A stretch of DNA of 64,000 bases, from the IMG/VR virus record IMGVR_UViG_3300042557_001775, positions 1 to 64,000 of that record. One strand, written 5' to 3'. Source of the stretch: a virus. The position numbers and the translations under genes are program-made. A model generated the notes under the pieces. The model was not told the DNA's origin, made no database searches, and saw only the letters and a list, made by a program, of their open reading frames with translations. Shown here in pieces: positions 1 to 64,000 of this stretch (positions within the stretch are counted from its first letter, which is position 1; each line of letters opens with the position of its first letter).

Positions 1-153
1 AATCTGGGACACCGCCTGCGCCAGCTCTCCAACATCCCCGGCTCAGGCGTCAGCATCGTGCAACGGCGCTACGGCCCCTTGAAAGTTATCAAGTGGAGGA
101 TCGAGCCTCCGGCCAAAGAGATCCTCGACGCAATCAGCGACGATCCGTTTTAA
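1..153 (+). CDS. 3' end of a gene truncated by the window edge (possibly primase/helicase)
   Basis: Frame 1 is open from base 1 (NLGHRLRQLSNIPG...DAISDDPF) to TAA at 151-153. The product is a guess based only on the adjacent ori-like repeats. Confidence 0.5.
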   Translation, partial: NLGHRLRQLSNIPGSGVSIVQRRYGPLKVIKWRIEPPAKEILDAISDDPF

Positions 154-227
154 GCAGCCTGAAGCATGAAGCATGGGGCATGAAGCCCGATTCTCGGGCG
201 AATTGCTGCGATTGAGCAATCATTACT

Positions 228-513
228 GGGGGTGACTTTTGCTTACCCCCGGGCAAAAAAGCGAAACCCCCCGCTTAACTCGCTGCGCGACAACGGCTTG
301 TCCCAAACAGGGGGTAAAGGGGGTGAGGGGTGGGGGTCGTTGGACCCGGACGAGAACGACGAGGGAGGGACAAACGGCGGTATATATAATATTACTTGTA
401 TAAGAAAAACACTGTGTTGAACCCCCTTACCCCCAGAATCGCCGTAATTCCCTGTCGGGAAGGGCTTTAACTCGTGTTTTCGTCTGGGGGTAAGCTGGGG
501 GTAATGGGGGTAA
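228..513. repeat. Iteron-like GGGGGTAA/TTACCCCC repeats around an AT-rich core; candidate replication origin
   Basis: GGGGGT(A/G)A at 228, 310, 319, 486, 497 and 506; inverted copies at 243 and 427; AT-rich 381-420. Confidence 0.6.
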
Positions 514-735
514 GACCCTTCAAAACTCGCGTTTTCGGGGGGTTTCGAGCCTGGCGAACAGGGGCTGTCGCGTTCCGGCGACCTTACGGGAGGTAACGTA
601 TCAGGAACCTGTCAAAAACTGACAGCCTGGTGCAAACCGTAGGACTTTGTTCGCAAGTGCATACACTTTTCAACAAGTGTATGCGTTCCTATCCGAGGCG
701 CAGGGCTGATCGCGAAAGAGTTTTCGCGATGACGC

Positions 736-957
736 TTACCACCCGAGGTACAGCCCTCGGTCGTCGAGGATCTCAATAACCCGAGCCCGGACGCTCTCGA
801 AAGTCCGATACTCCTCGGCGGTGTGTTCGCCGTGCTTGATCTGGGACCTGAGGTATTGCAGGAGGTCATCCATCGCCCACTTCCAATCCGAACCCTGGCG
901 GGCGTCGTTCAGCGCGGCGTCGTCCTCTGGGAGGTGGAATTCAAGGGTGGCTTTCAT
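736..957 (-). CDS. Small phage hypothetical protein (73 aa)
   Basis: ATG start, protein-like composition (MKATLEFHLPEDD...), downstream of the tRNA on the same strand. Confidence 0.75.
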   Translation of the reverse strand: MKATLEFHLPEDDAALNDARQGSDWKWAMDDLLQYLRSQIKHGEHTAEEYRTFESVRARVIEILDDRGLYLGW

Positions 958-1034
958 AAAGTGGGACGGGGTCTGGGTTTCCCCAGTAAACTGGCCGCCC
1001 GGTTTATCTCTCCGGAACTCAGACCCCCGTCATT

Positions 1035-1103
1035 TTGCAGGACCGGGAATCGAACCCGGAAAGCCGGCTTATGAGACCAGCTTAGGATCCAACCTTTCCT
1101 GCG
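1035..1103 (-). tRNA. tRNA-Met(CAT), initiator-like, with short D arm and no encoded CCA
   Basis: Acceptor stem CGCAGGA/TCCTGCA with C1:A72 mismatch, anticodon loop CTCATAA, T arm CCGGG-TTCGATT-CCCGG. Confidence 0.8.
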
Positions 1104-1108
1104 GGGTT

Positions 1109-1136
1109 AATATCCTTGCGCCTGCAATTGTGTCAA
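1109..1136 (-). promoter_or_regulatory. Sigma70-like promoter for the tRNA
   Basis: TTGACA-N16-GATATT, ending 5 nt before the tRNA 5' end. Confidence 0.55.
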
Positions 1137-1680
1137 ACGGCTCCCCTGATTGTTGCGGTTATCAGCCGGTTAATAAATGCAAAATCCTGGCAAAAATTTA
1201 TTTCCCATCAAATGATATGTAACTGCTGCGAAATTGGTGATCAGAGGGGACCGTGGTGGATCGGGTGGTGGGTCACAGATTCAGGATCCGTGCGCTTTCT
1301 ACCGATCATCTCTGTATTGTGCCGCATTGTGACGAGAACCATGAAGCATGGATATTGCTGCAAGCCTCTGTGCATCAATGACTTACGCCAAAAGGGGCAA
1401 ATCAGCCTCTAACAGAGTAGCATCAGGCCAAATAGCCCACCTCTATACAACATAGAAGGGAAAATCCGGCCCTTTTGATTGATTCGCCCTGCTTTTCAGG
1501 GGGTTTCCCTCCTTTGGCCTCATAACCTGCCTACCGATTAACAGAGTAAATCGCCGTGTCCCGTCCATTTATTCATGGAAGAAAGCTCCAACGGAGCCGG
1601 ATTCCTAACCATACAACCCCGCAGCCAGAGGGAATACGCCGATCAGATCATTCTGATTCTGCGCTGGCATCGTTAGTCCT

Positions 1681-2061
1681 ATGAATAAAAACACTGCACT
1701 CAAGTCACTCGTCGCCGCAATCGCCTCCGCTGACAAAGCGTTGGTCAGCATCGGCGAGAAAGGCAAAGCCGCTCGCGCCGCTGGCGTCGAGAAAACCGAA
1801 TTGCGTGACGCGCTCCGCGAGTTGTTCGGCTTCGACAAAACCCGCGAAGGCTCCAAGCCCCGCCACGCGATCAACAGCAAGATCAGCTACTACCTCGCCA
1901 TCGCTGGCTACAACAAGAGCAACGTTGGTTCCAAGGGCGGCGCATACGAAGTGACCAAAGGCTTCGTGTCCTACGTCAAGAAAGGCCTGAAGGAGTTCGG
2001 CATCGAAGAGACCGACTACCGCAAGGCTCTCAACGCGGCGATCGCCGAGATCATCGGCTAA
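1681..2061 (+). CDS. Basic hypothetical protein, first early gene (126 aa)
   Basis: ATG start, strong C-ending codon bias, flanked by two palindrome copies. Confidence 0.85.
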   Translation: MNKNTALKSLVAAIASADKALVSIGEKGKAARAAGVEKTELRDALRELFGFDKTREGSKPRHAINSKISYYLAIAGYNKSNVGSKGGAYEVTKGFVSYVKKGLKEFGIEETDYRKALNAAIAEIIG

Positions 2062-2188
2062 TCAGAACGATCTGATTCACGCTCCGTTGATCGAGAACAA
2101 CAGCGCAGGGCTTCGGCCCTGCGTTGTATCTTGCTCAAAGAGGCAAGCGTGGCGCGATTCACGCACCATGAACCATGAACCATGAACC

Positions 2189-2398
2189 ATGTCCACAAAA
2201 TCAAAACTACTGCCCCTATTAACCGATGCCGAAGTGAAGCGTGAAGCCGACGCGATTGAGCGTTACATCGAACACCGCAATCCCTTCTTTGGTAAAGTTT
2301 CGTTCGGCGAGTTTTGTCGTATCCCATACATGACTCCCGCCGAGATTGCGGACGCTTCGCCGGAGTTGCAACACGCCGCGACGTTCTGGAGCTACTAA
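2189..2398 (+). CDS. Hypothetical protein (69 aa)
   Basis: ORF in the early operon, preceded by ACCATGA heptamer repeats. Confidence 0.7.
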   Translation: MSTKSKLLPLLTDAEVKREADAIERYIEHRNPFFGKVSFGEFCRIPYMTPAEIADASPELQHAATFWSY

Positions 2399-2400
2399 CA

Positions 2401-2490
2401 ATGTTCGTCGAAGACCTCATCAACCCGATGATTGCTATCGGGTCGTTCCTCATAGTCTACACCTTCATCCGTAGTTTGATGGATTGGTAG
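2401..2490 (+). CDS. Small membrane peptide (29 aa)
   Basis: MFVEDLINPMIAIGSFLIVYTFIRSLMDW; ATG 2 nt after the upstream stop; below the ORF track cutoff. Confidence 0.5.
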   Translation: MFVEDLINPMIAIGSFLIVYTFIRSLMDW

Positions 2491-2613
2491 CTAATCACAT
2501 CGGCGCATCCTTCGGGGTGCGTCGAGGTGTCGAATCAGAATGTTCTGATTCGCTCCCTCGGCATGAGGGGCAACAAACTCCCCGCAAGGCGAGCATCATG
2601 CCACACCACGAAC

Positions 2614-2805
2614 ATGGAAACAGGAATACCCCTGCCCAAGAAAAAGCTGCCCCGCTTCCGCGAGGCGAAAGACGAGGGACGTCCCCTCGCCTTCGAGCCA
2701 ACCCCCAAGGAACTCGAAGACGAAAGGTCGCGCTATCTGGCGGCCAACAACCGCAACTTCGGGACGAATCTGGCTTTCGTCATTGACTTCGTCCCTAAAT
2801 CATAA
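2614..2805 (+). CDS. Hypothetical protein (63 aa)
   Basis: In-frame ATG (METGIPLPKK) downstream of the palindrome is preferred over the track start at 2527. Confidence 0.65.
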   Translation: METGIPLPKKKLPRFREAKDEGRPLAFEPTPKELEDERSRYLAANNRNFGTNLAFVIDFVPKS

Positions 2806-2815
2806 CCTCATCACC

Positions 2816-3031
2816 ATGAGCCATGAAACAAGGTTCCTTAACCCTGATCCACAGCCACAGGCCGATCTGGCCGAGTGGCGTCCGAGTGCCAAAACCCCGA
2901 TCGCTAAACGTCATGCCGAGAAATCCGGAATGCCGAGCATCGACATTGGCGAAGGAGTCGAGCCGTCACTCTCCGACTTCGGTTTCTACCATCCTGCGGC
3001 AAATGAACGCGGAGGTCGATATGCGGAGTGA
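2816..3031 (+). CDS. Hypothetical protein (71 aa)
   Basis: ATG (MSHETRF) directly after an ATAACC-N5-ACC motif. Confidence 0.65.
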   Translation: MSHETRFLNPDPQPQADLAEWRPSAKTPIAKRHAEKSGMPSIDIGEGVEPSLSDFGFYHPAANERGGRYAE

Positions 3032-3110
3032 CATCAACAAAACCAAGTGTCTGGAGAAGCTGGTCTTATTGTCCCTGCTCCTCGTTTGGATGCTGTTCGC
3101 TCTGCTGTAA
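3021..3110 (+). CDS. Small membrane peptide (29 aa)
   Basis: GGAGG 5 nt before the ATG; hydrophobic C-terminus LVLLSLLLVWMLFALL. Confidence 0.5.
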   Translation: MRSDINKTKCLEKLVLLSLLLVWMLFALL

Positions 3111-3164
3111 TAACCACAACACCCGAATCAGAACGTTCTGATTCACATCCTATCATCTATCACG

Positions 3165-3698
3165 ATGCCTACTAACACCACCAAAACCTACGTCCTTCGT
3201 GGAGGAACTTATCCCAAAGACTCCATCGAAGTTGATACTGAAGCAGGAACCTTCTACCGCTCCGGCGGCGGCTTTGTCCGCAACATCGCGGACTTGAAGC
3301 GTTTCAACGAGGACTTCCGTCCCGCTACGGAAGAAGAACTCAACTACAACCCGCCCTTCCGCAAGGGCCGCTTCTCCATCGAGATGATGGACGAGGACAA
3401 GCCGTTCCTTTGCGTGGACGGCTACACGATGGGCTTTCTCTGGAACGGATGGGCGATGCCCGTCTTCGACAAGGAGAACGCGGAGAAGATCCTGAAGGCG
3501 ACCGATGCCAAATACCGCTACGACGAAGCCACGGACACCTTCTCGTGGATCGTTCTCGACGGCGAGGAAGAAGACTCGACGCAAGGCAGCATCATCCACG
3601 TCGATGGTGTGCCGGTGAAGGTCTACTCCATCGGCGCAGGGTCGTGGACTTGGGACGAGGTGACCGATCCCGAGCAAGTCGGTGACGTGGAGGAGTAG
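3165..3698 (+). CDS. Conserved-looking phage hypothetical protein (177 aa)
   Basis: WNGWAMPVF and YSIGAGSWTW motifs; strong codon bias. Confidence 0.85.
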   Translation: MPTNTTKTYVLRGGTYPKDSIEVDTEAGTFYRSGGGFVRNIADLKRFNEDFRPATEEELNYNPPFRKGRFSIEMMDEDKPFLCVDGYTMGFLWNGWAMPVFDKENAEKILKATDAKYRYDEATDTFSWIVLDGEEEDSTQGSIIHVDGVPVKVYSIGAGSWTWDEVTDPEQVGDVEE

Positions 3699-3803
3699 TG
3701 ACACCGCCTCTCCCACTTTGGGAGGGGCGCAGTCTCGACTCATTCAGGGCCGAGAGAATCAGAACGTTCTGATTCAAACCACAAAACCTAACATGGAGGT
3801 AAC

Positions 3804-4127
3804 ATGAAAAGAAAAAAGTCGTCGCCCACATTCACATACAAAGATTCGGAAAAAGCCGCCGATCTCCTCAACAAGCTGTCGAGCGAGAACCGCTGCAACA
3901 GCAACCCGCATTACCGGCCAGACGCGTTGGATACAACCGACCTCGGCGCCTTGCGTAAGGCGCTCTGGGACGCCGTCCGTCTCCTCGACGACGCGCGCCG
4001 CGAACGCGACACGGAGCATCAACGGCACTGGAAGACGGAAGCGGGGAACATCGAGCGCATCTCCCAACTCGAACGCGAGAGGTCCACGCTGATCGGCGCC
4101 TTCAAGCTAGTTCTGTCGAGCAAATGA
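3804..4127 (+). CDS. Hypothetical coiled-coil protein (107 aa)
   Basis: GGAGG RBS before the ATG; ATGA-type overlap with the next gene. Confidence 0.8.
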   Translation: MKRKKSSPTFTYKDSEKAADLLNKLSSENRCNSNPHYRPDALDTTDLGALRKALWDAVRLLDDARRERDTEHQRHWKTEAGNIERISQLERERSTLIGAFKLVLSSK

Positions 4128-4390
4128 ACTGGCAACAGACGCTTCAGGAAATCAAGGGGGCTTATAAGTGGGAGGAAATCAACGATCACTCTCGCCGCGT
4201 CGTGCTTCGCATGAGTGAATGCGGAAGCGGAAACGGAACCGACTGCGAACCCGATCCGGCTATGCTGAGTTGGGCGCGGGAGACGGGCCGTTCGATCCGC
4301 AAGCAATGGCCGGGCGTCCGCGTGACGCTCGTCACCATCGACGAGTGGGTCTGTGTCGAGGTCGAGATCGACAAAGAGAAAGAGGAGTGA
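4124..4390 (+). CDS. Hypothetical protein (88 aa)
   Basis: Overlapping start and stop with the upstream gene. Confidence 0.75.
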   Translation: MNWQQTLQEIKGAYKWEEINDHSRRVVLRMSECGSGNGTDCEPDPAMLSWARETGRSIRKQWPGVRVTLVTIDEWVCVEVEIDKEKEE

Positions 4391-4502
4391 GGCTCCGCGC
4401 CCCTTCCAACTCTGGGAGGGGCGTCAGCCTCAAGCCTTCCGGCTTGGGGAATCAGAACATTCTGATTCATAACCAAAACACCTAACATGGAGATATAACA
4501 CC

Positions 4503-5114
4503 ATGCCTATTAAGAAAGTTGATCTGTCTGCCATCGGCACAAAGCCGAGCGGCAGCAAGAAATCGTATCCTGCGCTGCCCGTCACGCCGGAGATGAACGA
4601 ACACCTCAAGGTTATCCTCAAGAATAACCGCGAGATCGAAGTCATCGAGGCTGACACCGCTGCGCGTCGCGCTGAACTCATCCCGCAAGCGATGAAGTTC
4701 TTGTATGAGTTCTATCGCGGCAAGACTGACATCGAGTCCTCGCTCGAAGCGAAGACCGACGAAGGAGATTCGATGCTCTTCACGATGGCGAACCGCTATC
4801 GTGGATTGCCTGACGAGTCGCCCATCGTGGACTTGATCGGCGAAGACCGAACCACGGCCTACTTCTCCCAGAGTGTGGAGATCAAGGTCAACGGCGACAA
4901 AGTCCCGCTCGACAATCTGCCGGTCTTTGTGGCCGAGCTGACCGAGCTGTGCGCTCGCCACAACGCCTCGGGAGCTTTGACTTCCAAGGCGGTGATCAAG
5001 CCGAGTCCCGAGTTCCACACCGCCCGGCACACGGCATTCACGCCGGAGGAGAACATCGCTTTGGACTCGTTCCTCGCTCCGGTGGTGATGATCAAGACCA
5101 AGGGTCGCAAGTAA
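4503..5114 (+). CDS. Hypothetical protein (203 aa)
   Basis: GGAG RBS; strong codon bias; TAATG coupling to the ligase gene. Confidence 0.85.
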   Translation: MPIKKVDLSAIGTKPSGSKKSYPALPVTPEMNEHLKVILKNNREIEVIEADTAARRAELIPQAMKFLYEFYRGKTDIESSLEAKTDEGDSMLFTMANRYRGLPDESPIVDLIGEDRTTAYFSQSVEIKVNGDKVPLDNLPVFVAELTELCARHNASGALTSKAVIKPSPEFHTARHTAFTPEENIALDSFLAPVVMIKTKGRK

Positions 5115-5719
5115 TGAACCCGCCAACCTTCCCTGCGCGGCCGATGAAAGGCGGCCCGTTGGATCGGGCTAGGCAGAAGCCTGAACCCGAAGCATGGTTC
5201 TATGAACCCAAGGTCAACGGCTGGCGTGTTCTCATCGACGTGAAGAACAAGAAGATGTGGACGCGTTACAACCGACCATCATCGGTCGAGCATAAGTTTC
5301 AACCTGCGCTCGATCAACTGGTGGCCGCGTTTGGCGGCTTCGGCTGGCTGGACTGCGAAGCCCTCGGACTTCGCGCTCTGGGAGCAGGGCTTGGATCACT
5401 CGTCGTGTTCGACATCTGCAACCTACCCGGCGACTCCTACGAACAGCGGCAAGAGATCCTCGACCTCGCGCTGCAAGATGTCGTCTGGCCGTGGTCCATC
5501 AACGCAAAGCCAGCGCAAGACGTCATCTATCGGCTGCCCCGCTGCGGCTGGCCCAGAGCCGACGAGTTGTATGCCGACTTGAAAGCGGCCAACGCCGCGC
5601 TCGGCCTTGAGCTGTATGAAGGCGTCGTGGCGAAGCATGGACGGAAAACCTACCCGACACAGCTTCGATCCGCTACGGAGGAGACTCCTTGGTGGGTCAA
5701 GCATCGTTGGGACTATTAG
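5114..5719 (+). CDS. ATP-dependent ligase-like nucleotidyltransferase domain protein (201 aa)
   Basis: Motif I EPKVNGWR, motif III LDCE, motif IIIa VVFD, motif IV EGVVAK, motif V WWVK. Start set at the TAATG overlap. Confidence 0.8.
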   Translation: MNPPTFPARPMKGGPLDRARQKPEPEAWFYEPKVNGWRVLIDVKNKKMWTRYNRPSSVEHKFQPALDQLVAAFGGFGWLDCEALGLRALGAGLGSLVVFDICNLPGDSYEQRQEILDLALQDVVWPWSINAKPAQDVIYRLPRCGWPRADELYADLKAANAALGLELYEGVVAKHGRKTYPTQLRSATEETPWWVKHRWDY

Positions 5720-5733
5720 AAAGGAGGTAACAC

Positions 5734-6198
5734 ATGAGAAAGACGTCTATTGAATGTGCAATGGAAATCTGGAAAGCCGGCGGCGGCGTTGCCGCCAGCG
5801 AATGGCAGGAGAGAGCATCCTACGGACGGGGCGGGTATCCGATCTACAAGCGGCGACCCACGCCTGTCTTCAGTCGGGAAATGACGCGCAACGATCTCTC
5901 GTTGTTGGCGATGTGCCCTGATCCGGAAGATGCGGCTTATTTCCGGGCGATCCTCGCCAACGTGACTCGCCGCCATCCCAAAGTGCGGAAGGTCATCGTG
6001 GTCAACGATCCGGTCGGGCTGCGGTCCGCGTGTGTGGATGCGGAAATCCCAGAGCCAAGGTTCGACGCCTTGATGGGCCAATGGGATATCGGCAACACAG
6101 TGGCGAGCCAGCGCGTATGGCAGGCCCAGGCCAAGCCGCGCTATGCGTGGCAAGGTCTCGTGAAAAGGCTTGATCCTGCTCCGGCGCTGGGTTCATAA
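5734..6198 (+). CDS. Hypothetical protein (154 aa)
   Basis: AAGGAGGT RBS before the ATG. Confidence 0.8.
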   Translation: MRKTSIECAMEIWKAGGGVAASEWQERASYGRGGYPIYKRRPTPVFSREMTRNDLSLLAMCPDPEDAAYFRAILANVTRRHPKVRKVIVVNDPVGLRSACVDAEIPEPRFDALMGQWDIGNTVASQRVWQAQAKPRYAWQGLVKRLDPAPALGS

Positions 6199-6345
6199 CC
6201 TGCCAACCGGAATCAGAACCTTCTGATTCTGGGAGGAACACCATCCCTTCTCACTCAACAAATGTTGAGTCTGGGAGGGGATGGCATCCTCCCCGCAGCT
6301 CTAGCTGCGACGGAGATCATAACCTAACTACCAAAGGAGGTATAC

Positions 6346-8022
6346 ATGCCCATCAAATACTACACCCCCACGCTCGACAAAGCGGTGAAGGATCACCACA
6401 TCGACTACCGAGTGCGGGGCCGACTGCCAGAAACTTACGACCTGCAATGGGTCGATAAGCGTCACCCGTGCAAGACCGGCTGCTGGCGTTTCGACCACGC
6501 GTCTGGTCGCCACGAGATCCGTTTGTCCGTGATCTGCTACGACACCCTGACCAAGGGCGGAGCAGCACACGGCAAGCGGGTCGCCGTGCCTGACCTGTAT
6601 CGCAACGTCTACGAACACGAGGCAGCGCACTCGCTCTACACGACCAAAGACCTCGAAGGTCTCGGCAAGATTCTTGCCGCCGAGAAAATCCCTTGGCGGC
6701 TGATGAACTTGTTCGAGGACTGCCGCATCGAGCGTAATTGGATCCTCCGCGAACGCGCTGGCAAGTCGTTTCGCTGGACTCGTTGGGAGGAGCATCCGCC
6801 CGTCTCCAAGATGAGCGCGAGCAGCTTGCTCTTCCACATGAAGACCGAAGGCCTGACCCGCAGCGGGTATCGCTTCCCTCGGTCGTTCATCATTGCCCAT
6901 CGGACACACCCCAACTGGCGCAAAGTCTACGACTATTACCGCCGCATCGTCGGATGTGGAGGGACCGAAGACCTCGTGCCGATCCTCAAGGACTGGCTCA
7001 AGGACTTCCCCGCTACGGGTGACGACACCATCGAGGGCGAAGGCGGCGCTGGAACCGGCGACATGGGCGAAGCGATCGGCGAGGCCACGGGGACGCACCC
7101 CAAGGACGTCAAAGCGAAAGACCCCAAAGGCGAAGGCGCATCGCCGGAGACCAAATCCGGAGGCGGCAAGGGGAAAGGCGGCAAGGCGCCCGGCACCCGT
7201 GCCGAGACCACCGAGTCGCCGAGTCACGGACGCGGCAGCGGCGGCTCCGCTTCCGAAGTCGTGCCGACCATCGACCACGAGACCGAGCGTTCGCTCCGGC
7301 TGGCGCAACTGCTGGCCCAAGCGTTCCGCAAGAACGGCGTCATCGCCAAAGGGCCAACGGCCCGTCCGTCCAAGCGGCTCAACCTGCGCGGCTTGCTGCG
7401 CGGCGACTGGTCTCGTCCGTTTGTCGGCAAGACCATCGGCAACACGAACAAGCCGCACATCTCGTTCGTCATGGATTGCTCGGGCAGCATGGGCTGCCTG
7501 ACTCACCTTGATCGTTCGCGCAAGGTTGCGCTCCGCACCGACGACTGCGGTCGAATCCTTGCTCGTGCCTTGAACGAGCTGGCTCGTCTCGGTCACATCA
7601 CGGGCGTCGTCTACGGCTCATCGGATGGCGGCTGCCATTCGCGCACCGAGCTGCCTGTCCCAGACCATGTGCTGACGATGGACGCCGGCCTCGAAGCCTT
7701 CTCCGGCTCCGAGGGTATCGGCCTCACGTTGGCGCCCGGCTGCAAGCCCGGCTGCTACACGAAGAAAGGCTCCGGCTCGTTCTTCGAGGAGATCGCCGCC
7801 AAGTCCAAGATTGCCATCGTCTACACGGACGGCTGCATCACGGACGCTCCGGTCAATCGTATGCCGCTCCGTGCGCGTGGCGTCTACACCATCGGCGCCT
7901 ATGCCGGACCGGACAAGACCATCTCACTACGACACCACTTCGATTACGTCATCAGCCGTGACTCGTTGTGGGGCGTAGCCGATGCGCTCGTCCGCACCCT
8001 GAAGTCCATCCCGCGCAAGTAA
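6346..8022 (+). CDS. CobT-like protein: N-terminal HExxH domain, low-complexity linker and VWA domain
   Basis: YEHEAAH and NLFEDCRIE; Gly/Lys/Glu-rich linker; MIDAS DCSGS and YTDG; AAGGAGG RBS. Confidence 0.85.
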   Translation: MPIKYYTPTLDKAVKDHHIDYRVRGRLPETYDLQWVDKRHPCKTGCWRFDHASGRHEIRLSVICYDTLTKGGAAHGKRVAVPDLYRNVYEHEAAHSLYTTKDLEGLGKILAAEKIPWRLMNLFEDCRIERNWILRERAGKSFRWTRWEEHPPVSKMSASSLLFHMKTEGLTRSGYRFPRSFIIAHRTHPNWRKVYDYYRRIVGCGGTEDLVPILKDWLKDFPATGDDTIEGEGGAGTGDMGEAIGEATGTHPKDVKAKDPKGEGASPETKSGGGKGKGGKAPGTRAETTESPSHGRGSGGSASEVVPTIDHETERSLRLAQLLAQAFRKNGVIAKGPTARPSKRLNLRGLLRGDWSRPFVGKTIGNTNKPHISFVMDCSGSMGCLTHLDRSRKVALRTDDCGRILARALNELARLGHITGVVYGSSDGGCHSRTELPVPDHVLTMDAGLEAFSGSEGIGLTLAPGCKPGCYTKKGSGSFFEEIAAKSKIAIVYTDGCITDAPVNRMPLRARGVYTIGAYAGPDKTISLRHHFDYVISRDSLWGVADALVRTLKSIPRK

Positions 8023-8189
8023 CCCCTGCCTCGGGAGACCCACCTCCCCTTCCCGCTCTGGGAGGGGGAGCTAGTCTCTCACTCAACCAATGTTGAGTTC
8101 GGGAGTTAAACACAACCCCCTCTGGTATGCGGGGAACCGAATCAGAGCCAATCAGAAGGTTCTGATTCCGTTGCATACCAAACGTTAAC

Positions 8190-9539
8190 ATGTCCGATAA
8201 ACATTCCGATTCGATTAACATCGACAACCTCCCGTGGCCGGCCGCTCGCGCCTTGGCGAAACAGCAGCTCGGCATCAAGGGCGAGTGGGTCTCCCACTGC
8301 ACCCTGCCCCGCCTCAAAGCCATGCTCAAAGGCGAGATGACCGTGGCCGACGCGCAAGCCGCTTCCCTCGCTGACCAAGCGAAGAAAGCGGGCCTCTCGC
8401 TGGGCGGCGGCATCGACGCTACTGCGCTCAAGCCGATCGAAGCCAAGCTCACCGAGCTGGCAGGTATCGTCTCGTCGCTCGACGACGAGGTGACTACGGC
8501 CAAGTCCGAAGCGGCCAAGCTCGTCGGCGACTTGCACACGGAGATGTCCGATCGACTCACCGAGTCGCACGATGCCTTCACCAAGCTGCAAGATGCCGTC
8601 ACCTCGGCGCTCGCCAGCGGCGGTTCGGCTGCGGCCAAGGTCATCGCTCCGATCCTCGGCGTGTCTGCGCCTTCCTCGTCTGACCCCGTGGTCATGGCGC
8701 TGGAAAGGTTCTGCGCTCCAGGCCGTGCGATCAAGCCGCTGCTCGTCAAGGGCGGCCAAGGCGCAGGCAAGACCTACGCTGCGCGTCAGCATGGCATGAC
8801 CGCCGGCTTTGACCGCTGCGTGGAGTTCGGTGTCCACTCCCAGACCGAGGCCGTGGACTTCCTCGGTATGATGATGCCGAGCGGCGAGTGGCTCGACGGC
8901 CCGTTGACCGAGGCGTTCCGCGCTGCGGCTCTGGGACAGCTCGTCTTGCTCATCATTGACGAGATCTATCGTGGTCAGAACGGCGCTCGCACACCGCTTC
9001 TCACGGCCACGTCTCCCGCCCGTCTGCCGAGCGGCGAGCGGGTCTATCGTCTCCGCACGGGTCGCGCCATCGTCGATCCGGTGACTGGCGTTCACACCTC
9101 CGAAATCATCGAGGCTCCTTGCCAGAACCTCGCCATCGTTGCCACGACCAACGTCGGGGCCGAGTTCAACGTCGATCCGGGCTGCCCCGCCGAGCGCGAG
9201 CGGTTCCGCCCTATCCACGTCGAGGTTGACGAGGTCAAGATCCGCGCTGTCTGCGGCGCCATCGCCACGGCCAAGGGCTTCAGCCCCTCCGTGGTTGACC
9301 GCACACTCGCCTTCTACCGCGAGTGCAACGTCCTCAAGACGGACGGGTTCATCGAACTCTGCCCGTCCACCCGCATCCTCTCCGAGGCGATCGAATACGC
9401 CGACAGCGAGGCCAACGTGAAGTCGATGCTGTGCGAACTCGGATTGCACATCTGGGTCGGCACCACCATCGAAGGCAAGCCCGAGGAAGAGCAAGTCAAG
9501 CGCGTCACCACCGCACTCGACAAGGCCTTCGGGAAATAA
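8190..9539 (+). CDS. MoxR/CobS-like AAA+ ATPase with N-terminal helical extension
   Basis: Walker A GGQGAGKT, Walker B LLIIDE, sensor ATTN and arginine-finger ERF; adjacent to the VWA gene. Confidence 0.88.
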   Translation: MSDKHSDSINIDNLPWPAARALAKQQLGIKGEWVSHCTLPRLKAMLKGEMTVADAQAASLADQAKKAGLSLGGGIDATALKPIEAKLTELAGIVSSLDDEVTTAKSEAAKLVGDLHTEMSDRLTESHDAFTKLQDAVTSALASGGSAAAKVIAPILGVSAPSSSDPVVMALERFCAPGRAIKPLLVKGGQGAGKTYAARQHGMTAGFDRCVEFGVHSQTEAVDFLGMMMPSGEWLDGPLTEAFRAAALGQLVLLIIDEIYRGQNGARTPLLTATSPARLPSGERVYRLRTGRAIVDPVTGVHTSEIIEAPCQNLAIVATTNVGAEFNVDPGCPAERERFRPIHVEVDEVKIRAVCGAIATAKGFSPSVVDRTLAFYRECNVLKTDGFIELCPSTRILSEAIEYADSEANVKSMLCELGLHIWVGTTIEGKPEEEQVKRVTTALDKAFGK

Positions 9540-9602
9540 CCTGACCACCTAACGCGTAACCGCCCTTTCCAATCTGGGAGGGGGCGGCCGCACCAAAACA
9601 CC

Positions 9603-10037
9603 ATGTTTAATTCAAGTGGATTCATCGAGGGTATCAAATCCCTCTACAATCAGGGCGTTCGTAAGATCGTCACTGATTTCAGCGGCGGAGGCGACTCCGG
9701 CGATATCAACTACATTGCGTTCTATAGCGCGGGCGGTTCGGAAAAGCTAACCGTCGAAGAGCCACTCGACTGGCGGGATGAGATGCACAACATCATCACC
9801 AGCGAGGTTCATTGCGACTGGTATAACAACGAGGGAGGCGGCGGTTCGATCGTCATCAATCTCGAAGTCAACCCGCCGACCATCGAGGTCAACTCGTATT
9901 GGAACGAGACTGTCTGCCGCGACGAGCCGACTGTGACTGACACGCTGGATCCGACGCTCGTGCTGCCGAAGCCGGCCGTTCCAGAACACGCGGCTGTCCG
10001 CGCTGCCAAGAAGCTGCCGAAACGGGAGGCCAAGTAA
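9603..10037 (+). CDS. DUF6878-like protein
   Basis: FSGGGDSG and DWYNNEGGGG motifs (family recalled, not searched). Confidence 0.65.
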   Translation: MFNSSGFIEGIKSLYNQGVRKIVTDFSGGGDSGDINYIAFYSAGGSEKLTVEEPLDWRDEMHNIITSEVHCDWYNNEGGGGSIVINLEVNPPTIEVNSYWNETVCRDEPTVTDTLDPTLVLPKPAVPEHAAVRAAKKLPKREAK

Positions 10038-10444
10038 TGCACCCCTATCACCACGCGCTCTCCAGCGCCAAGAAGTTCGGAGGCCAGCCCGAAGACTACC
10101 TCGCGATCCATCACTGGTTCGACGAGTCGAAGGAACAGTTCGCCAACTTCCGCCATCGTGCGCTGCGTCATCACGCGCAGGGCATCTACGAGTGTGAGCG
10201 CAAGTTCGGCATCACCATGACCAACTCGGACGGGCGCACGTTGCCTGTCCGTTACATCGGCGAGCAGCACGTCAACGAGGACATCGGGTTCATCCCGTCC
10301 CTCCAAGACTGGCTCTCCGCCATCGTCCCAGAGCCGTGGATGCGGAGTCGCCCCCATGGCGTGGACAAGAACACCGAGGACGAGGCCGTCAATCGACGGA
10401 CTGTCCGCAAAACCAACACAACCAAGAAGGAGATCAAACTATGA
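10037..10444 (+). CDS. DUF6915-like His-rich protein
   Basis: MHPYHHALSS..KFGG, HHWFDESK, HRALRHH and EQHVNED motifs; TAATG coupling. Confidence 0.75.
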   Translation: MHPYHHALSSAKKFGGQPEDYLAIHHWFDESKEQFANFRHRALRHHAQGIYECERKFGITMTNSDGRTLPVRYIGEQHVNEDIGFIPSLQDWLSAIVPEPWMRSRPHGVDKNTEDEAVNRRTVRKTNTTKKEIKL

Positions 10445-10692
10445 GATTAGTGAAATTCACCCGAGTTGACTCGAACAGCGGCGACGAGGGCTTGATCTGG
10501 ATCAACCCAGAGCAGGTCGCTCGCGTCATTCCAAAGGCTTCCGTCTCCGAGACGCCGAAAGTCGCTTACGCAAACACCCGCATCTCTGTCGCCGGCACGT
10601 CGATTGCGTTCTGGGTCAAGGAGACGCCCGACGAAGTCGTCGCTGCGTTGACTGGCTCACCCGTTGCCGTCCGGTTGGCGGCGAAACTCTAA
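10441..10692 (+). CDS. FlbD/SwrD-like small protein (83 aa)
   Basis: KFTR...IWINPEQV...VKETPDEV pattern; AAGGAG RBS. Confidence 0.55.
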   Translation: MRLVKFTRVDSNSGDEGLIWINPEQVARVIPKASVSETPKVAYANTRISVAGTSIAFWVKETPDEVVAALTGSPVAVRLAAKL

Positions 10693-10711
10693 CCAGAAAG
10701 GAAAACATATC

Positions 10712-10945
10712 ATGTTACAGATCATACAACGTCCCCTCCTCACCGGAGGGCTTGAAACCGAATACCTCGAAGTCCCCTCGCCCGAGGAGATTGCTGCCGA
10801 GGTCGAACGCATCGAGTTCGAGCGCAACTCGTGGGCGCGCAAACGCTACGCAGCGTTCGCCAACTACGACGTGGACACGCTCACGTTCGACGATGAACCC
10901 GGCCACATTGTCCCAGACCATGAACCCGTGGAGGAATTCCTATGA
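10712..10945 (+). CDS. Acidic hypothetical protein (77 aa)
   Basis: AAGGA RBS before the ATG at 10712. Confidence 0.7.
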   Translation: MLQIIQRPLLTGGLETEYLEVPSPEEIAAEVERIEFERNSWARKRYAAFANYDVDTLTFDDEPGHIVPDHEPVEEFL

Positions 10946-11253
10946 GCATCATGGACATCATGGAAGACATCAAACAAAACGTCGATTCGCTGCTCGTAGA
11001 CCGGCAGTCCAAGCGAGTTCTGGCGATGCACGATCTCTCTCGCAGGGAGCCGAGCTACGAGCGCGGCTGTTTCGGGAAGGCGGATCTCGGACGTAGTTAC
11101 GTCCGGCAAGCAGATCGAATCAGCCGTAAACGTCATAAACACTACGGCGTCTACCGCTGTCCGCATTGCGGCGGCACTCACCTGACAACCAAACTGGAGA
11201 ATCGGGGGCAATACGCACCGCTTCTCTACATCACAACAACGAAAGGAAACTAA
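10942..11253 (+). CDS. Zinc-ribbon phage protein
   Basis: YRCPHCGGTHLT motif. Confidence 0.75.
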   Translation: MSIMDIMEDIKQNVDSLLVDRQSKRVLAMHDLSRREPSYERGCFGKADLGRSYVRQADRISRKRHKHYGVYRCPHCGGTHLTTKLENRGQYAPLLYITTTKGN

Positions 11254-11257
11254 AACC

Positions 11258-11506
11258 ATGATTAAAATCGATACCGAGTCCACCCTCTACGTCTGCACCG
11301 ATGGGACAAACGCCGAGGTTCACATCATTGCCCCCAAGCGCACCACGCTTGCGGAAGCAATCGCGGGGATCACAACCAGTAGCTACGAACACATTGAGCA
11401 TCTCCGCCTCGACGACCCTGATCCCTACGGGCCTCACTGCACTGACGCGGCGATCTTCAAGCTGCTGTGCGAGTCGGATATGGAACACCACACGTTCGAC
11501 ATCTAA
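11258..11506 (+). CDS. Hypothetical protein (82 aa)
   Basis: AAGGA RBS; continues the operon. Confidence 0.7.
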   Translation: MIKIDTESTLYVCTDGTNAEVHIIAPKRTTLAEAIAGITTSSYEHIEHLRLDDPDPYGPHCTDAAIFKLLCESDMEHHTFDI

Positions 11507-11526
11507 CCACCAACGAAAGGAAACAA

Positions 11527-11685
11527 ATGAAAGACAAAATCACCAAACTCATCCACGACTACGAAAAGCGACTGAGGGAAAAGAACACTTTCCTTCAGAA
11601 AACGCACAACTCACACGTTGAAGGCATCGCCATTCAACTCGCAGAAACCCTAAAGGATTTGAAGCGGATCGTATCCGAACAATAG
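11527..11685 (+). CDS. Hypothetical protein (52 aa)
   Basis: AAGGA RBS before the ATG at 11527. Confidence 0.6.
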   Translation: MKDKITKLIHDYEKRLREKNTFLQKTHNSHVEGIAIQLAETLKDLKRIVSEQ

Positions 11686-11697
11686 AAAGGAACTACC

Positions 11698-11949
11698 ATG
11701 AGTAACTACGAAACCCTCAAAGAGGTAATCGGAAAGTATCACGATGACGCGAAAAAGAAGCTCATCGAAAACAACGGCGAAATCGAAATCTTGCGAAAGA
11801 GATCAGCCGACCGCCACAGCAGATACCAAGTCGCGCCCAACGCAATGTTGGCCGAGGCGGACGAACGCTACAAGTTGGAGATCCGCGCCGAGTATTATCG
11901 CGGCATAGCTGACTTCTCGCGTGATCTGATTCGGAGGTTCAGCGTATGA
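11698..11949 (+). CDS. Hypothetical protein (83 aa)
   Basis: AAGGA RBS; helical composition. Confidence 0.7.
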   Translation: MSNYETLKEVIGKYHDDAKKKLIENNGEIEILRKRSADRHSRYQVAPNAMLAEADERYKLEIRAEYYRGIADFSRDLIRRFSV

Positions 11950-12110
11950 TCTCGTTTCAACAACAAGGCGAGTTACGATGGCTCCAGATCGGGCGCGGAA
12001 AGCCTCGCCTTGAGCTATATCTGCGTGGCTGGCATTGGGCGTGGCGCGACTACGGCTCTGTCCTCACAATCGCTATTCCCGGCCTCGTTCTTCGCTGGCT
12101 GCGGTATTGA
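11946..12110 (+). CDS. Trp-rich hypothetical protein (54 aa)
   Basis: ATGA overlap with the upstream stop; fills the gap; not in the ORF track. Confidence 0.5.
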   Translation: MISFQQQGELRWLQIGRGKPRLELYLRGWHWAWRDYGSVLTIAIPGLVLRWLRY

Positions 12111-12147
12111 TTGAACGATTAATAACCTTGCATAGTCTTAACCCTTA

Positions 12148-12459
12148 ATGGAGAAACAAACCATGAAATATCGTGAACACAACGGCCCTCTGCTGGCCCC
12201 CGAGAACTACATCCACCTCTGGAAAGCAGCGTCCAAACCCAAAGCGGAACCCAAGGCCTACGTCTGCCGTGACCTGTGGCGCCGCCTCACTACTGCCCTG
12301 CTGGCCGGAGCCAAGCTCCTGATGCTTGCAGCATGTAGCCCGAAGCCTGAATCCCCTGCCCTCGATCCGCTGGATCTGGTATGGGTTCAGCCCGAATCGG
12401 CCCGTGAGGAACGGGCCAAGACCCTTCCCAGAGTGGAAGGCAATCCGTTTCAACTCTAA
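12148..12459 (+). CDS. Hypothetical protein with internal lipobox-like LAAC
   Basis: ORF in the operon; hydrophobic stretch followed by LAACS. Confidence 0.6.
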   Translation: MEKQTMKYREHNGPLLAPENYIHLWKAASKPKAEPKAYVCRDLWRRLTTALLAGAKLLMLAACSPKPESPALDPLDLVWVQPESAREERAKTLPRVEGNPFQL

Positions 12460-12474
12460 CCCACTAATACTCAT

Positions 12475-12720
12475 ATGTTTCCAATCGAACAAACCAAACC
12501 ACCTCGGGAGACTGTGATCCGAGTCAAAACCGAGAACTTCATCAACAAGGCTGCCTGCAAAAAGTTCCTCATGGACTACGCGAAGGGCAACCGATACCAC
12601 TCGTTTACCTGTTTTGACTCCGGTATTTACGACGAACTCAACGGCCTCTTGCGCCGGTATATGCAGGGCATCGTGAAGCGCCAGCCGAGTAGCGGCCGAA
12701 CCCTGAGATCGAACCGCTGA
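12475..12720 (+). CDS. Hypothetical protein (81 aa)
   Basis: ORF in the operon with protein-like composition. Confidence 0.7.
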   Translation: MFPIEQTKPPRETVIRVKTENFINKAACKKFLMDYAKGNRYHSFTCFDSGIYDELNGLLRRYMQGIVKRQPSSGRTLRSNR

Positions 12721-12829
12721 CCAGATTAGGGATTGCGGCGGAGTGGTTCTTCTCTGGTCATTATCATCCCCTGTCCAGTAACCGCATAAAAGCTGGACAC
12801 TTTTCATAACCGTGCTACCTTCCTACCTC

Positions 12830-13201
12830 ATGCAAGTGACGGCAACCGAGCGCACCTTCGGCCTGAAGGTCAGGGTTAAAGTCGGGGGCGACGAATCCTC
12901 GGCATGGCGGTCGGCGACTAAGTTCACCGACACATTAGCCACCGAGGAGGAGAGCGGCGACGCAGCGGGCTGGGCCCTCCACAACGCTGACCGAGCCTTT
13001 ATTTGGCTCGAGTCATGGCCCGAGTCGCGGAGCAAAGGGAACAGCAAGAACCTGACCCACGAGTGCGTCCATGTCGCCATGAGCTTCCTGCGGGACCATG
13101 TCCGCGAAGACATCCGCAAAGCCGAAGAGACATGCTGCTACCTCGTGCAGCACTTGGTCGATGAAATCGAACACAAACTCAACCAGCGAAAAAAACAATG
13201 A
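12830..13201 (+). CDS. HExxH metallopeptidase-like protein
   Basis: LTHECVHVA followed by EETCCY; ATG 12830 chosen downstream of an ATAACC-N5-ACC motif. Confidence 0.7.
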   Translation: MQVTATERTFGLKVRVKVGGDESSAWRSATKFTDTLATEEESGDAAGWALHNADRAFIWLESWPESRSKGNSKNLTHECVHVAMSFLRDHVREDIRKAEETCCYLVQHLVDEIEHKLNQRKKQ

Positions 13202-13467
13202 ATAAAGAAACTTTATGGGGGCTTCTAATCCAGAACAACCCCCGCCTTACCGACGATCCTCATCTGACACCCGAGAGCGCACGGCGCTTTTTCGACATGG
13301 TTTGGAACACGGCCTACGGAGCCGGATGCAAGGACATGATCGATCGCCAGCATGAGATTGCGGAGAACAGCGACGAGCCCACTCAGCAAGATTTTATCAA
13401 GTTCCTTGTGGACGCACTTGAACGACTTACCGATGAAAGCCCGAATCCGAAAAAAAAGAAACACTGA
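13198..13467 (+). CDS. Hypothetical protein (89 aa)
   Basis: ATGA overlap with the upstream gene. Confidence 0.7.
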   Translation: MNKETLWGLLIQNNPRLTDDPHLTPESARRFFDMVWNTAYGAGCKDMIDRQHEIAENSDEPTQQDFIKFLVDALERLTDESPNPKKKKH

Positions 13468-13660
13468 CCCCGCTCAGAGCGACGGCGAAGTCGCGTGGCG
13501 GCGACGTTACATCGAGCTTTATGACCAGCAGTGCAACGCCTACGACGCGCACCGCTTGTGCCTTGAGGCTATCGACGCAAATGAATCCGAACGTGCTGCC
13601 GAGCTGCTTGAAGGGTTGGTCGCCGCTCACGAAGAAGAGGTTCGGCAATTGGTCAAATGA
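13433..13660 (+). CDS. Hypothetical protein (75 aa)
   Basis: In-frame ATG overlapping the end of the upstream gene. Confidence 0.6.
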   Translation: MKARIRKKRNTDPAQSDGEVAWRRRYIELYDQQCNAYDAHRLCLEAIDANESERAAELLEGLVAAHEEEVRQLVK

Positions 13661-13696
13661 AACGCACTAAACTGCTAATTATAGATAAGTTGTTAC

Positions 13697-13963
13697 ATGG
13701 CTACTTATAAAGGCAAACAAGTCTCGCTGTATAAGCCCCGCAAAATGAAGGGGATTACTCCGGCTGGTAAAAAGAAATCTGTCTTCGTCCCCGGGAAAAA
13801 AGAGGGAACGGCAAAAGTCGTTCACTTTGGGGACTCCTCGATGTCGGACTACACGCAGCACCGAGACAAGAAGCGCCGCGCCAATTTTCATTCGCGGCAC
13901 AACTGCGCCGACAAGAAGGACAAAACCAAGGCGGGGTACTGGGCCTGTAAGAATTTATGGTGA
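13697..13963 (+). CDS. Basic viral protein (DUF5754-like)
   Basis: KVVHFGD..MSDYTQHRD..RR.NF..RH...AGYWA...LW pattern, widespread in viruses. Confidence 0.7.
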   Translation: MATYKGKQVSLYKPRKMKGITPAGKKKSVFVPGKKEGTAKVVHFGDSSMSDYTQHRDKKRRANFHSRHNCADKKDKTKAGYWACKNLW

Positions 13964-14139
13964 ACTACCCCGATTGGATTTGCTCCGATTGCGGACGCAA
14001 GTATGGCAAGCGGCCCGAGGGGAATCCGCATGGAGCGACCTATCACGAAGACACCTGCGGCGTTTGCGGCGAGGTGACCGAAGTGACCGAACCAAGAGAC
14101 TACGGACATTTGAAGCATGACTGGCAAACAGCCAACTAG
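13957..14139 (+). CDS. Small zinc-finger protein
   Basis: CSDC and CGVC motifs. Confidence 0.7.
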   Translation: MVNYPDWICSDCGRKYGKRPEGNPHGATYHEDTCGVCGEVTEVTEPRDYGHLKHDWQTAN

Positions 14140-14656
14140 ACACTACCGGATCAAGGCCGATTGGTCCGCCATGCGTCTTGCTTATCTGCAAGGCGAGACG
14201 TTCCGCGCTATCTCCGCCACCTACGGGGTCAAAGAGAACACCATCCGGAGCCGCGCTTCCCGCGAGAAGTGGCACGTTCCTCCGGCGCGGGTGATGACGA
14301 CGCCCGAGGACAACGCCCTTTCCCTCCAGCGCGCCCATGAGATTTGGCAGCAGCGCAAAGAGCGGGTCAAGGAAAGCGAATACAAGATCGCCGAGCGCAT
14401 CTTGGCCCACGCTGAGACGATGCCGGAGGATCAACTCATCAACAAGGCGGACAAGATCAAGATCGGGGTCGATATCGGCCGGCGTTCCGTCGGCATGGAC
14501 GTCGAACAGAAGGACGTCAACGCGGTAAACATCGCCATTCTGGGAGACGTGGACGCCGAGTCTCTCAAGGCCATGAGCTACGACGCTCCGGCGGGACCGA
14601 TGGCTCTTCCAGAGGTTCCCGAAACCAACTTCGGGGGCCCAGACCAAGAACCATGA
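14117..14656 (+). CDS. HTH protein, terminase small subunit-like
   Basis: N-terminal W..MR..YLQG.TFRAISATYGVKENTIRSRASREKW HTH followed by helical segments. Confidence 0.6.
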   Translation: MTGKQPTRHYRIKADWSAMRLAYLQGETFRAISATYGVKENTIRSRASREKWHVPPARVMTTPEDNALSLQRAHEIWQQRKERVKESEYKIAERILAHAETMPEDQLINKADKIKIGVDIGRRSVGMDVEQKDVNAVNIAILGDVDAESLKAMSYDAPAGPMALPEVPETNFGGPDQEP

Positions 14657-14808
14657 AGCTCGTTCCGCTGCTGATCACGACCATCTGCTATTTGCTCACC
14701 GCCTGGGGCTTTTATCGAGACGGCCAGCTCGGCCTCTGTTGGGCCTTCCTCGGATATTCAATCGCAAATTTGGGATTCATCTACATCTGCATCTGGGGCA
14801 GCCCTTAA
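14653..14808 (+). CDS. Small two-TM membrane protein (51 aa)
   Basis: ATGA overlap; MKLVPLLITTICYLL...GYSIANLG. Confidence 0.65.
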   Translation: MKLVPLLITTICYLLTAWGFYRDGQLGLCWAFLGYSIANLGFIYICIWGSP

Positions 14809-14812
14809 CTTT

Positions 14813-15136
14813 ATGTCTGAAAACAACACCGAAACCACTGAAATCGCCAGCATCGAGAAGACGGAATATATTACGTCGCATCTGATGACGCTGGTGGGAA
14901 ACTACCTCGCCAAGAAAGACCGCTCCGAGTTTGCCGAGTCCGACGAATTGTTGGCCTCGCTCTTCTCGCAGCAAGCGATCCTGCTTATGGCCGTCAACGC
15001 GGTCCCGCACGACGTCCGTAAGGTTCTGGGAGAGGCCATCGACGCAGAAGTCGTGAAGCTCGGCGAAGTTCCCGAGGAGCCCAAGCCGAAGGAAGCTCCG
15101 TCGAATCTAATCGTCCCAGACCGATTCGAGTCGTGA
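14813..15136 (+). CDS. Hypothetical protein (107 aa), last gene of the + operon
   Basis: Converges on the late operon at 15136/15158. Confidence 0.75.
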   Translation: MSENNTETTEIASIEKTEYITSHLMTLVGNYLAKKDRSEFAESDELLASLFSQQAILLMAVNAVPHDVRKVLGEAIDAEVVKLGEVPEEPKPKEAPSNLIVPDRFES

Positions 15137-15157
15137 GCGAGAGCTTCTCTGCGCTGC

Positions 15158-15844
15158 TTATCCTTCTTGGGACGCTGGCGTTTCTGGCTGCTGTTGCGAG
15201 CTACCAGAAGTATTGAGCCAGCACCAAGAGGGAAAGCGGTAACCTTCGCTGGCCTTCTCGGCCACGTCTTGGGGCAGCCACACCTTTGCCTTGAGGTTGC
15301 AGCCGCACACGCCGCAGTTGGCAAGGCTGGCGTCCCGCACTGTTTGGCGCGCTCCGATGATTGAGAAGATCGTCGAGGCCAGATTGGTGCAGACGAAGCA
15401 TCCACTCATCCCCACGTTCAGGGGACAGGACGCGCAGGTGATTGCTCGTCGATTGGCGGTCTCTTCGTCTACCAATCCTTTCTCTCCCAGAGCGGCGCGG
15501 ACCGCCCCCAGAAAGCGCATGACGTCGTCGATGTTGAATTCCTTTTTTAACCCGACATCGCTGAGCAATTCACTTGCCTCAGAGTCGCGAGCTGCGAGTT
15601 CCTCTTCGGACAGTAGCGGCTGGCATCGTCCCAGATCTTGCTTGGCGCAGGTGAAGTTCTCGATGTCCTGGCGCGGGTTGCCGGCGGGCAAATTGTTCGC
15701 CGCCCGGTGATCACTCACCTGCCCCACGACGAGGTCGAGGATGTTGTTCTGGAACCGGCACTCGGTCTCCGGCTGGATGTATTGCCACCCCCCTCTGGGA
15801 AGAAGCGATGCGTCGTTCCATGCGTAGTTGGTCGCGGCGTTCAT
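15158..15844 (-). CDS. Cys-rich protein (DUF6171-like)
   Basis: CASCP, CFVC and CGVCGC..KAKVW motifs; ATGA overlap with the giant gene. Confidence 0.75.
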   Translation of the reverse strand: MNAATNYAWNDASLLPRGGWQYIQPETECRFQNNILDLVVGQVSDHRAANNLPAGNPRQDIENFTCAKQDLGRCQPLLSEEELAARDSEASELLSDVGLKKEFNIDDVMRFLGAVRAALGEKGLVDEETANRRAITCASCPLNVGMSGCFVCTNLASTIFSIIGARQTVRDASLANCGVCGCNLKAKVWLPQDVAEKASEGYRFPSWCWLNTSGSSQQQPETPASQEG

Positions 15845-18800
15845 AGATCCCGCTCCTGTGCTTGCCCGGCGGCCTGTTCGGCCTCTCGCGCCCGCTCTGG
15901 GGCGGCGTTCTTGAGTGACTCTTTGCTTGGCTGGAAGGGCCGGTAAATGCCGGAGGCGATGTCTTCAAGGTCGTCTTTGCCAATGCCGGTGGCTCGAAGG
16001 CGACTAATCGCCGCCGGTTCGGGGAGCCCTAGGCGCCGGGCCGCCATGTATCGACGACGCGCTTCTTGCGTAAGACGGTATTGGGCTTGGTCCGTCAGGT
16101 CGAAGGAGCCGGCCACGGCGCCAGGAGGCTGAGTACCCCGGGAGAGAAGAACGCGGTTGAAAAGAGAGGTGGCGTCGCGCTTGTTTCGCAGAAACTCTGA
16201 AGCACCGAAGCCTAAAGCTTGATCCAGATCCACTTGGCGGATGCGCGTTCCGGTTACGATGGCACCGATCTCTTGCGCCGCGCTAAACTGCTGCCCCGAA
16301 TCGGAGACAACTCCGGCAACACCTAGGCCGCCCCGGTAAATTGTTTTTGCGGTGCCCGGCACGAACGCGCCAGCCAAGTGGGCGCCGATGGCTTGGGCAA
16401 TATTCGTCCCAGAGTCTTGCGGATTGTAGATCCGTCGGCCGCCAGCATCGACGTTGCGGAGGACGCTAGTCACGGCGCCGAAGACAATCTGTTCGCCGAC
16501 GAACGGTTTCATCAATTCGCCGACCATCGCCACCCCGCCATCAGCGATGGCTTCCGGCATACTCTCAGCGCGACCAAAAGCGCGCATCATCGCGACGAAA
16601 GGTTTTTTGAAATACTCATGCCCGTCGAAAAACGAGATGTCGGCGTAGCTGATGGTATTTCCCGTGCGCCCAAACAAGAGTAGCTGGTTATTCTTCTGCC
16701 AGTCTGGAAGGAACTCGCGGAGGTCTTCTTCGTCTTCGGGGGTCATTCCGGCCATCGCGGCAATTCCGCCAGCCGCGACAGAAGGCACTGTCATTGCCAA
16801 ACCGAATCCTCCGATCCGCCGGTAACCGAGACTCCGCAGCTCTGGGTTGCCTGACTTAATTTCGCTGGCCGCCAACCTGAGCGTATTAATCGCTGTGCGA
16901 ACAACTTCGGTGGTGAAAGTAATAAAGGGGGCGACGACTAAGCCGGGTCCCCGCTTGAGTTCCTGCACCCACTGCGGGGCTTCGGAGTAGGTCCAATAGA
17001 TCTCCCGGGAGATCTCGGCAGCTTTCTCATCGAGTTCCGCTTCGGCCATTTTCGGATACGCCCGGCGATAGTTTTCCCGCTCAGTGTAGAAGACAATGGC
17101 CCGCATAATATTGTCCGACATCGCGTAAGTCCCTTGGGCAAAGTCCCAGAGCTTACGGAACGGCTGCGTAATCTTGCGGGTTACTGCGTCTCCGGCTTGC
17201 ACACGAGCGCCGCCCAGTTCGCGGTAGTCCTGCACGAGGTCGTCGATCATGTTGGCGGTCACCGATTCGCCGAACACGCGGAGGCGGATGAGCTTTTCGA
17301 TTTCTTGCCGGGCTTTCTCGTATGCTTTGGGCCCAGATCCGTAATTCTTGAACGCTTCTTGGATCGCTGTCTGGTGCGCCAGCCCGATGGCTTTGCCCGA
17401 AAACGACCCGGGCATCAACGCGCCGGTCGAAAGAAGTTTGAGGTATCCGGCCAAGTAGTTGCGTGTTTGTGCGGCTGCCGAGCCGACAGTCGCCATTGCC
17501 ATCGAGAGGCCCGTAGCTTTGGCGAAAAGCCGCGCCGCGTTTTCCGCATCGCTCTGCGGATACATTTTGTAAAGGGCCTCGACGATGTCGCGGTTGCCCC
17601 AGACTCCGGCCAGCGGGGAGAGACGGGCATTGGTCTCGTCCGAGATTTTGACGAATCCAGTCGGGGCTTCCCAGTCTGCGAAGGCGTCCCGGAAGGCGGT
17701 CTCTGCGGCGGCTCGGTCGGCAGTGCGGAGTATTTCCTCGAAGTTGGCACCGCGCACAACAAACTCGCCAGTATCTTCGTCTTGGCGCATTTCCGGCTGC
17801 GCCGAAAACCATCCTTCCGATAGGCCAAGTTCGCGCAGCTCACGCAGGAATCGGTGGTTGTAGATGAGCGTGGACATCTTGAGGATCGTTTTTCCGTAGG
17901 CCGTTTCCGGATTGTCGTAGACGCCCCAGAGCGCTTGGATTTCGGGGGCAATCGTCCCCCGGCTCATAAAGATCGACAGATTTTTCTGCCCCATGACTCG
18001 GCCAGAGAGCGCTTCGAGCGTCGGGTCCTTCACGGACAACGCTGCTTCGAGGGCGGTTTCTACGTCGGCGGCGGCCACAGATCGGGTCGCCTGGCGCTGG
18101 GCTTCGGCCTCAGAGATGGTCGTCCCAGTCTTGGTAGCGGTGTTCAGGATACGTTCCTTAGCCTTCTCAATAAGCTGCTTCTTTAGGAAGCCACGGGCGC
18201 CGGCCATGACCTTCAGATTCTTCCTCACGCGGTCAGCCCACTTGGGGTTGTCGAAGATGGCGTAGCTTCGGTTGAGGTAGATACCCAGCGTCTCGTCGAT
18301 GGCGATTTCCAAGTCTCCGGAAACGAGCCCTTCGGATTTAAGCCGGCGCTGAAGCACGTTGATATGATCTCGCATCTGTGTCACGAGAACGCGCACATCC
18401 CGGGGAAGCGACTTCAAGGCCGCTGTCTGGCGCTCGCGGAACTTCATCCGATTCTCCCGCCGATAGCGGTCTTTCAGCTCGGCGGCTGCTTCGGGATCAG
18501 TAAGGCGAACTCGCATCATCTCCGCCATCTGTGCTTCGGTGAAGGGGTTGTCTAGATTACCCAGAGCCGTGGTGATCTTGCGCGGGTCGATATTGCGGTC
18601 ACGAACAGCGCGGACGAGGAGCCTGATGTTGGCGTCGGCCCGGCTGGCTTCGGCTTTGATGCCAGCTCGCGAGCTTTGGAACTTGTCGGTGCCGCGAGCG
18701 TCCATGAGGCGATCAACGGCAGAGATAAACTTGCCTTTGACGTAAGTGCCGCCGGTCGGGGTCTTGCTGACCTCGTCCCGGAATACCCGCTCGAACTTCC

Positions 18801-21800
18801 CACCGAGGGAGTCGCTATACCGAATATTCGGGATTTCGTTTAGCTCTTGTTCCGTCATCGAGTCCGGGTCTCGCTTGATCGTCACTTCTGGTGCGGGCGC
18901 ACGCTTTTGCATCCGCTTTTCAACGGCGGCTTGGTTTTTCTCGTTGAACAAATCCCAGTAAACCCCCGAGTCCATCTGCCCACCGCTCGGCGGCCGGAAG
19001 TCGTCACCCTTCGTCTCCCCGTCGATAACGACGGGTTCCGCACGACCGGTCTTTTGGGCCCAAGCAACGAATTCACTACGGCTCATGGCTTGAACCGCTT
19101 TATCGATCTCTGGGTCTGTTTTGCGCGTAGGTTTTGGCGCCGGTGTTCCCTTGGGCTCTGGGACGACTTTAAGTCGAGGCGACTCTCCCGTTGTGTCTGC
19201 GTCTGTTATGTCTGTATCGCTAACCTCGGGGGCAGCTTCTGGATCGGGGTCGGGGGCAGGTGCTTTTTTCTTTTTCTTCGGCGGCTCTTTTGGCGGCTCT
19301 GGGTCCGGCTCGGGTTTTGGCTCAACAGGCGTCGGCGGCTCAGGTTTGGGCTCGATAGCCGGTTCAGCCGGTTGCCGCGCTTTGGCGGCGGCCAACTCCG
19401 AATAAAGCAGATTCAGTTCAGCTTCGATGTCGGCCATCGGAGTGAATGTGTTTCTTCCCAGCTTCTGGGCCGCTTCTCTGACACGAGGGTCTTCGGGCTT
19501 ATTCGTATTCCGCCGCCGCTGTGTTTTGAAGGCGTGTAGTTCATCAAGTCCCTCTAGGATTCCTTCCAGCGCGCGGAGATCCGACTCTTTCTTTGATATA
19601 TCCTGTTGGATTTCATCGACCGACCTACCCGCTTCGGCGGCTTCGGCTTCGGCTGCTTGCTCCAGAAGAATTACTTCTGTACCCCGGGGCAAAACGTTGG
19701 TTCCGGCTACCCCGCTGGTCGGGGCGAAGCCCTGGCGATAGCGGAGCACTCGGCCGCTGGGGAGCCTGATTTCTCTTCGAGCTTCGGCTTGAGCTTGTTG
19801 AGCTTGTTGGCGACGGGTTTCACGGACAGCCGGCCATTCGGCGGCTAAGCGATTGCGGTCTTCGGAAGTGCCCGCTAAGTCCTGCGCTTCGAGCTGCTCC
19901 TCGATGTATTGCGCCTGGGCCACCGCTGCTTCCATTTCGTCGATCATGCGACTGCGGATCAACTCTGGGGCTGCGTCGCCTTCCACGCTGGAGAAGTTCA
20001 GGCGCCATGAATCACTGAAGCCTTCAGCAAGAGGCGAGGAGCTATCGACTTGAACCCCGGTGATGAGGGCCACGATGGAGTTCCAGACATCTTTGAGCGC
20101 CGCGACGAAGTCTCCTTTGAACGTCCCCTTCCCGAATCCCAGAGTGGCAAGCTGCTTGGCGACCTCTGGATTGTGGGTCACCTCTACCACGAATTCTTCG
20201 AGGCTGGTCAGCGAGATGAGCGCCTGGTTGGATTCGGAGGCGGCGATTTCCTGAAGCTGATCGGAGATAATTTTGACTTCCGCGTCGGTCGGTTTTGCCG
20301 GGACGTCGAGGCCCCGGGAGCGGCCAGCCGCGATGATCGACTGCCGCCGGAATCCTTCCAGTCGCTGAATGGCGGCGCGCTCGGCGGAGTTCAGTTCAAC
20401 AAAGCCGTTGAGCTTGGAATTGACGACAACGTGGGAAAGCTCGTGGAGAAGCGTGTCGATTGCGCCGCCCTCGCGGTTGTCGTGGATCGCGTTGGTGTTG
20501 AGATAAATCGAGTAGGCGCCGTCGCTTTCAGCGGCGCGGCCAGACCAAGTGACGGCATTCGACTTGATGATGTCGTCTTCGACTTCGCTTCGAGCTGCGT
20601 CGATCTGGGCGTCCGCTTTGTCCGGGTCGGCGTCAAGCGTGATCTCCTTTTTCTTGCTTCCCAGAGTGAGGGTGATCTTGCCGTCTTTGACTTTGACCCG
20701 GCGGTCAATCTCTTCCTCGGTGAGCGGCTGGCTGTTGAAGTTGCGGCCAAAGCCTGCGATCTGGAGGGAGACGTTATCGTTCCACCCCAAACGCGGCCCC
20801 AGTTTAACAAATGCGGCGGCGATACTGCGGGCCTTGAGGCTCTGGCTTTGGTCGTTGGCGACAGTCTTGAGGAAGGTCTCGATGTCTTTGAACGCGCCCG
20901 ATTGAATGAGCTTCCGGATGTTTTCGCGTTTGATTTTTAGCTTGGCGGCGTTGGATCCTCGGCGGCGAGCCGCTTGTGTCGCAGCCATGCCGGCGAGAAG
21001 CTCCGTGGCGCTTTTGGTCAGCAGCAGGTCCGCGAACGGCTGCGACGTCTGACCTATCACATTGCCGCCCGCCGCCAGCGTCGATTCCGTGGCGCGGCCT
21101 TCGGTCTCGATCGCCGTGACGATGCGGTTGATTTGCTCGTCGGTATAACCTTCGAGGTCTTTGCTGGTTAGGCCAGACCAGGAGGCGACGTAGGCTCGGG
21201 CTGCTCTGGGAGCGACTGTTCGGACGGTGCGGTTGAGAAGACGAGTTCGTGGGCGAGATCCTCGAATCGGTTGAGCGGCGCCACTTGAAACGCTTCCGGA
21301 TCGGTCAGCATCAGGTCCGCTAGGGCTCCGTAATCCCCTTTCGCCAGCCGGATCAGGATCGGGCCCCCCAAGCGATTGGCTAACTCGCGGTGCTCCTCCT
21401 GCGACAGCACCATCGCCAGCAGCCGACAAGCCACGTCCGGAAATGCGGCCTGCATTTCCGCCACGCTTGGCCCATTCGAGGATTTCTCGGTTTTCTTTTT
21501 GTTGGAGGAGTCGCTCGGCTGTTGCACTGGGCTTCCAGTCAGCGGCTTTCTTTCCGATGAGGTTGTTTTCTGGTATTCCATAGAGTGTATTGTAGCTGAC
21601 GTCGCCTTGGATGTAGCGGATAATTTCTTGCAGTCGTGGGTCTAAGTTAGAGAAGTCAACGCGCCCCGTCGCGGTTACGAGTTCTTCGAGGCGAGCAATT
21701 TTGCCCGGGTCTTTGTACCAATAGCGATCCTGGGACGGGTCCCATTCCAGCCCGAAAGTTCCAAGAAAAAGCTTTTGATCTTCAGTGCTGAGTTTGCTCA

Positions 21801-24800
21801 TCAGCTTTTTGTCTTCGCCGACGAGCCTTAACAGTTCAGGACCCACGCTTCCGCCCGGTGTATTTTCTTCTTCAGGCGCGTCGTCAGTGAGTTCGGTCAC
21901 GTTCGCGACGTTTCCGACTTCCAGCTCTTCTTTTTGCGGCGCGATTAGGGTTTCCGGCACAAAGCGTTCGTCGAGGGAAACAGTCGAAGGGGCTTCCTTC
22001 CGCATCCTCCGGATCGACTTGGTGGCCGCGTTAACGGCGGCTTGGGCTACTTTGAACGGGGGAGCCTTGCTGCTCGTGATCCGGGAGACCTTGATAAGGT
22101 CGTCCACAAAACGATCAACTTCGGGAGAGCTGTCCGCGCTAACCACAGTCTTTTTGATCGCGTCATAATCTTTTTTCCCGAGACGTTCCTCCGTTCCGGC
22201 TTTGGCAACTTGGCGCCGCTTTCCTTTTGGAGAAATTACTTTTTCAAGGCTGTCGAGCGTTTCGTTGAAAACCTTTACGGCGTAGGTCTTGTCGGGGTTG
22301 TCTCGAAAACGGGCGGCAATCTTATCACGCAGGACAGCAAGATCGTTAAAGTCAGGCGCGTTTAGTCTTACTCCCAGATCGAGAGCGGCTTTTCGGACTT
22401 TGAGTTCAAGGTCTTCTGTAGGTTTGGGTTTTTTGACTGCGCGGGCAGCCGCCAAGGCCGCCGCAAAGCGACGAGCAATTTCGACCTGCGTCGCTACTGG
22501 AAGAGTGGACGTCCGACCAGAGGCCGCCGCAACGAATTGCTCCATGGTAGACGTCGCAGCCTTTTTCAGAGCCAGGGTGCGGAGGTCATCGGATTCGACA
22601 TTGGTGAGCGGACTGCCACCTCCGACTGTAATGCCCGTTGTTCGTCCCAGAAATGGTTCGAGGCCTTCGAGGAGCTGACGGTAAAGGATGCTGAACGCTT
22701 CGGGCAGCGCGGCCATTCGTCGATTAAGCTGCTGCGCTTCGCGAAGATCTACCGCGCTGCTCGACAAACGAGTTTTCTCGGCCTCAAATCCACGCGCTGG
22801 GTCTTGCTGGTAAATCTTGGTGAAGCTTCCAACGCCACTAAGCTTTTTGAAGCTCAGGGGCCTGTACGCAGACGACTCCCGGTTCGCTTCAAGCCGCTTC
22901 TTGTCGTAAGCGTTGGGGAGCATCTCAAGGCGAGCGGACAGATCGACCACGGCTTTCTCGGCGGCCCGCAAGGCGTTCTGTTCGTTCGGTGCTTCGACGA
23001 GTCCGAGACGCTGCTCCCGGAGCGTGTTGAGCCGTCCTTCGATGGTCGCTCGTTCTTCTGCGAGTTTTCCGGCAGACTGATTGACGCGCTTTGTCCGCCC
23101 AGCGATCGCTCTTTTGATACGCTCAGCGTCGCTCCTAATCTGGGTTAGCTCGTCAGTTCTTGATTTTCGCTCTGCTTTGAGTGATGCGAGCCGTGTTTCT
23201 GCTTCGCGCAATTGAGCTTCGTAGTTAAGGCCTCCGAGCCCTTCGCGAACGAGTTGAGACGCGGCGAAGCGGCCTGTCGGCTGTTTTTTGACGGCTTCGC
23301 GCAGCTCGCGAATTTCCTTTTCGGCGTTGGTAATCGCGTTAGACGAAAGTTCACCGAAGAGTTTTCCGCCTTTGCCTTCGGGCGCGTTCAGTTCTTGCCG
23401 CCGCGCTGCAAGGGCCGTCAAACGTTCGTTAAGTGTTTCTAGGGTGCTTTCTCCGTCGATGCGCGTCTCAAGCGCGGATAATTGCAGGGCTCTCGACTGG
23501 ACATTCTTACGGGCTTCGGCCGCCCGACTGCTAACGGCGGCCTGCTCCTGCCGTAGTTCGGCTTCACGATTCGGTGTCGCGTTTTGCAACGCGGCTTCTA
23601 TCTGTTCGAGCTGCGCCTTTGCATCAGCAAGGGTTTGCCGATCTTTGTCTTGGGCCTTCCGAAGCGCGTTGAGCTGGCTGGTTAAGCCTCGCGTATTTCC
23701 AGCTTTTTCGGGAGCGCGTGCCGCCGATCCGATTTCAGCCAACGCCATTTCGGCATCTCTAATCTCGGCGTCCAGACGATCACGCTCCGCGAGGGCGGCG
23801 TTGTTACCCCGCAGTAAGGCGTCAAAAGTTTTACGCGCTTTATCGCGGTTTTGGATCGCCCCCGTGAGCGCAGTTTGAGTTTGTTGGATTTCTGCGTCTT
23901 CTTCGGCGTCGAGGCGGGCAAGCGCTTCTCGGTCTTGCTCTCCAGTCGTCCGTTGCTGGTCTCGGCCGGCTTTATTTTTCGGCGGAGATACGTTGGTGAG
24001 GGTGAAACTAAGCGGATTCTGCGCGAGAACAGGCGTCCCTTCTGGGACGAAGCGGCCAGTTTCGTCACGCACACCAGCTCCAGTTTTGACCGGTGCGTCA
24101 TACGAGCCTTGGCTGACTTCGACGGGTGAGGATTTCCCGTCAACGCCGCGCCAAGTGACGGACACCACTGTAGGAGCAATTCTTCCGCGAAACAGCCGGC
24201 GCTCGATTTTGACGTCCGGATCGCCTTGCAGCAGAGATACCAATTCTGGGGTTGCGGGCACCACGTCACCAGCGTTCAGATGCCGTGCGATGTCGGTTAT
24301 GGCGCGGCGCTTCGCCACGTTTCGGTTGTTAGTTGCGAGATTAAACTGCGTGAGAGCTTCGTTGTAAGCGCCGAGCTGCGCTGAATTAGCTTCGTCTTCC
24401 CTAGCGCGGACAACTTCGTCGGTGCGTTGCCGGGCGATGGTTGCGGCGTCGCGGAGCTTTTGGTCTCTCCGTTCTTTAGTCTCGGGCACCGCTTCCAATT
24501 CACCGGCTTCGTTGGTGAAGAAGCCTCCGGCAAACACTTTGGCTTGTTCCTCCTCAAAGAGTCTTTCGTAAATCGCGGTGCGTTCTTCGTTCGTCAGGGA
24601 TTGCCGCTGCGGTTTTGTGGGGCGAACCGGAGCATTACCTTTCGGCGTCTGGATAACTGGCGTTAAACGAGCGACAATCGGGCGGCCATTATTCCATGCG
24701 GGGCCGGCCGGCTCGGAAGACAGATCGCTCGCTGGCGCGGGTTGAGGCCCGAATGGAGTTCGCATCTCGGCTAGGAGCGACGTCAGTTCGAGAGCCCGGG

Positions 24801-27477
24801 CGGACAAGGCTTCTCGCTGCGCTTGACCCGCTTTGCCGATGCCCAACTGGATCTTTGGCGTTGCGGCGAATACTCCGCGATCACTGTCTGCGAGCTTCTG
24901 CCGGACTTCGTTTAGCTCTTTTGTGTATTGCTCGCGCAGAGCTTTTCTTTCCGGAGTCTCATCTACTGCGGCCTGCTGCGGGTCCCGGGCGGCCCCTACG
25001 CCTGAAGCTTTGCTCGGCGCAGCGTCGCCCGAAACGTAATCTATTTTGTAGTTTCGGGGCTCGTCTCTTGTGCCGTCGGAAATGGAAACTGTGGTGGGGA
25101 GTCGAACGATTGAGTTCTTCAGCGCGGCGAGCTTTTGTTTTGCTTCGACGAGCGCGGTGGAAGCGGGGTCGAGTGTTTGCGAAAGTTCAGCAACCTCTTG
25201 CTCCGCTGCCGCGATTTCTGCGGCGTTGCCACTGGCTCCAGACGGCACGAAAGCATCTCCGTCTTGAGTTCCGGCGATCCCGAGCACCTCATTCAATTCT
25301 TCGGGAGTCTTCGCCGCGTTGATCGCCGCATTAAATTCGTCTTCTTGGGTGCGAAGATCTTCGAGAGGCCGGTTCGCTATGAGGTCGAACTGACTCGGCT
25401 TAAGCTCAAACCGATTGTTAGTGACGTCGTCTTGAAAAATGGCATTGCCGCTTTTGCGAAGGCCCACAAATCGAGCATTCCGAGTTCCTCCTCGGCCATC
25501 AGCGATGCTTACTTCGGCGCCCGAGTTCAAAGTTCCTACTCGATCGGTGAGGACGCTGCCTTCCAACGCTTTGCGATTTTCGGCTTCTTGAGCTTCGCGT
25601 GCGCCCCGGGAGTTCGCCAGCTCACTGACGAACGTGGCCGCCCCCATGGCTTGGCGAGCGGCGGTCGTCGGCGCACGACTCAACCGCTCACGAAGCGCGG
25701 CAACTGCCGTCGCTTTTTGTTCAGCTTCTTTGGCGCTTAAGGTTTGATCGGTAAGCTCCTTTTCAAGGCGGGCGATCTCGGCTTCTGCCTCCTGCTTCTT
25801 GAGCGTCGCGTCGGCCTCGGAAAAATCAAACTGCCCCGAACCAAGAAGCACGAAGCCTGAAGCCCCTGGCATGTATGCGGGATCGGCCTCATGCGTTTCC
25901 TTGATGGGTTTTTGCCGAGGGGCGAGTTCCGGCTCGGCTTCTCCTTCGACCCCCGCTTCGCGCTGCGATTTGAAATACTCCAGCTCCTTGGCTAGGGCGG
26001 CACCTTCTATGGTTCCCAGATCCAAGGGCGCTACGCGGACGCCGCCGAGATCAACCGCTGCGCCGACACGCCCGTCATACTCCGTCTCTGGATCGATGGC
26101 CGCCCATCCGGCGCTCTCGTTGAAGCGGAACTTGAGGCCGTCCCTTTCGATCGGCTCCGACCACGCTCCCAGAATGTCCTGCGGGGTTTCGGGGGCGGCA
26201 GGAGTTTCTTGGTCTTGGTCGTCCCCACCGATTCCGTCTATCGCTTGCTTGGTGCGAGGTGCGAGGTTTTCCAACACGCCGCCACCGCCGCCAAGCATAC
26301 CGCCGATTGTGGCGCCAGCCGCTGCCGCGATCATACGCTCCCTCCCCGCCCCAGGAGCGTTGAGCCGCTCTTCGATAGTCTGGTTCGGGTCGGCCATGCC
26401 AACGGCGGCTTGTTCGAGGCCGGTCTGGAGATACTCGGTCGCGCCCTCCAGCGGCGCACCGATGGCCGCCCCTCTGGCCGCTCCAGCGGCAACGCGCCCG
26501 GGGAACTTCAAATTCAGCGGCTTGCTTTCGACGCCAAACATCTTGTTGACGCCCGGAATCTTCGAAGCCACGAATCCCTCAAACAAAGTATCCAGCGCGG
26601 CGCCGGGGACCGATGTGGCGAGAGCCGCCGTGACTGCTTCGCTGCCACCCTCCCCGGTCTCATCCCGGATCTGGCCGTAAGTCCCGCCGGAAATCTGTCC
26701 CAAATTGGCGAGGTACGCGCCGGTCATGGCGCCGTAGCGGGTTCCGCTGGAAACGGCCCCCTGAACTCCCCGCGCAGCATCATCGACAGTCCCCGCAAGT
26801 CCACGGGCGGTTCCTTCGGCGGCCTTGGCCCCCACCGATCGGGTCAGGAGGCCCCGGGTAATCTCTTCGGCGACTTTGCGCTCGGCTTCGTCGGCCACTT
26901 CTCCGGCGGCCCGACGCTTGGCGATCTGGTTGATGACCATCCGCTTGGCGAGCGATTTACCGACCGCGCCGCCGACGCCGCCTCCCAGAATCGAGGTCAA
27001 AAGCTGGGGGAGCTGTTCGCCGAGGAGGCCGACGGCATAGCGGCCGGCATCGCCCAAGTCTTCGATATCTTCAAAAGGATCCTGCACCGAAGCGGCCTGC
27101 GTGGCCGCCTCTTCCATGGCCCGACGATAATTGTCGTAGCCCCAATCGGCGGCCCGCTCGATACCAAGTCCGTCGGCGGCCAGCCCCAAGAAGCCGTAAG
27201 CCAGTCCTTCGAGCTGGTCCCCGCCCCGGCTCAATCCGACAGAGAACTCTTCTCCCAGAGTACGGGGGACGGCTTCGAATCTGGTTCCGACGTTTAACCC
27301 TCGGGAGCTGTCGGCCAACGAAGGCAAAAGACTCTTGGCCGACTCCTGCTCCTGCTCGGGCGCAGATTCTTGGGGTATCGCCAGCTCGGCAGGTTCATCT
27401 AAAGACACCCGCCGCTGGTTTAACCCTTGAACCTTTTCTTCGTCTTCTTGCTCCAGAAGATAGTCGTACCAAGCCAT
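15841..27477 (-). CDS. Giant internal virion/ejection protein, large polyvalent type (3878 aa)
   Basis: Last of the ejection-gene cluster; Gly/Ala-rich hydrophobic N-terminal region, long coiled coils, zincin motif LLHELSH...EEFVVE and a Pro/Glu/Lys linker. Confidence 0.85.
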   Translation of the reverse strand: MAWYDYLLEQEDEEKVQGLNQRRVSLDEPAELAIPQESAPEQEQESAKSLLPSLADSSRGLNVGTRFEAVPRTLGEEFSVGLSRGGDQLEGLAYGFLGLAADGLGIERAADWGYDNYRRAMEEAATQAASVQDPFEDIEDLGDAGRYAVGLLGEQLPQLLTSILGGGVGGAVGKSLAKRMVINQIAKRRAAGEVADEAERKVAEEITRGLLTRSVGAKAAEGTARGLAGTVDDAARGVQGAVSSGTRYGAMTGAYLANLGQISGGTYGQIRDETGEGGSEAVTAALATSVPGAALDTLFEGFVASKIPGVNKMFGVESKPLNLKFPGRVAAGAARGAAIGAPLEGATEYLQTGLEQAAVGMADPNQTIEERLNAPGAGRERMIAAAAGATIGGMLGGGGGVLENLAPRTKQAIDGIGGDDQDQETPAAPETPQDILGAWSEPIERDGLKFRFNESAGWAAIDPETEYDGRVGAAVDLGGVRVAPLDLGTIEGAALAKELEYFKSQREAGVEGEAEPELAPRQKPIKETHEADPAYMPGASGFVLLGSGQFDFSEADATLKKQEAEAEIARLEKELTDQTLSAKEAEQKATAVAALRERLSRAPTTAARQAMGAATFVSELANSRGAREAQEAENRKALEGSVLTDRVGTLNSGAEVSIADGRGGTRNARFVGLRKSGNAIFQDDVTNNRFELKPSQFDLIANRPLEDLRTQEDEFNAAINAAKTPEELNEVLGIAGTQDGDAFVPSGASGNAAEIAAAEQEVAELSQTLDPASTALVEAKQKLAALKNSIVRLPTTVSISDGTRDEPRNYKIDYVSGDAAPSKASGVGAARDPQQAAVDETPERKALREQYTKELNEVRQKLADSDRGVFAATPKIQLGIGKAGQAQREALSARALELTSLLAEMRTPFGPQPAPASDLSSEPAGPAWNNGRPIVARLTPVIQTPKGNAPVRPTKPQRQSLTNEERTAIYERLFEEEQAKVFAGGFFTNEAGELEAVPETKERRDQKLRDAATIARQRTDEVVRAREDEANSAQLGAYNEALTQFNLATNNRNVAKRRAITDIARHLNAGDVVPATPELVSLLQGDPDVKIERRLFRGRIAPTVVSVTWRGVDGKSSPVEVSQGSYDAPVKTGAGVRDETGRFVPEGTPVLAQNPLSFTLTNVSPPKNKAGRDQQRTTGEQDREALARLDAEEDAEIQQTQTALTGAIQNRDKARKTFDALLRGNNAALAERDRLDAEIRDAEMALAEIGSAARAPEKAGNTRGLTSQLNALRKAQDKDRQTLADAKAQLEQIEAALQNATPNREAELRQEQAAVSSRAAEARKNVQSRALQLSALETRIDGESTLETLNERLTALAARRQELNAPEGKGGKLFGELSSNAITNAEKEIRELREAVKKQPTGRFAASQLVREGLGGLNYEAQLREAETRLASLKAERKSRTDELTQIRSDAERIKRAIAGRTKRVNQSAGKLAEERATIEGRLNTLREQRLGLVEAPNEQNALRAAEKAVVDLSARLEMLPNAYDKKRLEANRESSAYRPLSFKKLSGVGSFTKIYQQDPARGFEAEKTRLSSSAVDLREAQQLNRRMAALPEAFSILYRQLLEGLEPFLGRTTGITVGGGSPLTNVESDDLRTLALKKAATSTMEQFVAAASGRTSTLPVATQVEIARRFAAALAAARAVKKPKPTEDLELKVRKAALDLGVRLNAPDFNDLAVLRDKIAARFRDNPDKTYAVKVFNETLDSLEKVISPKGKRRQVAKAGTEERLGKKDYDAIKKTVVSADSSPEVDRFVDDLIKVSRITSSKAPPFKVAQAAVNAATKSIRRMRKEAPSTVSLDERFVPETLIAPQKEELEVGNVANVTELTDDAPEEENTPGGSVGPELLRLVGEDKKLMSKLSTEDQKLFLGTFGLEWDPSQDRYWYKDPGKIARLEELVTATGRVDFSNLDPRLQEIIRYIQGDVSYNTLYGIPENNLIGKKAADWKPSATAERLLQQKENREILEWAKRGGNAGRISGRGLSAAGDGAVAGGAPRVSQSLGGPDPDPAGERGLRSPSGPDADRSGSVSSGAAQPIRGSRPRTRLLNRTVRTVAPRAARAYVASWSGLTSKDLEGYTDEQINRIVTAIETEGRATESTLAAGGNVIGQTSQPFADLLLTKSATELLAGMAATQAARRRGSNAAKLKIKRENIRKLIQSGAFKDIETFLKTVANDQSQSLKARSIAAAFVKLGPRLGWNDNVSLQIAGFGRNFNSQPLTEEEIDRRVKVKDGKITLTLGSKKKEITLDADPDKADAQIDAARSEVEDDIIKSNAVTWSGRAAESDGAYSIYLNTNAIHDNREGGAIDTLLHELSHVVVNSKLNGFVELNSAERAAIQRLEGFRRQSIIAAGRSRGLDVPAKPTDAEVKIISDQLQEIAASESNQALISLTSLEEFVVEVTHNPEVAKQLATLGFGKGTFKGDFVAALKDVWNSIVALITGVQVDSSSPLAEGFSDSWRLNFSSVEGDAAPELIRSRMIDEMEAAVAQAQYIEEQLEAQDLAGTSEDRNRLAAEWPAVRETRRQQAQQAQAEARREIRLPSGRVLRYRQGFAPTSGVAGTNVLPRGTEVILLEQAAEAEAAEAGRSVDEIQQDISKKESDLRALEGILEGLDELHAFKTQRRRNTNKPEDPRVREAAQKLGRNTFTPMADIEAELNLLYSELAAAKARQPAEPAIEPKPEPPTPVEPKPEPDPEPPKEPPKKKKKAPAPDPDPEAAPEVSDTDITDADTTGESPRLKVVPEPKGTPAPKPTRKTDPEIDKAVQAMSRSEFVAWAQKTGRAEPVVIDGETKGDDFRPPSGGQMDSGVYWDLFNEKNQAAVEKRMQKRAPAPEVTIKRDPDSMTEQELNEIPNIRYSDSLGGKFERVFRDEVSKTPTGGTYVKGKFISAVDRLMDARGTDKFQSSRAGIKAEASRADANIRLLVRAVRDRNIDPRKITTALGNLDNPFTEAQMAEMMRVRLTDPEAAAELKDRYRRENRMKFRERQTAALKSLPRDVRVLVTQMRDHINVLQRRLKSEGLVSGDLEIAIDETLGIYLNRSYAIFDNPKWADRVRKNLKVMAGARGFLKKQLIEKAKERILNTATKTGTTISEAEAQRQATRSVAAADVETALEAALSVKDPTLEALSGRVMGQKNLSIFMSRGTIAPEIQALWGVYDNPETAYGKTILKMSTLIYNHRFLRELRELGLSEGWFSAQPEMRQDEDTGEFVVRGANFEEILRTADRAAAETAFRDAFADWEAPTGFVKISDETNARLSPLAGVWGNRDIVEALYKMYPQSDAENAARLFAKATGLSMAMATVGSAAAQTRNYLAGYLKLLSTGALMPGSFSGKAIGLAHQTAIQEAFKNYGSGPKAYEKARQEIEKLIRLRVFGESVTANMIDDLVQDYRELGGARVQAGDAVTRKITQPFRKLWDFAQGTYAMSDNIMRAIVFYTERENYRRAYPKMAEAELDEKAAEISREIYWTYSEAPQWVQELKRGPGLVVAPFITFTTEVVRTAINTLRLAASEIKSGNPELRSLGYRRIGGFGLAMTVPSVAAGGIAAMAGMTPEDEEDLREFLPDWQKNNQLLLFGRTGNTISYADISFFDGHEYFKKPFVAMMRAFGRAESMPEAIADGGVAMVGELMKPFVGEQIVFGAVTSVLRNVDAGGRRIYNPQDSGTNIAQAIGAHLAGAFVPGTAKTIYRGGLGVAGVVSDSGQQFSAAQEIGAIVTGTRIRQVDLDQALGFGASEFLRNKRDATSLFNRVLLSRGTQPPGAVAGSFDLTDQAQYRLTQEARRRYMAARRLGLPEPAAISRLRATGIGKDDLEDIASGIYRPFQPSKESLKNAAPERAREAEQAAGQAQERDL
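21168..21581 (-). CDS. Putative nested out-of-frame gene inside the giant gene (137 aa)
   Basis: Globular-looking core with GC3-rich codons where the main frame becomes G/R/S/P-rich; TACAAT 7 nt upstream of the ATG. Confidence 0.6.
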   Translation of the reverse strand: MEYQKTTSSERKPLTGSPVQQPSDSSNKKKTEKSSNGPSVAEMQAAFPDVACRLLAMVLSQEEHRELANRLGGPILIRLAKGDYGALADLMLTDPEAFQVAPLNRFEDLAHELVFSTAPSEQSLPEQPEPTSPPGLA

Positions 27478-27500
27478 TGCTAAAAGTAGCGGTTGTTAGG

Positions 27501-28529
27501 TTATGATGCAACTGGCCGGGACTTCCAGTAATCCAGATAATCGTCAAACGTCGGCTCGGGCTTCGGGTCGGCGGTTACGAACTTGGGAATCGCGTTGATG
27601 GCTTGAATCCTGACTTCGCCGTTAGAGTCCATGAGTGCCCGGAGTCCGCGTTTTGCCTCCTTTGAGAACCCCTTAAAACGCTCTTCCTTGGGCTTGTTCC
27701 ACTCTTGGCTAAGGTAGTCTTGAAACTGGGACGGCGCTTCAAACCGTTGGCCGTATAGCACATAGGCGTCCCGTTGGATTTTACCTAACGCGTTCGCCAT
27801 CTCTCGGGGGCGCCCAATGTGTCCATAACCGGATGTTGCGTCGGGACTGTTGTCAGTAAAATGGTGGCCGACTTCGTGTTCCAATGTTTCTCTGACGTCA
27901 CTGCGGGGGTTGGCTGCCGCTGCTTCTAGGTCCGGCGGCTCCATGTTATTCTTGTCTAAATATTGCGCGACGCTCTTTCCGAGCGGCTCTTGCGAATAGT
28001 TTTTGCTTTTAGCCGCAACAAATTCAGGACTGTTTAACCTAATTCCAGTTTCGGGGTTGTAGTGCGCGGCCTTCTGCACTTTTTCTCCGGTCTCCACTTT
28101 TACAAATACGGGCGCGTCAATTTTGTCGTAGTCGATGGTATACGCGTCTCCGTAGTATCGGCCTTTAGGGACATCCATCGCCCCTTGATTTTGATCTTCT
28201 GCCCACGCACGCGGGTTCCGGAATCCGGCGGGCTGCCTTTTCATAAAGGGCAAAGCCGCTTCTGGATTCTCTTTGTCGAACGCTTTCGCCTTGGCAATTT
28301 CTGCGTCAAGGTTTTCGCCGTAGTACGGCGAAAGCACCTCGCGGCCAGTAACCATCGACGCGGCTCCGGCTTCGAGATTCGGCATCGGGCCGTATTTCTC
28401 AAGCAGCTCCGCGTCGGACAGGGTGGAGATCGGCTGCCCTTTGATCTCGCTCAAGTTCCGGACACCCGGCCCACTTCGCCCCGGGAGATACGGGTCAACG
28501 GCTTCCAGAATTTCGTCGTACCAAGCCAT
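27501..28529 (-). CDS. Zincin-like (HExxH) putative internal virion protein (342 aa)
   Basis: LEHEVGHH followed by a downstream PREM glutamate; N-terminus shared with the giant protein. Confidence 0.75.
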   Translation of the reverse strand: MAWYDEILEAVDPYLPGRSGPGVRNLSEIKGQPISTLSDAELLEKYGPMPNLEAGAASMVTGREVLSPYYGENLDAEIAKAKAFDKENPEAALPFMKRQPAGFRNPRAWAEDQNQGAMDVPKGRYYGDAYTIDYDKIDAPVFVKVETGEKVQKAAHYNPETGIRLNSPEFVAAKSKNYSQEPLGKSVAQYLDKNNMEPPDLEAAAANPRSDVRETLEHEVGHHFTDNSPDATSGYGHIGRPREMANALGKIQRDAYVLYGQRFEAPSQFQDYLSQEWNKPKEERFKGFSKEAKRGLRALMDSNGEVRIQAINAIPKFVTADPKPEPTFDDYLDYWKSRPVAS

Positions 28530-28546
28530 GATGCAAGCACCAGAAA

Positions 28547-30478
28547 CTAAAGTTTACCGAGTTGGGCGCGAAGTTTCTTTAGCTCGGAATCGATGCGGCT
28601 CCATTGTTTTTTCGCCGACTCATAGTCTAGTCGTCCGTCGGCTCCCGGCAAAGGAACGATCGCCGCTTGATCTTTTGTAAGCTGGGCGATTTGGAACTCG
28701 ACGCTTGCTCGTTTGCCGGACTTTGCCTGCTGAGCCTTCGCGCTGCTCGCTCGTGCGCTCAAAGCTTTGTACCTCTGGTCAGCGGTTTCTCGGGTCGAGG
28801 CGTCAACCGCATCCATATTTTCTGCCGTAAACGGATTCGGTTTGGCGACGTTGGCGGGTTTGGCTGCGGGCGCTGTAGCTGCATTCGCGCTGCCCGTCAT
28901 CGCTCCGATAGATTCATCGGTAAGATCTTCGGGCGCGAAGATTGAAATCCCTTGCCGCCCCCTCGAAATCACGGGCCTACCAGAATCACGGGCCGCTTTC
29001 ATGGCGGCCGCCCGGAGAGCTGGCAACGTCGCTTCGTCAACTTTCCGCGCGCGTGCATCGTTATCGAAACGGTCGATATCCAAGACCGTGTCGTCGTTCG
29101 GCAGATTAAACGATTTATCGAGCTGGCTTCGCGTGCCATCGTCAGGTGCGGTCGCGCGCTTTTCGGACCAGATGCCGACATAATCGCGCGCCGTCATCGT
29201 CGGAGCCCCCGACACTTCGCGGTTTAACCGTGTGATCTCCCGGTTAAGAAACTCTTTTTCTACTGGGTCAGTCGTTGCGGCCGCAGCGGTCGTCAGCGCA
29301 TCTACCCGCTTCTTGCCCAAATCCAATAGTTTTTCCGGATCGGGTCCGCTCTGAGGTTTGCCAAGCAGAGCAGCAAAGGCTTCCTCTGTCTTTTCGGCGT
29401 TTCTTTTTTGCACCGCGCCTACAAGCTGAGCTGGGGTGTACGCGCCTTGGGAAGTCCGCGACAATTCGTCGTAAAGATTCAACGAGTCGTCGTCAAACTT
29501 CCGCAGGGCGTCGTATTCTTGCGGCCCCAAGCCGAAACGCGTAGCGGCTTCGTCTAGGATGCGCTTTTGCGTTGTGCGGTATTTTCCTTGAATTCTCGGC
29601 GCCTCTTTGCGGCTGGAGCTGTAGACTGCTGCGTTGATGTTTCGCTCCAGGTCCTTGTCCGCTTGGAGGAACCTCCGCAGATCAGATGGCCCTTGCGGCG
29701 TCTCGGTTTCGGCGTCCGGCTGGCTGGCAAATGACTTTGCGTCCCCGCCAGTATACGGCGTTTGGAAGTTTGTCAGGGGATTCTGGGACAATGTGCGGCT
29801 CGCTGAAGACATCACTTCGGCTTTCTCAAAGTCGCTAATCGGCTGAGAAACATCCTGCACGGACGCGTCAGAGCCAACGGGCGCAAGTTCGGTCAAATCA
29901 AGGTCGGCTCCGAAGTTGTCCAGAACGTTAGACCTGGGCGCCTCTGCAAAAGTTCGCAGTAATGGATTGCCGGCCGCCGCGCTTGTCGTTTCGGACAAAG
30001 ACACTGGACCTGGCCGATCCATCATGTCTTGCGGCGCCATGCGACGCGCATCGTCCGAAATCGGAGCTGCTTGTTTCGTCGCTTGTCCCGGAGTCGCTTT
30101 GGGGGCGATTGAGCCAGGACCAAAAAGATCGCGGAATTGATCTGGATAGAGTCCAGAAAAATCGTCGTCACCTTCGAGGCTGCCTTGAGCTAAAGACCGC
30201 CGATATTCGGCAGTCGCCAAGGATTCGCTGGCTGCCGCTTGGCTTGCTGTTATTTGGGCTCGCAGCTTTTCAAGCTCAAGCTGCGCCGCCGTGGCCGCGT
30301 ACGGCAGCGTCTCCCGCTTGATGGCGTTGTTGAGCGCCGACTCCTCTTGGCGTCGCTGCTCCTCTTGCTGCATGAGCTTAGTGCGACGGACATCGTTAAA
30401 CGCCGCGATGCCCACTCCGATGGGGTTCCAGTCCCATGGAGGTGCTGTGCTGATTGGTGCGAATGCTGCTCCTGCCAT
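28547..30478 (-). CDS. Putative ejection protein (643 aa)
   Basis: Position between the pilot-like and giant genes; Ala/Gln-rich helical sequence. Confidence 0.7.
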   Translation of the reverse strand: MAGAAFAPISTAPPWDWNPIGVGIAAFNDVRRTKLMQQEEQRRQEESALNNAIKRETLPYAATAAQLELEKLRAQITASQAAASESLATAEYRRSLAQGSLEGDDDFSGLYPDQFRDLFGPGSIAPKATPGQATKQAAPISDDARRMAPQDMMDRPGPVSLSETTSAAAGNPLLRTFAEAPRSNVLDNFGADLDLTELAPVGSDASVQDVSQPISDFEKAEVMSSASRTLSQNPLTNFQTPYTGGDAKSFASQPDAETETPQGPSDLRRFLQADKDLERNINAAVYSSSRKEAPRIQGKYRTTQKRILDEAATRFGLGPQEYDALRKFDDDSLNLYDELSRTSQGAYTPAQLVGAVQKRNAEKTEEAFAALLGKPQSGPDPEKLLDLGKKRVDALTTAAAATTDPVEKEFLNREITRLNREVSGAPTMTARDYVGIWSEKRATAPDDGTRSQLDKSFNLPNDDTVLDIDRFDNDARARKVDEATLPALRAAAMKAARDSGRPVISRGRQGISIFAPEDLTDESIGAMTGSANAATAPAAKPANVAKPNPFTAENMDAVDASTRETADQRYKALSARASSAKAQQAKSGKRASVEFQIAQLTKDQAAIVPLPGADGRLDYESAKKQWSRIDSELKKLRAQLGKL

Positions 30479-30483
30479 AATGC

Positions 30484-31983
30484 TTAAATATAACTGAATG
30501 ATTTATTTCCAACCCCATACTGACCGGCTGGAGTGTAATAATACTGACCGACACCCCACCGCGACATCTCAGAAGGGTCTTTTCCCCACGCTTTAGCCGC
30601 GCCGGTAGCCGATCCATAAAAACCTGAATTACGGTCTAAGCCTCCCGTCACCATCGAGCTTAACGAGCTTCCGACACCTAGGATATCGTTGAAGCTAAAG
30701 CGACTTTGGGGTGCCGAGAAGCTCCTGCTGTAGTCTCCGCCGCCTCCACTGCCGCCAAGCGATCCCCCAAGGCTCGCCCCTAATGAAGCACCTGCGGCAG
30801 TGCCTAACCCAGGGGCCACGAAAGTGCCTACTAAACCCCCTGCGACAGCTCCGCCGAGTGACGCGATAGAAGATAGCCCCGCTGCGTATTGCCGGTTCTT
30901 GTCCGCTTCTACTTGAAGTTGATTTTGCCAAGACGTGTTGTTGATGCTCTGTCTCCAGTCACCCCACGTTGTAGCAGCCGCGACAGACTGTCTTGACGCG
31001 GAGTCGTACGCAGAGGTCTGCATGGCGCCGCTTTTTAGTATCGCGTCTAGCCCGCCCAAGTATCGTGTCTTGCCCATGTCGCTTTGCGACACAAGAACAT
31101 CCCGTGCGACGCCTTGCCGGGCCCCTAAAATTGTATTCAAGCCAGTCTGTTGATTCCGAACGTATGCTTGTTGCGCTCCAAATATATTTTCGTTGTTTCG
31201 CTGGTTTATTGTTAGCGCGTCTTTACTGCTTATCCCCAGGTAGTCACTGGCCTGCGCTGCCGTGGTTTGCAATCCGGATACTTGGGTGTCGTAGATAAGT
31301 TTCGCCCAATTCTGGGCGCTTTGGTCTGCCTGCATCGCAAGATCCAGCGAAGTGAGGCCTAAGTTACGAGCGGCCAACGCCGATCCCGCTTGGCTTCCAG
31401 CCCCAAGTCCTCCCTGAAGAGCCCCGTACGCGCTTTGCCGTTGCACGGAAGCCATCACGTCGGCGGGCAAACGCCCTTGTAACATCTCAAGGTTGTTCCG
31501 GCTAATCTGCTCTTGCTGAGCTAACTGATACGGGTTTGCCCGGTCGATCATGCTTTGCCGAGTACGGAACGCAGACTCCGTCAACTTGTCGGCAAAACTA
31601 ATAAAATTGTCTGCATTCTTTAGGTTGAAATCGACTGCCTCTTGGCCTGAGCGCGTAACAAGGCCGTCTGAACGAGTTTTGTATTCGTCGATATAGCCTT
31701 TCTCTTCTGCGTAGAGTGCCGGCAGCGCGTCTCGAAAAGACGCGATGGCATCTTGCATCGATGTAGAATATTCGGTGTTGGCGGACTCGATAAGAGAGCG
31801 GTAGTCACCAGCTCTTTCTTGCTCTAGCGTAACAACCTCCTTGGCCGCAGCGATACTTTTATCGACGTACGCTTTGATCGCGGCCATCGATTTCCCGTAC
31901 GCATTGTCCGCAAGCTGAATTCCTTTTTGCTCCCGTTCCCGGTTCACCTTCCCCGGATCGCCTTTGCTGCCGCCCATGCTCAT
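30484..31983 (-). CDS. Putative DNA pilot/ejection protein
   Basis: MSMGGSKG start at an ATGA overlap; Gln/Ala helices; C-terminal glycine-zipper GGAVAGGLVG..APGLGTAAGASLG. Confidence 0.7.
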   Translation of the reverse strand: MSMGGSKGDPGKVNREREQKGIQLADNAYGKSMAAIKAYVDKSIAAAKEVVTLEQERAGDYRSLIESANTEYSTSMQDAIASFRDALPALYAEEKGYIDEYKTRSDGLVTRSGQEAVDFNLKNADNFISFADKLTESAFRTRQSMIDRANPYQLAQQEQISRNNLEMLQGRLPADVMASVQRQSAYGALQGGLGAGSQAGSALAARNLGLTSLDLAMQADQSAQNWAKLIYDTQVSGLQTTAAQASDYLGISSKDALTINQRNNENIFGAQQAYVRNQQTGLNTILGARQGVARDVLVSQSDMGKTRYLGGLDAILKSGAMQTSAYDSASRQSVAAATTWGDWRQSINNTSWQNQLQVEADKNRQYAAGLSSIASLGGAVAGGLVGTFVAPGLGTAAGASLGASLGGSLGGSGGGGDYSRSFSAPQSRFSFNDILGVGSSLSSMVTGGLDRNSGFYGSATGAAKAWGKDPSEMSRWGVGQYYYTPAGQYGVGNKSFSYI

Positions 31984-32453
31984 GCGGCCTCCTTCCCGAT
32001 CCACTCAATTGGATCGTCATTCGCGGTGAAGAATTTCCACATTTCAAGGCTCGACTCCCGGGCGGCTTCGGGGCCTCGAAGGATCATCACGATCATCGGA
32101 GCCATCAGGAGATGGACGTCCCGGAGCGTCAACGCATAGGCGCGCCCTCTTGACCCTTCGCGCTCCAGTTCCACCGAATCCCGCCAAGCGATGATGGCTT
32201 GGAAAATTAGCGGCATCAGCTTCGCTTTGTGCGCGTTGAAAAACTCGTTGGTCGGCAGCTCGACCAAAGCACCCCAGAAAGTCAGGTCGATTTCTTCGCG
32301 GGGCGGCAACTCGTCCCCGTCCACGAGGGCATCCCAGAGTTCGGAAATGCCGCCGAGCGTCGTGATAAAGTCGAGTGCGCTTCGGTCTCCGCCAAACCAT
32401 TCAAGCAGTTTGGCGTCTCGGGCGTCTCTCCATTCAGGTGAATCGTAGATCAT
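31980..32453 (-). CDS. Conserved phage protein, possible isoprenoid-synthase-like fold (157 aa)
   Basis: WDALVDGD and LPTNEFF motifs; all-helical appearance. Confidence 0.7.
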   Translation of the reverse strand: MIYDSPEWRDARDAKLLEWFGGDRSALDFITTLGGISELWDALVDGDELPPREEIDLTFWGALVELPTNEFFNAHKAKLMPLIFQAIIAWRDSVELEREGSRGRAYALTLRDVHLLMAPMIVMILRGPEAARESSLEMWKFFTANDDPIEWIGKEAA

Positions 32454-32466
32454 GGGTTAGCAGGTT

Positions 32467-32475
32467 ATTATATCA
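32467..32475 (-). promoter_or_regulatory. Extended -10 promoter candidate upstream of the ejection cluster
   Basis: TG-A-TATAAT, 13 nt before the ATG at 32453. Confidence 0.5.
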
Positions 32476-35400
32476 CCGCATGAAGCGGACTGCACGTCGG
32501 ATGGGCGGCTGCCCCGTGAAGTTCTGCTGTGCGAGCTGGGTGGCGAGCATTTGGGTGGCCTTCTCCATATGGGCCGCGATCTGGTCTCCTCCCAGAAGAA
32601 AACCCTTGGCGGCCTCGAAGACGGCGGCAAAGTTCCGCAGATACATCTTCTCGTTGTCTGAAGCATGAGGCAAGAAGCGCCGTTTCCCGAGGATACGGAC
32701 CACGGGGACAGTGTCAGGCAGAGTGATGAAGTATTTCCGCTTGAGCTTGTTGCCGTCAGCGGGATCGGGGGCCTCGCCGCGATCGACTGCGCCTTGCATC
32801 CAAGCGTAGTCGTCCCCGCGATAGCCAGGACCGCCGCGCAGCCATTCGGAGTACCTATCATGGACGGCACGGGGATTGTTATCGAAGGACATGAAAAGGA
32901 TCGTCTCAATCTCCTGGGGCAGGAAAAACTCGCCCGTCGCGGTGACGTTGAGCGTGTAAGTGTCCACGCTGCCAACCCATTTGCCGGTCAGCATGAGCTG
33001 CTCCTCGGCGGTGTTGATGAACCGCTTCACGGCGGCATCGGAAAGGCGATACGCCTCGGGGAGTTCCAGCCCCGCTCTGCCCCAGTGGTAACCGAACGTG
33101 TCCGGGGCAGAGGCCGACAACTGCTGCCGCTTGGCGCGGCGGGTTTCTTCGATGTCGGCCACAATGTCGCGTTCGACCAGAGCAAGAGCCGATGCCTTTA
33201 TGGCTCCGGCTGCGTCGGCATACTTGGAATCATCGTCACGACCGTTGACGACAACTACCGATCCAGACGGGGAGTTGTTCTTGCGCGTCATGGCGGCCGG
33301 GACCAAGTAGCTCTCGATCATCAGCTTTTTCTGCTCGTACGTCACGGCTGGGCGCGGGCCGCTGTAATCTTCGCGCCGTTGGAGGAACGCCTGATGGGAA
33401 CGGATTTCTGTGACGGCTTGGTCGGCCAACGTCTGCATCCTCGAAGCGGGGATCTGCAATCCTCCGGCGATTTCGTTGTGGAGGCGCCCGATTTCTCCGG
33501 TCGCATCGCGCCGGGCTTCTTCGACGCCGCGAACGAGATTCCTTTCCACGAGGGCAAAGGCTTCTTGCTTAAAGGCCGCAGCGGCGTCGGCTTGCCCCCG
33601 GGAGGTGGCAACATAGGATTCGACGAGCTTTTTGCGGATCTCGTCGTCGAACGTCCCGGGTGCGGTCGCCTTGTAATCTTCGCGGCGGGCCAAGAAGTTA
33701 AAGTGCGCGGCGGCCTCGGTGTTGGCGGTTGTCAGGTAAGCGTCAATCCGCGCCGTTGGGATTTTCACGCCGTCAGGCAACTCATTGTGCAGCCGCCCCG
33801 CGAATGTAGCTACAGCGCGACGAGACGCTTCTACCTGAGTCATCAGGTCACGCTCGATAAGTTCAAAGGCTTCCTGTTTTAGTTTGGTGGCTACGTCGGG
33901 AGCGGCTTGAGCGGTAGCGAGGTAGGACTCGACCAACTTTTTACGGACTTCAAAAGAAAAGGTCGCAGGAGCTGTCGCGTTGTAGTCTTCCCGTTTCGCC
34001 AGAAAATTGTAGTGCGCGAGGGCTTCCGTTGCCGCCGTACTCAAGTAAGTCGTAAGTCTCGCTGTCGGGACTTTCACGCCGTCGGGAAGTTCGTTGTGTA
34101 AACGGGTTTCGTCCGGAAGTCCGGCAACACTGCGACGGGTAGCCTCTACCTGAGTCATCAGGTTGCGTTCGATCAGCTCAAACGCCGTCTGCTTCAACTG
34201 ACTAGCGACGTCGGGCGTCCCTTGGGCAACGGCGATACATGCTTCAACGAGCTTTTTGCGGATCTCAAACGGAAAAGTCGGCGCGGTCGCGTTGTAATCT
34301 TCTCGGCGCGCCAAGAAAGTGAAGTGATCCGTAGCTTCGCTTACCGCCTGGGACAAATACGCGGCAAGGCGAGTAGTCGGGTATTTGAGCCCCTCGGGAA
34401 GTTCGTTGTGCAGCTTGGCGACGTCTGCGTCATCGGTGTACTCGCGACGAGCCGTTTCCACTTGCGCCATCAGGTTGCGCTCGATAAGCGAAAACGCCTC
34501 GGCTTTAAGGCTCACGCTCAAATCAACGACTTTGTCGTTTCCTGCCGTTGCGGCGCCGCGCGTCGTGGCATGATACGATTCGATCAGCTTTTTGCGAATT
34601 TCATAGGGGAACGGGATAGGCAGAGTGCCGGTGGAGTAGTCCTCGCGGCGAATCAAAAAGTTCCAATGGGCCGTCGCGTCCAAGACCGCTTGATTCATGT
34701 AGTCTACGATGCGCGCAGTCATCACTTTGACGCCATCGGGTAGTTCGTTGTGCAATCGCCCAATCTCGCCGGGTTGGTCGCGCCGATTAGCTTCAACCCT
34801 TGCCATTAGATCGCGCTCGATCAACGAAGCGGCTTCTTGCTTCAAGGCGGTTGCAACGTCGGCCTGTCCGCCAGCGGTCGCGATATACGCTTCGACTAGT
34901 TTCTTTTTGATCTCAAAAGGAAACGACGGAAACGGCGGGTCGGTTTCTCTGTAGTCTTCGCGGCGCGCGAAGAAAGCCCACTGAGCGGCAGCGTCGGTCC
35001 CCGCTTGAGACAAATAGGTTTCAAGCCGACTGGTCTTAAACCGAGTTCCGCCGGGCAGCTCATTGTGCAAGCGGCCAGCTTCGCCGGGATAACCTTTACG
35101 TTCCGCCTCGACCAAAGCCATCACGTTGCGCTGGATCAACTCGAATGCCTGCGTTTTGATCGCGCCACCGTCGGCTCCATTGTCGGTCATCAACAAAGAC
35201 AGCGTCAGGAGGCGGATGACTTCTCCCGGTAGCGCGGCTGGAAATGAAGTGGCGTCGCTGGAGAGCGCGATAAACGTCAGCGGGACACGATCAAATTCCT
35301 CCGACCGAGCAATGAAGTTGTGGTGGTCTATCGCCTGTTGGTATGCCTGATTAAGGTAAGACCGAATACGGGTCGCGGTAAGCCGATACTTAGAAACGGT

Positions 35401-35841
35401 CTCAAGCCCAACTCGCCCGACCATGCCGCCGAAAGTGTTTTGGCTACTCAGGGCCAAAGTTTGAAACGCGGTCTTACGCTCGCGGTCCACCGTGGTGGTG
35501 ATTTTGCGCTCGATATACGAGTAAGCTTTTTGCTCCAGAACAGCCGCCCGCTCTAAGTCGTTGTTCTCTTCGCGCCATAGCGCGAGGATCATGCTCTTGG
35601 TCGCGTCCGGCTCGTCGAGAATCAAGAGCCCGGTAAGTGGATTGCCGGTCGTGCCACCAGCTTGCCAGACAAGCTCAGTACGCTCTGCCTCTTCCTGCCG
35701 AGAGACAAAATTAAAATGATCGATCAGACGACGTTGCGCTTCGTTTATTCGGCTGTCGATGCGTGCAGAATTGCTCGTGGCTACGCCATTATCGACGTAG
35801 GCGGCGAATAACCCGCGTGCTTGGACAAACGAAGTAGCCAT
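32473..35841 (-). CDS. Head-tail adaptor-like protein with about 100-aa tandem repeats (1122 aa)
   Basis: Six close LHNE(L/I)...(R/K)REDY...KKL.E repeats plus divergent units; position next to the nozzle and fibre genes. Confidence 0.7.
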   Translation of the reverse strand: MATSFVQARGLFAAYVDNGVATSNSARIDSRINEAQRRLIDHFNFVSRQEEAERTELVWQAGGTTGNPLTGLLILDEPDATKSMILALWREENNDLERAAVLEQKAYSYIERKITTTVDRERKTAFQTLALSSQNTFGGMVGRVGLETVSKYRLTATRIRSYLNQAYQQAIDHHNFIARSEEFDRVPLTFIALSSDATSFPAALPGEVIRLLTLSLLMTDNGADGGAIKTQAFELIQRNVMALVEAERKGYPGEAGRLHNELPGGTRFKTSRLETYLSQAGTDAAAQWAFFARREDYRETDPPFPSFPFEIKKKLVEAYIATAGGQADVATALKQEAASLIERDLMARVEANRRDQPGEIGRLHNELPDGVKVMTARIVDYMNQAVLDATAHWNFLIRREDYSTGTLPIPFPYEIRKKLIESYHATTRGAATAGNDKVVDLSVSLKAEAFSLIERNLMAQVETARREYTDDADVAKLHNELPEGLKYPTTRLAAYLSQAVSEATDHFTFLARREDYNATAPTFPFEIRKKLVEACIAVAQGTPDVASQLKQTAFELIERNLMTQVEATRRSVAGLPDETRLHNELPDGVKVPTARLTTYLSTAATEALAHYNFLAKREDYNATAPATFSFEVRKKLVESYLATAQAAPDVATKLKQEAFELIERDLMTQVEASRRAVATFAGRLHNELPDGVKIPTARIDAYLTTANTEAAAHFNFLARREDYKATAPGTFDDEIRKKLVESYVATSRGQADAAAAFKQEAFALVERNLVRGVEEARRDATGEIGRLHNEIAGGLQIPASRMQTLADQAVTEIRSHQAFLQRREDYSGPRPAVTYEQKKLMIESYLVPAAMTRKNNSPSGSVVVVNGRDDDSKYADAAGAIKASALALVERDIVADIEETRRAKRQQLSASAPDTFGYHWGRAGLELPEAYRLSDAAVKRFINTAEEQLMLTGKWVGSVDTYTLNVTATGEFFLPQEIETILFMSFDNNPRAVHDRYSEWLRGGPGYRGDDYAWMQGAVDRGEAPDPADGNKLKRKYFITLPDTVPVVRILGKRRFLPHASDNEKMYLRNFAAVFEAAKGFLLGGDQIAAHMEKATQMLATQLAQQNFTGQPPIRRAVRFMR

Positions 35842-36524
35842 TAAGCCGGTATTTCTTCAACTGTCACTAAGACATTCCCACTCGCGCCGAAGAGGTCTGG
35901 CGTGGTACTAGAGCCCGCGAGATACGCAGTGCCGCTGGTAGTCCCGACGCGCAGCGAATAAGTAACAGCGGTCGTAGTGTTGGGGGTGTGCAGCCCTTCG
36001 ACAATAATACTTCTCGACTCGGCGGCGCCGCCAAAACTAGTTACCGTAGCGGCGAAGCACGTCGATTCGATGCCAGCCATCAGGCCCGCCGTAATGGACG
36101 CGGGGTACGTTGCCCCGCCGATGGAACAGCTCGGCAAAAAAGCACGAACCAGCATTTTGTTGGCGGTTGTGCGCGGGGTGATGCCCGGCGTGTTTAGCAC
36201 GTTGGCCCCCGCGTTCCCCGGCAAGGCCGTTGACGAACCCGTCGCTATCACTCCAGAAGTGGAAAAGTGCGACAAGCTGGCCGTGACAATATTGCTTCCT
36301 ATCACAGTCTGCCATTTCGCGTCCCAAAACCCGTTGAGGGTTCCCTTGGAAGTATCTAGCCACAGCGCCGATCCGTCAGTCGGGACGTTGGTGTTTACCC
36401 CACTGATAAACACAATCTTTTTGCCTGCTGGCGCGGTCAAATAGGACGCAAACGTCTCCAACAAAGTTTGGAGATTGCTCGGATACTTTGAGTTTACGGG
36501 CAGAGTTCCGGGTATAAGCGGCAT
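35841..36524 (-). CDS. Tail-associated structural protein (227 aa)
   Basis: Thr/Gly/Ser-rich beta character; LWLDTS pattern; C-terminal VTVEEI typical of fibre tips. Confidence 0.65.
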   Translation of the reverse strand: MPLIPGTLPVNSKYPSNLQTLLETFASYLTAPAGKKIVFISGVNTNVPTDGSALWLDTSKGTLNGFWDAKWQTVIGSNIVTASLSHFSTSGVIATGSSTALPGNAGANVLNTPGITPRTTANKMLVRAFLPSCSIGGATYPASITAGLMAGIESTCFAATVTSFGGAAESRSIIVEGLHTPNTTTAVTYSLRVGTTSGTAYLAGSSTTPDLFGASGNVLVTVEEIPA

Positions 36525-36526
36525 AA

Positions 36527-38422
36527 TTAACGTTTATTGAAGTGTGGGCTTAATAGTATATCCCATCCGAAAGGAGCGCAACTAGCCCTCGGGGTAATGA
36601 TCATGGCTTTGGTCGCGGTGCAAGGAACACAAAACACCCGGCCGTCCGGCAATACAACTCCTCCCGCATAAGCTCCTTTACCGAAGCCGTCTTGGGTGGT
36701 TGGAGGCGTCGGAAACCCCGGTAGCTGAATCGAAGCGGTGGAGCCAGAAGCGTCAGAGTCAAAAACGCGCGGAAATTGTGCCCGCCCCGGAATGAGAACG
36801 ACAAACCCATCCGGCAGCCGGACCATGCCGGAATAGTCCTCGACAGTGCTGACCGGGAGGCTGACCGCCGTGCGTAACAACTGTTGCGCGTCAGAGCTGA
36901 ACACCTCTATCTTTAACGTCGTCGGGCTAGATTGATCGACGAGCGGAATCAATATCTCGCCTCGAGCGTTAAGCAATGGGGCTGCGCGAAAATGCGACTG
37001 CGGCTCGGACGGAGTTGGAAACAAGTTTAGCTGTTGTGACCCGTTGTAACCGCCGGGGGCAAGCGCACCTGTTCCGCTTTGATAAACATGTGCGCCGAAA
37101 AACACGTCGCCTTGGGAAGTTAACGAGGCCCCGCGAGTAAGATACGTCCCTTTATTAAGACCCGTAAGCACTTCTAGAGTGCCGTCCATGCGAACTATCG
37201 CAGGATTAACGCTGGCGTTTGGTGCCAGAAACGCGGACCGGTGTCCACTGAACTTGCGCGTGTTTGGCAGCATAACCCCTCCTACAAACGCTCTGTTCGG
37301 AAGCGACGCGACTTCGTTGGTCCACACAGATCTATTTTCGTAAGGATAGTACAGCAGCGCTCGCTTGGAGTTGTATGGAACGCACACCACAGCAATTTGA
37401 GGTATGCGGGTATAATTGTAAGACGCGCTGTCAAGCGCATCGCCAGCCGCCGACACGGGATAGTCCGCCATGAGAACGCCGCCGGCAAAAAGGGCGCCTG
37501 TGTTGGGATAAGTTCCGTTTTCTGGAGTCGGTGCCGATACAATCACATCCTTCCTCGGGTCGTAAATCATTGCTTCCGTATAATTGAAAGGAACTAGAAA
37601 CACGCGCCCATCGGGAAGTAATACCCCGCCGCTAAAGGCCCCGCCGAATCCAGCGGTCAAAGTCGAGCCGCCTGGAAACGTCGGAGCCGCCGCCCGGGAA
37701 CGACCGACAACTGGAAAACTTCTATTTCGGGATGCCGTTAGTTCTAAGTTTGAGCGTAGCTGAGTAAAAAAAGTACCTTCTTGCTGCCCAAACCAGCGCG
37801 TGGTCCCATCGGGCGCTGAATTCAAAAAGTGTACGCAGGCATCAAGGTCGCCGGCCGGATGGCCGCCTGTTACTCCCCGCCCGAAGTGAGTGGACAAAAC
37901 AGCTTCGGTCGCAATGTTCGTCGATCCCACAGCTCCTGGTTTGAGACTGCGACTGCCCACCGCATTATCCGCGAGGTGCTTCTCTTGAACGGGTCGAACC
38001 TGATTAGAATCTGTTGGCGCGGCGCTTACCGGATGATCAAGCTGCTCGTCGCCGATAGCCCGCGCCTTAATGTGGTTTCGCCCAACCGCGCGCTGCGAAT
38101 CGTCGGTGGGGCTGCTTTGCAGTTTTGTTTCAGTGACGGACCCGTCTTGTAGCTTACTGGCCGTAACCGATAGGCCGGGCAAAAGGTTCGCTAACCCTAC
38201 TTCCGCAGCTACCTGGCCCCTCCGCACGATCGCGACGTCTGTGGTCAACGTCGATGTAAGAGGAGCTTCGATTCCGCCATTGTAAATCCAGTTACGCAAT
38301 GAGGCCATCGAAGCGTTGAAGGTTTCACTCGCTCTTGAGACCAACATCAAGTCCGTAGCTGCGACCGGCTCTAGCACTGGGTCAAGCTGCGCTATCGTTT
38401 TGTTTGTGGTGTAGTTCGGCAT
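36527..38422 (-). CDS. Tail fibre/receptor-binding protein with beta-propeller repeats
   Basis: VTASKL/DGSVTETKL stalk repeats; repeated GGV(L/M)LPDGRVF.VP blades. Confidence 0.75.
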   Translation of the reverse strand: MPNYTTNKTIAQLDPVLEPVAATDLMLVSRASETFNASMASLRNWIYNGGIEAPLTSTLTTDVAIVRRGQVAAEVGLANLLPGLSVTASKLQDGSVTETKLQSSPTDDSQRAVGRNHIKARAIGDEQLDHPVSAAPTDSNQVRPVQEKHLADNAVGSRSLKPGAVGSTNIATEAVLSTHFGRGVTGGHPAGDLDACVHFLNSAPDGTTRWFGQQEGTFFTQLRSNLELTASRNRSFPVVGRSRAAAPTFPGGSTLTAGFGGAFSGGVLLPDGRVFLVPFNYTEAMIYDPRKDVIVSAPTPENGTYPNTGALFAGGVLMADYPVSAAGDALDSASYNYTRIPQIAVVCVPYNSKRALLYYPYENRSVWTNEVASLPNRAFVGGVMLPNTRKFSGHRSAFLAPNASVNPAIVRMDGTLEVLTGLNKGTYLTRGASLTSQGDVFFGAHVYQSGTGALAPGGYNGSQQLNLFPTPSEPQSHFRAAPLLNARGEILIPLVDQSSPTTLKIEVFSSDAQQLLRTAVSLPVSTVEDYSGMVRLPDGFVVLIPGRAQFPRVFDSDASGSTASIQLPGFPTPPTTQDGFGKGAYAGGVVLPDGRVFCVPCTATKAMIITPRASCAPFGWDILLSPHFNKR

Positions 38423-38694
38423 TAAAGCGATAGTTTGAAATTCAATGTGTCATCATTTGCCGCAAACGTGCTGAGCAATAAATAACGGTTGCTGTTAATG
38501 AGTAAATATACAGCTTCTGTCGGGCGATTGTAGCTCAGATGCCCGTCGAATGCTTGCGTCCCCAGCAGTTGCTGCGTCGGCAAGATTGCGGTCGCGTACA
38601 CTGGTGCTGAAAGCCCCCCGCTGAGCGGTCTACAACCTACCCCGGTAGTAGCCCCTATTTCCAGTGGCGCCGCCGTTATAGCGCGGCAGCTCAT
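38422..38694 (-). CDS. Small tail-module protein (90 aa)
   Basis: Overlaps both neighbouring genes. Confidence 0.65.
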   Translation of the reverse strand: MSCRAITAAPLEIGATTGVGCRPLSGGLSAPVYATAILPTQQLLGTQAFDGHLSYNRPTEAVYLLINSNRYLLLSTFAANDDTLNFKLSL

Positions 38695-40826
38695 AAAATT
38701 GAGCCTCCTCCAACGGATTCGGTCTGCTTAGTAGCGTGTAATAGCAGCCTGCCTAACCTCGCGCGGCCGCGCCATGAAATGCGTAGCGCAAATTCGTGCC
38801 CTAAGTTTGCGGGTAATTCAGTCGCTGCGTTGTCAGCTTCCGGCGGGGTAGGCAGCCGAAATTGAGAAATATACCCCCGGGCGTAATCAGGTACGTTATT
38901 GGAAACGCCGTCTGGAACAAACTGCGTTACAAAGCACTGTGTAATAGTGTGCCAATGCACCCACTGCGGGCTATCATCGGCGTGCCAATAAATTTTGCAC
39001 TCGAACGTTTCGTCGGGCCCGCCGCCCAAATCGTCGAACCAAACGTCGCACCTCAGTAGCTTTTTGACATTATACTCTTCCTTGAAATCAAAGCTTTTCG
39101 TGTTCACGAGCGCATTGACGGGCCGAACAACGCCTGCGCCATCAATGTCATGCTCTCGGTCTAAAGACACTTCCCACAATTCATGGAAGTTGGTGTGAAA
39201 GCATATGGCAAACATGCGACGAACACCGCCGACCTCGGCGGCAAACACTTGCAAGGGAGAGATTCCAGTCCACACGCCATCAAACGAAGCTGCTGATTTT
39301 TCTCGGTTCCCTGCCGTGTTTCGAAAGTCCAATACCGCGATTCCGTCGTAGACAATGTTAACCGGCGCGTCCGCGAGCAAAGCGGCGCTTGCATCTTGCG
39401 CTGCTTTTGTACTGCCCGACGCAGTAGGAACGACCGCGCGAGGCCAACAAGTCATCAACAGACGGTCATCAAAGTAGGCAAAACTTACGCGCTCCAGAAG
39501 ATACGATGTGTCGTATTTTAAGATCGAGTCGATTTCTGAGGACATGGGCGTTTGGCCGTAGCCCTCAAAATCAGCGCGCGCGCTCCGGTACGAGCGAATT
39601 CCGTTTCCGTCCAAGCTCCGAAAAAACAGATCCCCGTTTACTGCTTGCACACTCTCGGCCGCCGACCCTACGTTCAAAAATAACACGCGCTGAAAACCTT
39701 TGGTTTGCTTCCATTGCATTCGTTCGAGCGAAACGGTAAAGCTCGCGGCGCCTCGCTCGCAAAACGCGATAAGATCGCCTTGTCCAGTCGCGTCATCTTG
39801 GACTGGAACAAACGCCATGGTCTGTACTTTTCCCATTTCGCCGGGCAACGAAAACGACCCACCTTCGGCTAAAAACGTATGCTCGCTAAAATTCAGCAAA
39901 TCTTGATCGCTACCTGAATTGAATCTCGCGACGAAACCGCCAGCCCCGGCGGTTGCAACCGCAGCGGGTATCACAAACGAGTACTCGTCGTTTCTTTGAA
40001 CGACAACGTATGTTCCGTTGATGTTCGGGGTGCTGCTGTGTCCGGTGATTGTGACTGAATCGCCCGCCGAAAAACCGTGAGGTGCTTCTGTCGTAACAAC
40101 GCACGGAAAGTCTACGCTTGTGCTTTTAATTGCTACGCTGGACACGCTGCCTCCGTAAATGAGATCCCCCGCCATTATTTCACTGCCGTCGTTGACGGCC
40201 ACAAAAAGTCGCCCTTGTCCGTACGCCATTTGCTTTCCGGACGGAACGCTAGGGGAACCGTAATAGCTCGCCGGTTGACAGCCATAGCCGTCATAGATGA
40301 TCGGCTCGTTTGCGCCGTCTTGGATGACGACAAATTTCTCGGCTTGTACTAAATAAACCGGAACGGTGTTCAGTATCGGAACTGACTGGTTGACCCAAAA
40401 ACACGAACCCGCTGTTAGATCAATCGCTAGGACGCGCCCATCGATGACGAGGATAAGCTGCGCCGGTCGCCCCTCGCGGGGGTCATTATAAATTAAACCC
40501 CCTTGATAATACCGCCCTGCCCGGACGTACGCTTCAAACCGGCTTGCGGAAGTAGAAGTGTCTCCCGTTAATCTTGGTCCCGAAAGGCCGTCTTGGACCC
40601 ACTCGTCAAATCCCGGCTGCCCACTAGCGACTGACGTTGGCGATCGCCAATAAGAAGCTCGGATTTGAGAAAAACCCGGCCGCGTTCTAGGACCGCCGGC
40701 GCCCCGAAAAGTGCAATTTTCGGCGTAGGACGCCGCGCCGTCAGCAATCTGGGACGGATCGCGGCTTCCATCCATGCCGACCAAGCCACGGAAGCCATCA
40801 ACCAGTCTTTCCTGGTCGATAATCAT
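38691..40826 (-). CDS. Tail nozzle/stabilisation protein (T7 gp12/P22 gp10-like position)
   Basis: N-terminal G..GMD....P......AEN..FR..G..TRPG pattern, beta-propeller character and an inserted TTEAPHGFSAGDSVTITG domain. Confidence 0.75.
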   Translation of the reverse strand: MIIDQERLVDGFRGLVGMDGSRDPSQIADGAASYAENCTFRGAGGPRTRPGFSQIRASYWRSPTSVASGQPGFDEWVQDGLSGPRLTGDTSTSASRFEAYVRAGRYYQGGLIYNDPREGRPAQLILVIDGRVLAIDLTAGSCFWVNQSVPILNTVPVYLVQAEKFVVIQDGANEPIIYDGYGCQPASYYGSPSVPSGKQMAYGQGRLFVAVNDGSEIMAGDLIYGGSVSSVAIKSTSVDFPCVVTTEAPHGFSAGDSVTITGHSSTPNINGTYVVVQRNDEYSFVIPAAVATAGAGGFVARFNSGSDQDLLNFSEHTFLAEGGSFSLPGEMGKVQTMAFVPVQDDATGQGDLIAFCERGAASFTVSLERMQWKQTKGFQRVLFLNVGSAAESVQAVNGDLFFRSLDGNGIRSYRSARADFEGYGQTPMSSEIDSILKYDTSYLLERVSFAYFDDRLLMTCWPRAVVPTASGSTKAAQDASAALLADAPVNIVYDGIAVLDFRNTAGNREKSAASFDGVWTGISPLQVFAAEVGGVRRMFAICFHTNFHELWEVSLDREHDIDGAGVVRPVNALVNTKSFDFKEEYNVKKLLRCDVWFDDLGGGPDETFECKIYWHADDSPQWVHWHTITQCFVTQFVPDGVSNNVPDYARGYISQFRLPTPPEADNAATELPANLGHEFALRISWRGRARLGRLLLHATKQTESVGGGSIL

Positions 40827-40832
40827 CCGGCG

Positions 40833-41060
40833 TTACTCCTTGGCGAGGGCGGTCATCATCGCCTCGTCAAAACCGGCGTCTTCGGTCGGTTCGGCTTCCG
40901 CTTCGGCAGGAGCTTCGCCGACGGGAAGGCCGTCGATGGCGGTGAGAGTGAGAGTGCCAGCTCCGAGCTGAAGAGTCGCCAAAGCTTCGAATGTCGAACC
41001 TTCGGTAACCCCATCAGGCGGAACCATGCCGTTAGGAACGGGAAATGTGATGGATTTCAT
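40833..41060 (-). CDS. Small acidic protein after the capsid gene (75 aa)
   Basis: ORF in the operon. Confidence 0.7.
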   Translation of the reverse strand: MKSITFPVPNGMVPPDGVTEGSTFEALATLQLGAGTLTLTAIDGLPVGEAPAEAEAEPTEDAGFDEAMMTALAKE

Positions 41061-41124
41061 GTGGTTTGCGAGGTTGCCCCCAGTCTACCCCGGAGATTTA
41101 CTCCGGGGCAGTGTTGGGAACAAC

Positions 41125-42417
41125 TTAGGCCGTAATCGCGGTGTTCGCGCAGTTGAGCGCGTCAACAACACGCGGGCAGCGGCGGTGACGAATCACGAAG
41201 CCGAGTTCAGGGCGCAGGAGCTTAGGACCGTAGGCATAGAGGGCCCGAAAGTACCCAATATTGCCGTCCGGATTGATCAAGCGATCCTGGATGTTCCTCC
41301 AAGTGAATTCACCCGACCAGGAATAGGCCGGATTGTATTTCAGTTGGCCGACGCCCGTGGGCTTCGGGATGAGGATCTTCAGCACGTCCGCGTGGTAAAC
41401 CACGGTGTCCGTGAACGGAGCGTCCTTGTAAGCCTGCGACACTTCGAACTGGCGACCGATGGTCAACGCGTTGGAGCCTTCGAAAGGCTGCACGCGAGTC
41501 CATTTACGATCGGTATCGTTGAACGTGTAGCGCGGCGGAAACTCAACCGTGAAGAACTTGAACCCGCGATACGTACCGGAGAGTCCCGGAGCCGCCATCA
41601 TCGGGCTGCTGTTGCCAGCGCCCTCGAAGGCGTAACGGAAGTCGTCACGGACGTTGCTGTCCTCCATCTTCAGATCGTAGAAGCTGAAGCGATCGCCGAC
41701 CAAGGCGTAGACCGGCGTCATTTCGTCAACCCGGGTGTACGGATTGATCGAGCCGCCGAGATAGCCCATTTGTTCGTAAACGAACTCAAGGACATCCCAG
41801 GTCAGTTTACCGACTTTGGCCGCAACAGTGCCAGCGGCCATCGCAGTTCCGGACGCTGTGCCGTAAGTGGCGGAAGTCGCCAAGGCATCAGACGCACCGG
41901 CAAAGAACTGCGAGCGCGTGGCGGTCACAACTCCACTATTGGCCGTCTTGTAGACCGCCAAATAGTTGCTGACTGCGTTGAGGTACTCGTCCTGGTACGC
42001 GTTGGTCCAGACCCAGCGGGTGTTTTCGGTCAGGATGCGGATGATATTCCGAACCTGATCTTCCACCTGCCAAGCGAACTGAAGGTCGTCCAAGCAGATG
42101 TCGGGCGAGTTCAGCGAGGCCTTTTTGAGGCTCGTCTGGCGCAGGGTGATGCCGAAGCGGTCGAGGGTTTGACCGGCGTTGGTACACTGGCCTCCGGCTT
42201 CGCCGTTGCTGCTCGACCAGGCCGAGAAGGCGACGGGTGATGTAGGAAGCACCCGCTCATAGATCGGGTAGCTGTATTGAGTGCCCTGCCCGTCGAGCCA
42301 AGGCTCTTTAGGCAAGTGCTTGAGGTAAAAGTCCGAGTTGGTGATGTTCTTCGCAACGTTGTTGCGAATCAAACCAGCATGCTCGTGAAACAATTTCTGA
42401 ATGTTAGGTGCAGACAT
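41125..42417 (-). CDS. Major capsid protein (430 aa)
   Basis: Size, strong codon bias, AAGGAG RBS, dedicated promoter, 3' hairpin and C-terminal G.K.LRPELG pattern. Confidence 0.8.
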   Translation of the reverse strand: MSAPNIQKLFHEHAGLIRNNVAKNITNSDFYLKHLPKEPWLDGQGTQYSYPIYERVLPTSPVAFSAWSSSNGEAGGQCTNAGQTLDRFGITLRQTSLKKASLNSPDICLDDLQFAWQVEDQVRNIIRILTENTRWVWTNAYQDEYLNAVSNYLAVYKTANSGVVTATRSQFFAGASDALATSATYGTASGTAMAAGTVAAKVGKLTWDVLEFVYEQMGYLGGSINPYTRVDEMTPVYALVGDRFSFYDLKMEDSNVRDDFRYAFEGAGNSSPMMAAPGLSGTYRGFKFFTVEFPPRYTFNDTDRKWTRVQPFEGSNALTIGRQFEVSQAYKDAPFTDTVVYHADVLKILIPKPTGVGQLKYNPAYSWSGEFTWRNIQDRLINPDGNIGYFRALYAYGPKLLRPELGFVIRHRRCPRVVDALNCANTAITA

Positions 42418-42595
42418 AAGCCTGTTTTTCTCCTTTCAAGAGAGGTTTTGTGGTTATGAATCTAGTGATGTCCAAAACCGCCATTGCGGAGCCAGACGCT
42501 AGATCCAAGGTTTTCTTTACCCTCTGCGGAAAGGGCCTATACACGCAGTTGTTTTTTCGAGCCGAGTATTACCGCTACTCGTAAGCGTGAGATAA

Positions 42596-42622
42596 ATTAT
42601 ACGCAGCCGGAAAGCGTGTCAA
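42596..42622 (-). promoter_or_regulatory. Sigma70-like promoter upstream of the capsid gene
   Basis: Perfect TTGACA and TATAAT, but with a short 15-nt spacer. Confidence 0.55.
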
Positions 42623-43086
42623 ATGGCGCTCAATTGCGAGGCGGCTTCCTGCGAAGCAGCTTCGTAAGTCACGGGCGGTTCGGGCCAATCGCTGCGGGGA
42701 TCTGGGCTAACCGACGAGGCCAACAGAATTCCCTCAAGCCACTGCTTCATCGCCGTCATGGCGGGACCGAGAGTCTGGCCGCTCGTCACAAGAGCCATCT
42801 CAAGACGTTGCAACCCGATGACTTGGAGACTCGTCAGGAATCGGGAAGTCCACTGCTCTGCGGTATAGGTGAGATCGGTGACGGTCCAAGTGCGCGTCAC
42901 GGTTTGCGCTTCGACATCTACGACATCCGATTGATTCAAGACTTGGGTTTCGGGGTTGTAGGCAGGCGGTTCGCTTTCCACCACAGTCATCTCCAAAAGC
43001 TCTGGAGCAAGGCCGACAATCGGCTCCTCATCAATGCGCGGCCACGGAAGGACTTGTTCTGTTTGGGTGTTGTAGAGAAGTTTCAT
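42619..43086 (-). CDS. Tail-fibre assembly/chaperone-like protein (155 aa)
   Basis: PPAYNPETQ...TWTV and WP.PP patterns; follows the fibre genes. Confidence 0.6.
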   Translation of the reverse strand: MKLLYNTQTEQVLPWPRIDEEPIVGLAPELLEMTVVESEPPAYNPETQVLNQSDVVDVEAQTVTRTWTVTDLTYTAEQWTSRFLTSLQVIGLQRLEMALVTSGQTLGPAMTAMKQWLEGILLASSVSPDPRSDWPEPPVTYEAASQEAASQLSAI

Positions 43087-43088
43087 AC

Positions 43089-43604
43089 TTAGAATATTAC
43101 GCTGACATTAGAAAGTGCAGGGCTTTGGGCTGCGGCTCCTTTCCAAAAGTTTATACGAACTACATGACCCGCAGGCACGTTGGACGCTGTAAGCGTGACG
43201 GTCTGTGGTGTGTTGATTGCAGTCCCCGCACCAGCAATTTGCTGCCCAAGAGTTCTGTTAAAGACATTAGCACCCATGGCCCACGCGTTTGCATTAAATG
43301 GACTTGAGGCGCTAAATGTGAGAATGAAATCAGACGTTGCAGGCATTGTGAAATCTCGGAAAAACGGCAATGTCCCCCCTGCTTCTACTGGTGAACGTGT
43401 AAGGCCCTGAAGATTTGCGTAATAGACGCCATTCAACAAACGCACCAAGAAATCGTTTGTAGACACATTTACAAATGTGCGCCAGCCAAAAGGCACCGCC
43501 CTGCCCCACCAATTCGCAACATTGCTTGTCATGCCAGTAACATTTGAAAAGTCACCGTTTACGTCTTCAGCGAAGGCATACGGATTGATTACAAAAGCAC
43601 TCAC
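43089..43604 (-). CDS. Beta-rich virion accessory protein (171 aa)
   Basis: VINPYAF N-terminal motif; lower GC content. Confidence 0.65.
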   Translation of the reverse strand: MSAFVINPYAFAEDVNGDFSNVTGMTSNVANWWGRAVPFGWRTFVNVSTNDFLVRLLNGVYYANLQGLTRSPVEAGGTLPFFRDFTMPATSDFILTFSASSPFNANAWAMGANVFNRTLGQQIAGAGTAINTPQTVTLTASNVPAGHVVRINFWKGAAAQSPALSNVSVIF

Positions 43605-44992
43605 AGCCTTGTCCCTCTGAGAATAACTTTGAGTCCAGCGCCAGCTACCAAGGAACCGGGTTGGTCGATGTCGATGGTGATTTCGCGGTTGGCGGGAAAT
43701 ACGTTATAAAAATCGCTGATCGACGATGCTCCTGTCCGGATCACAGCAGCAGGCGACGAAGTCGCGCTGGATCGTTGATTGGGGCTGATGTGCAGCTTCG
43801 TAGACAGCACGGAGAAGTCGCTGAGACCGCCAGTAAGACCCGGTTGATTAATGTCTACTACAAGCGCGGAACCAGTTGGCGCGACAGTGACTGACGCCGC
43901 AACAGACGTGAGGCGAAAACTAACGGGGGCACGGAAAGTCACTTTTGTTCCGGCAGTTAGCGCAGACGTCTCGTCGGAACAGGCGATGACGAATTCGATA
44001 GCTGCGCCGACAAGATCGTAAGTCGGAACTAATAGGCTGTCTCGCGTATTCTTTTTGATATCGATGCTGAACGCATTGTTAAAAGTAATACCAAAGGACG
44101 TGACTTCCACGTAGTTCGGGCTTTCTCCGTCTCCGACTACTACATATTCGGTTTCTACACGGGCGGTCTTTACAGTTTGCGGTGTTGGAATATTGGCAAT
44201 GTCCCGCCCATCAATATTCAGCCGGTTGCCCGGCCCCAAATCCTGCCAATATACCGCATCGGTTACAGGTATAGATTCATTGTCGAATTTCGCCCGATAA
44301 ATCCGCCCTCCTGAATGCACTACATCCCCCGCAAGGTAGCGGGTTCCGTCAACAAGTGTATGGTTAGCGGTCCACGGAACGGCGGCGTTGAAATAGAGGT
44401 CGTCGTGATTGTGGGCAGAAGGCGGAAGCGAGGAGGGTTTATTTAGGATCTCCGCATCGCCACTCGTTGCGTTCCAGTCGGCTTTGACTTGCGGAGATGC
44501 CTCCACATAGGTAGATGACGACGGCACCCAGACATAGATTTTGGATGTGTCCAGAGCCGTATAGACGCGATTCACCTCACCCGGGGTGGGGAAAGCTCCC
44601 CTATTGGCAAACGATGGAAAGAAATTCAGGTGCGTTCTAGCGGCAGCAAGGCTAGACGTTAGCAAGGTACGCCCCGAGCCGGTGGCATCTGAAATTGCAC
44701 TAGCGGGGTGATCGTGCGCGCTGGGCGTAAACGTAGAAGGCTTATTAGCTAGGGTATCCCAATCTGCTACGCTTTGCTTTTCCACGAAGTTCTCGTTCGC
44801 GACGCCGTCTTTGAACCAATACTCCACGATAGAGTTGCCACTTTTAATACCGACGGTTAAGCCCTGATAACGAAAGCCGGATGTGAGGTCAGCCAGCGCG
44901 AGCGCGACAGTATCGTAAGGACCGTATTTGGCGTCCAGAGCGGTTGGCGCTCCAATCAGAACGCCTGTTGCAAGTGTGATTCCAGATGGCAT
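43601..44992 (-). CDS. Fibre-like structural protein (463 aa)
   Basis: WDTLANKPSTFTPSAHDH and ILNKPSSLPPSAHNH repeats; carbohydrate-binding-like Y.AGDVV.SGG.IY.A segment. Confidence 0.75.
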   Translation of the reverse strand: MPSGITLATGVLIGAPTALDAKYGPYDTVALALADLTSGFRYQGLTVGIKSGNSIVEYWFKDGVANENFVEKQSVADWDTLANKPSTFTPSAHDHPASAISDATGSGRTLLTSSLAAARTHLNFFPSFANRGAFPTPGEVNRVYTALDTSKIYVWVPSSSTYVEASPQVKADWNATSGDAEILNKPSSLPPSAHNHDDLYFNAAVPWTANHTLVDGTRYLAGDVVHSGGRIYRAKFDNESIPVTDAVYWQDLGPGNRLNIDGRDIANIPTPQTVKTARVETEYVVVGDGESPNYVEVTSFGITFNNAFSIDIKKNTRDSLLVPTYDLVGAAIEFVIACSDETSALTAGTKVTFRAPVSFRLTSVAASVTVAPTGSALVVDINQPGLTGGLSDFSVLSTKLHISPNQRSSATSSPAAVIRTGASSISDFYNVFPANREITIDIDQPGSLVAGAGLKVILRGTRL

Positions 44993-46182
44993 TAGAGCGT
45001 GTTCCTCAGTTCTAAAGTTGTGGCCGAGTCAGTCTGCGGATTTTTGCTTACGAGCACCTTAAAATTGCGCGTCCAACGCGGCGATGTTGACGCCTGAGCA
45101 ACGTTATTTTGGGTCTCTTCAGTCTTAAATGGTCCGGTAATCGAACCGCTGTTAAGGGCCGACACGAAAAAAGCAGTCTTGCTAGTTAGGGCAGAGTCGT
45201 GCGCTACGCCTACAAACTGGTTGCTCACGTTGTAGGGGACAGACAGGGTGCCGCCAGCATCCGCCACCACCTTCGCAATAGTTGCGGAAGCGTGAATGTT
45301 TATAGCGGTTCCAGAGGTGCCGTTACCAAGAGCCGTGATCGCAGCTCCAAACTGAGCCGCAGTAAACGTCACAGGAGACTTGATGTAGTACCAAGGATAG
45401 ACTCCCATGACTCCCAGAAAACCTGTGGAGGCCACCTCCGTACCGGCATAACGCCAGCCGTCCAAATTGGTGCTGATTGCTCCCTTGTTGTCGAAGTATG
45501 CTCCTGTTCCGGCAGTGTATGGCAACGAGACCAGCCACTCATTGTTGTATTGTTCCACGGGAATAACGCCCAAGTTATTGTTGTTGGTCGTTGTTGTGAG
45601 CCCCGTTCCTGTGAATTCAGGAGTTCCCGCCGCGCCGACTACTTCGGGACCTAGAGAGCCGTCACCGTTTGTGATGCGGCCACGATTGAAAGTTACTGTA
45701 AGAGTTCTTTGCACTGGCGTTCCGACCTCTTGCACTCCGGTGAGCCCACTGACTGACAACGTCAAAGACGGAACGTTTTCATCTCGTATCCATGGAAGGA
45801 CTGTCGGGAAAAGAATTTTGTCTAGCGCTTGCACTATAGTCCGAGATTTCCAAGTGCTGGCCGGTTCTGGGGTTGCTCCGCCCACAAGAGTATTAAAAGT
45901 ATGGTCAGGAATCGCGCTTGAATACAAACTGCCCGCCTTGCCGTCCAACGCCGTTTGTAAATCCGAAACCTCGCTGATCAGGTGACTATGCGCGCTGGGA
46001 TCGAACGTTGTCGGCTTTCCCGTAATTTGGCTCCACTCGCTTACGCCCGGATCGCCTTTGACCCCTTGAGGCCCAACCGCTCCCGCAGGCCCAACCGGCC
46101 CAATCGCTCCTTGAGGCCCGACTCCTTCAATAACTTCGATGACCTCTTTCGGAGCCTCGATGATCTCAATTACCTCGGCCAT
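44992..46182 (-). CDS. Collagen-repeat fibre-like protein
   Basis: GPQGAIGPVGPAGAVGPQGVKGDPG and WSQITGKP...HSH motifs; start set at the TAATG overlap. Confidence 0.75.
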   Translation of the reverse strand: MAEVIEIIEAPKEVIEVIEGVGPQGAIGPVGPAGAVGPQGVKGDPGVSEWSQITGKPTTFDPSAHSHLISEVSDLQTALDGKAGSLYSSAIPDHTFNTLVGGATPEPASTWKSRTIVQALDKILFPTVLPWIRDENVPSLTLSVSGLTGVQEVGTPVQRTLTVTFNRGRITNGDGSLGPEVVGAAGTPEFTGTGLTTTTNNNNLGVIPVEQYNNEWLVSLPYTAGTGAYFDNKGAISTNLDGWRYAGTEVASTGFLGVMGVYPWYYIKSPVTFTAAQFGAAITALGNGTSGTAINIHASATIAKVVADAGGTLSVPYNVSNQFVGVAHDSALTSKTAFFVSALNSGSITGPFKTEETQNNVAQASTSPRWTRNFKVLVSKNPQTDSATTLELRNTL

Positions 46183-46517
46183 TAGCGCGTTACCTCCGGG
46201 GTGCAAACCGCCACGCCTTCGATTAAGCGCGTGACTTCGCTGTTTAAGACAAGCTCTAGGTCATAGACGTATCGGCCCGCAGGAAGGGCCTGCGTTTGTG
46301 CTTCGGTAAGCGACACCTTAATTGTCCCGGCCGTTCCTCCCAGAGTGATTCCCGACGTGTGCGTCAATGAAATTGCTGCGGTCGGAGCGTCGTAGCTGGT
46401 CCGGAGCTGCATACGCGCAGACGCCCCTGTCAAATTCACGGGGGCGCTGCCGCGCTTGTAGACAAGATCCAACGACCAAGTCGTGCCTTGCGGAATTGTG
46501 ATGTCGTGGGAGACCAT
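46182..46517 (-). CDS. BppU-like small virion protein (111 aa)
   Basis: I.QG.T...NLTG..ARMQ.R...YVYDLEL...RLIEG....PEVTR pattern. Confidence 0.7.
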   Translation of the reverse strand: MVSHDITIPQGTTWSLDLVYKRGSAPVNLTGASARMQLRTSYDAPTAAISLTHTSGITLGGTAGTIKVSLTEAQTQALPAGRYVYDLELVLNSEVTRLIEGVAVCTPEVTR

Positions 46518-46531
46518 CCGCTAATATACAC

Positions 46532-47761
46532 CTACGCGCCCATGCCCGCCTTCACCGCGTCGAGAAAGTCCTCGTAGTCGGCTCCGCCTTCAGGAGAAAC
46601 CGCAGGAGACGTTCCGCCGCCCGCGCCAGGGGTCGTGGCTGTGTATTTCTCCAGCGCAGACGACACCTCTTGATATTTCTCAAAAAGATTCGTGAGCTGC
46701 GTGTAAAGGAACGGCGCCGCTGCCGCCCGAAGCGCGAAGTCAGCGCGTTGCGGGATTTCTAGGCGGTCGATATCGACGGATCGCGCAGTCTGCACGACGT
46801 TGTCGATCGCTCCGTTCCACGCGTCGTCCCCTTCCCGCTTGCGGAAAAGAGGAACGTTGTCCTCGACCGCTTTCCACACCGCGTCGATTGACGCGTTGTA
46901 GGTGCGGCCCATTTCCTCTTGGGTCTTGGCGGCTTGCGCCTGACGATGCTCTTCGAGCTTCTGATTGGCGAGCTTGGCGTTGTTGGAAATCCGAGTGCGG
47001 ATTCCTTGAACTTTTTGATATTCCTCGGCCAGCTCGTACAGACGAAAGCGGTCGCGGTCGTTCATGCTCGACGCAATGTCCACCAGCAACTCGGTCTGGC
47101 GCTCAGAGTCCGATTCAGCAAAAGCCGTGCGAAGATCCGCCTCACGGACTTCATACTTCTTCGCCATTGCGGAGATTGTGCCGTCGATTCGCCGCAACGG
47201 CTCGACCACGGCCTCTTTGTATTCCTGGGTGGCTTCGACCCGAGCAATTTCCAGCTCACGTTCCTGCGCGTCAATGCGCTCCCGCATTGCTTTCAGTTCG
47301 GTCGGATCGGCTTCCCGGGGCTTGGATTCCAACGCAGCAAGCTTGGCTTCGAGTTCTTGGCGACGCGTCCGCTCTTCTTTCAGCGCACGGCGTTGCTCCG
47401 CCCACTTGGTTTTGGCGCTAGGCGTAGGCGCAATATCGTCGCCCGGAAGTTCTCCTAGCTCGTCGTCTTTCGGAGTCGGAGCGGCCGGCTCATCTTTCTT
47501 ACCTTTGAGCGCGGCGACCAACGAATCCGCCGAAGGTCCCTTAATCTCGGGAGCCTTAACCGCCTCGGCCGTCGGAGCCGGGGGCGTTGATGCCGGTGCG
47601 GCAGGAGTATCCGCTGCGGTTTCGGTCGCGGGGCTCTCGAAGGCTTCGCGCATAGCGCGCGCTGCATCGAAACTGAATGAACCGCCCGCCTCATCAGGCG
47701 ACGGAGTGTTGTCGGCCGGAGCCGGAGCAGTGGTTTGGTTGTCCATAAAATTATTCTTCAA
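46532..47761 (-). CDS. Capsid scaffolding protein (putative)
   Basis: Acidic Pro/Ala-rich N-terminus, long coiled coil and short amphipathic C-terminal helix; lies between portal and capsid genes. Confidence 0.7.
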   Translation of the reverse strand: MKNNFMDNQTTAPAPADNTPSPDEAGGSFSFDAARAMREAFESPATETAADTPAAPASTPPAPTAEAVKAPEIKGPSADSLVAALKGKKDEPAAPTPKDDELGELPGDDIAPTPSAKTKWAEQRRALKEERTRRQELEAKLAALESKPREADPTELKAMRERIDAQERELEIARVEATQEYKEAVVEPLRRIDGTISAMAKKYEVREADLRTAFAESDSERQTELLVDIASSMNDRDRFRLYELAEEYQKVQGIRTRISNNAKLANQKLEEHRQAQAAKTQEEMGRTYNASIDAVWKAVEDNVPLFRKREGDDAWNGAIDNVVQTARSVDIDRLEIPQRADFALRAAAAPFLYTQLTNLFEKYQEVSSALEKYTATTPGAGGGTSPAVSPEGGADYEDFLDAVKAGMGA

Positions 47762-48032
47762 CGAGTGACGGCATCAGATCTCGGGCCGACGGGGCTAGTC
47801 GGGCGGGCATCGCGAGTCGCTCAAGCGAGCGAAGCGCATGGAAGTAGCCTTCGCGCCGAGCGTTCTGCATGGCGTTCCATTCCATAAAATTCAATCCGGG
47901 AGGAGTGGGCATCTCAAGCGGCTCGCCCAATTCCTTGAGGACGTCGATAGCCCGTTGAACGTGCGGTTCTTGTAGAGTCTGCGCCAGCGCGGGGCGGAAC
48001 AGCTCGTTTTTGCGATATTCTTCGGCGGTCAT
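47751..48032 (-). CDS. Conserved small head-module protein (93 aa)
   Basis: Start MTAEEY at the ATGA overlap with the endolysin stop. Confidence 0.7.
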   Translation of the reverse strand: MTAEEYRKNELFRPALAQTLQEPHVQRAIDVLKELGEPLEMPTPPGLNFMEWNAMQNARREGYFHALRSLERLAMPARLAPSARDLMPSLVEE

Positions 48033-48610
48033 TGAGTGGCTTGAAAGTGCATGGCATCCCGGGACCAGAACGCTCCGGCGGAAAGCCAACCTTCGCGGGC
48101 AAAGATTTCCATTACGTCGAAAGGCATCCGCGACTTGGTCGGCCAATGCGTAAGGTTTCCATTTCGATTGGCGTCGAAGTCTACAGCAGCGGCACGGGCA
48201 TGAAGGCTCGGCAAGCTGCCGCCGCGCATCGAGCGGTTAGCGAAAGCTCCGAAGAAACGATTCACTCCCGCTTCCGTCCTAGATTCGTCGGTCGTGTAGC
48301 GCTCCCCGAGAGCCTTGAGGATTCGCTCAAAGCTCGGCGCGAGCTTTTCGTGAACGGCAATCGTCTTCACAGTCGAGGGGCCGTTGTACAAAAACATCTT
48401 GTACGGCACCGGAACCGGCTCCAGCGGAACGTGTCCGGGACGCCCGTAAAAGTTAGTCAGCGCCGCTTGCGTAGTCTTAGGCCAAGGCTTTGATGCCGGC
48501 ATCAGCCCGCGAAGATGCCGCTGGGCGGCCGCGACGGACTTGGGTCCCCAAAAGCCGTCAGGCTCAGTCCCGACGGTTTCTTGGATAATTTTGATCTGCG
48601 TTTGGTTCAC
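48029..48610 (-). CDS. Endolysin, M15 peptidase family with N-terminal peptidoglycan-binding motif
   Basis: DGFWGPKS, SLHARAAAVD (SxHxxxxAxD) and DAMHFQ motifs. Confidence 0.88.
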   Translation of the reverse strand: MNQTQIKIIQETVGTEPDGFWGPKSVAAAQRHLRGLMPASKPWPKTTQAALTNFYGRPGHVPLEPVPVPYKMFLYNGPSTVKTIAVHEKLAPSFERILKALGERYTTDESRTEAGVNRFFGAFANRSMRGGSLPSLHARAAAVDFDANRNGNLTHWPTKSRMPFDVMEIFAREGWLSAGAFWSRDAMHFQATQ

Positions 48611-48753
48611 CGGGTCGGCTTGACTACGCTTTTTCCTGTCGGCTCTACCGACACAGTCACTCGCTGGTTAACAAAGTCGTAACCAAACCCAATCTTCGGG
48701 GTCACACATCCCGCGAGTAGGACCCCGCAAACGAGGATAAAAGCCCGTCTCAC
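48607..48753 (-). CDS. Small lipoprotein, spanin-like candidate (48 aa)
   Basis: GTG start overlapping the upstream stop; MRRAFILVCGVLLAG/C lipobox; not in the ORF track. Confidence 0.6.
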   Translation of the reverse strand: MRRAFILVCGVLLAGCVTPKIGFGYDFVNQRVTVSVEPTGKSVVKPTR

Positions 48754-48926
48754 TTGCGCGAAAACTTAGCGATCACGTTGACGATCGCGCGCAGGGTTTT
48801 CTCCGGCTGCTCGCCCGGAATTAACTCAAAGACGGCAATCAGCCCGACCATAACGGTGGTCAGGGCGCCAATGATTTCGAGCCAGTTCAGGCCGGAGACA
48901 AGAGTAAGGATTTCAGTGAGATTCAT
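48750..48926 (-). CDS. Holin-like membrane protein (58 aa)
   Basis: MNLTEILTLVSGLNWLEIIGALTTVMVGLIAVFELIPGEQPEK...FSRK; located in the lysis cluster. Confidence 0.65.
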   Translation of the reverse strand: MNLTEILTLVSGLNWLEIIGALTTVMVGLIAVFELIPGEQPEKTLRAIVNVIAKFSRK

Positions 48927-48948
48927 ACATTTTGCGGTGTTCAGGTTA

Positions 48949-49191
48949 TTACCTATTCATCAGATGTCGGAAGCTGTCAAATACCCAAGCGGACATTGCC
49001 GCTATGGCGGCGGCGACCCCGTAAATGGAGGACTTTGCCGTCTCCAGGTGCTTCAACCTTTCGTCGTGCTTATCGAAGACTTTGCCGAACCTCTCTTGGT
49101 TGTCCAAAATAAGGTCTACCTTAGTCTCCAGCCGCACGAGCCGCTGAGCGTCTAGGAAGTGGTCTGATTCTTTGCCGGCCATTTCATTCAT
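48949..49191 (-). CDS. Coiled-coil plus C-terminal TM protein (holin/XhlA-like)
   Basis: RLVRLETKVD...RLKHLE followed by a hydrophobic helix. Confidence 0.7.
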   Translation of the reverse strand: MNEMAGKESDHFLDAQRLVRLETKVDLILDNQERFGKVFDKHDERLKHLETAKSSIYGVAAAIAAMSAWVFDSFRHLMNR

Positions 49192-49218
49192 AATAAACGC
49201 GGTTCACAACCGGTGCAA

Positions 49219-52200
49219 CTAGACGAATGTCGGGTCGATGACTTGCCAGCCACGGTTGATTGCTTGCGTTTTACTGCTGTTGTACGTCGTGGTGTCTCCG
49301 GCGGTCGCGATAGTGCCGCTGAAATCCACAACATTGGAGTCTCCGGGTAGGCTCGAGGGGAAAGACCAAGTGCCCAGCGTCCTCAGAATTCCAGCCAGAA
49401 CCGTGACGCTGACGGCGCCCACGCTTTTTACCTGTACCCCGCTTCGACAGACAACTCCGACAGGAAACTGCGTCGCGAAGAAATCATAAAACACGCTGCT
49501 ACCGAGAGAAGCTACATTTTCGACCGTAATCTCCTCCATCACAGAAACTCCAGAGTTATCTTTCCGTATCGGAGCTATAGCCAGCGTCAAAGCGCCGGCA
49601 TTGCGTACCCGCAACGATGACATGTGTCCGCTGTAGCCGCGCCACGAGCCGTCAGAAAATGGCACCGCGTTAAAGAGTGTTCCGGTAACCGCGCTGTTGG
49701 ACGAGAACTTCGAGAGTAATGGCGCCCCTCTAAAATCTGCCGTAGTTAGAAGGGGGCAGTTGTCCAAATAGACCTCACTCAAATGCGTCCACTGGTCACC
49801 CTCGTAGATAGCCATCTGCCCGCCGGTCAGCCCGTCTCCAGCAAATGGCTGTCCATTTATAGAGAGTACATCGCCGTCAAAAATAAGCGGGGCGTCCCCG
49901 CCAGTCGGCTGCCATTTAGTGATGTCCGACACCCGATCAATGATCGACCATGAAGAAGATGCCGAAGTGGAAGTATCTCGTTTTGCTTTATGGATGAGAT
50001 AAGGTCGGCCGTTTACTGGATACCGGCCCCCAGCGACGGCCCCCCCGAAAAACGTTAAATTCCGAAATACCACCACCGAGTTTTGCTTCAAACCGGACGT
50101 CAAATTAGCTTGTGTAAACTGATCAATATTAATGGCTTGAAAACCAAGACCTCCTTTCCGTACCTCGATCCATTGACTACTTGATACGAATGAGCGTGAA
50201 ACGGCGGCAGAAGTAACCGATTGCAACACCGCGTTGTCGCGTAAATCTAACAGCCGAATCGACCGGCGCCCGGCGCTTGGAAAACTCGCTAACTGCGTGT
50301 TTCTTGCATACAGTTTCTGAACTCCGGTAATGTGCCGAAATTCCATCGGCAGGTTAGAGCCGTACGTACTATAAAACTGCCACCACTCACCGGTAATAGG
50401 GTCGCCGTCAGTATCAGCTTCCGGGTCGTAATCATAGGTGCGGTTTCCGAAGTACGTTTTGGTTGTGTTTGCGGGGAGCACAAGCGACGTCAGCGGATTA
50501 TCCGACACGTCAAGCTCTAGCAAAGGCGCGCCATACTGCACGTCGATTGTCTGTAAGTTGTTTCCGGATAAATCCAGTCGGAACAGCCGGTAGCCAGTAG
50601 ATTGATCCGCTGGTAGAGGCAGCACGAAAGCCGGACCCAAATTATTGTCCGCGAGTTTAAGTATCTCAGTTTTACTTTCAATGCCGGTGCCTCCCAAATC
50701 AAAGGAGGTCAATAAGTTATTGCTTACATCGATTTCCCTAGGACGATAGCCGCCGAACACTCCTCCAGGAAACGCCAAAGACGTAAGTCCTTGGGTAGCG
50801 GAATCAGGGTATTGATTTGAAAGATTGAGTACGTCGCTCGGAAAGAAGTGAGTGAACGTGGCAGTGTTTATTTTATTGTTTGCTGCTTTGTACGACTCTT
50901 CTATTCCATAATTACTGAAGGTCGCTGCGGTTAGCTGATTAAACGAAAGGTCTACGCGTCGCAGATATCTCGTGGTCGGCGGTGTCGAGCCAAAGGTCGT
51001 CCCATACAGACTAGGTCGCCGTTGGGATATCATCGACAAGTCGATGCCGCATCTATCTACCTTAAAGGTCGCGTCCGTCAGGAAGTTTGATTGAACGTCT
51101 AGGTCTATAAGATCCGCGCAATCCTCAATATTAAGATACGTTAGCCGATTAAACGATAAGTCCAATATGTAAATTGGGGTGTTCGGCGCTGAAAACTCGC
51201 TTAAGCCTAAATTGCTCAGCATTAAATGGCGTTTGACTTCGGTCACCATCCCGACGCGCGCGAGCAAAGGATTGTTCGGGGTGTTCCGGTAAAGCCAGCG
51301 CTCAGTTACGGGTCGCCCAAAAAAGTCGGTTCGAAGCTCTGACGCCAGCGCAGGGACGCCGACGGGATCATTGTTCTCGGCCAACGCAATCTCGAGATAT
51401 TGCCTAGTACCAACATAATACGTCCCCTCGACGCCAGCCAGAGTAAACTTCATTCCGATAACTGGATCATCCGGCGGCGGCCACGTGTTTGGAATTCGCG
51501 TAAAATCAATGACTGTCGGCCTTACAGTCAAATATTGTCGGAAAGTACCCCAGTTCTGCGAAATATTTACTGTGTAGGTGCCGTTGCCGCCCGTGCCGGT
51601 TCCTAGCGCGGTGATACGGGTGTCTTTCACTAGCTTGTTACCAAAGTAAGTCCCTACAGGTAGCTCCACCCCGTCGGTTATGTTCATCCCGACTTGAAGA
51701 GGCACTGAGCCCGGTTCGTTTACAACATCGTCTACTGTCAGGGTTGTGCCGTTTATGTTTGCGCGAAACCGAGGAGGACGCGCAGTAACTACTGGGTTAC
51801 CGAAATCGAAGTCAGGGTGCGGCAGCCAAAAGATCGGGTATTCTCCAAATGTTCCGACTGACTTCAAAGAACAATAAGGGTACGTGAAATTACACAGTGG
51901 ATGCTGGCATCTAAGAACCGACGCCGCGCCTTCGCAGAACTCAGGCTGATTCTGCACCGCAAGTAACGCGTAAAGTGCGTCTTTTTTTGTACCCAAAACA
52001 GCTTTGAAGCCTGAGTCTGCCTCCGTCCACCCTTCGACAATAGACTCGAAGATGTCGCCCGGAAAAGCATCGGTTCGTTGCGGTAGGTTAAAGTATATTC
52101 GTCTGCCCGTTGGAAAAAACACGCGGTTTGTCGCTTCGTCGTACGTGTATTCCGAAAACTGTTCGTCCAACGTCGCCCCCGACTGGCCGAACGCCCCTTC

Positions 52201-52308
52201 CCAATTTGGGATTTCTTTAATTGCGCCGAACGCGGGGTCCAACACAAAATACGTATCGTCGCGAAAAACGCTTTGCCTTCCTTTGACGCTGCCTCGTATC
52301 GCAAACAT
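49219..52308 (-). CDS. Leucine-rich-repeat protein with a virion-type beta domain (about 1029 aa)
   Basis: Repeated LxLSxNxL units (LDLSFNRLT, VDLSFNQLT, IDVSNNLLT, LDLSGNNLQ, LDVSDNPLT); INGTTLTV...ITALGTGTGGNGTYTV domain; start set at the TAATG overlap. Confidence 0.8.
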   Translation of the reverse strand: MFAIRGSVKGRQSVFRDDTYFVLDPAFGAIKEIPNWEGAFGQSGATLDEQFSEYTYDEATNRVFFPTGRRIYFNLPQRTDAFPGDIFESIVEGWTEADSGFKAVLGTKKDALYALLAVQNQPEFCEGAASVLRCQHPLCNFTYPYCSLKSVGTFGEYPIFWLPHPDFDFGNPVVTARPPRFRANINGTTLTVDDVVNEPGSVPLQVGMNITDGVELPVGTYFGNKLVKDTRITALGTGTGGNGTYTVNISQNWGTFRQYLTVRPTVIDFTRIPNTWPPPDDPVIGMKFTLAGVEGTYYVGTRQYLEIALAENNDPVGVPALASELRTDFFGRPVTERWLYRNTPNNPLLARVGMVTEVKRHLMLSNLGLSEFSAPNTPIYILDLSFNRLTYLNIEDCADLIDLDVQSNFLTDATFKVDRCGIDLSMISQRRPSLYGTTFGSTPPTTRYLRRVDLSFNQLTAATFSNYGIEESYKAANNKINTATFTHFFPSDVLNLSNQYPDSATQGLTSLAFPGGVFGGYRPREIDVSNNLLTSFDLGGTGIESKTEILKLADNNLGPAFVLPLPADQSTGYRLFRLDLSGNNLQTIDVQYGAPLLELDVSDNPLTSLVLPANTTKTYFGNRTYDYDPEADTDGDPITGEWWQFYSTYGSNLPMEFRHITGVQKLYARNTQLASFPSAGRRSIRLLDLRDNAVLQSVTSAAVSRSFVSSSQWIEVRKGGLGFQAINIDQFTQANLTSGLKQNSVVVFRNLTFFGGAVAGGRYPVNGRPYLIHKAKRDTSTSASSSWSIIDRVSDITKWQPTGGDAPLIFDGDVLSINGQPFAGDGLTGGQMAIYEGDQWTHLSEVYLDNCPLLTTADFRGAPLLSKFSSNSAVTGTLFNAVPFSDGSWRGYSGHMSSLRVRNAGALTLAIAPIRKDNSGVSVMEEITVENVASLGSSVFYDFFATQFPVGVVCRSGVQVKSVGAVSVTVLAGILRTLGTWSFPSSLPGDSNVVDFSGTIATAGDTTTYNSSKTQAINRGWQVIDPTFV

Positions 52309-52661
52309 TACGCCGCGATCCACTCGTCGTCACCAATCTTAATCAACGCCTGCGACGCTGAATTCCGAGTGTACGTTATTACTGTCGAGCTGCCCGCTTC
52401 AAGCGCAACCTCGCCGGGATCAGGAGACAATATCAAAATTTGAGTCCCTATCGGAAACTTTACTGAGGCGCTCGGAACATAGACCGGCCCCCCCGCCGTA
52501 ACCACTAGCCCGCCAGCATCTTCTAATTGAAGTGTATAAGGGGCGTTACTGAATAGCCGCCTCACTCCGCACGACAACGGTGCGGCCCCTGCTTCTTGGG
52601 CCGAGGTAATGGGAAAAAGCTCCCCGCTAAACGGGTTAAACTTGTACCCTGGAAGACTCAT
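52308..52661 (-). CDS. Small structural protein (117 aa)
   Basis: FNPFSG, YTL..EDAG, FPIGTQI and LIKIG.DEW patterns typical of fibre-associated modules. Confidence 0.7.
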   Translation of the reverse strand: MSLPGYKFNPFSGELFPITSAQEAGAAPLSCGVRRLFSNAPYTLQLEDAGGLVVTAGGPVYVPSASVKFPIGTQILILSPDPGEVALEAGSSTVITYTRNSASQALIKIGDDEWIAA

Positions 52662-52876
52662 TGAATGCTGCGGTTAAGCGATTTAGGGATCGCGCGCAAA
52701 TTGCTACGGCGATTCGACATGCCGTTCATGTGATGGACGTCTTTGCCGTCGCCCTTACGAACGTGGCCGAGCTTCTCCATCTTACGGCGAGCCTTGTTCC
52801 GCTGGCTGCGACGTTTGATTTGCTCCGGCTTCGCGTGGTAGTCGGCGTATTCTTTGGCGTAGTTTCGAGCGCTCAT
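52658..52876 (-). CDS. Small HNH endonuclease-like protein
   Basis: GDGKDVHH.NG...SNLR.....NRS motif. Confidence 0.75.
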   Translation of the reverse strand: MSARNYAKEYADYHAKPEQIKRRSQRNKARRKMEKLGHVRKGDGKDVHHMNGMSNRRSNLRAIPKSLNRSIQ

Positions 52877-55215
52877 TGAGTTTCGGTAGGCACGATTTCG
52901 GGAACCGCCATGCGGCTTGCCATTTTAACCTTGGCGGCGGTTTCGGCGTCTTTCAGCGCCATTTTTTGGGACGTCTCGGCCTGTTTCAAAGCCATGGTCG
53001 CCTGATGCCGCTCGACATCCATTTGCAACTTGGCTTGACGCTCCATCAGTTCTTGACGGGCTTTCGGCGAAAGCTGTTCAGACTCGGCGAGCTTCTGCTC
53101 CATCGCGGCGATGCGGGCCTGCTCCGACTCGATCATTCGCTGCTGTTCGGCTTGCTGCGCCATCGCTTGCTTCTCGGCGGCGGCTTTCAGCTCGTCGGCC
53201 ATGCGGTCGCGGGACGCGCCGAGCTGCTGGAGACGCTGGCGCATCAGGGCGACTTGATCTTTGCGGACAAGATCGCTGCCGAGCCGCTGAACGTGCTCGG
53301 CCAAGTGCGGCAAGAACAAGTCCATGGCCTGAAGGGCCGCCATCGGGTCGGCCCCGTTGGAGATGCCCTCCTGCATTTGCTCCAGCGCCTGAAGGTGTCG
53401 GCCGGCGTGAATGAAGTGATTTTCTCCGTCGCTCACTGGCATCGGGCTGCCGTTCGACATCAGGCCATTCTCGATGACGGCAAGCTTGTCGTCCATAGGC
53501 GGACGCAAGGACGTTCCTGGAGCGGGCAAATACCGATCCACGACCTCTTGGCCGAAGCGGGCAGCAATCCTATCACGCAAAAGATTGAGTCGACCGGCCT
53601 CGTCGAGGCTTCCGAAAATTGCCATTGTCTCCTCGATGGCGATTTGACGCATTCCGGGAGAGCCGAAACCGATCGCTCGAACGGGCTCAACGCTACGCCA
53701 GCGGTAGATGGCTTCCTCCGGAACCCCGCGCTTGATACAACGGCGCCGAAAATCGACGGCCTCCCTGCCGCCGGGTTCGAGGGCGGTGTATTTGCGACGG
53801 CTCAGTCGGCGATAGACTTCCGTGAGCAACCGCTTCCACGGGTGGTAAAACAGATTGATCGACGCTGAGCTTAGGATCGCTTCTTGCTGAAGCTGCGCTC
53901 TAACCTCGTATGCCGTCCGCGCCTGGCCGTCTGCGTTCATGGCGCGAGACTGGTATCCCACAGTGCGGTTGGTCATGTTCTGCGTCAGGTCTTGCAGGAC
54001 CGGCAGCATGTTGCGGCTGTAGTCGGGGATCGCTTTCTCGACGACTTTCAGCCCGGGAGGGAACAACGCGTAAGGGCCGTAATAAGACAACGTAAGATCT
54101 TCGAGTGCGCGGCTACCCTGATCTCCAGGCTGCACGATCAAGGCCGAGCTTAACAACGCACCGTCGACCATGCCGCAGCGAAGGCGGTTCAAAAGCTGGA
54201 TGTGCGGGTAGATCTTAAATCCAAGACCCCGAATGCCATGATACGTTCCGTTGCCGACCCCGTACGTGAACGTCACAAAGCAATTGACCGGCGACGAAAA
54301 GCGATTGGCGCGGGTAAAGAGAAACTCTTCGTCCGGCTCGTCTTCGTCAATTGAGCCTACGGGATCGCGCAAAAACATCAAATGCGAGACCTTCCCCGAG
54401 AATTCCCGAACCCACATGTGGACTACGTCAACTTTCTTGGCGCGGCTATTCGTATAGAGGAGGTCATTGTTCTTCAGCTCGACCTCCAGTTTTTCCCACT
54501 CACCGACTTCGTAGTTCGTTCGTTCGTTGCAGGCCCTTAAAAGCGCGTGCCGGACCATCTTGACGTTCCAGCCTAACGAGGCAGCAACCTTGGGGTCGCG
54601 GATGTAATGATAAAGTTGATGGGCCTGATACTCGCGCTCCACTGTCGCGCATTCGATCTCGAACTCGTTGGCCTTTGTACCCCGGGGCATACGAAACTCG
54701 GAAAGCCCCGCCACGCGCCAACGCCAATCGACTTCATCTTCAAAATACGTCACGCCAACTCCGTGCGAAACGAATTGGTCGGCCAACATTTGGTGGGAGA
54801 ATTCAAACTCCGGCCATTCTTTAAGCGTCCGGTGAAACTCTTCCGAGATGACGCGCTCCCACTCGACCCGCTGCTCGGTCGTTCCGTAATCCAAAGACAC
54901 GCGGGCCAGCGAATCAACCGATGCCGTCAAATCGTAGTATCCGGCCAAGGCTTGCTCTTTGAGGGCCGCCGCCTCGCCAAAATCCAAGTTCGTTCTCTCG
55001 CCCTGACCCATCTCCGTCAGGTCGTCTTGGTTGAACGGCGGCGAGCCGTTGAACATCGAGTCAATCAACGCTCGGTTCTGGGAACTCCCAGCGTCGGAAT
55101 CCTTCAAGGCTTTGTAAATGGAGCGGGCTGCGTCAACAGTCGTGACGCGCATTTTCGGCGGCTTGCCTGATTCGTTCAGCCCCGCCAGTTCAAGTGGTTG
55201 CAATCCGGATTCCAT
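52873..55215 (-). CDS. Portal protein (780 aa)
   Basis: Size and position after TerL; RTAYEV pattern; long C-terminal Gln/Ala coiled-coil barrel. Confidence 0.8.
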   Translation of the reverse strand: MESGLQPLELAGLNESGKPPKMRVTTVDAARSIYKALKDSDAGSSQNRALIDSMFNGSPPFNQDDLTEMGQGERTNLDFGEAAALKEQALAGYYDLTASVDSLARVSLDYGTTEQRVEWERVISEEFHRTLKEWPEFEFSHQMLADQFVSHGVGVTYFEDEVDWRWRVAGLSEFRMPRGTKANEFEIECATVEREYQAHQLYHYIRDPKVAASLGWNVKMVRHALLRACNERTNYEVGEWEKLEVELKNNDLLYTNSRAKKVDVVHMWVREFSGKVSHLMFLRDPVGSIDEDEPDEEFLFTRANRFSSPVNCFVTFTYGVGNGTYHGIRGLGFKIYPHIQLLNRLRCGMVDGALLSSALIVQPGDQGSRALEDLTLSYYGPYALFPPGLKVVEKAIPDYSRNMLPVLQDLTQNMTNRTVGYQSRAMNADGQARTAYEVRAQLQQEAILSSASINLFYHPWKRLLTEVYRRLSRRKYTALEPGGREAVDFRRRCIKRGVPEEAIYRWRSVEPVRAIGFGSPGMRQIAIEETMAIFGSLDEAGRLNLLRDRIAARFGQEVVDRYLPAPGTSLRPPMDDKLAVIENGLMSNGSPMPVSDGENHFIHAGRHLQALEQMQEGISNGADPMAALQAMDLFLPHLAEHVQRLGSDLVRKDQVALMRQRLQQLGASRDRMADELKAAAEKQAMAQQAEQQRMIESEQARIAAMEQKLAESEQLSPKARQELMERQAKLQMDVERHQATMALKQAETSQKMALKDAETAAKVKMASRMAVPEIVPTETQ

Positions 55216-55229
55216 GGGTGGTCAGGTTA

Positions 55230-55478
55230 TTATAGCTTAGGGCGAAGAAATGTCACCCGGCGGACTCCGCTGGAGCGAAAAACCCGGAACGATTGACGTT
55301 CGACCGAAGGGTTGCGGAGCATTCGCTGATACAGCCCCGAGCTTGCGAAGTCGCGATGGCTTTTCCATCCCTCTCGGCGGAGCGCCTCTTCATTGACGCC
55401 TTCAGATTCAGCCTCTATCGCCGCCCACGCCGAGTCGTAAAGATCAGACGCGGAGGGCTTTGCTTTCTTCTGGATCAT
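55230..55478 (-). CDS. Hypothetical protein (82 aa)
   Basis: Overlaps the end of the phosphoesterase gene. Confidence 0.6.
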   Translation of the reverse strand: MIQKKAKPSASDLYDSAWAAIEAESEGVNEEALRREGWKSHRDFASSGLYQRMLRNPSVERQSFRVFRSSGVRRVTFLRPKL

Positions 55479-56265
55479 AGGTCAAAAGTTTTACCGCAGG
55501 GAGGCTGTTCGCCGGAAGATTACGCCAATCGAGAATACCGACCGACGGGCGGCACAAGCTATCGCCGACGACTTTGTGTCCGTAGCGGGTCAGCATTTGC
55601 CACGCGCCGGTCACGAGGAAGAGCGCGTGAGCGTCCGAGTAGTAACCGCCGCAATGGCGATGTCCTCTCAAGAACACCCGGGGCAGCCGATGGCCGGAGC
55701 GCGCGTAGTTCAAACGAGCGTTTCCCATCGTAATGCTCATGGCCCCCGCTTCGAGATACGCCCGTGCGCTGGTCGGCATGTGGTGCGCTACGTCGATAAG
55801 CGTTCCATTGAGTTCAAGCAGCGCCTTGTCGCCGCAGAACTGCCCGCCGCACTCTTGCGCGATATACTCTTCCCAGTCGCCGGTATGACATTCAGTTCCG
55901 GCAATGAAGTAGCGCTTTGCGGCTACTTTCGCCAGCGGAAGCAACGCTTGGATCGCCGCGCTGCTGTGGTCTTTCATCTTGGCGGCGACGACTTCCTGAG
56001 TCCCGTGGTGCCGGCCTTCGATGCAATCTCCGTTGACGATCAGCGCCCAGGGCGCCCCTTTGAAGTGTTCAAAGATCCGTGTCTGCATGTCGGTCCAACA
56101 CGACCACAACCACTGCTGATGAAGGTTATCGCCTAAGTTGACGGTGTTGCCGTAACTGACTTTGGCGCCGTCAGGCCAGAGCCCGACAGAAGAACCGCAA
56201 TGTAAATCAGATACGACAACTACTCCTGCTACTTCGGCTGACGCCGGTTTCGGTCGTTTACGCAT
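55444..56265 (-). CDS. Calcineurin-like metallophosphoesterase
   Basis: SDLHCG, NGD, GTECH, AHH and GHRH motifs. Confidence 0.85.
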   Translation of the reverse strand: MRKRPKPASAEVAGVVVVSDLHCGSSVGLWPDGAKVSYGNTVNLGDNLHQQWLWSCWTDMQTRIFEHFKGAPWALIVNGDCIEGRHHGTQEVVAAKMKDHSSAAIQALLPLAKVAAKRYFIAGTECHTGDWEEYIAQECGGQFCGDKALLELNGTLIDVAHHMPTSARAYLEAGAMSITMGNARLNYARSGHRLPRVFLRGHRHCGGYYSDAHALFLVTGAWQMLTRYGHKVVGDSLCRPSVGILDWRNLPANSLPAVKLLTYDPEESKALRV

Positions 56266-56289
56266 GAGGTTAGTCGGTTATGATAAACG

Positions 56290-58065
56290 CTAAAATCGGG
56301 AAAGCAAACTAGGGTTCCGTGACGGGGTAAACTTTGTCATCGTCCGTTTCCACCGGGTTTCACGCCCGCCAGTCCCAGAGTTACCATCCTGGGGCGCCCG
56401 AATACCAAACCGCTCACGGACAACTTCGAGCAAAACGAATGACGCATCCGCTATGTCAGGAGACCGCCCCGTCCTAGATTTCATGTCAACTTTGCTCTCA
56501 ACGATTACTTTCATCGCCCCGCTCTTGCGCGTGTCGTAGTGGCGGCTCGTCATCTCTCGGGCCAAGTCCGGCCCGATACCGCGAATCTGCCCGTTCTGGA
56601 GGTACTCCTTAGCCCCGAACCACAGCTCGGTCACCCGGTTGGAGTATTTCTCGTTGGCTTTGGTCGAGTCGTACGAGGACAGCGCTCGCTCCGAAGGCGC
56701 CCCGCCGAAGTGAACCCGCATGAACTCATTGTTCCCCGCCACCGACGCGAGCGCATCGCAGAACGGGACGCCACCGCCCGTCACGTCCACGCCGACGTTG
56801 TACCAAGGGATGTTGTGCTGGATGACAATGTCTCGGATCTTTCGGGCAATCTGCATGGTGCGCGGTTCGGGGCTGGACACCTCGTCTTCGAGGTAATGGA
56901 ACTCGTCGAAAGCCACTTGGTCGAACCCCTCTTTGCCTACTCCGTAAGACCCGAGATAAATGACGCAGCGGTCACCGCCGGAGACAAACGACGGGTCAAT
57001 GCCGACCACGCGCTGTGGCGTTTTCAGCCAGACCGCCTGTTGGTCGCCCTTGAACCGAATAATCTCCGTCTCCGAATAGATGGCCTTCGACGCCGCCTGG
57101 GGCGCCCAAAACCCGCGATAATCCCTCCAAAACAACGGCGAGTCCTCCCCCAACCGCGCGCGGGCCTCGTCGATCTTTTCAAATTTCTGGATCGGCCACT
57201 TGTTTTCCCCGATCAAGTAATTCGGATTTTTAAGCGCGTCAAAGTGCAGACACACGCCGCCGATCTTGGTCTCCCAGCGGCCGGTATCCACGTTGATCGC
57301 CCCCCACCCGTCTTTCGGCTCCACGAACTTGCCGAACGGATCGTAATAGCTCGTCGGGTTTGAGGCGGCGCAAATGTGCAAGACAGGGTTGTTCGCCATG
57401 TTCGACAGGGCGGTGTCGATCAAGGCATGACTCAACTCGGACAGCTCGTCCGCCGCCAGATAGACCCGAAGTGCTTTCATGCCTCTCATTTTGCCGGTCA
57501 CTTCATTGCTTTTGCGGGCTTCGGCGGGAATCAGGTAAACGCCGGATTGTTCCTGCCTTTGGCCGTTTTTCATCACGTAGATCGCCGGAGTCGGCGTATC
57601 CGCAAGCTTGGCAGGGGCGACCTCTTTGATCGCGGGCCAATACCTCTGCACTGCGCCCCAAACTCTTTTCTTGGCGTCGCGGATCGAGGTCGAGGTCAGC
57701 AAGCCCAGGGTGTGGTACGGCGCGGAGAGCCAATTCAACAAAACCCAGACAGCCATGAAATCCGACTTGCCGCTACTCCCGCAGCCTGCGAAACCGACAT
57801 AACGATTATGGCAGCATTCGTGCAACATCGATTCGGCCCAGGGGTGCCAAATGAAGTTCTCGGTCTTGTGGTTCCAAAAGATTTTGGCCGCACGTTTGAA
57901 GTGCTCTTCGCGGCCCAACCAATCGGGCGAGCGACCGCCCTCGCGGTACATAAAAAGCTCGATGGCCCAGTCGGCGTACTCCGGCGGGAAAATGAATCCG
58001 TAGCGGCGGATCGCCGTCGAGGGGACGAGTTTTGCGTCGTTAATGAGACAGGGCTTAAAAATCAT
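56290..58065 (-). CDS. terL: Terminase large subunit
   Basis: Walker A GCGSSGKS, Walker B LAADE, ASNP, nuclease GIDP..GGD and SPDIAD motifs. Confidence 0.9.
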   Translation of the reverse strand: MIFKPCLINDAKLVPSTAIRRYGFIFPPEYADWAIELFMYREGGRSPDWLGREEHFKRAAKIFWNHKTENFIWHPWAESMLHECCHNRYVGFAGCGSSGKSDFMAVWVLLNWLSAPYHTLGLLTSTSIRDAKKRVWGAVQRYWPAIKEVAPAKLADTPTPAIYVMKNGQRQEQSGVYLIPAEARKSNEVTGKMRGMKALRVYLAADELSELSHALIDTALSNMANNPVLHICAASNPTSYYDPFGKFVEPKDGWGAINVDTGRWETKIGGVCLHFDALKNPNYLIGENKWPIQKFEKIDEARARLGEDSPLFWRDYRGFWAPQAASKAIYSETEIIRFKGDQQAVWLKTPQRVVGIDPSFVSGGDRCVIYLGSYGVGKEGFDQVAFDEFHYLEDEVSSPEPRTMQIARKIRDIVIQHNIPWYNVGVDVTGGGVPFCDALASVAGNNEFMRVHFGGAPSERALSSYDSTKANEKYSNRVTELWFGAKEYLQNGQIRGIGPDLAREMTSRHYDTRKSGAMKVIVESKVDMKSRTGRSPDIADASFVLLEVVRERFGIRAPQDGNSGTGGRETRWKRTMTKFTPSRNPSLLSRF

Positions 58066-58167
58066 AAGTCTTTTGTGCCAAAATCCTTGTCACAGCCCGG
58101 CACAGGCCGATTTGATAACGGCGCAAGGCGCTGGTACTCTGAAGGTTTACGCATTTGTGCAATCAAC

Positions 58168-58189
58168 TTCGAATCCCGTGCGCGCTGCC
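58168..58189 (+). other. attP core candidate: isolated tRNA 3' end (Asp/Glu-like)
   Basis: TTCGAAT-CCCGT-GCGCGCT-G-CC corresponds to T loop, T stem, acceptor strand and discriminator G, with no 5' tRNA half; about 95 nt from the integrase ORF. Confidence 0.7.
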
Positions 58190-58283
58190 CTATTTTCAAA
58201 TTCGTAAGTCACTCGACTTACTCTGTTAAACGGAAAGTTACGCAACATTTGTTGTGAACCTTTGTGCAAGGTTATGAATAATT

Positions 58284-59576
58284 TTGAACGAATTGGCACA
58301 GACTTACGTCAAATTTCCCATGAGCAAATCCAGACTTATTGAGACCAGCCCCGGTGTTCACGAACTCGAACTGAACGGCTCGCGGGTCAAAATCCGTGAG
58401 ACCAAAAACGGCAACTACAAGTTTTTTCGGCTCGACTGGAAAGTCGGTAGCCGCGCATTCCGCCGCGCCTTTTCCTCCTCCGAAAAAGCCATCGACGAGG
58501 CCGAGCGCATTGTACGGGATCTTGCCCGGGCCGAAGGGGAAAAAACAACCGTGCGTAGCGAGGATATCGTCTACTACCGCGAATGCGCCCGAAAGCTTGG
58601 CGGCGTTCCCCTGCACGAAGCCGTCGAGTTCTACTGCAAGTTCCACCGCGTCGGCGCTCCCCGCAAAACCATCGCCGATCTCGCCCAAGAACTCGAAGTC
58701 GCCACCCGCGCCCGCGAAGCATCCCGGCGGCATCTCGAAACAACCATTCATCTCAACAAGGTATGGACAAAATGGACGGGCGCAATGACGCCCTCCGAAA
58801 TTACCCCCGCGCTCATCGAGCGAAAGTTCTCCGAGAGCGACTACTCGGCCCACACGAAAAAGAATTTGCTGCGGGGTTACCGGGCCCTGGAGCTGTTCGC
58901 GATCCGCCAAAAATATCTGCCGCGTGAATTCGAGAGCGTAGCCGAGCGGGTGACCATACCCAAAACGCGCAACGCCACGCCAGCCGTGTTCACTCCGGAA
59001 GATCTGATGCGGCTCTTCGTTGCCGCGCAGCCGAAACATTTGTCCTACATCGCCATGATGGCGTTTGCTGGCGCCCGCCGGGCGGAGTTCGAGCGCATGA
59101 CCCGCGACCACATTTCGCTCGATGACAAAGTCGCCATCATCAACGCGGAAATTGCCAAGAAGGGTTCCCGGCGCGTTTTGGAATTACCGGAAAACCTTTG
59201 CGAGTGGCTGCGCGTGGCCGAACTTCCCGAGAAAGGTCTCCTCACGTCACGCAAAAGCATCGAGCGGCTCTCATCCAATAAAGCGGCGCTGAAAGAAGTG
59301 GGGCTGGACGCATCAAAGTGGGAGCAGAATGTGCTCCGCCACTCCTTTTGCTCCTACCACTTGGCCTTACACCGCAACGCGGCCACCACTTCAGAGCAGG
59401 CCGGCAACTCACCTCAAATGCTCCGCGAGCACTACAAATCACTCGTGACCCCCGCCGCCGCCAAAGAATGGTTCGGAATCACTCCCGAGAAGGTTAATCA
59501 ATTCGCGAGTGCGAATAATCTTGTCGGGTTAATAAAATGGTCTTGCCGAAAGAAAGGAGAGGTGTCAATCTCGTAA
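58284..59576 (+). CDS. int: Tyrosine recombinase/integrase
   Basis: GARRAE, NVLRHSFCSYH and AGNS...EHY catalytic motifs; the true start may be the ATG at 58320. Confidence 0.92.
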   Translation: MNELAQTYVKFPMSKSRLIETSPGVHELELNGSRVKIRETKNGNYKFFRLDWKVGSRAFRRAFSSSEKAIDEAERIVRDLARAEGEKTTVRSEDIVYYRECARKLGGVPLHEAVEFYCKFHRVGAPRKTIADLAQELEVATRAREASRRHLETTIHLNKVWTKWTGAMTPSEITPALIERKFSESDYSAHTKKNLLRGYRALELFAIRQKYLPREFESVAERVTIPKTRNATPAVFTPEDLMRLFVAAQPKHLSYIAMMAFAGARRAEFERMTRDHISLDDKVAIINAEIAKKGSRRVLELPENLCEWLRVAELPEKGLLTSRKSIERLSSNKAALKEVGLDASKWEQNVLRHSFCSYHLALHRNAATTSEQAGNSPQMLREHYKSLVTPAAAKEWFGITPEKVNQFASANNLVGLIKWSCRKKGEVSIS

Positions 59577-59613
59577 CAACCTTGAAACCCCAATCAAGAA
59601 AGGAAAACACAAC

Positions 59614-59904
59614 ATGCCCAATCAACTGAAACCAGGAACGCGCCGTCTCAGCTATGTCGAGACGCGCCAAGCAGCCAAAGCTTTGGATATCTTAGCTGCG
59701 GCCAAAAGCACCAACGTATCGGCCCTCATTCGTGAGGCCACCGAGGACTACCTGAAAAAGGTAGATAAAGACAACTCCGTCCGAAAGCTCGCCCTGCAAA
59801 TCGTGACTGAACTTCCCGACGACGCAGAAGAACGAGCGGAAGCGGATTTAGACCCGAAAACAATGGAACAGCTTACCGCCGTAATGAAAAAGATTCGGCG
59901 TTAA
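59614..59904 (+). CDS. Ribbon-helix-helix regulator (repressor candidate)
   Basis: RRLSYVE...ALDILAAAKSTNVSALIREA pattern; AAGGA RBS. Confidence 0.7.
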   Translation: MPNQLKPGTRRLSYVETRQAAKALDILAAAKSTNVSALIREATEDYLKKVDKDNSVRKLALQIVTELPDDAEERAEADLDPKTMEQLTAVMKKIRR

Positions 59905-59906
59905 CG

Positions 59907-59930
59907 ATTGGCACGATCGTGCTAATTTTT
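59907..59930 (+). terminator. Candidate intrinsic terminator or operator after the int-RHH genes
   Basis: ATTGGCAC-GATC-GTGCTAAT followed by TTTT. Confidence 0.45.
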
Positions 59931-60033
59931 GGCGGAATCGTCCGCGCATTTTGGCGCATCAGAGTCTTATCTACGTCACAACCCCACCACCTAAAACAAA
60001 CGACTAAAACTCAAAACCAATATACCAGAAGTC

Positions 60034-60252
60034 ATGGTCATCAACCTCACCAAAGCCCAAGAAGAGGCGCTTAAACGCCTATCGAACCAAGTCAACCTCC
60101 CTCCGGACAAAATCGCCGAGTTATTTGTGCAGGACGGAATTTCATCGTATGCTTATACCAACGATGGACACTCCTCTTTGCGAGAATCTCTTGCCGAGTC
60201 TTCAGAAGCTTCGCAACCCGAAGCTGATCCGGAGCTTTGCCAGCGACGCTGA
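60034..60252 (+). CDS. RHH-like small protein
   Basis: MVINLTKAQEEALKRLSNQVNLPPDKIAELFV pattern. Confidence 0.55.
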   Translation: MVINLTKAQEEALKRLSNQVNLPPDKIAELFVQDGISSYAYTNDGHSSLRESLAESSEASQPEADPELCQRR

Positions 60253-60352
60253 ATTAGAAGACGCACTCATCAAGGCTGCGGAGGCTACTGGCTACTCCAT
60301 GAGCGAGATTATCCGGCAAGCTCTCCGCAAGTCCTTGATCGAAGGTTCTTAA
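60164..60352 (+). CDS. CopG-like RHH protein
   Basis: IRSFASDAELEDALIKAAEATGYSMSEIIRQAL pattern. Confidence 0.7.
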   Translation: MDTPLCENLLPSLQKLRNPKLIRSFASDAELEDALIKAAEATGYSMSEIIRQALRKSLIEGS

Positions 60353-60363
60353 CCTCACAACCC

Positions 60364-60450
60364 GTGACAATCATCAGCATAGTCTGGTGCCTGCTTCTCA
60401 TGCTCGTGGTCGTTGCCTGCATCGACAACGACGAGCCGCCCTACTTATGA
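60364..60450 (+). CDS. Small membrane peptide (28 aa)
   Basis: GTG after TTAACC-N5-ACC; hydrophobic; ATGA overlap with the next gene. Confidence 0.4.
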   Translation: MTIISIVWCLLLMLVVVACIDNDEPPYL

Positions 60451-60734
60451 CAATGACAATCGAATGCTCGGCTTTCACCGCGACCCCGATCGCCGAAGGC
60501 CGCATTAAGTTGGAAATCCAATCGGCCGCCGCGCCGCGCAAAGACGTCTACACCGCAGGGGAAGCCGTTGCTCGCCTAAGCGAGATCTTCGGCAAACCCC
60601 TTCACCGCAATTCGCTGGCCTACTGGCGAAAACAAGGGCTCCCGTGCGTCAAGCTCGGGGAGAAAAAGATCATGTACTCCGAAGACGACCTTGTGCGATG
60701 GGCTCAAGGACGTATCACCTCTGCCATCCCGTGA
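60447..60734 (+). CDS. Excisionase-like winged-HTH protein
   Basis: YTAGEAVARL...RNSLAYWRKQGLP.VKLG....Y...DL..W pattern. Confidence 0.75.
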   Translation: MTMTIECSAFTATPIAEGRIKLEIQSAAAPRKDVYTAGEAVARLSEIFGKPLHRNSLAYWRKQGLPCVKLGEKKIMYSEDDLVRWAQGRITSAIP

Positions 60735-61105
60735 ATAGTCGCCAAAAAGGAAAAAGGGTCGAGCGGCTCTGGAGGGATCAACTCCGGGAGGCCGGTTTTC
60801 TCAAAGCCTACCGAGGACAACAATACTGCGGAGCGGCCGGCGACGCCGACGTCGTTTGCCCCGAGCTGCCAGGCTTTCACTTCGAGGTCAAAGGCGTCCA
60901 GAACCTGAACGTCTTGGCCGCGATGAAGCAAGCGCTCAACGACTGCGGAAAAAAGATTCCGGTCCTAGCGCATAAGAAAAACGGCGAGCCGTGGCTTGTG
61001 ACCATGCTCGCCGATGACTGGCTGCCCTTAGTTAAAGAGACTGACCGAGTTAGTCTGTCGGACACTCCCGAATCGGCTCACGAATCGGCTCACGATAATC
61101 CGTGA
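60731..61105 (+). CDS. Holliday junction resolvase, PD-(D/E)XK type
   Basis: NSRQKGKRVER, GQQY.G...ADV and FEVK motifs; GTG start at the overlap. Confidence 0.85.
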   Translation: MNSRQKGKRVERLWRDQLREAGFLKAYRGQQYCGAAGDADVVCPELPGFHFEVKGVQNLNVLAAMKQALNDCGKKIPVLAHKKNGEPWLVTMLADDWLPLVKETDRVSLSDTPESAHESAHDNP

Positions 61106-61244
61106 AATATGTGGTGCCGTTTTCTCTCCGAACGGCTCCGTAACCCTCGTAGCCCTTGGGGCCGTAAATTTGCACAAACTCAGGTTCAGAAGCCAGTGCG
61201 GCTAAAGCTGACGACACAAACAGCATACAAATTAAGTATTTCAT
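61050..61244 (-). CDS. Small secreted protein (64 aa), antisense to the replication operon
   Basis: Signal peptide MKYLICMLFVSSALAALA; fills the gap between resolvase and methyltransferase. Confidence 0.5.
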   Translation of the reverse strand: MKYLICMLFVSSALAALASEPEFVQIYGPKGYEGYGAVRRENGTTYFTDYREPIREPIRECPTD

Positions 61245-61282
61245 GCAAGTAAGTAGACTTAAACGGCACTGCCGCGTTCAAA

Positions 61283-61948
61283 ATGACTCCTGATCAAGTT
61301 CGTAATCTTTACGACCAACAATATGCGGATTCGTACGATCAGACCTTCAGAGAAGGACCCATCGCAGCGTCGATGACCAAAAGCGAAAAGAAGATTCTCA
61401 AACTTTTACTCAGCAAAGGGGGCCCGTGGCTTGACGTCGGATGCGGCACCGGCTTCTCCCTCGCTCAATTTCCGCACATCGAGCGGACTGGGCTGGACTT
61501 GTCCCCGGCAATGTTAAAGAAGGCCCGCGCCGCGAATCAAACCGCCAACTTTATCGAAGGTAACTTTCTCGATCCCCGTCCAGAATGGAACGGACGTTTC
61601 CGCTTGGTGACCTGTATGTGGTACGCCTACGCGTTGCTGGACTCCGTCCGCGAAATCGAGTGCGCCATCGACAACATGGCTGACTGGACAACAGACACAG
61701 GCTTTCTCTTCGTTCCCGTGTGCGACCCGCGTGCGTTTGGGACATTTCCGGAGCGGCAACCGTGGTGGGGCGGGGCCGACGAAGTTCAAATTACTGCGGT
61801 GGTGTGGAACTACACGGACTCGCACCAGCATCTTAACTTGGTAAGCCCGACTTTGGAGGTCATGCGCGGGATGCTTCGCAACAGGTTCCACACCGTCACT
61901 GACATTTCTTACGAAATAACCGCGCTTCTTGCCGCCGACAAAAAATGA
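61283..61948 (+). CDS. Class I SAM-dependent methyltransferase
   Basis: LDVGCGTG and GLDLSPAML motifs. Confidence 0.88.
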   Translation: MTPDQVRNLYDQQYADSYDQTFREGPIAASMTKSEKKILKLLLSKGGPWLDVGCGTGFSLAQFPHIERTGLDLSPAMLKKARAANQTANFIEGNFLDPRPEWNGRFRLVTCMWYAYALLDSVREIECAIDNMADWTTDTGFLFVPVCDPRAFGTFPERQPWWGGADEVQITAVVWNYTDSHQHLNLVSPTLEVMRGMLRNRFHTVTDISYEITALLAADKK

Positions 61949-64000
61949 AGCTCTTCCCCTACCAAAAAGAAGCCGTAGAGCGGCACCTGAAGATCCTTGA
62001 CTCAGTCGGGGCCAGCTTGGACGGAACCGGCTGCGGAGGCGGGAAAACTGTTATCGCCAGCGCGGTGGCCGCCAAGTACGCGCTGAAAACCTGCGTGGTC
62101 TGCCCGAAAAGCGTCATCGCCAAGTGGGAGGCCACACTCGCGGCGTTCGGGGTCAAACCCCTCTTTGTTCTCAACCCCGAAAAGTTGCGGACCGGGAACA
62201 CGCCCTGGGTGAAGAAACTACCCAAAGGGAAAAAAGGGACGTTCGAGTGGCAGCTTCCCGAGCGGTGTCTTTTGATTTTCGACGAGGCGCACGTCTGCGG
62301 CTCGGCGACGTCCCAGAACGGAAAACTCCTTGAGTCCGCCGCTGACCATTGCGTTCTCATGCTCTCGGCGACCGCTGCCGAGTCCCCTCTCCGCATGAAA
62401 GCCATCGGAGTCCAGCTCCGGCTTTTTACCTCCGGCTACTACTGGAAATGGGTCCGCGAACAAGGAGCGGTCGAGTCTCGATGGGGCGGACTGGAGTGGG
62501 ATCCTAAGCGCGCTGAAAACAAAGAAAAAATGGAACGCCTTCACCATTCGATATTCGCGAACAGAGGATACCGAGTCCCGGAGGCCGTCCTACGCGAGCA
62601 ACTCCCAGAACTAATGGTTACCGACGAACAACTATGGCTTTCCACAACCGACAAAAATGAAGTCAAAAAACTCTACGACGAAATGGCCGACCCCGAAGAT
62701 CCAGGAGCGGTCAAAAACCTCCGACAGCGTCAAGCAATCGAGAAGATCAAAGTCCCCTACCTCGTGGAGAGGGCGAAAGAAATCGTGGACGCCGGAGGAT
62801 CAGCCGTCGTCTTTTTCAACTTCCACGAATCTATCGACGCCGCCCGCGTCCATTTCGACCAAGGCTGCGTCATCGACGGACGCGAAAGCGCGGAACAGCG
62901 GCTCGAAACGCGTCGCCGGTTCCAAGAAAACGAACTGCGGACGATCCTCGTCCAGATCGCGGCCGGCGGACAAAGCATCGATCTACACGACACAAGTGGT
63001 TCGTTCCCTCGCGTGGCTTTGCTGTGCCCCCAATTCAGCGGAGTTGTGGAAGAGCAGGCTATTGGACGGATCGCCCGAGTGGGGGCCCGGTCGAGGGCTC
63101 TCGTTATCCGACTGTTTGCCCCCGGAAGCGTAGAAGCGGCCGCCGCCAAACTCAGCGCCGAAAAACGCGAAAACTTAGAAATTTTGAATGAGGGCAAGAA
63201 AAGTTTGAACGAATCCGCCAGTCCCGAAGTCTCTTCTTCCATGTCCGGGTTATCAACCTCACAACCTGCGGCCGATGCGCCCGAAATTCTTCCCGCTCAC
63301 AGCGAGCATTCACCTTCATCCCTAAAACTCAAAGCTATATGCCCAGGATTCCGAAACGACCAAACCAGAGACAAATCAGCAGCCGACCGAGGGACCCTCG
63401 GCCACAAAGCGGTGGAGCTGGAAAACCTCGACGTGATTCCACCGGACGATTCACGTCTGCGCGAAGCAGCGGAAATGTGCCTGAAGTATCTCTCCCTGCT
63501 GCGGAAAAAGGCCGGCCCAAGCGCAAAGGAAATTCGCGAAGAAAGGTACTCGATGCTGGATCAGTTTGGTCATATCGACCATCTGTTCCTGAACGGGCCG
63601 CAAGCCCACTTAATCGACTACAAGTTTGCGTTCAGCGCCTACGAAGCGGACTCACCTCAATTTTGGGCCTATTGTCTCGGCGTTTGGGATAAACATCCCG
63701 AGGTCGAGGAAATCACCGCCCACGTAGTTTTACCATTTCAAGGGGTTATCGACGTCGAGTCTTGGTCGCGGAAGTCCGACTATGAGCGGCTCTCGGCGCA
63801 AACCGCCGCGATCATCGAATCCGCTCGCCGCGATAACCCCGAGACTTACCAGACCGGCAGCCATTGCGCGTGGTGCGGGCAACGGGCCAAATGCCCGAAG
63901 CTCAACAACCTCGCGCTGGCCGTTGCCGCCCAATACCAACCCGAAGCGCTGGAACTTCCGGCCAAGTTCGACCCCGCGCTGATCGACGATCCCCAGGTCA
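61945..64000 (+). CDS. SF2 (SNF2-like) helicase fused to a Cas4-like PD-(D/E)XK nuclease (DUF2800-like); truncated at the window end
   Basis: Single stop-free frame from the ATG at 61945. Helicase motifs LFPYQ, GCGGGKT, DEAH, SAT, QAIGRIAR; nuclease motifs SPSS....CPG, GTLGH, GHID, IDYK, HCAWC....CP. Missing from the ORF track because no stop occurs in the window. Confidence 0.88.
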   Translation, partial: MKLFPYQKEAVERHLKILDSVGASLDGTGCGGGKTVIASAVAAKYALKTCVVCPKSVIAKWEATLAAFGVKPLFVLNPEKLRTGNTPWVKKLPKGKKGTFEWQLPERCLLIFDEAHVCGSATSQNGKLLESAADHCVLMLSATAAESPLRMKAIGVQLRLFTSGYYWKWVREQGAVESRWGGLEWDPKRAENKEKMERLHHSIFANRGYRVPEAVLREQLPELMVTDEQLWLSTTDKNEVKKLYDEMADPEDPGAVKNLRQRQAIEKIKVPYLVERAKEIVDAGGSAVVFFNFHESIDAARVHFDQGCVIDGRESAEQRLETRRRFQENELRTILVQIAAGGQSIDLHDTSGSFPRVALLCPQFSGVVEEQAIGRIARVGARSRALVIRLFAPGSVEAAAAKLSAEKRENLEILNEGKKSLNESASPEVSSSMSGLSTSQPAADAPEILPAHSEHSPSSLKLKAICPGFRNDQTRDKSAADRGTLGHKAVELENLDVIPPDDSRLREAAEMCLKYLSLLRKKAGPSAKEIREERYSMLDQFGHIDHLFLNGPQAHLIDYKFAFSAYEADSPQFWAYCLGVWDKHPEVEEITAHVVLPFQGVIDVESWSRKSDYERLSAQTAAIIESARRDNPETYQTGSHCAWCGQRAKCPKLNNLALAVAAQYQPEALELPAKFDPALIDDPQV

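What the first reader, a model, noticed from the sequence alone, without database searches (positions are those of the whole stretch)
1522..56281. Genome-wide, sense-oriented intergenic motif ATAACC-N5-ACC
Seen: exact copies on + at 1522, 2802, 3110, 4469, 6195, 6319, 9536 and 12806, and on - at 27491-27504, 32455-32468, 42444-42457, 48936-48949, 55217-55230 and 56268-56281. Variants with AACC-N5-ACC lie at 1605, 3775, 59978, 60013 and 60349. Every copy I found is at a gene boundary and follows the direction of transcription. On the late strand they precede the giant protein, ejection cluster, capsid, holin, portal and phosphoesterase genes. The portal and 32453 copies share TATAATAACCTGNNNACCCATG. 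Nine fixed bases should occur roughly once by chance in a window this size. Inference: a phage-specific promoter or activator site, an RNA-processing signal, or a non-Shine-Dalgarno translation element. I did not scan coding regions exhaustively.
Basis: partly seen in the sequence, partly recalled or inferred. Interest (0 to 1): 0.75.

Follow-up and report, generated by a model that had tools for sequence, protein, structure and literature searches.

The report
Phage-specific promoter-like motif at gene starts
A short, one-directional DNA word sits in front of genes all over this uncultured phage genome and its relatives but is rare in the likely host bacteria, so it is most likely the phage's own start signal for transcription, read by a factor that is still unknown.

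Summary
All 14 listed copies of ATAACC-N5-ACC are present, against 0.14 expected. A 15th lies at 70195, outside the window. None lies inside a coding interior, and all point the way of the neighbouring genes.

The window is part of a 72.7-kb integrase-carrying phage. Its closest integrase relatives sit beside tRNA or tmRNA genes in Terrimicrobiaceae (Verrucomicrobiota) genomes.

In 27 non-redundant related loci, GTAATAAC and TAATAACC are the commonest intergenic 8-mers. The family consensus is GTAATAACCnCRYAA, with no -35 element.

The start codon never begins less than 10 nt after the first A. Downstream genes 10-25 nt away have no Shine-Dalgarno-like sequence (0 of 32 gene groups). Those 26-45 nt away often do (11 of 21).

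The word is about 3-fold rarer than its reversed control in 41 host-family genomes. No phage RNA polymerase or sigma factor was found.

Best reading (0.55): a compact phage-specific promoter that starts transcription near the ACC and often gives leaderless or short-leader mRNAs. Rivals are a stoperator-like regulator site and an RNA-level signal. No transcript data were available.

The parts
1520..1535 (+). exact copy TCATAACC-N5-ACC; no gene for 145 nt, and the variant at 1605 follows
   Evidence: a hairpin plus T-run lies just upstream
1605..1618 (+). variant CTAACC-N5-ACC, 63 nt before the ORF at 1681
2800..2815 (+). exact copy; ATG follows directly (2816) with no SD; the upstream ORF stops in the motif's TAA
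3108..3123 (+). exact copy (TAATAACC form), followed after 1 nt by the palindrome at 3125-3144
3775..3788 (+). degenerate copy CAAACC-N5-ACC directly after the palindrome at 3756-3775; a paralogue of the 4469 site
4467..4482 (+). exact copy whose TC is the end of the palindrome at 4449-4468; an SD-like GGAG lies in the leader; ATG at 4503
6193..6208 (+). exact copy containing the upstream stop; followed after 1 nt by the palindrome at 6210-6229
6317..6332 (+). exact copy, then AAAGGAGG and the ATG at 6346 (558-aa HExxH/vWA protein)
9534..9549 (+). exact copy (AAATAACC form) containing the upstream stop; 53 nt before the ORF at 9603
12120..12127 (+). core-only copy TAATAACC (no ACC), offset 26 to the ATG at 12148
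12804..12819 (+). exact copy after a hairpin plus T-run; ATG at 12830 with no SD; the upstream gene ends 85 nt away
27491..27506 (-). exact copy before the 3,878-aa giant protein gene (ATG at 27477, no SD); the upstream stop is inside the motif
32455..32470 (-). exact copy (TATAATAACC form); ATG 1 nt after ACC (157-aa protein, phrog_21390)
42444..42459 (-). exact copy before the conserved 430-aa structural-arm protein (putative capsid, unverified); AAAGGAG in the leader. A TAATAAC-type or TAACAAC-type word stands 25-50 nt before the ATG of this gene in nearly all relatives shown
48936..48951 (-). exact copy before a 58-aa ORF upstream of the M15-type endolysin gene
55217..55232 (-). exact copy (TATAATAACC form); ATG 1 nt after ACC (780-aa protein, 66% identical in G003)
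56268..56283 (-). exact copy between the large terminase gene and a 273-aa ORF; ATG 2 nt after ACC
58264..58277 (-). variant TCATAACC-TTGCA-CAA at the head of the late arm, 7 nt from the integrase ATG on the other strand. The same site (TAATAACCTTG..) stands in three Terrimicrobiaceae prophage ends
59576..59589 (+). variant (TA)ACAACC-N5-ACC containing the integrase stop, before the RHH gene
59978..59991 (+). variant ACAACC-N5-ACC
60013..60026 (+). variant AAAACC-N5-ACC, 7 nt before the ATG at 60034
60349..60362 (+). variant of a second class, GGTTCTTAACC-N5-ACC. Two more copies lie outside the window at 64734 and 68847
2059..8168 (.). context: seven copies of the palindrome GAATCAGAA-NN-TTCTGATTC (2059, 2532, 3125, 3756, 4449, 6210, 8149). 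Four of them abut motif copies. Likely operators
   Evidence: expected 0.00

Best explanation
The motif is the core of a phage-specific promoter. Numbering the 14-mer A1 to C14, the conserved block runs from T at -1 to C14 in this phage (T[C/A]ATAACC-nnAnn-ACC). In relatives it reads G-TAATAAC-C-n-C-R-Y-A-A.

It works as a single -10-like element with no -35. A1 takes the place of the -11 adenine. Transcription is inferred to start at position 11-12, at the Y-A step, which is the A of ACC in this phage.

Genes whose ATG lies 10-25 nt after A1 would then be made as leaderless or very short-leader mRNAs without a Shine-Dalgarno sequence. Genes further away get a normal leader, often with one. 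Palindromic operators beside four early copies would let a repressor block them.

Because the likely host family hardly uses the word, and because it breaks sigma-70 rules (C at the -7 place, no -35, no TG), recognition probably needs a phage-specified factor that sequence searches do not recognise.

Shown: the statistics, location, orientation, conservation, spacing pattern and rarity in the host family. Inferred: that it is a promoter, where the start site lies, and what reads it.
For: 1. Excess and placement. 15 copies against 0.14 expected. None is in 63,455 coding-interior bases. All are co-oriented with the genes.

2. Family-wide signal. GTAATAAC and TAATAACC are the commonest intergenic 8-mers in 27 non-redundant loci totalling 534 kb. 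Of 122 T[AC]ATAACC hits, 107 are at gene boundaries. For 100 permuted control words the figure is 210 of 896. The word keeps its place before the 430-aa protein gene in relatives with 50-62% protein identity, while the flanks diverge.

3. Shape. The conserved block is contiguous and ends in Y-A-A, with nothing conserved upstream (73 unique sites). The best -35 match averages 2.8 of 6, against 2.72 for random positions.

4. Spacing. The smallest offset from A1 to the ATG is 10. Nine unique sites have offset 10 or 11. Offsets vary within orthologous genes, for example 10/13/19 and 14/21/25.

5. SD-like words. They occur in 0 of 32 downstream-gene groups at offset 10-25 and in 11 of 21 at offset 26-45. 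The base rate is 5 of 30 minus-strand gene starts, most of them in the late arm, and 9% of 164 host genes.

6. Sites that coupling cannot explain. 7 of 63 short-offset sites have no upstream ORF ending nearby. One follows a strong terminator.

7. Terminators. A hairpin plus T-run lies within 70 nt upstream at 23 of 151 sites, against 221 of 3,000 random positions. Some are strong terminators 8-13 nt before the word.

8. Head of the late arm. A copy stands in the divergent region beside the integrase gene in G000, in G003 and in three prophage ends.

9. Operators. Seven palindromes lie in the early arm, and four abut motif copies on either side.

10. Host family. 696 copies against 2,145 of the reversed word in 41 genomes, with fewer in 41 of 41. 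That is 4.6 per Mb, against 329 per Mb in G003.
Against: No 5'-end or expression data exist: no RNA run was listed.

No phage RNA polymerase (PF00940) or sigma region 2 was found in six frames. The PF00940 control rang in none of the 14 control genomes, so that blank is weak. The only sigma-like hit is a sub-threshold region-4 HTH in a protein that looks like a small terminase.

By sigma-70 rules the element is poor: C at the -7 place, no -35, no TG.

The upstream gene's stop codon lies in the motif's TAA at 37 of 75 sites. In the early arm of G003 almost every gene has a copy. Both fit an intercistronic RNA element too.

SD sequences are rare in this phage and in the host anyway, so their absence at short offsets weighs little. 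The lower bound of 10 is partly forced by the conserved bases at positions 7-11.

Counts rest on my own crude gene calls.
Confidence: 0.55

Rival explanations
1. RNA-level signal. The word acts in the transcript, either as a cleavage or processing site that creates new 5' ends before each cistron, or as a ribosome-loading or re-initiation element in a host that rarely uses Shine-Dalgarno pairing.
For: The upstream stop codon lies inside the motif at 37 of 75 sites. In the early arm of G003 nearly every gene is preceded by TAATAACC-caaca-ACC and an A/C-rich leader. Only 9% of 164 host genes, and 5 of 30 minus-strand phage gene starts (mostly late arm), have SD-like words. So another initiation aid is plausible. 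The orientation is strictly sense.
Against: The offset to the ATG ranges from 10 to more than 40 nt and varies among orthologues, which does not suit a positioned ribosome site. SD-like words co-occur with the motif at longer offsets (11 of 21 groups). Copies stand just after strong terminators and at the head of the late arm, where little upstream RNA is expected. Reverse-oriented copies with no gene behind them occur upstream of the 430-aa protein gene in some relatives. Processing as such cannot be excluded from sequence alone.
Confidence: 0.2
2. Stoperator-like site. The asymmetric word binds a phage regulator, for example the immunity repressor, at many intergenic places and silences or blocks transcription through them, as in Cluster A mycobacteriophages.
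For: The phage family carries integrases: 6 of 6 complete records (plus G000). It occurs as integrated prophage ends. The site is asymmetric, about 15 bp, with 15-24 copies per genome, intergenic, in one orientation relative to transcription and rare in the host. This matches the description of stoperators in passages of PMC6550527 and the abstract of PMC9283540 (listing). The consensus drifts between relatives, as stoperator motifs do.
Against: A separate, perfect palindrome in seven copies already looks like the repressor's operator and abuts the motif. The 8-nt core is invariant across phages with only 38-42% integrase identity and 50-62% identity in the 430-aa protein. The -10-like sequence, the Y-A step, the lower bound of the ATG offset and the SD pattern are not predicted by this model. 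No candidate asymmetric-site repressor was identified.
Confidence: 0.15
3. Ordinary host-type promoter or generic A/C-rich host leader, read by the unmodified host sigma-70 holoenzyme.
For: Copies precede early as well as late genes, and early genes must be read before any phage factor is made. The word resembles TATAAT in four of six places. A canonical TTGACA-16-GATATT promoter lies in front of the phage tRNA-Met gene and shows that standard promoters occur here.
Against: The word is about 3-fold rarer than its reversed control in 41 of 41 host-family genomes, and in G006-G009 of the five genomes reached through the integrase loci; G010 had 43 against 42. ATAACC is not notably enriched upstream of 164 host genes: 3 counts, 1.5-fold. 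There is no -35 and no TG. The host assignment rests on integrase relatives, not on this phage itself.
Confidence: 0.05
4. No expression role. The word would be a recombination or cassette boundary, or a replication- or packaging-polarised word whose orientation merely follows the two genome arms.
For: Orientation by arm cannot be separated from orientation by gene direction, because each arm is transcribed one way.
Against: Polarised words of that kind also occur inside genes. Here none of the 15 copies lies in 63,455 coding-interior bases, and the position relative to start codons is regular.
Confidence: 0.05

Closest known systems
Phage T4 late promoters (TATAAATA, read by host core polymerase with gp55, gp33 and the sliding clamp); recalled, not from a call
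   Same: A single A/T-rich 8-nt -10-like element with no -35. It is repeated before many genes, is phage-specific, often overlaps upstream stop codons, and is read through a sigma-like protein that is hard to recognise by sequence.
   Different: The sequence differs: TAATAACC plus a conserved start region. Here it precedes genes of all classes, not only late ones. No gp55-like or gp33-like protein was found, though no dedicated model for them was searched. The host is a verrucomicrobium.
Promoters of T7-like single-subunit RNA polymerases; recalled
   Same: A contiguous conserved block that ends at the start site. It is phage-specific, intergenic, co-oriented with the genes and present in many copies per genome, with few terminators between them.
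   Different: The block is about 15 nt, not about 23. No RNA_pol (PF00940) match appeared in a six-frame search of the genome (the control was uninformative). The conserved C-terminal domain of the giant virion protein is all-helical with no polymerase-like fold match.
Stoperators of Cluster A mycobacteriophages (PMC6550527 passages; PMC9283540 abstract, listing)
   Same: An asymmetric site of about 13 bp, with many copies per genome. Copies are intergenic and predominantly in one orientation relative to transcription. The phages are temperate, and the consensus drifts with phage relatedness.
   Different: Binding of a repressor has not been shown here. A separate palindromic operator set exists. 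The motif is -10-like and has a regular relation to start codons.
Start-associated sequences (SAS) of Cluster K mycobacteriophages (PMC3203893 passages)
   Same: An asymmetric 13-bp repeat in one orientation, immediately upstream of start codons. It sometimes contains the upstream stop, is absent from the host genome, has unknown function, and half of the copies have adjacent inverted repeats.
   Different: SAS lie 3-7 bp from the start codon, contain the SD core, and are confined to the non-structural half of the genome. Here the offset is 10 to more than 40 nt, there is no SD core, and both arms carry copies.
Leaderless-gene promoter architecture of Actinobacteria and Deinococcus (-10 box 6-7 nt before the start codon); recalled
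   Same: A -10-like box at a short, bounded distance from an ATG that has no SD.
   Different: Those boxes are the host's own TANNNT. Here the box ends in C and is not a host word.

Membership tests
sigma-70-type bacterial promoter | -10 hexamer with A at -11 and T at -7 | tested here: not met
   A1 is invariant and fits -11. The -7 place is an invariant C: 15 of 15 sites here and 73 of 73 in relatives.
sigma-70-type bacterial promoter | -35 hexamer at 16-18 nt, or an extended -10 TG | tested here: not met
   The best -35 match averages 2.8 of 6, against 2.72 for random positions. In relatives, G precedes TAATAAC in 50 of 73 sites, but T precedes that G in only 18 of 73.
sigma-70-type bacterial promoter | used by the host's own genes | tested here: not met
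   696 copies against 2,145 of the reversed word in 41 host-family genomes. ATAACC occurs 3 times upstream of 164 host genes. The host assignment is indirect.
phage single-subunit RNA polymerase promoter (T7-like) | a cognate T7-like RNA polymerase gene in the phage | tested here: inconclusive
   PF00940 found nothing in six frames, but it also rang in none of the control genomes. Pfam and PHROGs scans of 60-odd proteins found no polymerase.
phage single-subunit RNA polymerase promoter (T7-like) | a contiguous conserved block ending at +1, in intergenic, co-oriented copies | tested here: met
T4-type late promoter (phage sigma-like factor) | a single -10-like element without -35 | tested here: met
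T4-type late promoter (phage sigma-like factor) | a phage-encoded sigma-like protein | tested here: inconclusive
   Sigma70_r2 is absent. The only region-4-like hit scores 19.8 bits (cut-off 25.7) in a protein that looks like a small terminase. Many small ORFs have no family.
stoperator | asymmetric, multi-copy, intergenic, one orientation relative to transcription, in a temperate phage | tested here: met
stoperator | bound by the immunity repressor, blocking elongation | not testable with these tools
   No binding or expression data. A distinct palindromic operator set exists.
start-associated sequence (SAS) | 3-7 bp before the start codon and containing the SD core | tested here: not met
   Offsets run from 10 to more than 40 nt, with no AGGAG in the word.
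any promoter | primary transcript 5' ends at the site | not testable with these tools
   No RNA run was listed for this phage.

The most novel reading that the evidence does not exclude
A family of temperate phages of freshwater Verrucomicrobiota (Terrimicrobiaceae) may run nearly all its genes from a 15-nt single-element promoter that the host itself does not use. The promoter would be read by a phage-specified sigma-like factor or polymerase with no detectable similarity to known ones, and would produce many leaderless mRNAs. Integration at a tRNA or tmRNA gene would cut the late operon off from its first copy of this promoter.
Probability: 0.25. Interest if true: 0.8.

Novelty: new variant of a known kind. 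Interest (0 to 1): 0.6.

Why it matters
Nothing in the papers I saw describes how such phages express their genes.

This word gives a concrete, testable handle. It marks probable transcription units in a whole family of uncultured phages: 47 related loci and five complete relatives.

It predicts leaderless expression in a host that rarely uses Shine-Dalgarno pairing. It also points to an unidentified recognition factor, because the host family avoids the word and no known polymerase or sigma factor is encoded.

If it turns out to be a regulator site or an RNA signal instead, it would still be a genome-wide control element of a kind known so far mainly from mycobacteriophages.

Tried and rejected
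N4-like idea. I first suspected an N4-like phage because of the giant protein and the hairpin-like palindromes. I dropped this for four reasons. The genome carries an integrase. No polymerase family matched. The giant protein has no T7-like motifs. Its conserved C-terminal 619 aa fold as an all-helical domain (pLDDT 79), with 0 PDB matches at E <= 0.001.

Sigma candidate. The 179-aa protein with a weak sigma region-4 hit aligns like a small terminase.

558-aa early protein. It has invariant HExxH and DxSxS motifs and an AAA partner, so it is not a polymerase.

Nearest phages. There was no match in the phage collection by DNA or by the 430-aa protein.

Prophage search. The 430-aa protein found nothing in 185,579 species genomes. 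The integrase search succeeded.

RNA evidence. No RNA holder was listed.

Putative capsid fold. The model was too poor to use (pLDDT 32.6). A profile search against PDB sequences found nothing. The only lead is an ESM Atlas cluster in which 11% of members carry Phage_capsid_3.

Clusters of the word in two host genomes turned out to be repeated coding sequence, not promoter arrays.

Host -10 consensus. 19 TTGAC-containing upstream regions were too few to derive one.

The generic terminator scan of 1-16000 was uninformative: 16 found against 17.9 expected.

A literature search for the word itself returned only unrelated primer and sequence hits. A search for verrucomicrobial phage isolates gave nothing relevant. 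Supplementary files of papers were not consulted.
Full report
**1. The observation**

The expectation is 0.14, with a largest value of 2 in 100 shuffles.

The window is the first 64 kb of a 72,742-bp IMG/VR virus record with a 127-bp terminal repeat. The whole record holds 15 copies. The extra one is at 70195 (+). The reversed control word has none.

With one mismatch allowed there are 27 matches against 6.5 expected. The fifth, at 3775, is CAAACC-N5-ACC.

I called genes with my own codon-usage scorer. On those calls:
- 14 copies lie in the 9,287 non-coding or boundary bases.
- One copy (2802) straddles two overlapping called ORFs.
- None lies in the 63,455 coding-interior bases on either strand.
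- Shuffles of the non-coding sequence alone give a mean of 0.038.

All 15 copies point the way of the flanking genes. The conserved word is longer than reported: T (14 of 15), then C or A, then ATAACC, then a G-poor spacer with A in the middle (10 of 15), then ACC. Nothing is conserved further upstream.

**2. What the genome is**

It is a phage with two divergent arms.
- The plus arm runs from 58284 through the record end to about 15136. It carries an integrase, an RHH protein, methyltransferases, a helicase with a DUF2800 domain, a family-A DNA polymerase and a DUF5906 primase-helicase-like protein. It also carries a 558-aa HExxH/vWA protein with an AAA partner, and many small ORFs.
- The minus arm runs from 58065 down to 15158. 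It carries the large terminase, tail-like proteins, an M15-type endolysin and a 3,878-aa protein.

Most proteins have no family. The names capsid, portal, holin and phosphoesterase could not be confirmed. No relative exists in the phage collection.

**3. Relatives**

The 430-aa structural-arm protein brought in 47 related IMG/VR loci with 50-92% identity.

In 27 non-redundant loci (534 kb, 93% coding), the commonest intergenic 8-mers are GTAATAAC and TAATAACC. T[AC]ATAACC occurs 122 times:
- 107 at gene boundaries, of which 83 are upstream of a co-oriented called gene;
- 7 in coding sense, several of which are visibly real gene starts;
- 8 in coding antisense.

For 100 permuted control words, 210 of 896 hits are at boundaries.

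In front of the 430-aa protein gene, a TAATAAC-type or TAACAAC-type word stands 25-50 nt before the ATG in nearly all relatives shown, while the surrounding intergenic sequence differs.

From 73 unique sites in relatives, the consensus is G(50) T A A T A A C C(62) n C(55) R Y A(65) A(53). Nothing is conserved upstream.

The complete relative G003 (72,870 bp) has 24 TAATAACC copies against 2 of the control. In its early arm almost every gene is preceded by TAATAACC-(c/a)aaca-ACC and an A/C-rich leader with AAGGA.

This genome also has a second class, GGTT[CG]TTAACC-N5-ACC, at 60349, 64734 and 68847, and ACAACC variants at 59576 and 59978.

**4. Geometry**

I measured the offset from the first A of ATAACC to the A of the next ATG that opens at least 45 codons. 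There are 108 unique sites, falling into 62 groups of downstream genes.

- The smallest offset is 10. Five sites have offset 10 and four have offset 11. In these the start codon takes over the conserved Y-A-A.
- SD-like words (AAGG, AGGA, GGAG, GAGG) by offset:

| Offset (nt) | Sites with SD-like | Groups with SD-like |
|---|---|---|
| 10-25 | 0 of 64 | 0 of 32 |
| 26-45 | 19 of 31 | 11 of 21 |
| 46-90 | 3 of 13 | 3 of 9 |

- Within orthologous groups the offset varies, for example 10/13/19, 14/21/25 and 24-48.

The SD base rate is low everywhere. It is 5 of 30 minus-strand gene starts of this phage, most of them in the late arm, and 9% of 164 host genes with an upstream gap of at least 60 nt. 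So the absence at short offsets is weak evidence by itself. The enrichment at offsets 26-45 is the stronger part.

The lower bound is also partly forced, because positions 7-11 are conserved.

The upstream gene stops in one of the motif's TAA triplets at 37 of 75 sites. Translational coupling could therefore explain many SD-less starts. However, 7 of 63 short-offset sites have no upstream ORF of at least 60 codons ending within 60 nt. Examples are 12806 here, the 430-aa protein gene of L051, and a G003 gene 35 nt after a strong terminator.

**5. Context**

- A hairpin plus T-run lies within 70 nt upstream at 23 of 151 sites, against 221 of 3,000 random positions. Several are strong terminators 8-13 nt before the word.
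- Seven copies of the perfect palindrome GAATCAGAA-NN-TTCTGATTC lie before early genes, where 0.00 are expected. Four abut motif copies, two upstream and two downstream. That is how operators sit on promoters.
- One copy (58264-58277, minus strand) stands at the head of the late arm, 7 nt from the integrase ATG on the other strand. The same site occurs in G003 and in three prophage ends.
- There is no -35-like hexamer: the best match averages 2.8 of 6, against 2.72 at random positions. The upstream tract is not A/T-rich.

**6.

All five complete relatives tested carry the integrase.

An integrase alignment found 48 loci in species genomes. 43 of the 48 record titles name a verrucomicrobial taxon; two of those assignments rest on my recall. 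The other five are two Acidobacteriota, one Sideroxydans and two unnamed.

The three best hits (40-41% identity over the full length) are in Terrimicrobiaceae MAGs (lineage). There the integrase and RHH genes lie about 200 nt from a tmRNA gene or a tRNA-Asp gene. TAATAACC lies between them on the opposite strand, and no other phage gene lies on the far side. These are integrated prophage ends. The host sample has 54.9% G+C, like the phage at 56.7%.

The word in host-side genomes:
- In the five genomes reached through the integrase loci, TAATAACC occurs 18-43 times, against 39-139 for the reversed word. It is the rarer word in G006-G009. In G010 the counts are 43 against 42.
- In 41 genomes of the family, it occurs 696 times against 2,145, and is the rarer word in 41 of 41. 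That is 4.6 per Mb, against 329 per Mb in G003.
- ATAACC appears 3 times upstream of 164 host genes.

So the word is not a generic host leader or promoter. The host assignment is indirect: it rests on relatives' integrases, not on this phage itself.

**7. What reads it**

- No PF00940 match appeared in six frames, but the control rang nowhere, so this is weak evidence.
- No Sigma70_r2 match appeared; that control rang in 11 of 14 genomes.
- One sub-threshold region-4 hit lies in a 179-aa protein that aligns like a small terminase.
- The giant protein has no Pfam or PDB sequence match.
- Its conserved C-terminal domain has 3,154 relatives in the representative library, at the ends of 1,000-4,400-aa proteins. 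It folds as an all-helical domain, with no PDB fold match at E <= 0.001.

The reader of the motif is therefore unknown.

**8. Interpretation**

The best-supported reading is a compact, phage-specific promoter.
- The block from T(-1) to the Y-A step has the length and layout of a -10 element plus discriminator plus start site.
- A1 sits where -11 would be.
- The start would be at position 11-12.
- Genes close by would be leaderless or short-leadered.
- Operators flank the early copies.

This reading breaks sigma-70 rules (C at the -7 place, no -35, no TG) and the word is not used by the host. So I infer a phage-specified factor.

If the copy beside the integrase gene drives the late arm, integration at attP would separate it from the late genes. 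The prophage ends show attP lying between that copy and the terminase gene. This is inference only.

The rivals are:
- an RNA-level signal (0.20);
- a stoperator-like regulator site (0.15);
- a plain host promoter (0.05);
- a non-expression word (0.05).

Only 5'-end mapping or reporter work can decide among them. No RNA run was listed.

**9. Comparison with known systems**

- It works most like T4 late promoters or T7-type phage promoters (both recalled from general knowledge), but no cognate protein was found.
- In distribution it looks very much like stoperators (PMC6550527 passages) and like start-associated sequences (PMC3203893 passages).
- It fails the SAS spacing and SD-core features.
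- It cannot be tested for repressor binding with these tools.

I therefore rate it a new variant of a known kind: a phage-specific genome-wide cis-element, in a phage-host group with no experimental system that I could find.

Noticed in passing
window 2059-8168 (+): 2059, 2532, 3125, 3756, 4449, 6210, 8149: Seven copies of a 20-bp palindrome, GAATCAGAA-NN-TTCTGATTC. Five are perfect and the central dinucleotide varies. Each lies before an early gene, and 0.00 are expected by chance. It is likely the operator set of a dimeric repressor. A hairpin promoter of the N4 kind was considered but has no support.
   Followed up: partly
window 926, 4411, 6228, 6270, 8057, 9573 (+); 26981, 32588, 46336 (-): TCTGGGAGG occurs 9 times against 0.37 expected. 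Six copies lie in the early arm, usually opening a GGGAGG...CCTCCC hairpin next to motif copies. GGGAGGGG is also among the enriched intergenic 8-mers of the family.
   Followed up: no
window 1035-1103 (-) and 1109-1136 (-): A tRNA-Met gene on the strand opposite to the arm it lies in. It is preceded by the best canonical promoter match of the early region (TTGACA-16-GATATT), which ends 6 nt before the tRNA 5' end.
   Followed up: partly
window 58066-58283; L067 1380-1990; L069 9700-10010; L068 8950-9230: Prophage ends of relatives lie in Terrimicrobiaceae MAGs, next to a tmRNA gene and a tRNA-Asp gene. The order is tRNA, about 100 nt, TAATAACC on the opposite strand, then the integrase gene. 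So attP lies between the first late-arm motif copy and the terminase gene. Repeated TTGTCCC/GGGACAA words there look like arm-type sites. In this window TTGCACAAA-type repeats occupy the same region.
   Followed up: partly
G007, G011-G050 (41 host-family genomes): TAATAACC is about 3-fold rarer than its reversed word in every one of the 41 genomes (696 against 2,145). Whether this is avoidance or a codon effect was not examined.
   Followed up: no
L119-L138 (392 kb of two Terrimicrobiaceae MAGs): Only 9% of 164 genes with an upstream gap have an SD-like word. Pyrimidine-rich words (CACCTT, CCTTCC, CCACCT) are 2.5-3.3-fold enriched upstream of genes.
   Followed up: no
window 27477 and 28529 (-): The 3,878-aa gene and the 342-aa gene before it both start ATGGCTTGGTACGAC (MAWYD), and both are preceded by TTGCATC. 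In the giant gene the motif plus a 13-nt leader sits between TTGCATC and the ATG, as if inserted or duplicated.
   Followed up: no
window 6346-8022 and 8190-9539 (+): A conserved early gene pair. One is a 558-aa protein with invariant HExxH and DxSxS (vWA MIDAS-like) motifs. The other is a 449-aa AAA protein with weak AAA_5 and CobS-like hits. They are 41-46% identical in G003.
   Followed up: partly
window 15841-27477 (-): The giant protein has a zincin-like HELSH motif near residue 2350 and long coiled-coil-like tracts. Its 600-aa all-helical C-terminal domain has 3,154 relatives (E <= 0.001) in the representative library, at the ends of very large proteins, and no solved structural match.
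   Followed up: partly
L037, L042, L043, L049 about 9826-9852 (-); L048 9835 (-); L054 9816 (-): In some relatives a reverse-oriented TAATAACC copy stands in the intergenic region upstream of the 430-aa protein gene, with no called gene behind it. It may be a divergent or antisense transcript start.
   Followed up: no
G000 70423-72741 (+) and window 3-215 (+): A 772-aa DUF5906 ORF runs to the very end of the record, and an open frame starts at base 3. The record's start point is probably arbitrary, with the 127-bp repeat coming from circular assembly.
   Followed up: no
window 13697-13963 (+): An 88-aa DUF5754 protein is 76% identical in G003. That is far more conserved than its neighbours at the end of the early arm. 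Its function is unknown.
   Followed up: no

Follow-up and report, generated by a model that had tools for sequence, protein, structure and literature searches.

Does a giant virion gene of an uncultured lake phage conceal a second protein-coding gene, read from the same strand in another frame? The question arises from a 64,000-nucleotide stretch of IMG/VR record IMGVR_UViG_3300042557_001775 (the whole of which we call the window), where a sequence-only reading had pointed to an out-of-frame gene with a leaderless promoter of its own and an immunity role. Our analysis strongly supports a hidden out-of-frame protein-coding gene within the giant virion genes of these phages. The complete explanation, namely, a genuine gene in the +1 frame across which the giant frame is reduced to a linker, including its proposed expression, origin, and function, we hold to be quite probable. 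The features on which the argument turns are as follows.

15841..27477, minus strand: giant virion-protein open reading frame (ORF) P0002, 3878 aa
21168..21581, minus strand: nested ORF P0001, in the +1 frame of the giant gene, 137 aa followed by a TAA stop
21465..21581, minus strand: nested residues 1-39, hydrophilic leader, poorly conserved and predicted disordered
21234..21464, minus strand: nested residues 40-116, conserved core, predicted all-helical
21171..21233, minus strand: nested residues 117-137, acidic Ser/Pro-rich tail, disordered
21217..21462, minus strand: giant aa 2006-2087, Gly/Arg/Pro/Ser/Ala-rich linker across the nested core
21552..21611, minus strand: 60-nt segment centered on the nested ATG, putative internal translation-initiation region by its minimum free energy (MFE)
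21589..21594, minus strand: TACAAT hexamer, giant-frame Tyr-Asn codons of SYNxLY, candidate promoter box only
20038..21255, minus strand: conserved downstream giant-frame domain, giant aa 2075-2480
21267..21348, minus strand: four natural variants (21267, 21270, 21321, and 21348) in an independent lake-metagenome contig

The nested ORF lies wholly within the giant one on the same strand, at the coordinates and in the frame originally proposed for it, and the C-terminal part of the giant protein matches phrog_22602, annotated as "virion structural protein." The overlap falls into three parts. The leader stretch overlaps the end of the upstream giant-frame segment, and the coding signal there is that of the giant frame; over the core, constraint is carried by the nested frame; and the nested tail shares its DNA with the beginning of the next, conserved giant-frame domain downstream, marked by a TVRxxxRxAxRxYV motif. 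This downstream domain has an H..HE..H motif (HELSH at 20431-20445) that is invariant in 7/7 sequences. The giant region upstream of the overlap, at 21600-22750, is the poorly conserved side of the neighborhood among homologs.

Across the nested core, the giant frame was described from the letters as linker-like, and this description holds: giant aa 2006-2087 consist to 65-74% of G, P, S, R, A, and T, show near-zero BLOSUM conservation between distant homologs, and are modeled by AlphaFold2 as coil (pLDDT 32-37) between helical flanks of up to 79. The giant-frame model is of low confidence overall (mean pLDDT 49, from an alignment of 9 rows), so that disorder of the linker is weakly shown by it. 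The same linker occurs in two predicted giant proteins, P0003 and P0004. GC at the three codon positions of the giant frame amounts to 0.66, 0.47, and 0.64 over the whole gene and to 0.78, 0.75, and 0.35 over 21417-21238, which means that coding periodicity there follows the +1 frame, with nested codons ending in G or C, as had been noticed. Two kinds of evidence were set aside. ORF length is uninformative, as the 157-codon open stretch is only the fourth longest in the +1 frame of the giant gene (197, 182, 181, and 157 codons). Openness of the giant frame does not count independently either, because two homologs that have no giant gene, L011 and L012, are likewise free of stops in the equivalent frame across the domain. 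What exceeds chance is the comparative evidence, that is, conservation in nine of nine genes, homologs elsewhere, silent-site constraint, the pattern of single-nucleotide polymorphisms (SNPs), and the predicted fold.

Stop-codon conservation and frame-specific selection had been named among the checks, and both favor the gene. We examined nine giant genes (those of the window, L001-L004, L009, L010, L047, and L048), whose proteins are 22-57% identical to that of the window across the nested stretch, and a stop-terminated +1 ORF stands at the homologous site in all nine. When the window is compared with L001, divergence at the third positions of giant-frame codons, elsewhere about 0.7 (gene mean, 0.57), drops to 0.12-0.30 over giant aa 1996-2096. 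Outside saturated stretches, the overlap is the only part of the gene in which these positions are less diverged than first positions, a result that bears indirectly on the earlier remark that the other shifted ORFs do not look like proteins. Population variation follows the same pattern, since all four SNPs in the lake contig hit the first position of a giant codon, equivalent to the third of a nested one, and all four are silent in the nested frame while changing the giant-frame amino acid; at a contig depth of 3.3, single differences could be errors, except for the two SNPs that recur in P0003. The reads came from four runs and left 21149-21209 without cover. L047 and L048 differ at 7 positions in the 351-nt nested ORF, compared with 203 in the 1500 nt upstream and 99 in the roughly 1550 nt downstream. 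When the same nucleotides were translated in two frames, identity was higher in the nested than in the giant frame in 17 of 21 pairs, and mean BLOSUM62 was higher in all 21 (1.49 versus 0.60), in an alignment made in the nested frame and thus favoring it. Both frames are open in the homologs, with the nested frame under purifying selection over the core.

The nested protein, of roughly 15 kDa, opens with MEYQKTTSSERKPLTG and has neither a hydrophobic signal nor a lipobox. The sequence-only reading took it for a helical protein, and AlphaFold2 agrees, giving a confident 77-residue all-helical domain at residues 40-116 with 7 short helices (pLDDT 86-95). Each frame thus places its ordered part over the disordered part of the other. 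A profile built from 5 nested peptides and searched against 1.84 billion representatives returned 28 proteins (protein clusters) at E<=1e-3, 10 of them at E<=1e-10, and nearly all 52-153 aa long. Identity to the nested protein of the window is 61% for L001 and 22-40% for the other 25 members, and the family is acidic (median pI, 4.9). Its members occur in several settings: L011 is a free-standing homolog, L012 carries a nested-type domain fused in frame to a 767-aa Sel1-repeat protein, and further homologs are fused to BspA-type LRR_5 repeats, with a 22-kb contig on record for these fusions. Elsewhere, then, the domain is joined to protein-binding repeats of the LRR_5 and Sel1 types.

Searches for a known relative of the family came back empty within their respective scopes. 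Among 27 members, Pfam gave no significant match (one member reached AraC_N below threshold, with E 0.0055 and 16.7 bits against a cutoff of 24.2), NCBIfam gave 0 matches, PHROGs gave no significant family (two single-member matches, E 0.002-0.005), and the PADLOC defense models matched 0/27. Foldseek at E<=1e-3 found no match in the PDB (best E, 8.6) or BFVD (best E, 2.0), a PDB sequence-profile search with the family reached a best E of 0.19, and an ESM Atlas search with the nested protein yielded nothing usable. Judged by these comparisons, the nested protein represents an undescribed family of small, acidic, predicted helical proteins without a known family or fold match. Among deposited phages, tblastn with P0001 retrieved a single nonsignificant record (E=6) and blastn with 20400-22400 retrieved none.

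Related loci were sought with the subset alignments A4 and A7 and the giant-frame alignment A2, A1 and A3 being too diverged. A2 retrieved only L001-L004 again, and two scans confirmed none of their stretches (0/80 for viral contigs with the window's own 680-aa piece, 0/3 for genome contigs with A4). With the LRR fusion P0008, no locus was found in viral contigs; with another, P0037, 32 loci were found in genome contigs and 1 in viral contigs, all of them BspA-type LRR genes, and except in four of these the match began no earlier than residue 70, past most of the small domain. P0037 itself opens with MQN, as does the nested ORF of L001. In the tree of the nested family, 13 of 21 inner branches are open, and there are only hints that the free and Sel1-fused forms make up one derived clade.

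How might such a gene be expressed? An ATG lies between the preceding +1 stop and the conserved helix in 9/9 loci; per-gene null models put the chance of such an ATG at 0.27-0.45, and over the first 7 loci these chances multiply to 1.1e-3. The 60 nt around the nested ATG of the window fold with an MFE of -4.4 kcal/mol against a gene mean of -14.9, which places them among the least-structured 0.9%, and in all nine loci the segment from -30 to +30 is among the weakest-folded 0.1-5.6% of its own giant gene. Real gene starts in the window behave in the same way (median MFE, -6.5 versus a background of -14.9), whereas 32 control off-frame first ATGs have a median percentile of 0.56, with just 3% of them at <=0.056. 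The weak RNA structure could partly be a by-product of AT-rich codons in a conserved giant-frame motif. No Shine-Dalgarno sequence precedes the nested ATG in the 9 loci, and several loci offer GTG, TTG, or later ATG alternatives (in the window, a GTG at nested codon 40 and an ATG at codon 43), so that the true nested start is not fixed. Low structure at the nested ATG, resembling that at real gene starts, favors internal translation initiation, and a translation start belonging to the nested gene is supported indirectly by the ATG and the unstructured start region, each seen in 9/9 loci.

The claim of a dedicated leaderless promoter fared less evenly. The TACAAT box (21594-21589, minus strand) and its 7-nt spacing from the ATG at 21581 are real, and L001 has TATAAT at the same 7 nt while L047/L048 have TAAAAT at 9 nt. 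A TANNNT hexamer 7-9 nt before the nested ATG is nevertheless confined to these lineages, 3 of the 8, and the box of the window, like that of L001, is spelled by the conserved giant-frame Ser-Tyr-Asn codons; a consensus scan of the gene's own (minus) strand found no two-hexamer promoter. Among the 20 sequencing runs listed as containing the sequence, none is an RNA run. A separate promoter inside the giant gene is possible but not needed. In two other genes of the phage, a TATAAT box precedes the ATG by just 13 nt, which makes very short leaders plausible.

Other readings of the overlap deserve consideration. Ribosomes in the giant frame could slip by +1 before the core, beside making the full-length protein, and so attach the helical domain as an alternative C terminus to the N-terminal half, giving a product of about 2100 aa. 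Such a programmed frameshift would accord with a nested frame that is same-strand and stop-terminated in all loci, with first 7-50 nested residues that are poorly conserved and disordered and need not be translated, and with runs of Arg codons just before the core in the giant frame, for example, cga cga in L003. We consider it unlikely. No motif common to 7 loci occurs within 30 codons before the core (although +1 slips can lack clear motifs), no Rfam match was found in 20900-21900, and in L003 the shift would have to fall within the 14 codons that three +1-frame stops leave free, a stretch that starts with ATG. The ATG kept in 9/9 loci within a start-like unstructured segment speaks for initiation instead, as do the free-standing and gene-called homologs that start with Met and a similar short hydrophilic leader, and the MQN start shared by P0037 and the nested ORF of L001. 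Still less credible is the original functional proposal, a leaderless promoter driving an immunity or inhibitor protein against the adjacent giant domain that protects lysogens from superinfection. The presence of the hexamer in three lineages (the window, L001, and L047/L048), the plausibility of very short leaders in this phage, and the small, acidic nature of the product agree with it, but the hexamer is missing from 5 of 8 lineages and explained by the conserved SYNxLY codons, and the minus strand shows no two-hexamer promoter. The role in lysogens found no support: PADLOC matched 0/27 members, a nonexhaustive scan of ORFs revealed no integrase or repressor, the supposed target upstream of the linker (21600-22750) is the least conserved part of the neighborhood, and LRR- or Sel1-fused homologs would be ill suited to a dedicated antidote.

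Two further readings would do away with the second gene altogether, and we give either of them hardly any credence. If the helical domain truly belonged to the giant frame and two compensating indels, or sequencing errors, had displaced it in the window, periodicity would follow the +1 frame and the giant frame would look noncoding there, as observed, and one cluster of 195-212-aa proteins does run from the nested frame into downstream giant sequence. We rejected this reading since the same arrangement, including the +1 stop, recurs in 9/9 giant genes from different metagenomes, independent contigs cover 21222-21601 without any indel, and P0003 and P0004 read the same linker. A nucleic-acid element (an RNA structure or a DNA site) or chance might account for the blocks of very high nucleotide identity that the window shares with L001, such as a 35-nt identical run. 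This is contradicted by profile homologs whose amino acids are conserved at 22-40% identity (the 25 members besides L001) and which occur in unrelated gene contexts, by the confident nested fold, by the nested-silent SNPs, and by the lack of an Rfam match in 20900-21900.

The closest known arrangement is that of the lambda Rz/Rz1 spanin genes, where a complete same-strand gene is likewise embedded in the +1 frame of a phage gene, is routinely missed by gene callers, and has a product that works together with that of its host gene. One origin proposed for Rz/Rz1 is that the upstream gene lost its stop codon and came to read on across the small gene. The present pair differs in that the nested protein is predicted to be a folded cytoplasmic-type helical domain without the signal peptide and lipobox of Rz1, the host gene encodes a 3878-aa virion protein rather than an inner-membrane spanin, and the part of the host protein that is overlapped is a linker, whereas in Rz it is the functional coiled coil. 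Identity as an o-spanin of the Rz1 family was accordingly rejected, there being no lipobox Cys or signal in P0001 and the host gene being a virion structural protein. In the overprinted genes known from small viruses (in phiX174, E lies within D and B within A), the embedded frame is usually young, disordered, and lineage-restricted. Our locus shares with them two proteins from one DNA, one ordered and one disordered, and reduced silent-site variation, but its polarity is reversed: the embedded frame is ordered, the wider spread of the two, with homologs outside phages, and the host frame is disordered and poorly conserved. Genome compression is no obvious driver in these double-stranded DNA phages of about 70 kb. 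Overprinted genes have been reviewed (PMC8227390).

The same-strand alternative frame within a structural gene module, leading to a second product, also recalls tailed-phage genes with programmed frameshifts. In lambda gpG/gpGT and T7 gp10A/10B, the second product arises by a -1 slip at a conserved slippery site, for which no start codon is required. The frame here is +1, we found no common slip motif, and the loci keep an ATG in start-like surroundings; programmed frameshifting has been reviewed by Atkins et al. (PMC5009743). As a functional analogy only, the nested protein, at about 100-140 aa, acidic (median pI, 4.9), predicted helical, and encoded with the gene of its putative client, resembles dedicated chaperones. 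Those of type III secretion and of phage tail and fiber assembly are small, acidic, and encoded beside a large secreted or ejected client. No sequence or fold similarity to them was detected (Foldseek against the PDB and BFVD, E<=1e-3).

Taken together, the data show that the giant frame stays open across the nested gene and threads a linker between a variable upstream region and the conserved HExxH-containing downstream domain. Ribosomes would likely start independently at the first nested-frame ATG on the giant gene's own late mRNA, helped by the locally unstructured start region, which, as in many genes of this phage, lacks a Shine-Dalgarno sequence. As to origin, there is about an even chance that two virion genes fused in frame across a preexisting small gene whose -1 frame happened to be free of stops. 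A search for a split giant gene found only P0043, which starts at giant aa 2140 on a 13-kb contig and is compatible with either a split gene or a cut contig. The function is more doubtful. Gene position, acidity, and fusion partners led us to the tentative guess that this small acidic protein helps or partners the giant ejected protein, being produced late, when and where the latter is, and that it could act as an assembly factor, a holding factor, or a co-packaged module. A predicted complex of the nested core with giant aa 2075-2480 scored 0.00 and gave no usable model. Bolder, and in our judgment improbable, is a view that joins such a fusion, in which the stop-free -1 frame of the small gene would serve as the linker and the small gene would survive inside ("reverse overprinting"), to a portable docking module: the nested product would load itself, or in relatives its LRR or Sel1 cargo, onto the giant ejected protein, and so be packaged and enter the host cell together with the DNA.

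Long overlaps on one strand are disallowed by standard gene callers, and such genes are consequently invisible in the annotation of phages and metagenomes. This case of dual coding is unusually clean, having been found from sequence alone and backed by deep homolog conservation, population variants, and a confident predicted fold. Its polarity reverses that of textbook overprinting, with an old, ordered frame embedded and a huge host gene threading a linker through it. The locus also offers a concrete target for internal, Shine-Dalgarno-independent initiation inside a very long mRNA. For the phages themselves, the finding adds an undescribed small-protein family with a predicted fold, which is linked to the giant ejected virion proteins of lake phages that are abundant and which also occurs fused to LRR and Sel1 repeats. 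It further suggests how giant phage proteins may grow, through fusion across an intervening gene that is kept.

Our data confirmed that, as the sequence-only reading had claimed, an out-of-frame ORF is nested in the giant gene of this virus record.

Features of the giant gene
15841-27477, minus strand: giant ORF (P0002), 3878 aa
21168-21581, minus strand: nested ORF (P0001), 137 aa, same strand, +1 frame of the giant ORF
20431-20445, minus strand: HELSH motif, giant aa 2345-2349; H..HE..H positions invariant in seven of seven giant proteins

The length of the nested ORF is uninformative alone, since the open +1 stretch of 157 codons ranks only fourth in that frame of the giant gene. The GC content at the three codon positions of the giant frame changes from 0.66, 0.47, and 0.64 gene-wide to 0.78, 0.75, and 0.35 across 21417-21238, and the coding periodicity therefore moves to the +1 frame. 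Our first hypothesis, two frameshifts that compensate each other or a sequencing error, was rejected: P0003 and P0004, predicted homologues of the giant protein with 98% and 45% identity to it, contain the same Gly/Arg/Pro/Ser stretch as their giant-frame reading, and independent lake-metagenome contigs match 21222-21601 without indels. Near-identical pieces of 20600-22400 occur in contigs of all four lake or freshwater metagenome runs compared (four studies), and 20 runs of 17 studies are listed as carriers of this stretch, a possible source run among them and no RNA run.

The window and the homologous giant genes retrieved from IMG/VR (L001-L004, L009, L010, L047, and L048; the L046 sequence is L047 here, cut by the contig end) make up nine giant genes, 3159 to 3931 codons long from stop to stop, with the giant frame uninterrupted in each. 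Homologues with stops in the nested frame would have spoken against a hidden gene; instead, all nine have an open +1 frame at the corresponding position, with a recognizably conserved peptide (PEL..R.P..L..R...GD..V..DL....PE.F...P....ED.AF..LL) and a stop shortly downstream. The giant-frame reading over the nested ORF consists to 65 to 74% of G/P/S/R/A/T, and its distant members are barely alignable. Similarity between the window's giant protein and P0004 / L001 is mosaic (N-terminal residues ~80 to 400 almost identical, overlap region 45%), which suggests recombination between lineages.

Conservation does not follow the main frame only. When divergence between the window and L001 was computed in 40-codon windows, giant-frame third positions differed by 0.12 to 0.30 across giant aa 1996-2096, versus ~0.7 in the flanking windows (gene mean, 0.57); third-position divergence fell below first-position divergence only at the overlap and in one saturated region (aa 1355-1442). 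A run X7 contig covering 21222-21571 has four listed differences (21267, 21270, 21321, and 21348), all at giant position 1, that is, nested position 3; each is silent in the nested frame and substitutes a giant-protein residue (I>V, P>S, S>G, and A>T), and P0003 differs from the window over this stretch by two of these changes and no others. Between L047 and L048, 203 of 1500 nt differ upstream, 99 of ~1550 nt downstream, and only 7 of 351 nt within the nested ORF, where two of three changes in the core (nested residues 40-116) are nested-silent and both changes in the tail are giant-silent. With identical nucleotide columns read in both frames, in an alignment built in the nested frame and so biased towards it, the nested frame had the greater identity in 17 of 21 pairs and the greater mean BLOSUM62 in all 21 (1.49 versus 0.60).

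AlphaFold2, given a 27-row alignment, predicts seven short helices for nested residues 40-116 (pLDDT 86 to 95) and disorder for residues 1-39 and 117-137. Giant aa 2006-2087, encoded by the same DNA, are modeled as coil (pLDDT 32 to 37) between helical flanks reaching 64 to 79, in a poor model (mean 49, nine rows). Order and disorder are therefore complementary in these models, the ordered part of each frame overlying the disordered part of the other: the nested leader runs over the last part of the upstream giant segment, and the Ser/Pro tail over the first part of the conserved giant domain downstream. This domain, just after the linker, carries the HELSH motif, which looks like that of a zinc metallopeptidase, and had no Pfam or PDB match.

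Relatives of the nested protein also occur outside giant genes. With a profile built from five nested peptides, a search of 1.84 billion representative proteins retrieved 28 (almost all 52 to 153 aa long) at E<=1e-3, 10 of them at E<=1e-10. The related protein P0005, encoded on a 70.8-kb contig, shares its start ATG with the L001 nested ORF, and in P0008, P0009, P0036, and P0037 (contigs up to 22 kb) the domain forms the N terminus of BspA-type LRR_5 proteins. The LRR_5-fused domain is ~80% like the L001 nested protein, and P0037 begins MQN, as does the L001 nested ORF. Two loci carry the domain and no giant gene.

Domain copies at loci without a giant gene
L011:1879-2298, plus strand: free-standing copy, 139-aa ORF adjoining a secreted Sel1-repeat protein
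L012:2076-4376, plus strand: in-frame fusion, 767-aa Sel1-repeat protein beside a type I methylase (N6 DNA methylase)

Both contexts are bacterial-looking. The domain is thus a real protein module and no by-product of the giant frame. In an L003-like lineage, P0007 and P0033-P0035 (195 to 212 aa; up to five contigs each, longest 5.6 kb) continue in frame into ~100 aa resembling downstream giant-protein sequence before a stop, an extension that may be a decayed or captured giant-gene fragment. Family members are acidic (median pI, 4.9; median length, 110 aa). No significant match was found among 27 of them in Pfam, PADLOC, NCBIfam, or PHROGs; Foldseek returned none for the nested domain at E<=1e-3 in PDB or BFVD, and neither a PDB sequence search nor the ESM Atlas yielded a relative. 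The family is undescribed.

How might this frame be translated? All nine loci have an ATG downstream of the preceding +1 stop and ahead of the first conserved helix; the chance of such an ATG is 0.27 to 0.45 per gene, with a product of 1.1e-3 over the first seven. The 60 nt centered on it fold at -0.3 to -8.3 kcal/mol, versus giant-gene means near -15, and fall within the least-structured 0.1 to 5.6% of their own giant gene in nine of nine loci. By the same measure, the median is -6.5 for 27 real gene starts in the window; for 32 control first ATGs of other long off-frame ORFs, the median percentile is 0.56, with only 3% at 0.056 or below. No Shine-Dalgarno sequence precedes the nested ATG in the nine loci, and many other genes of the same phage also lack one. 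This context bears the mark of an internal initiation site that depends on RNA structure and at which ribosomes would start on a locally unstructured stretch. That they instead reach the nested frame by +1 frameshifting from the giant frame is improbable: no slip motif shared by seven loci was found in the 30 codons before the core, L003 offers only 14 codons, with the ATG first, after three +1-frame stops, and free-standing relatives begin with Met and a similar leader.

Internal initiation would also make the proposed leaderless promoter unnecessary. The box itself stands, TACAAT at 21594-21589 (-) followed by 7 nt and the ATG at 21581, and hexamers lie 7 to 9 nt before the ATG in L001 (TATAAT) and L047/L048 (TAAAAT) as well. 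However, none comparable precedes the nested ATG in the other five lineages, the hexamer in the window and L001 is made by the Tyr-Asn codons of a conserved giant-frame motif (SYNxLY), and a consensus promoter scan found nothing on the minus strand. Such a promoter is unproven, though not absurd: short leaders are within the phage's repertoire, because two of its genes have TATAAT 13 nt ahead of the ATG. Exact copies of TATAATAACCTG occur twice (32461-32472 and 55223-55234, both minus strand), each followed by 3 nt and ACCCATG, and place this perfect -10-like box before genes 31980-32453 and 52873-55215. TATAATAACCTG is a candidate promoter of the phage, one that would leave a very short leader; with up to two mismatches, four matches occur versus 1.0 expected. 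On the opposite strand lie a terminator-like hairpin with a T-run and a sigma-70-like site (21476-21490 and 21596-21624, plus strand), consensus matches at or near chance.

The suggestion of an immunity protein found no backing: PADLOC gave no defence-family match for nested-protein members, no integrase occurs among the ORFs scanned, and the supposed target, upstream of the linker, is on the poorly conserved side. The giant C terminus matches phrog_22602, a virion structural protein, the large terminase lies at 56290-58065, and the nested gene is located in the late structural module. If translated from the giant mRNA, the small protein would appear together with the giant protein. This co-appearance, its small size and acidity, and the fusion of its domain to protein-binding repeats elsewhere tentatively suggest that it helps or partners the giant ejected protein. 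Immediately upstream, a 342-aa gene (27501-28529, minus strand) shares its first 12 nt with the giant gene, and the two proteins share MAWYD..LE (8 of 12 residues); giant homologues also start MAW(Y/I/F)D, and this common beginning could represent an N-terminal signal or a start region that they share. An HEVGH motif is also present in the 342-aa protein.

An ordered, more widely distributed nested frame within a disordered, unconserved giant frame is the reverse of usual overprinting. By a simple route, discussed for embedded spanins (PMC6139136), an upstream stop would have been lost and the giant gene would then have read on across a small neighboring gene. In L011 and L012, too, the frame corresponding to the giant one contains no stops across the domain, which would make such a fusion easy; the family tree is resolved too weakly to indicate a direction of origin.

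Embedded +1 genes are known in small viruses. They are already known in phages as well, where the same source describes Rz1 in Rz (PMC6139136), an embedded +1 gene as is the nested ORF in the giant gene. In the literature on genes that overlap or use an alternative frame within phage virion genes, our search found only general overlapping-gene papers and none on this case. The embedding itself is familiar from phages; what is new here is an undescribed protein family carried in this way.
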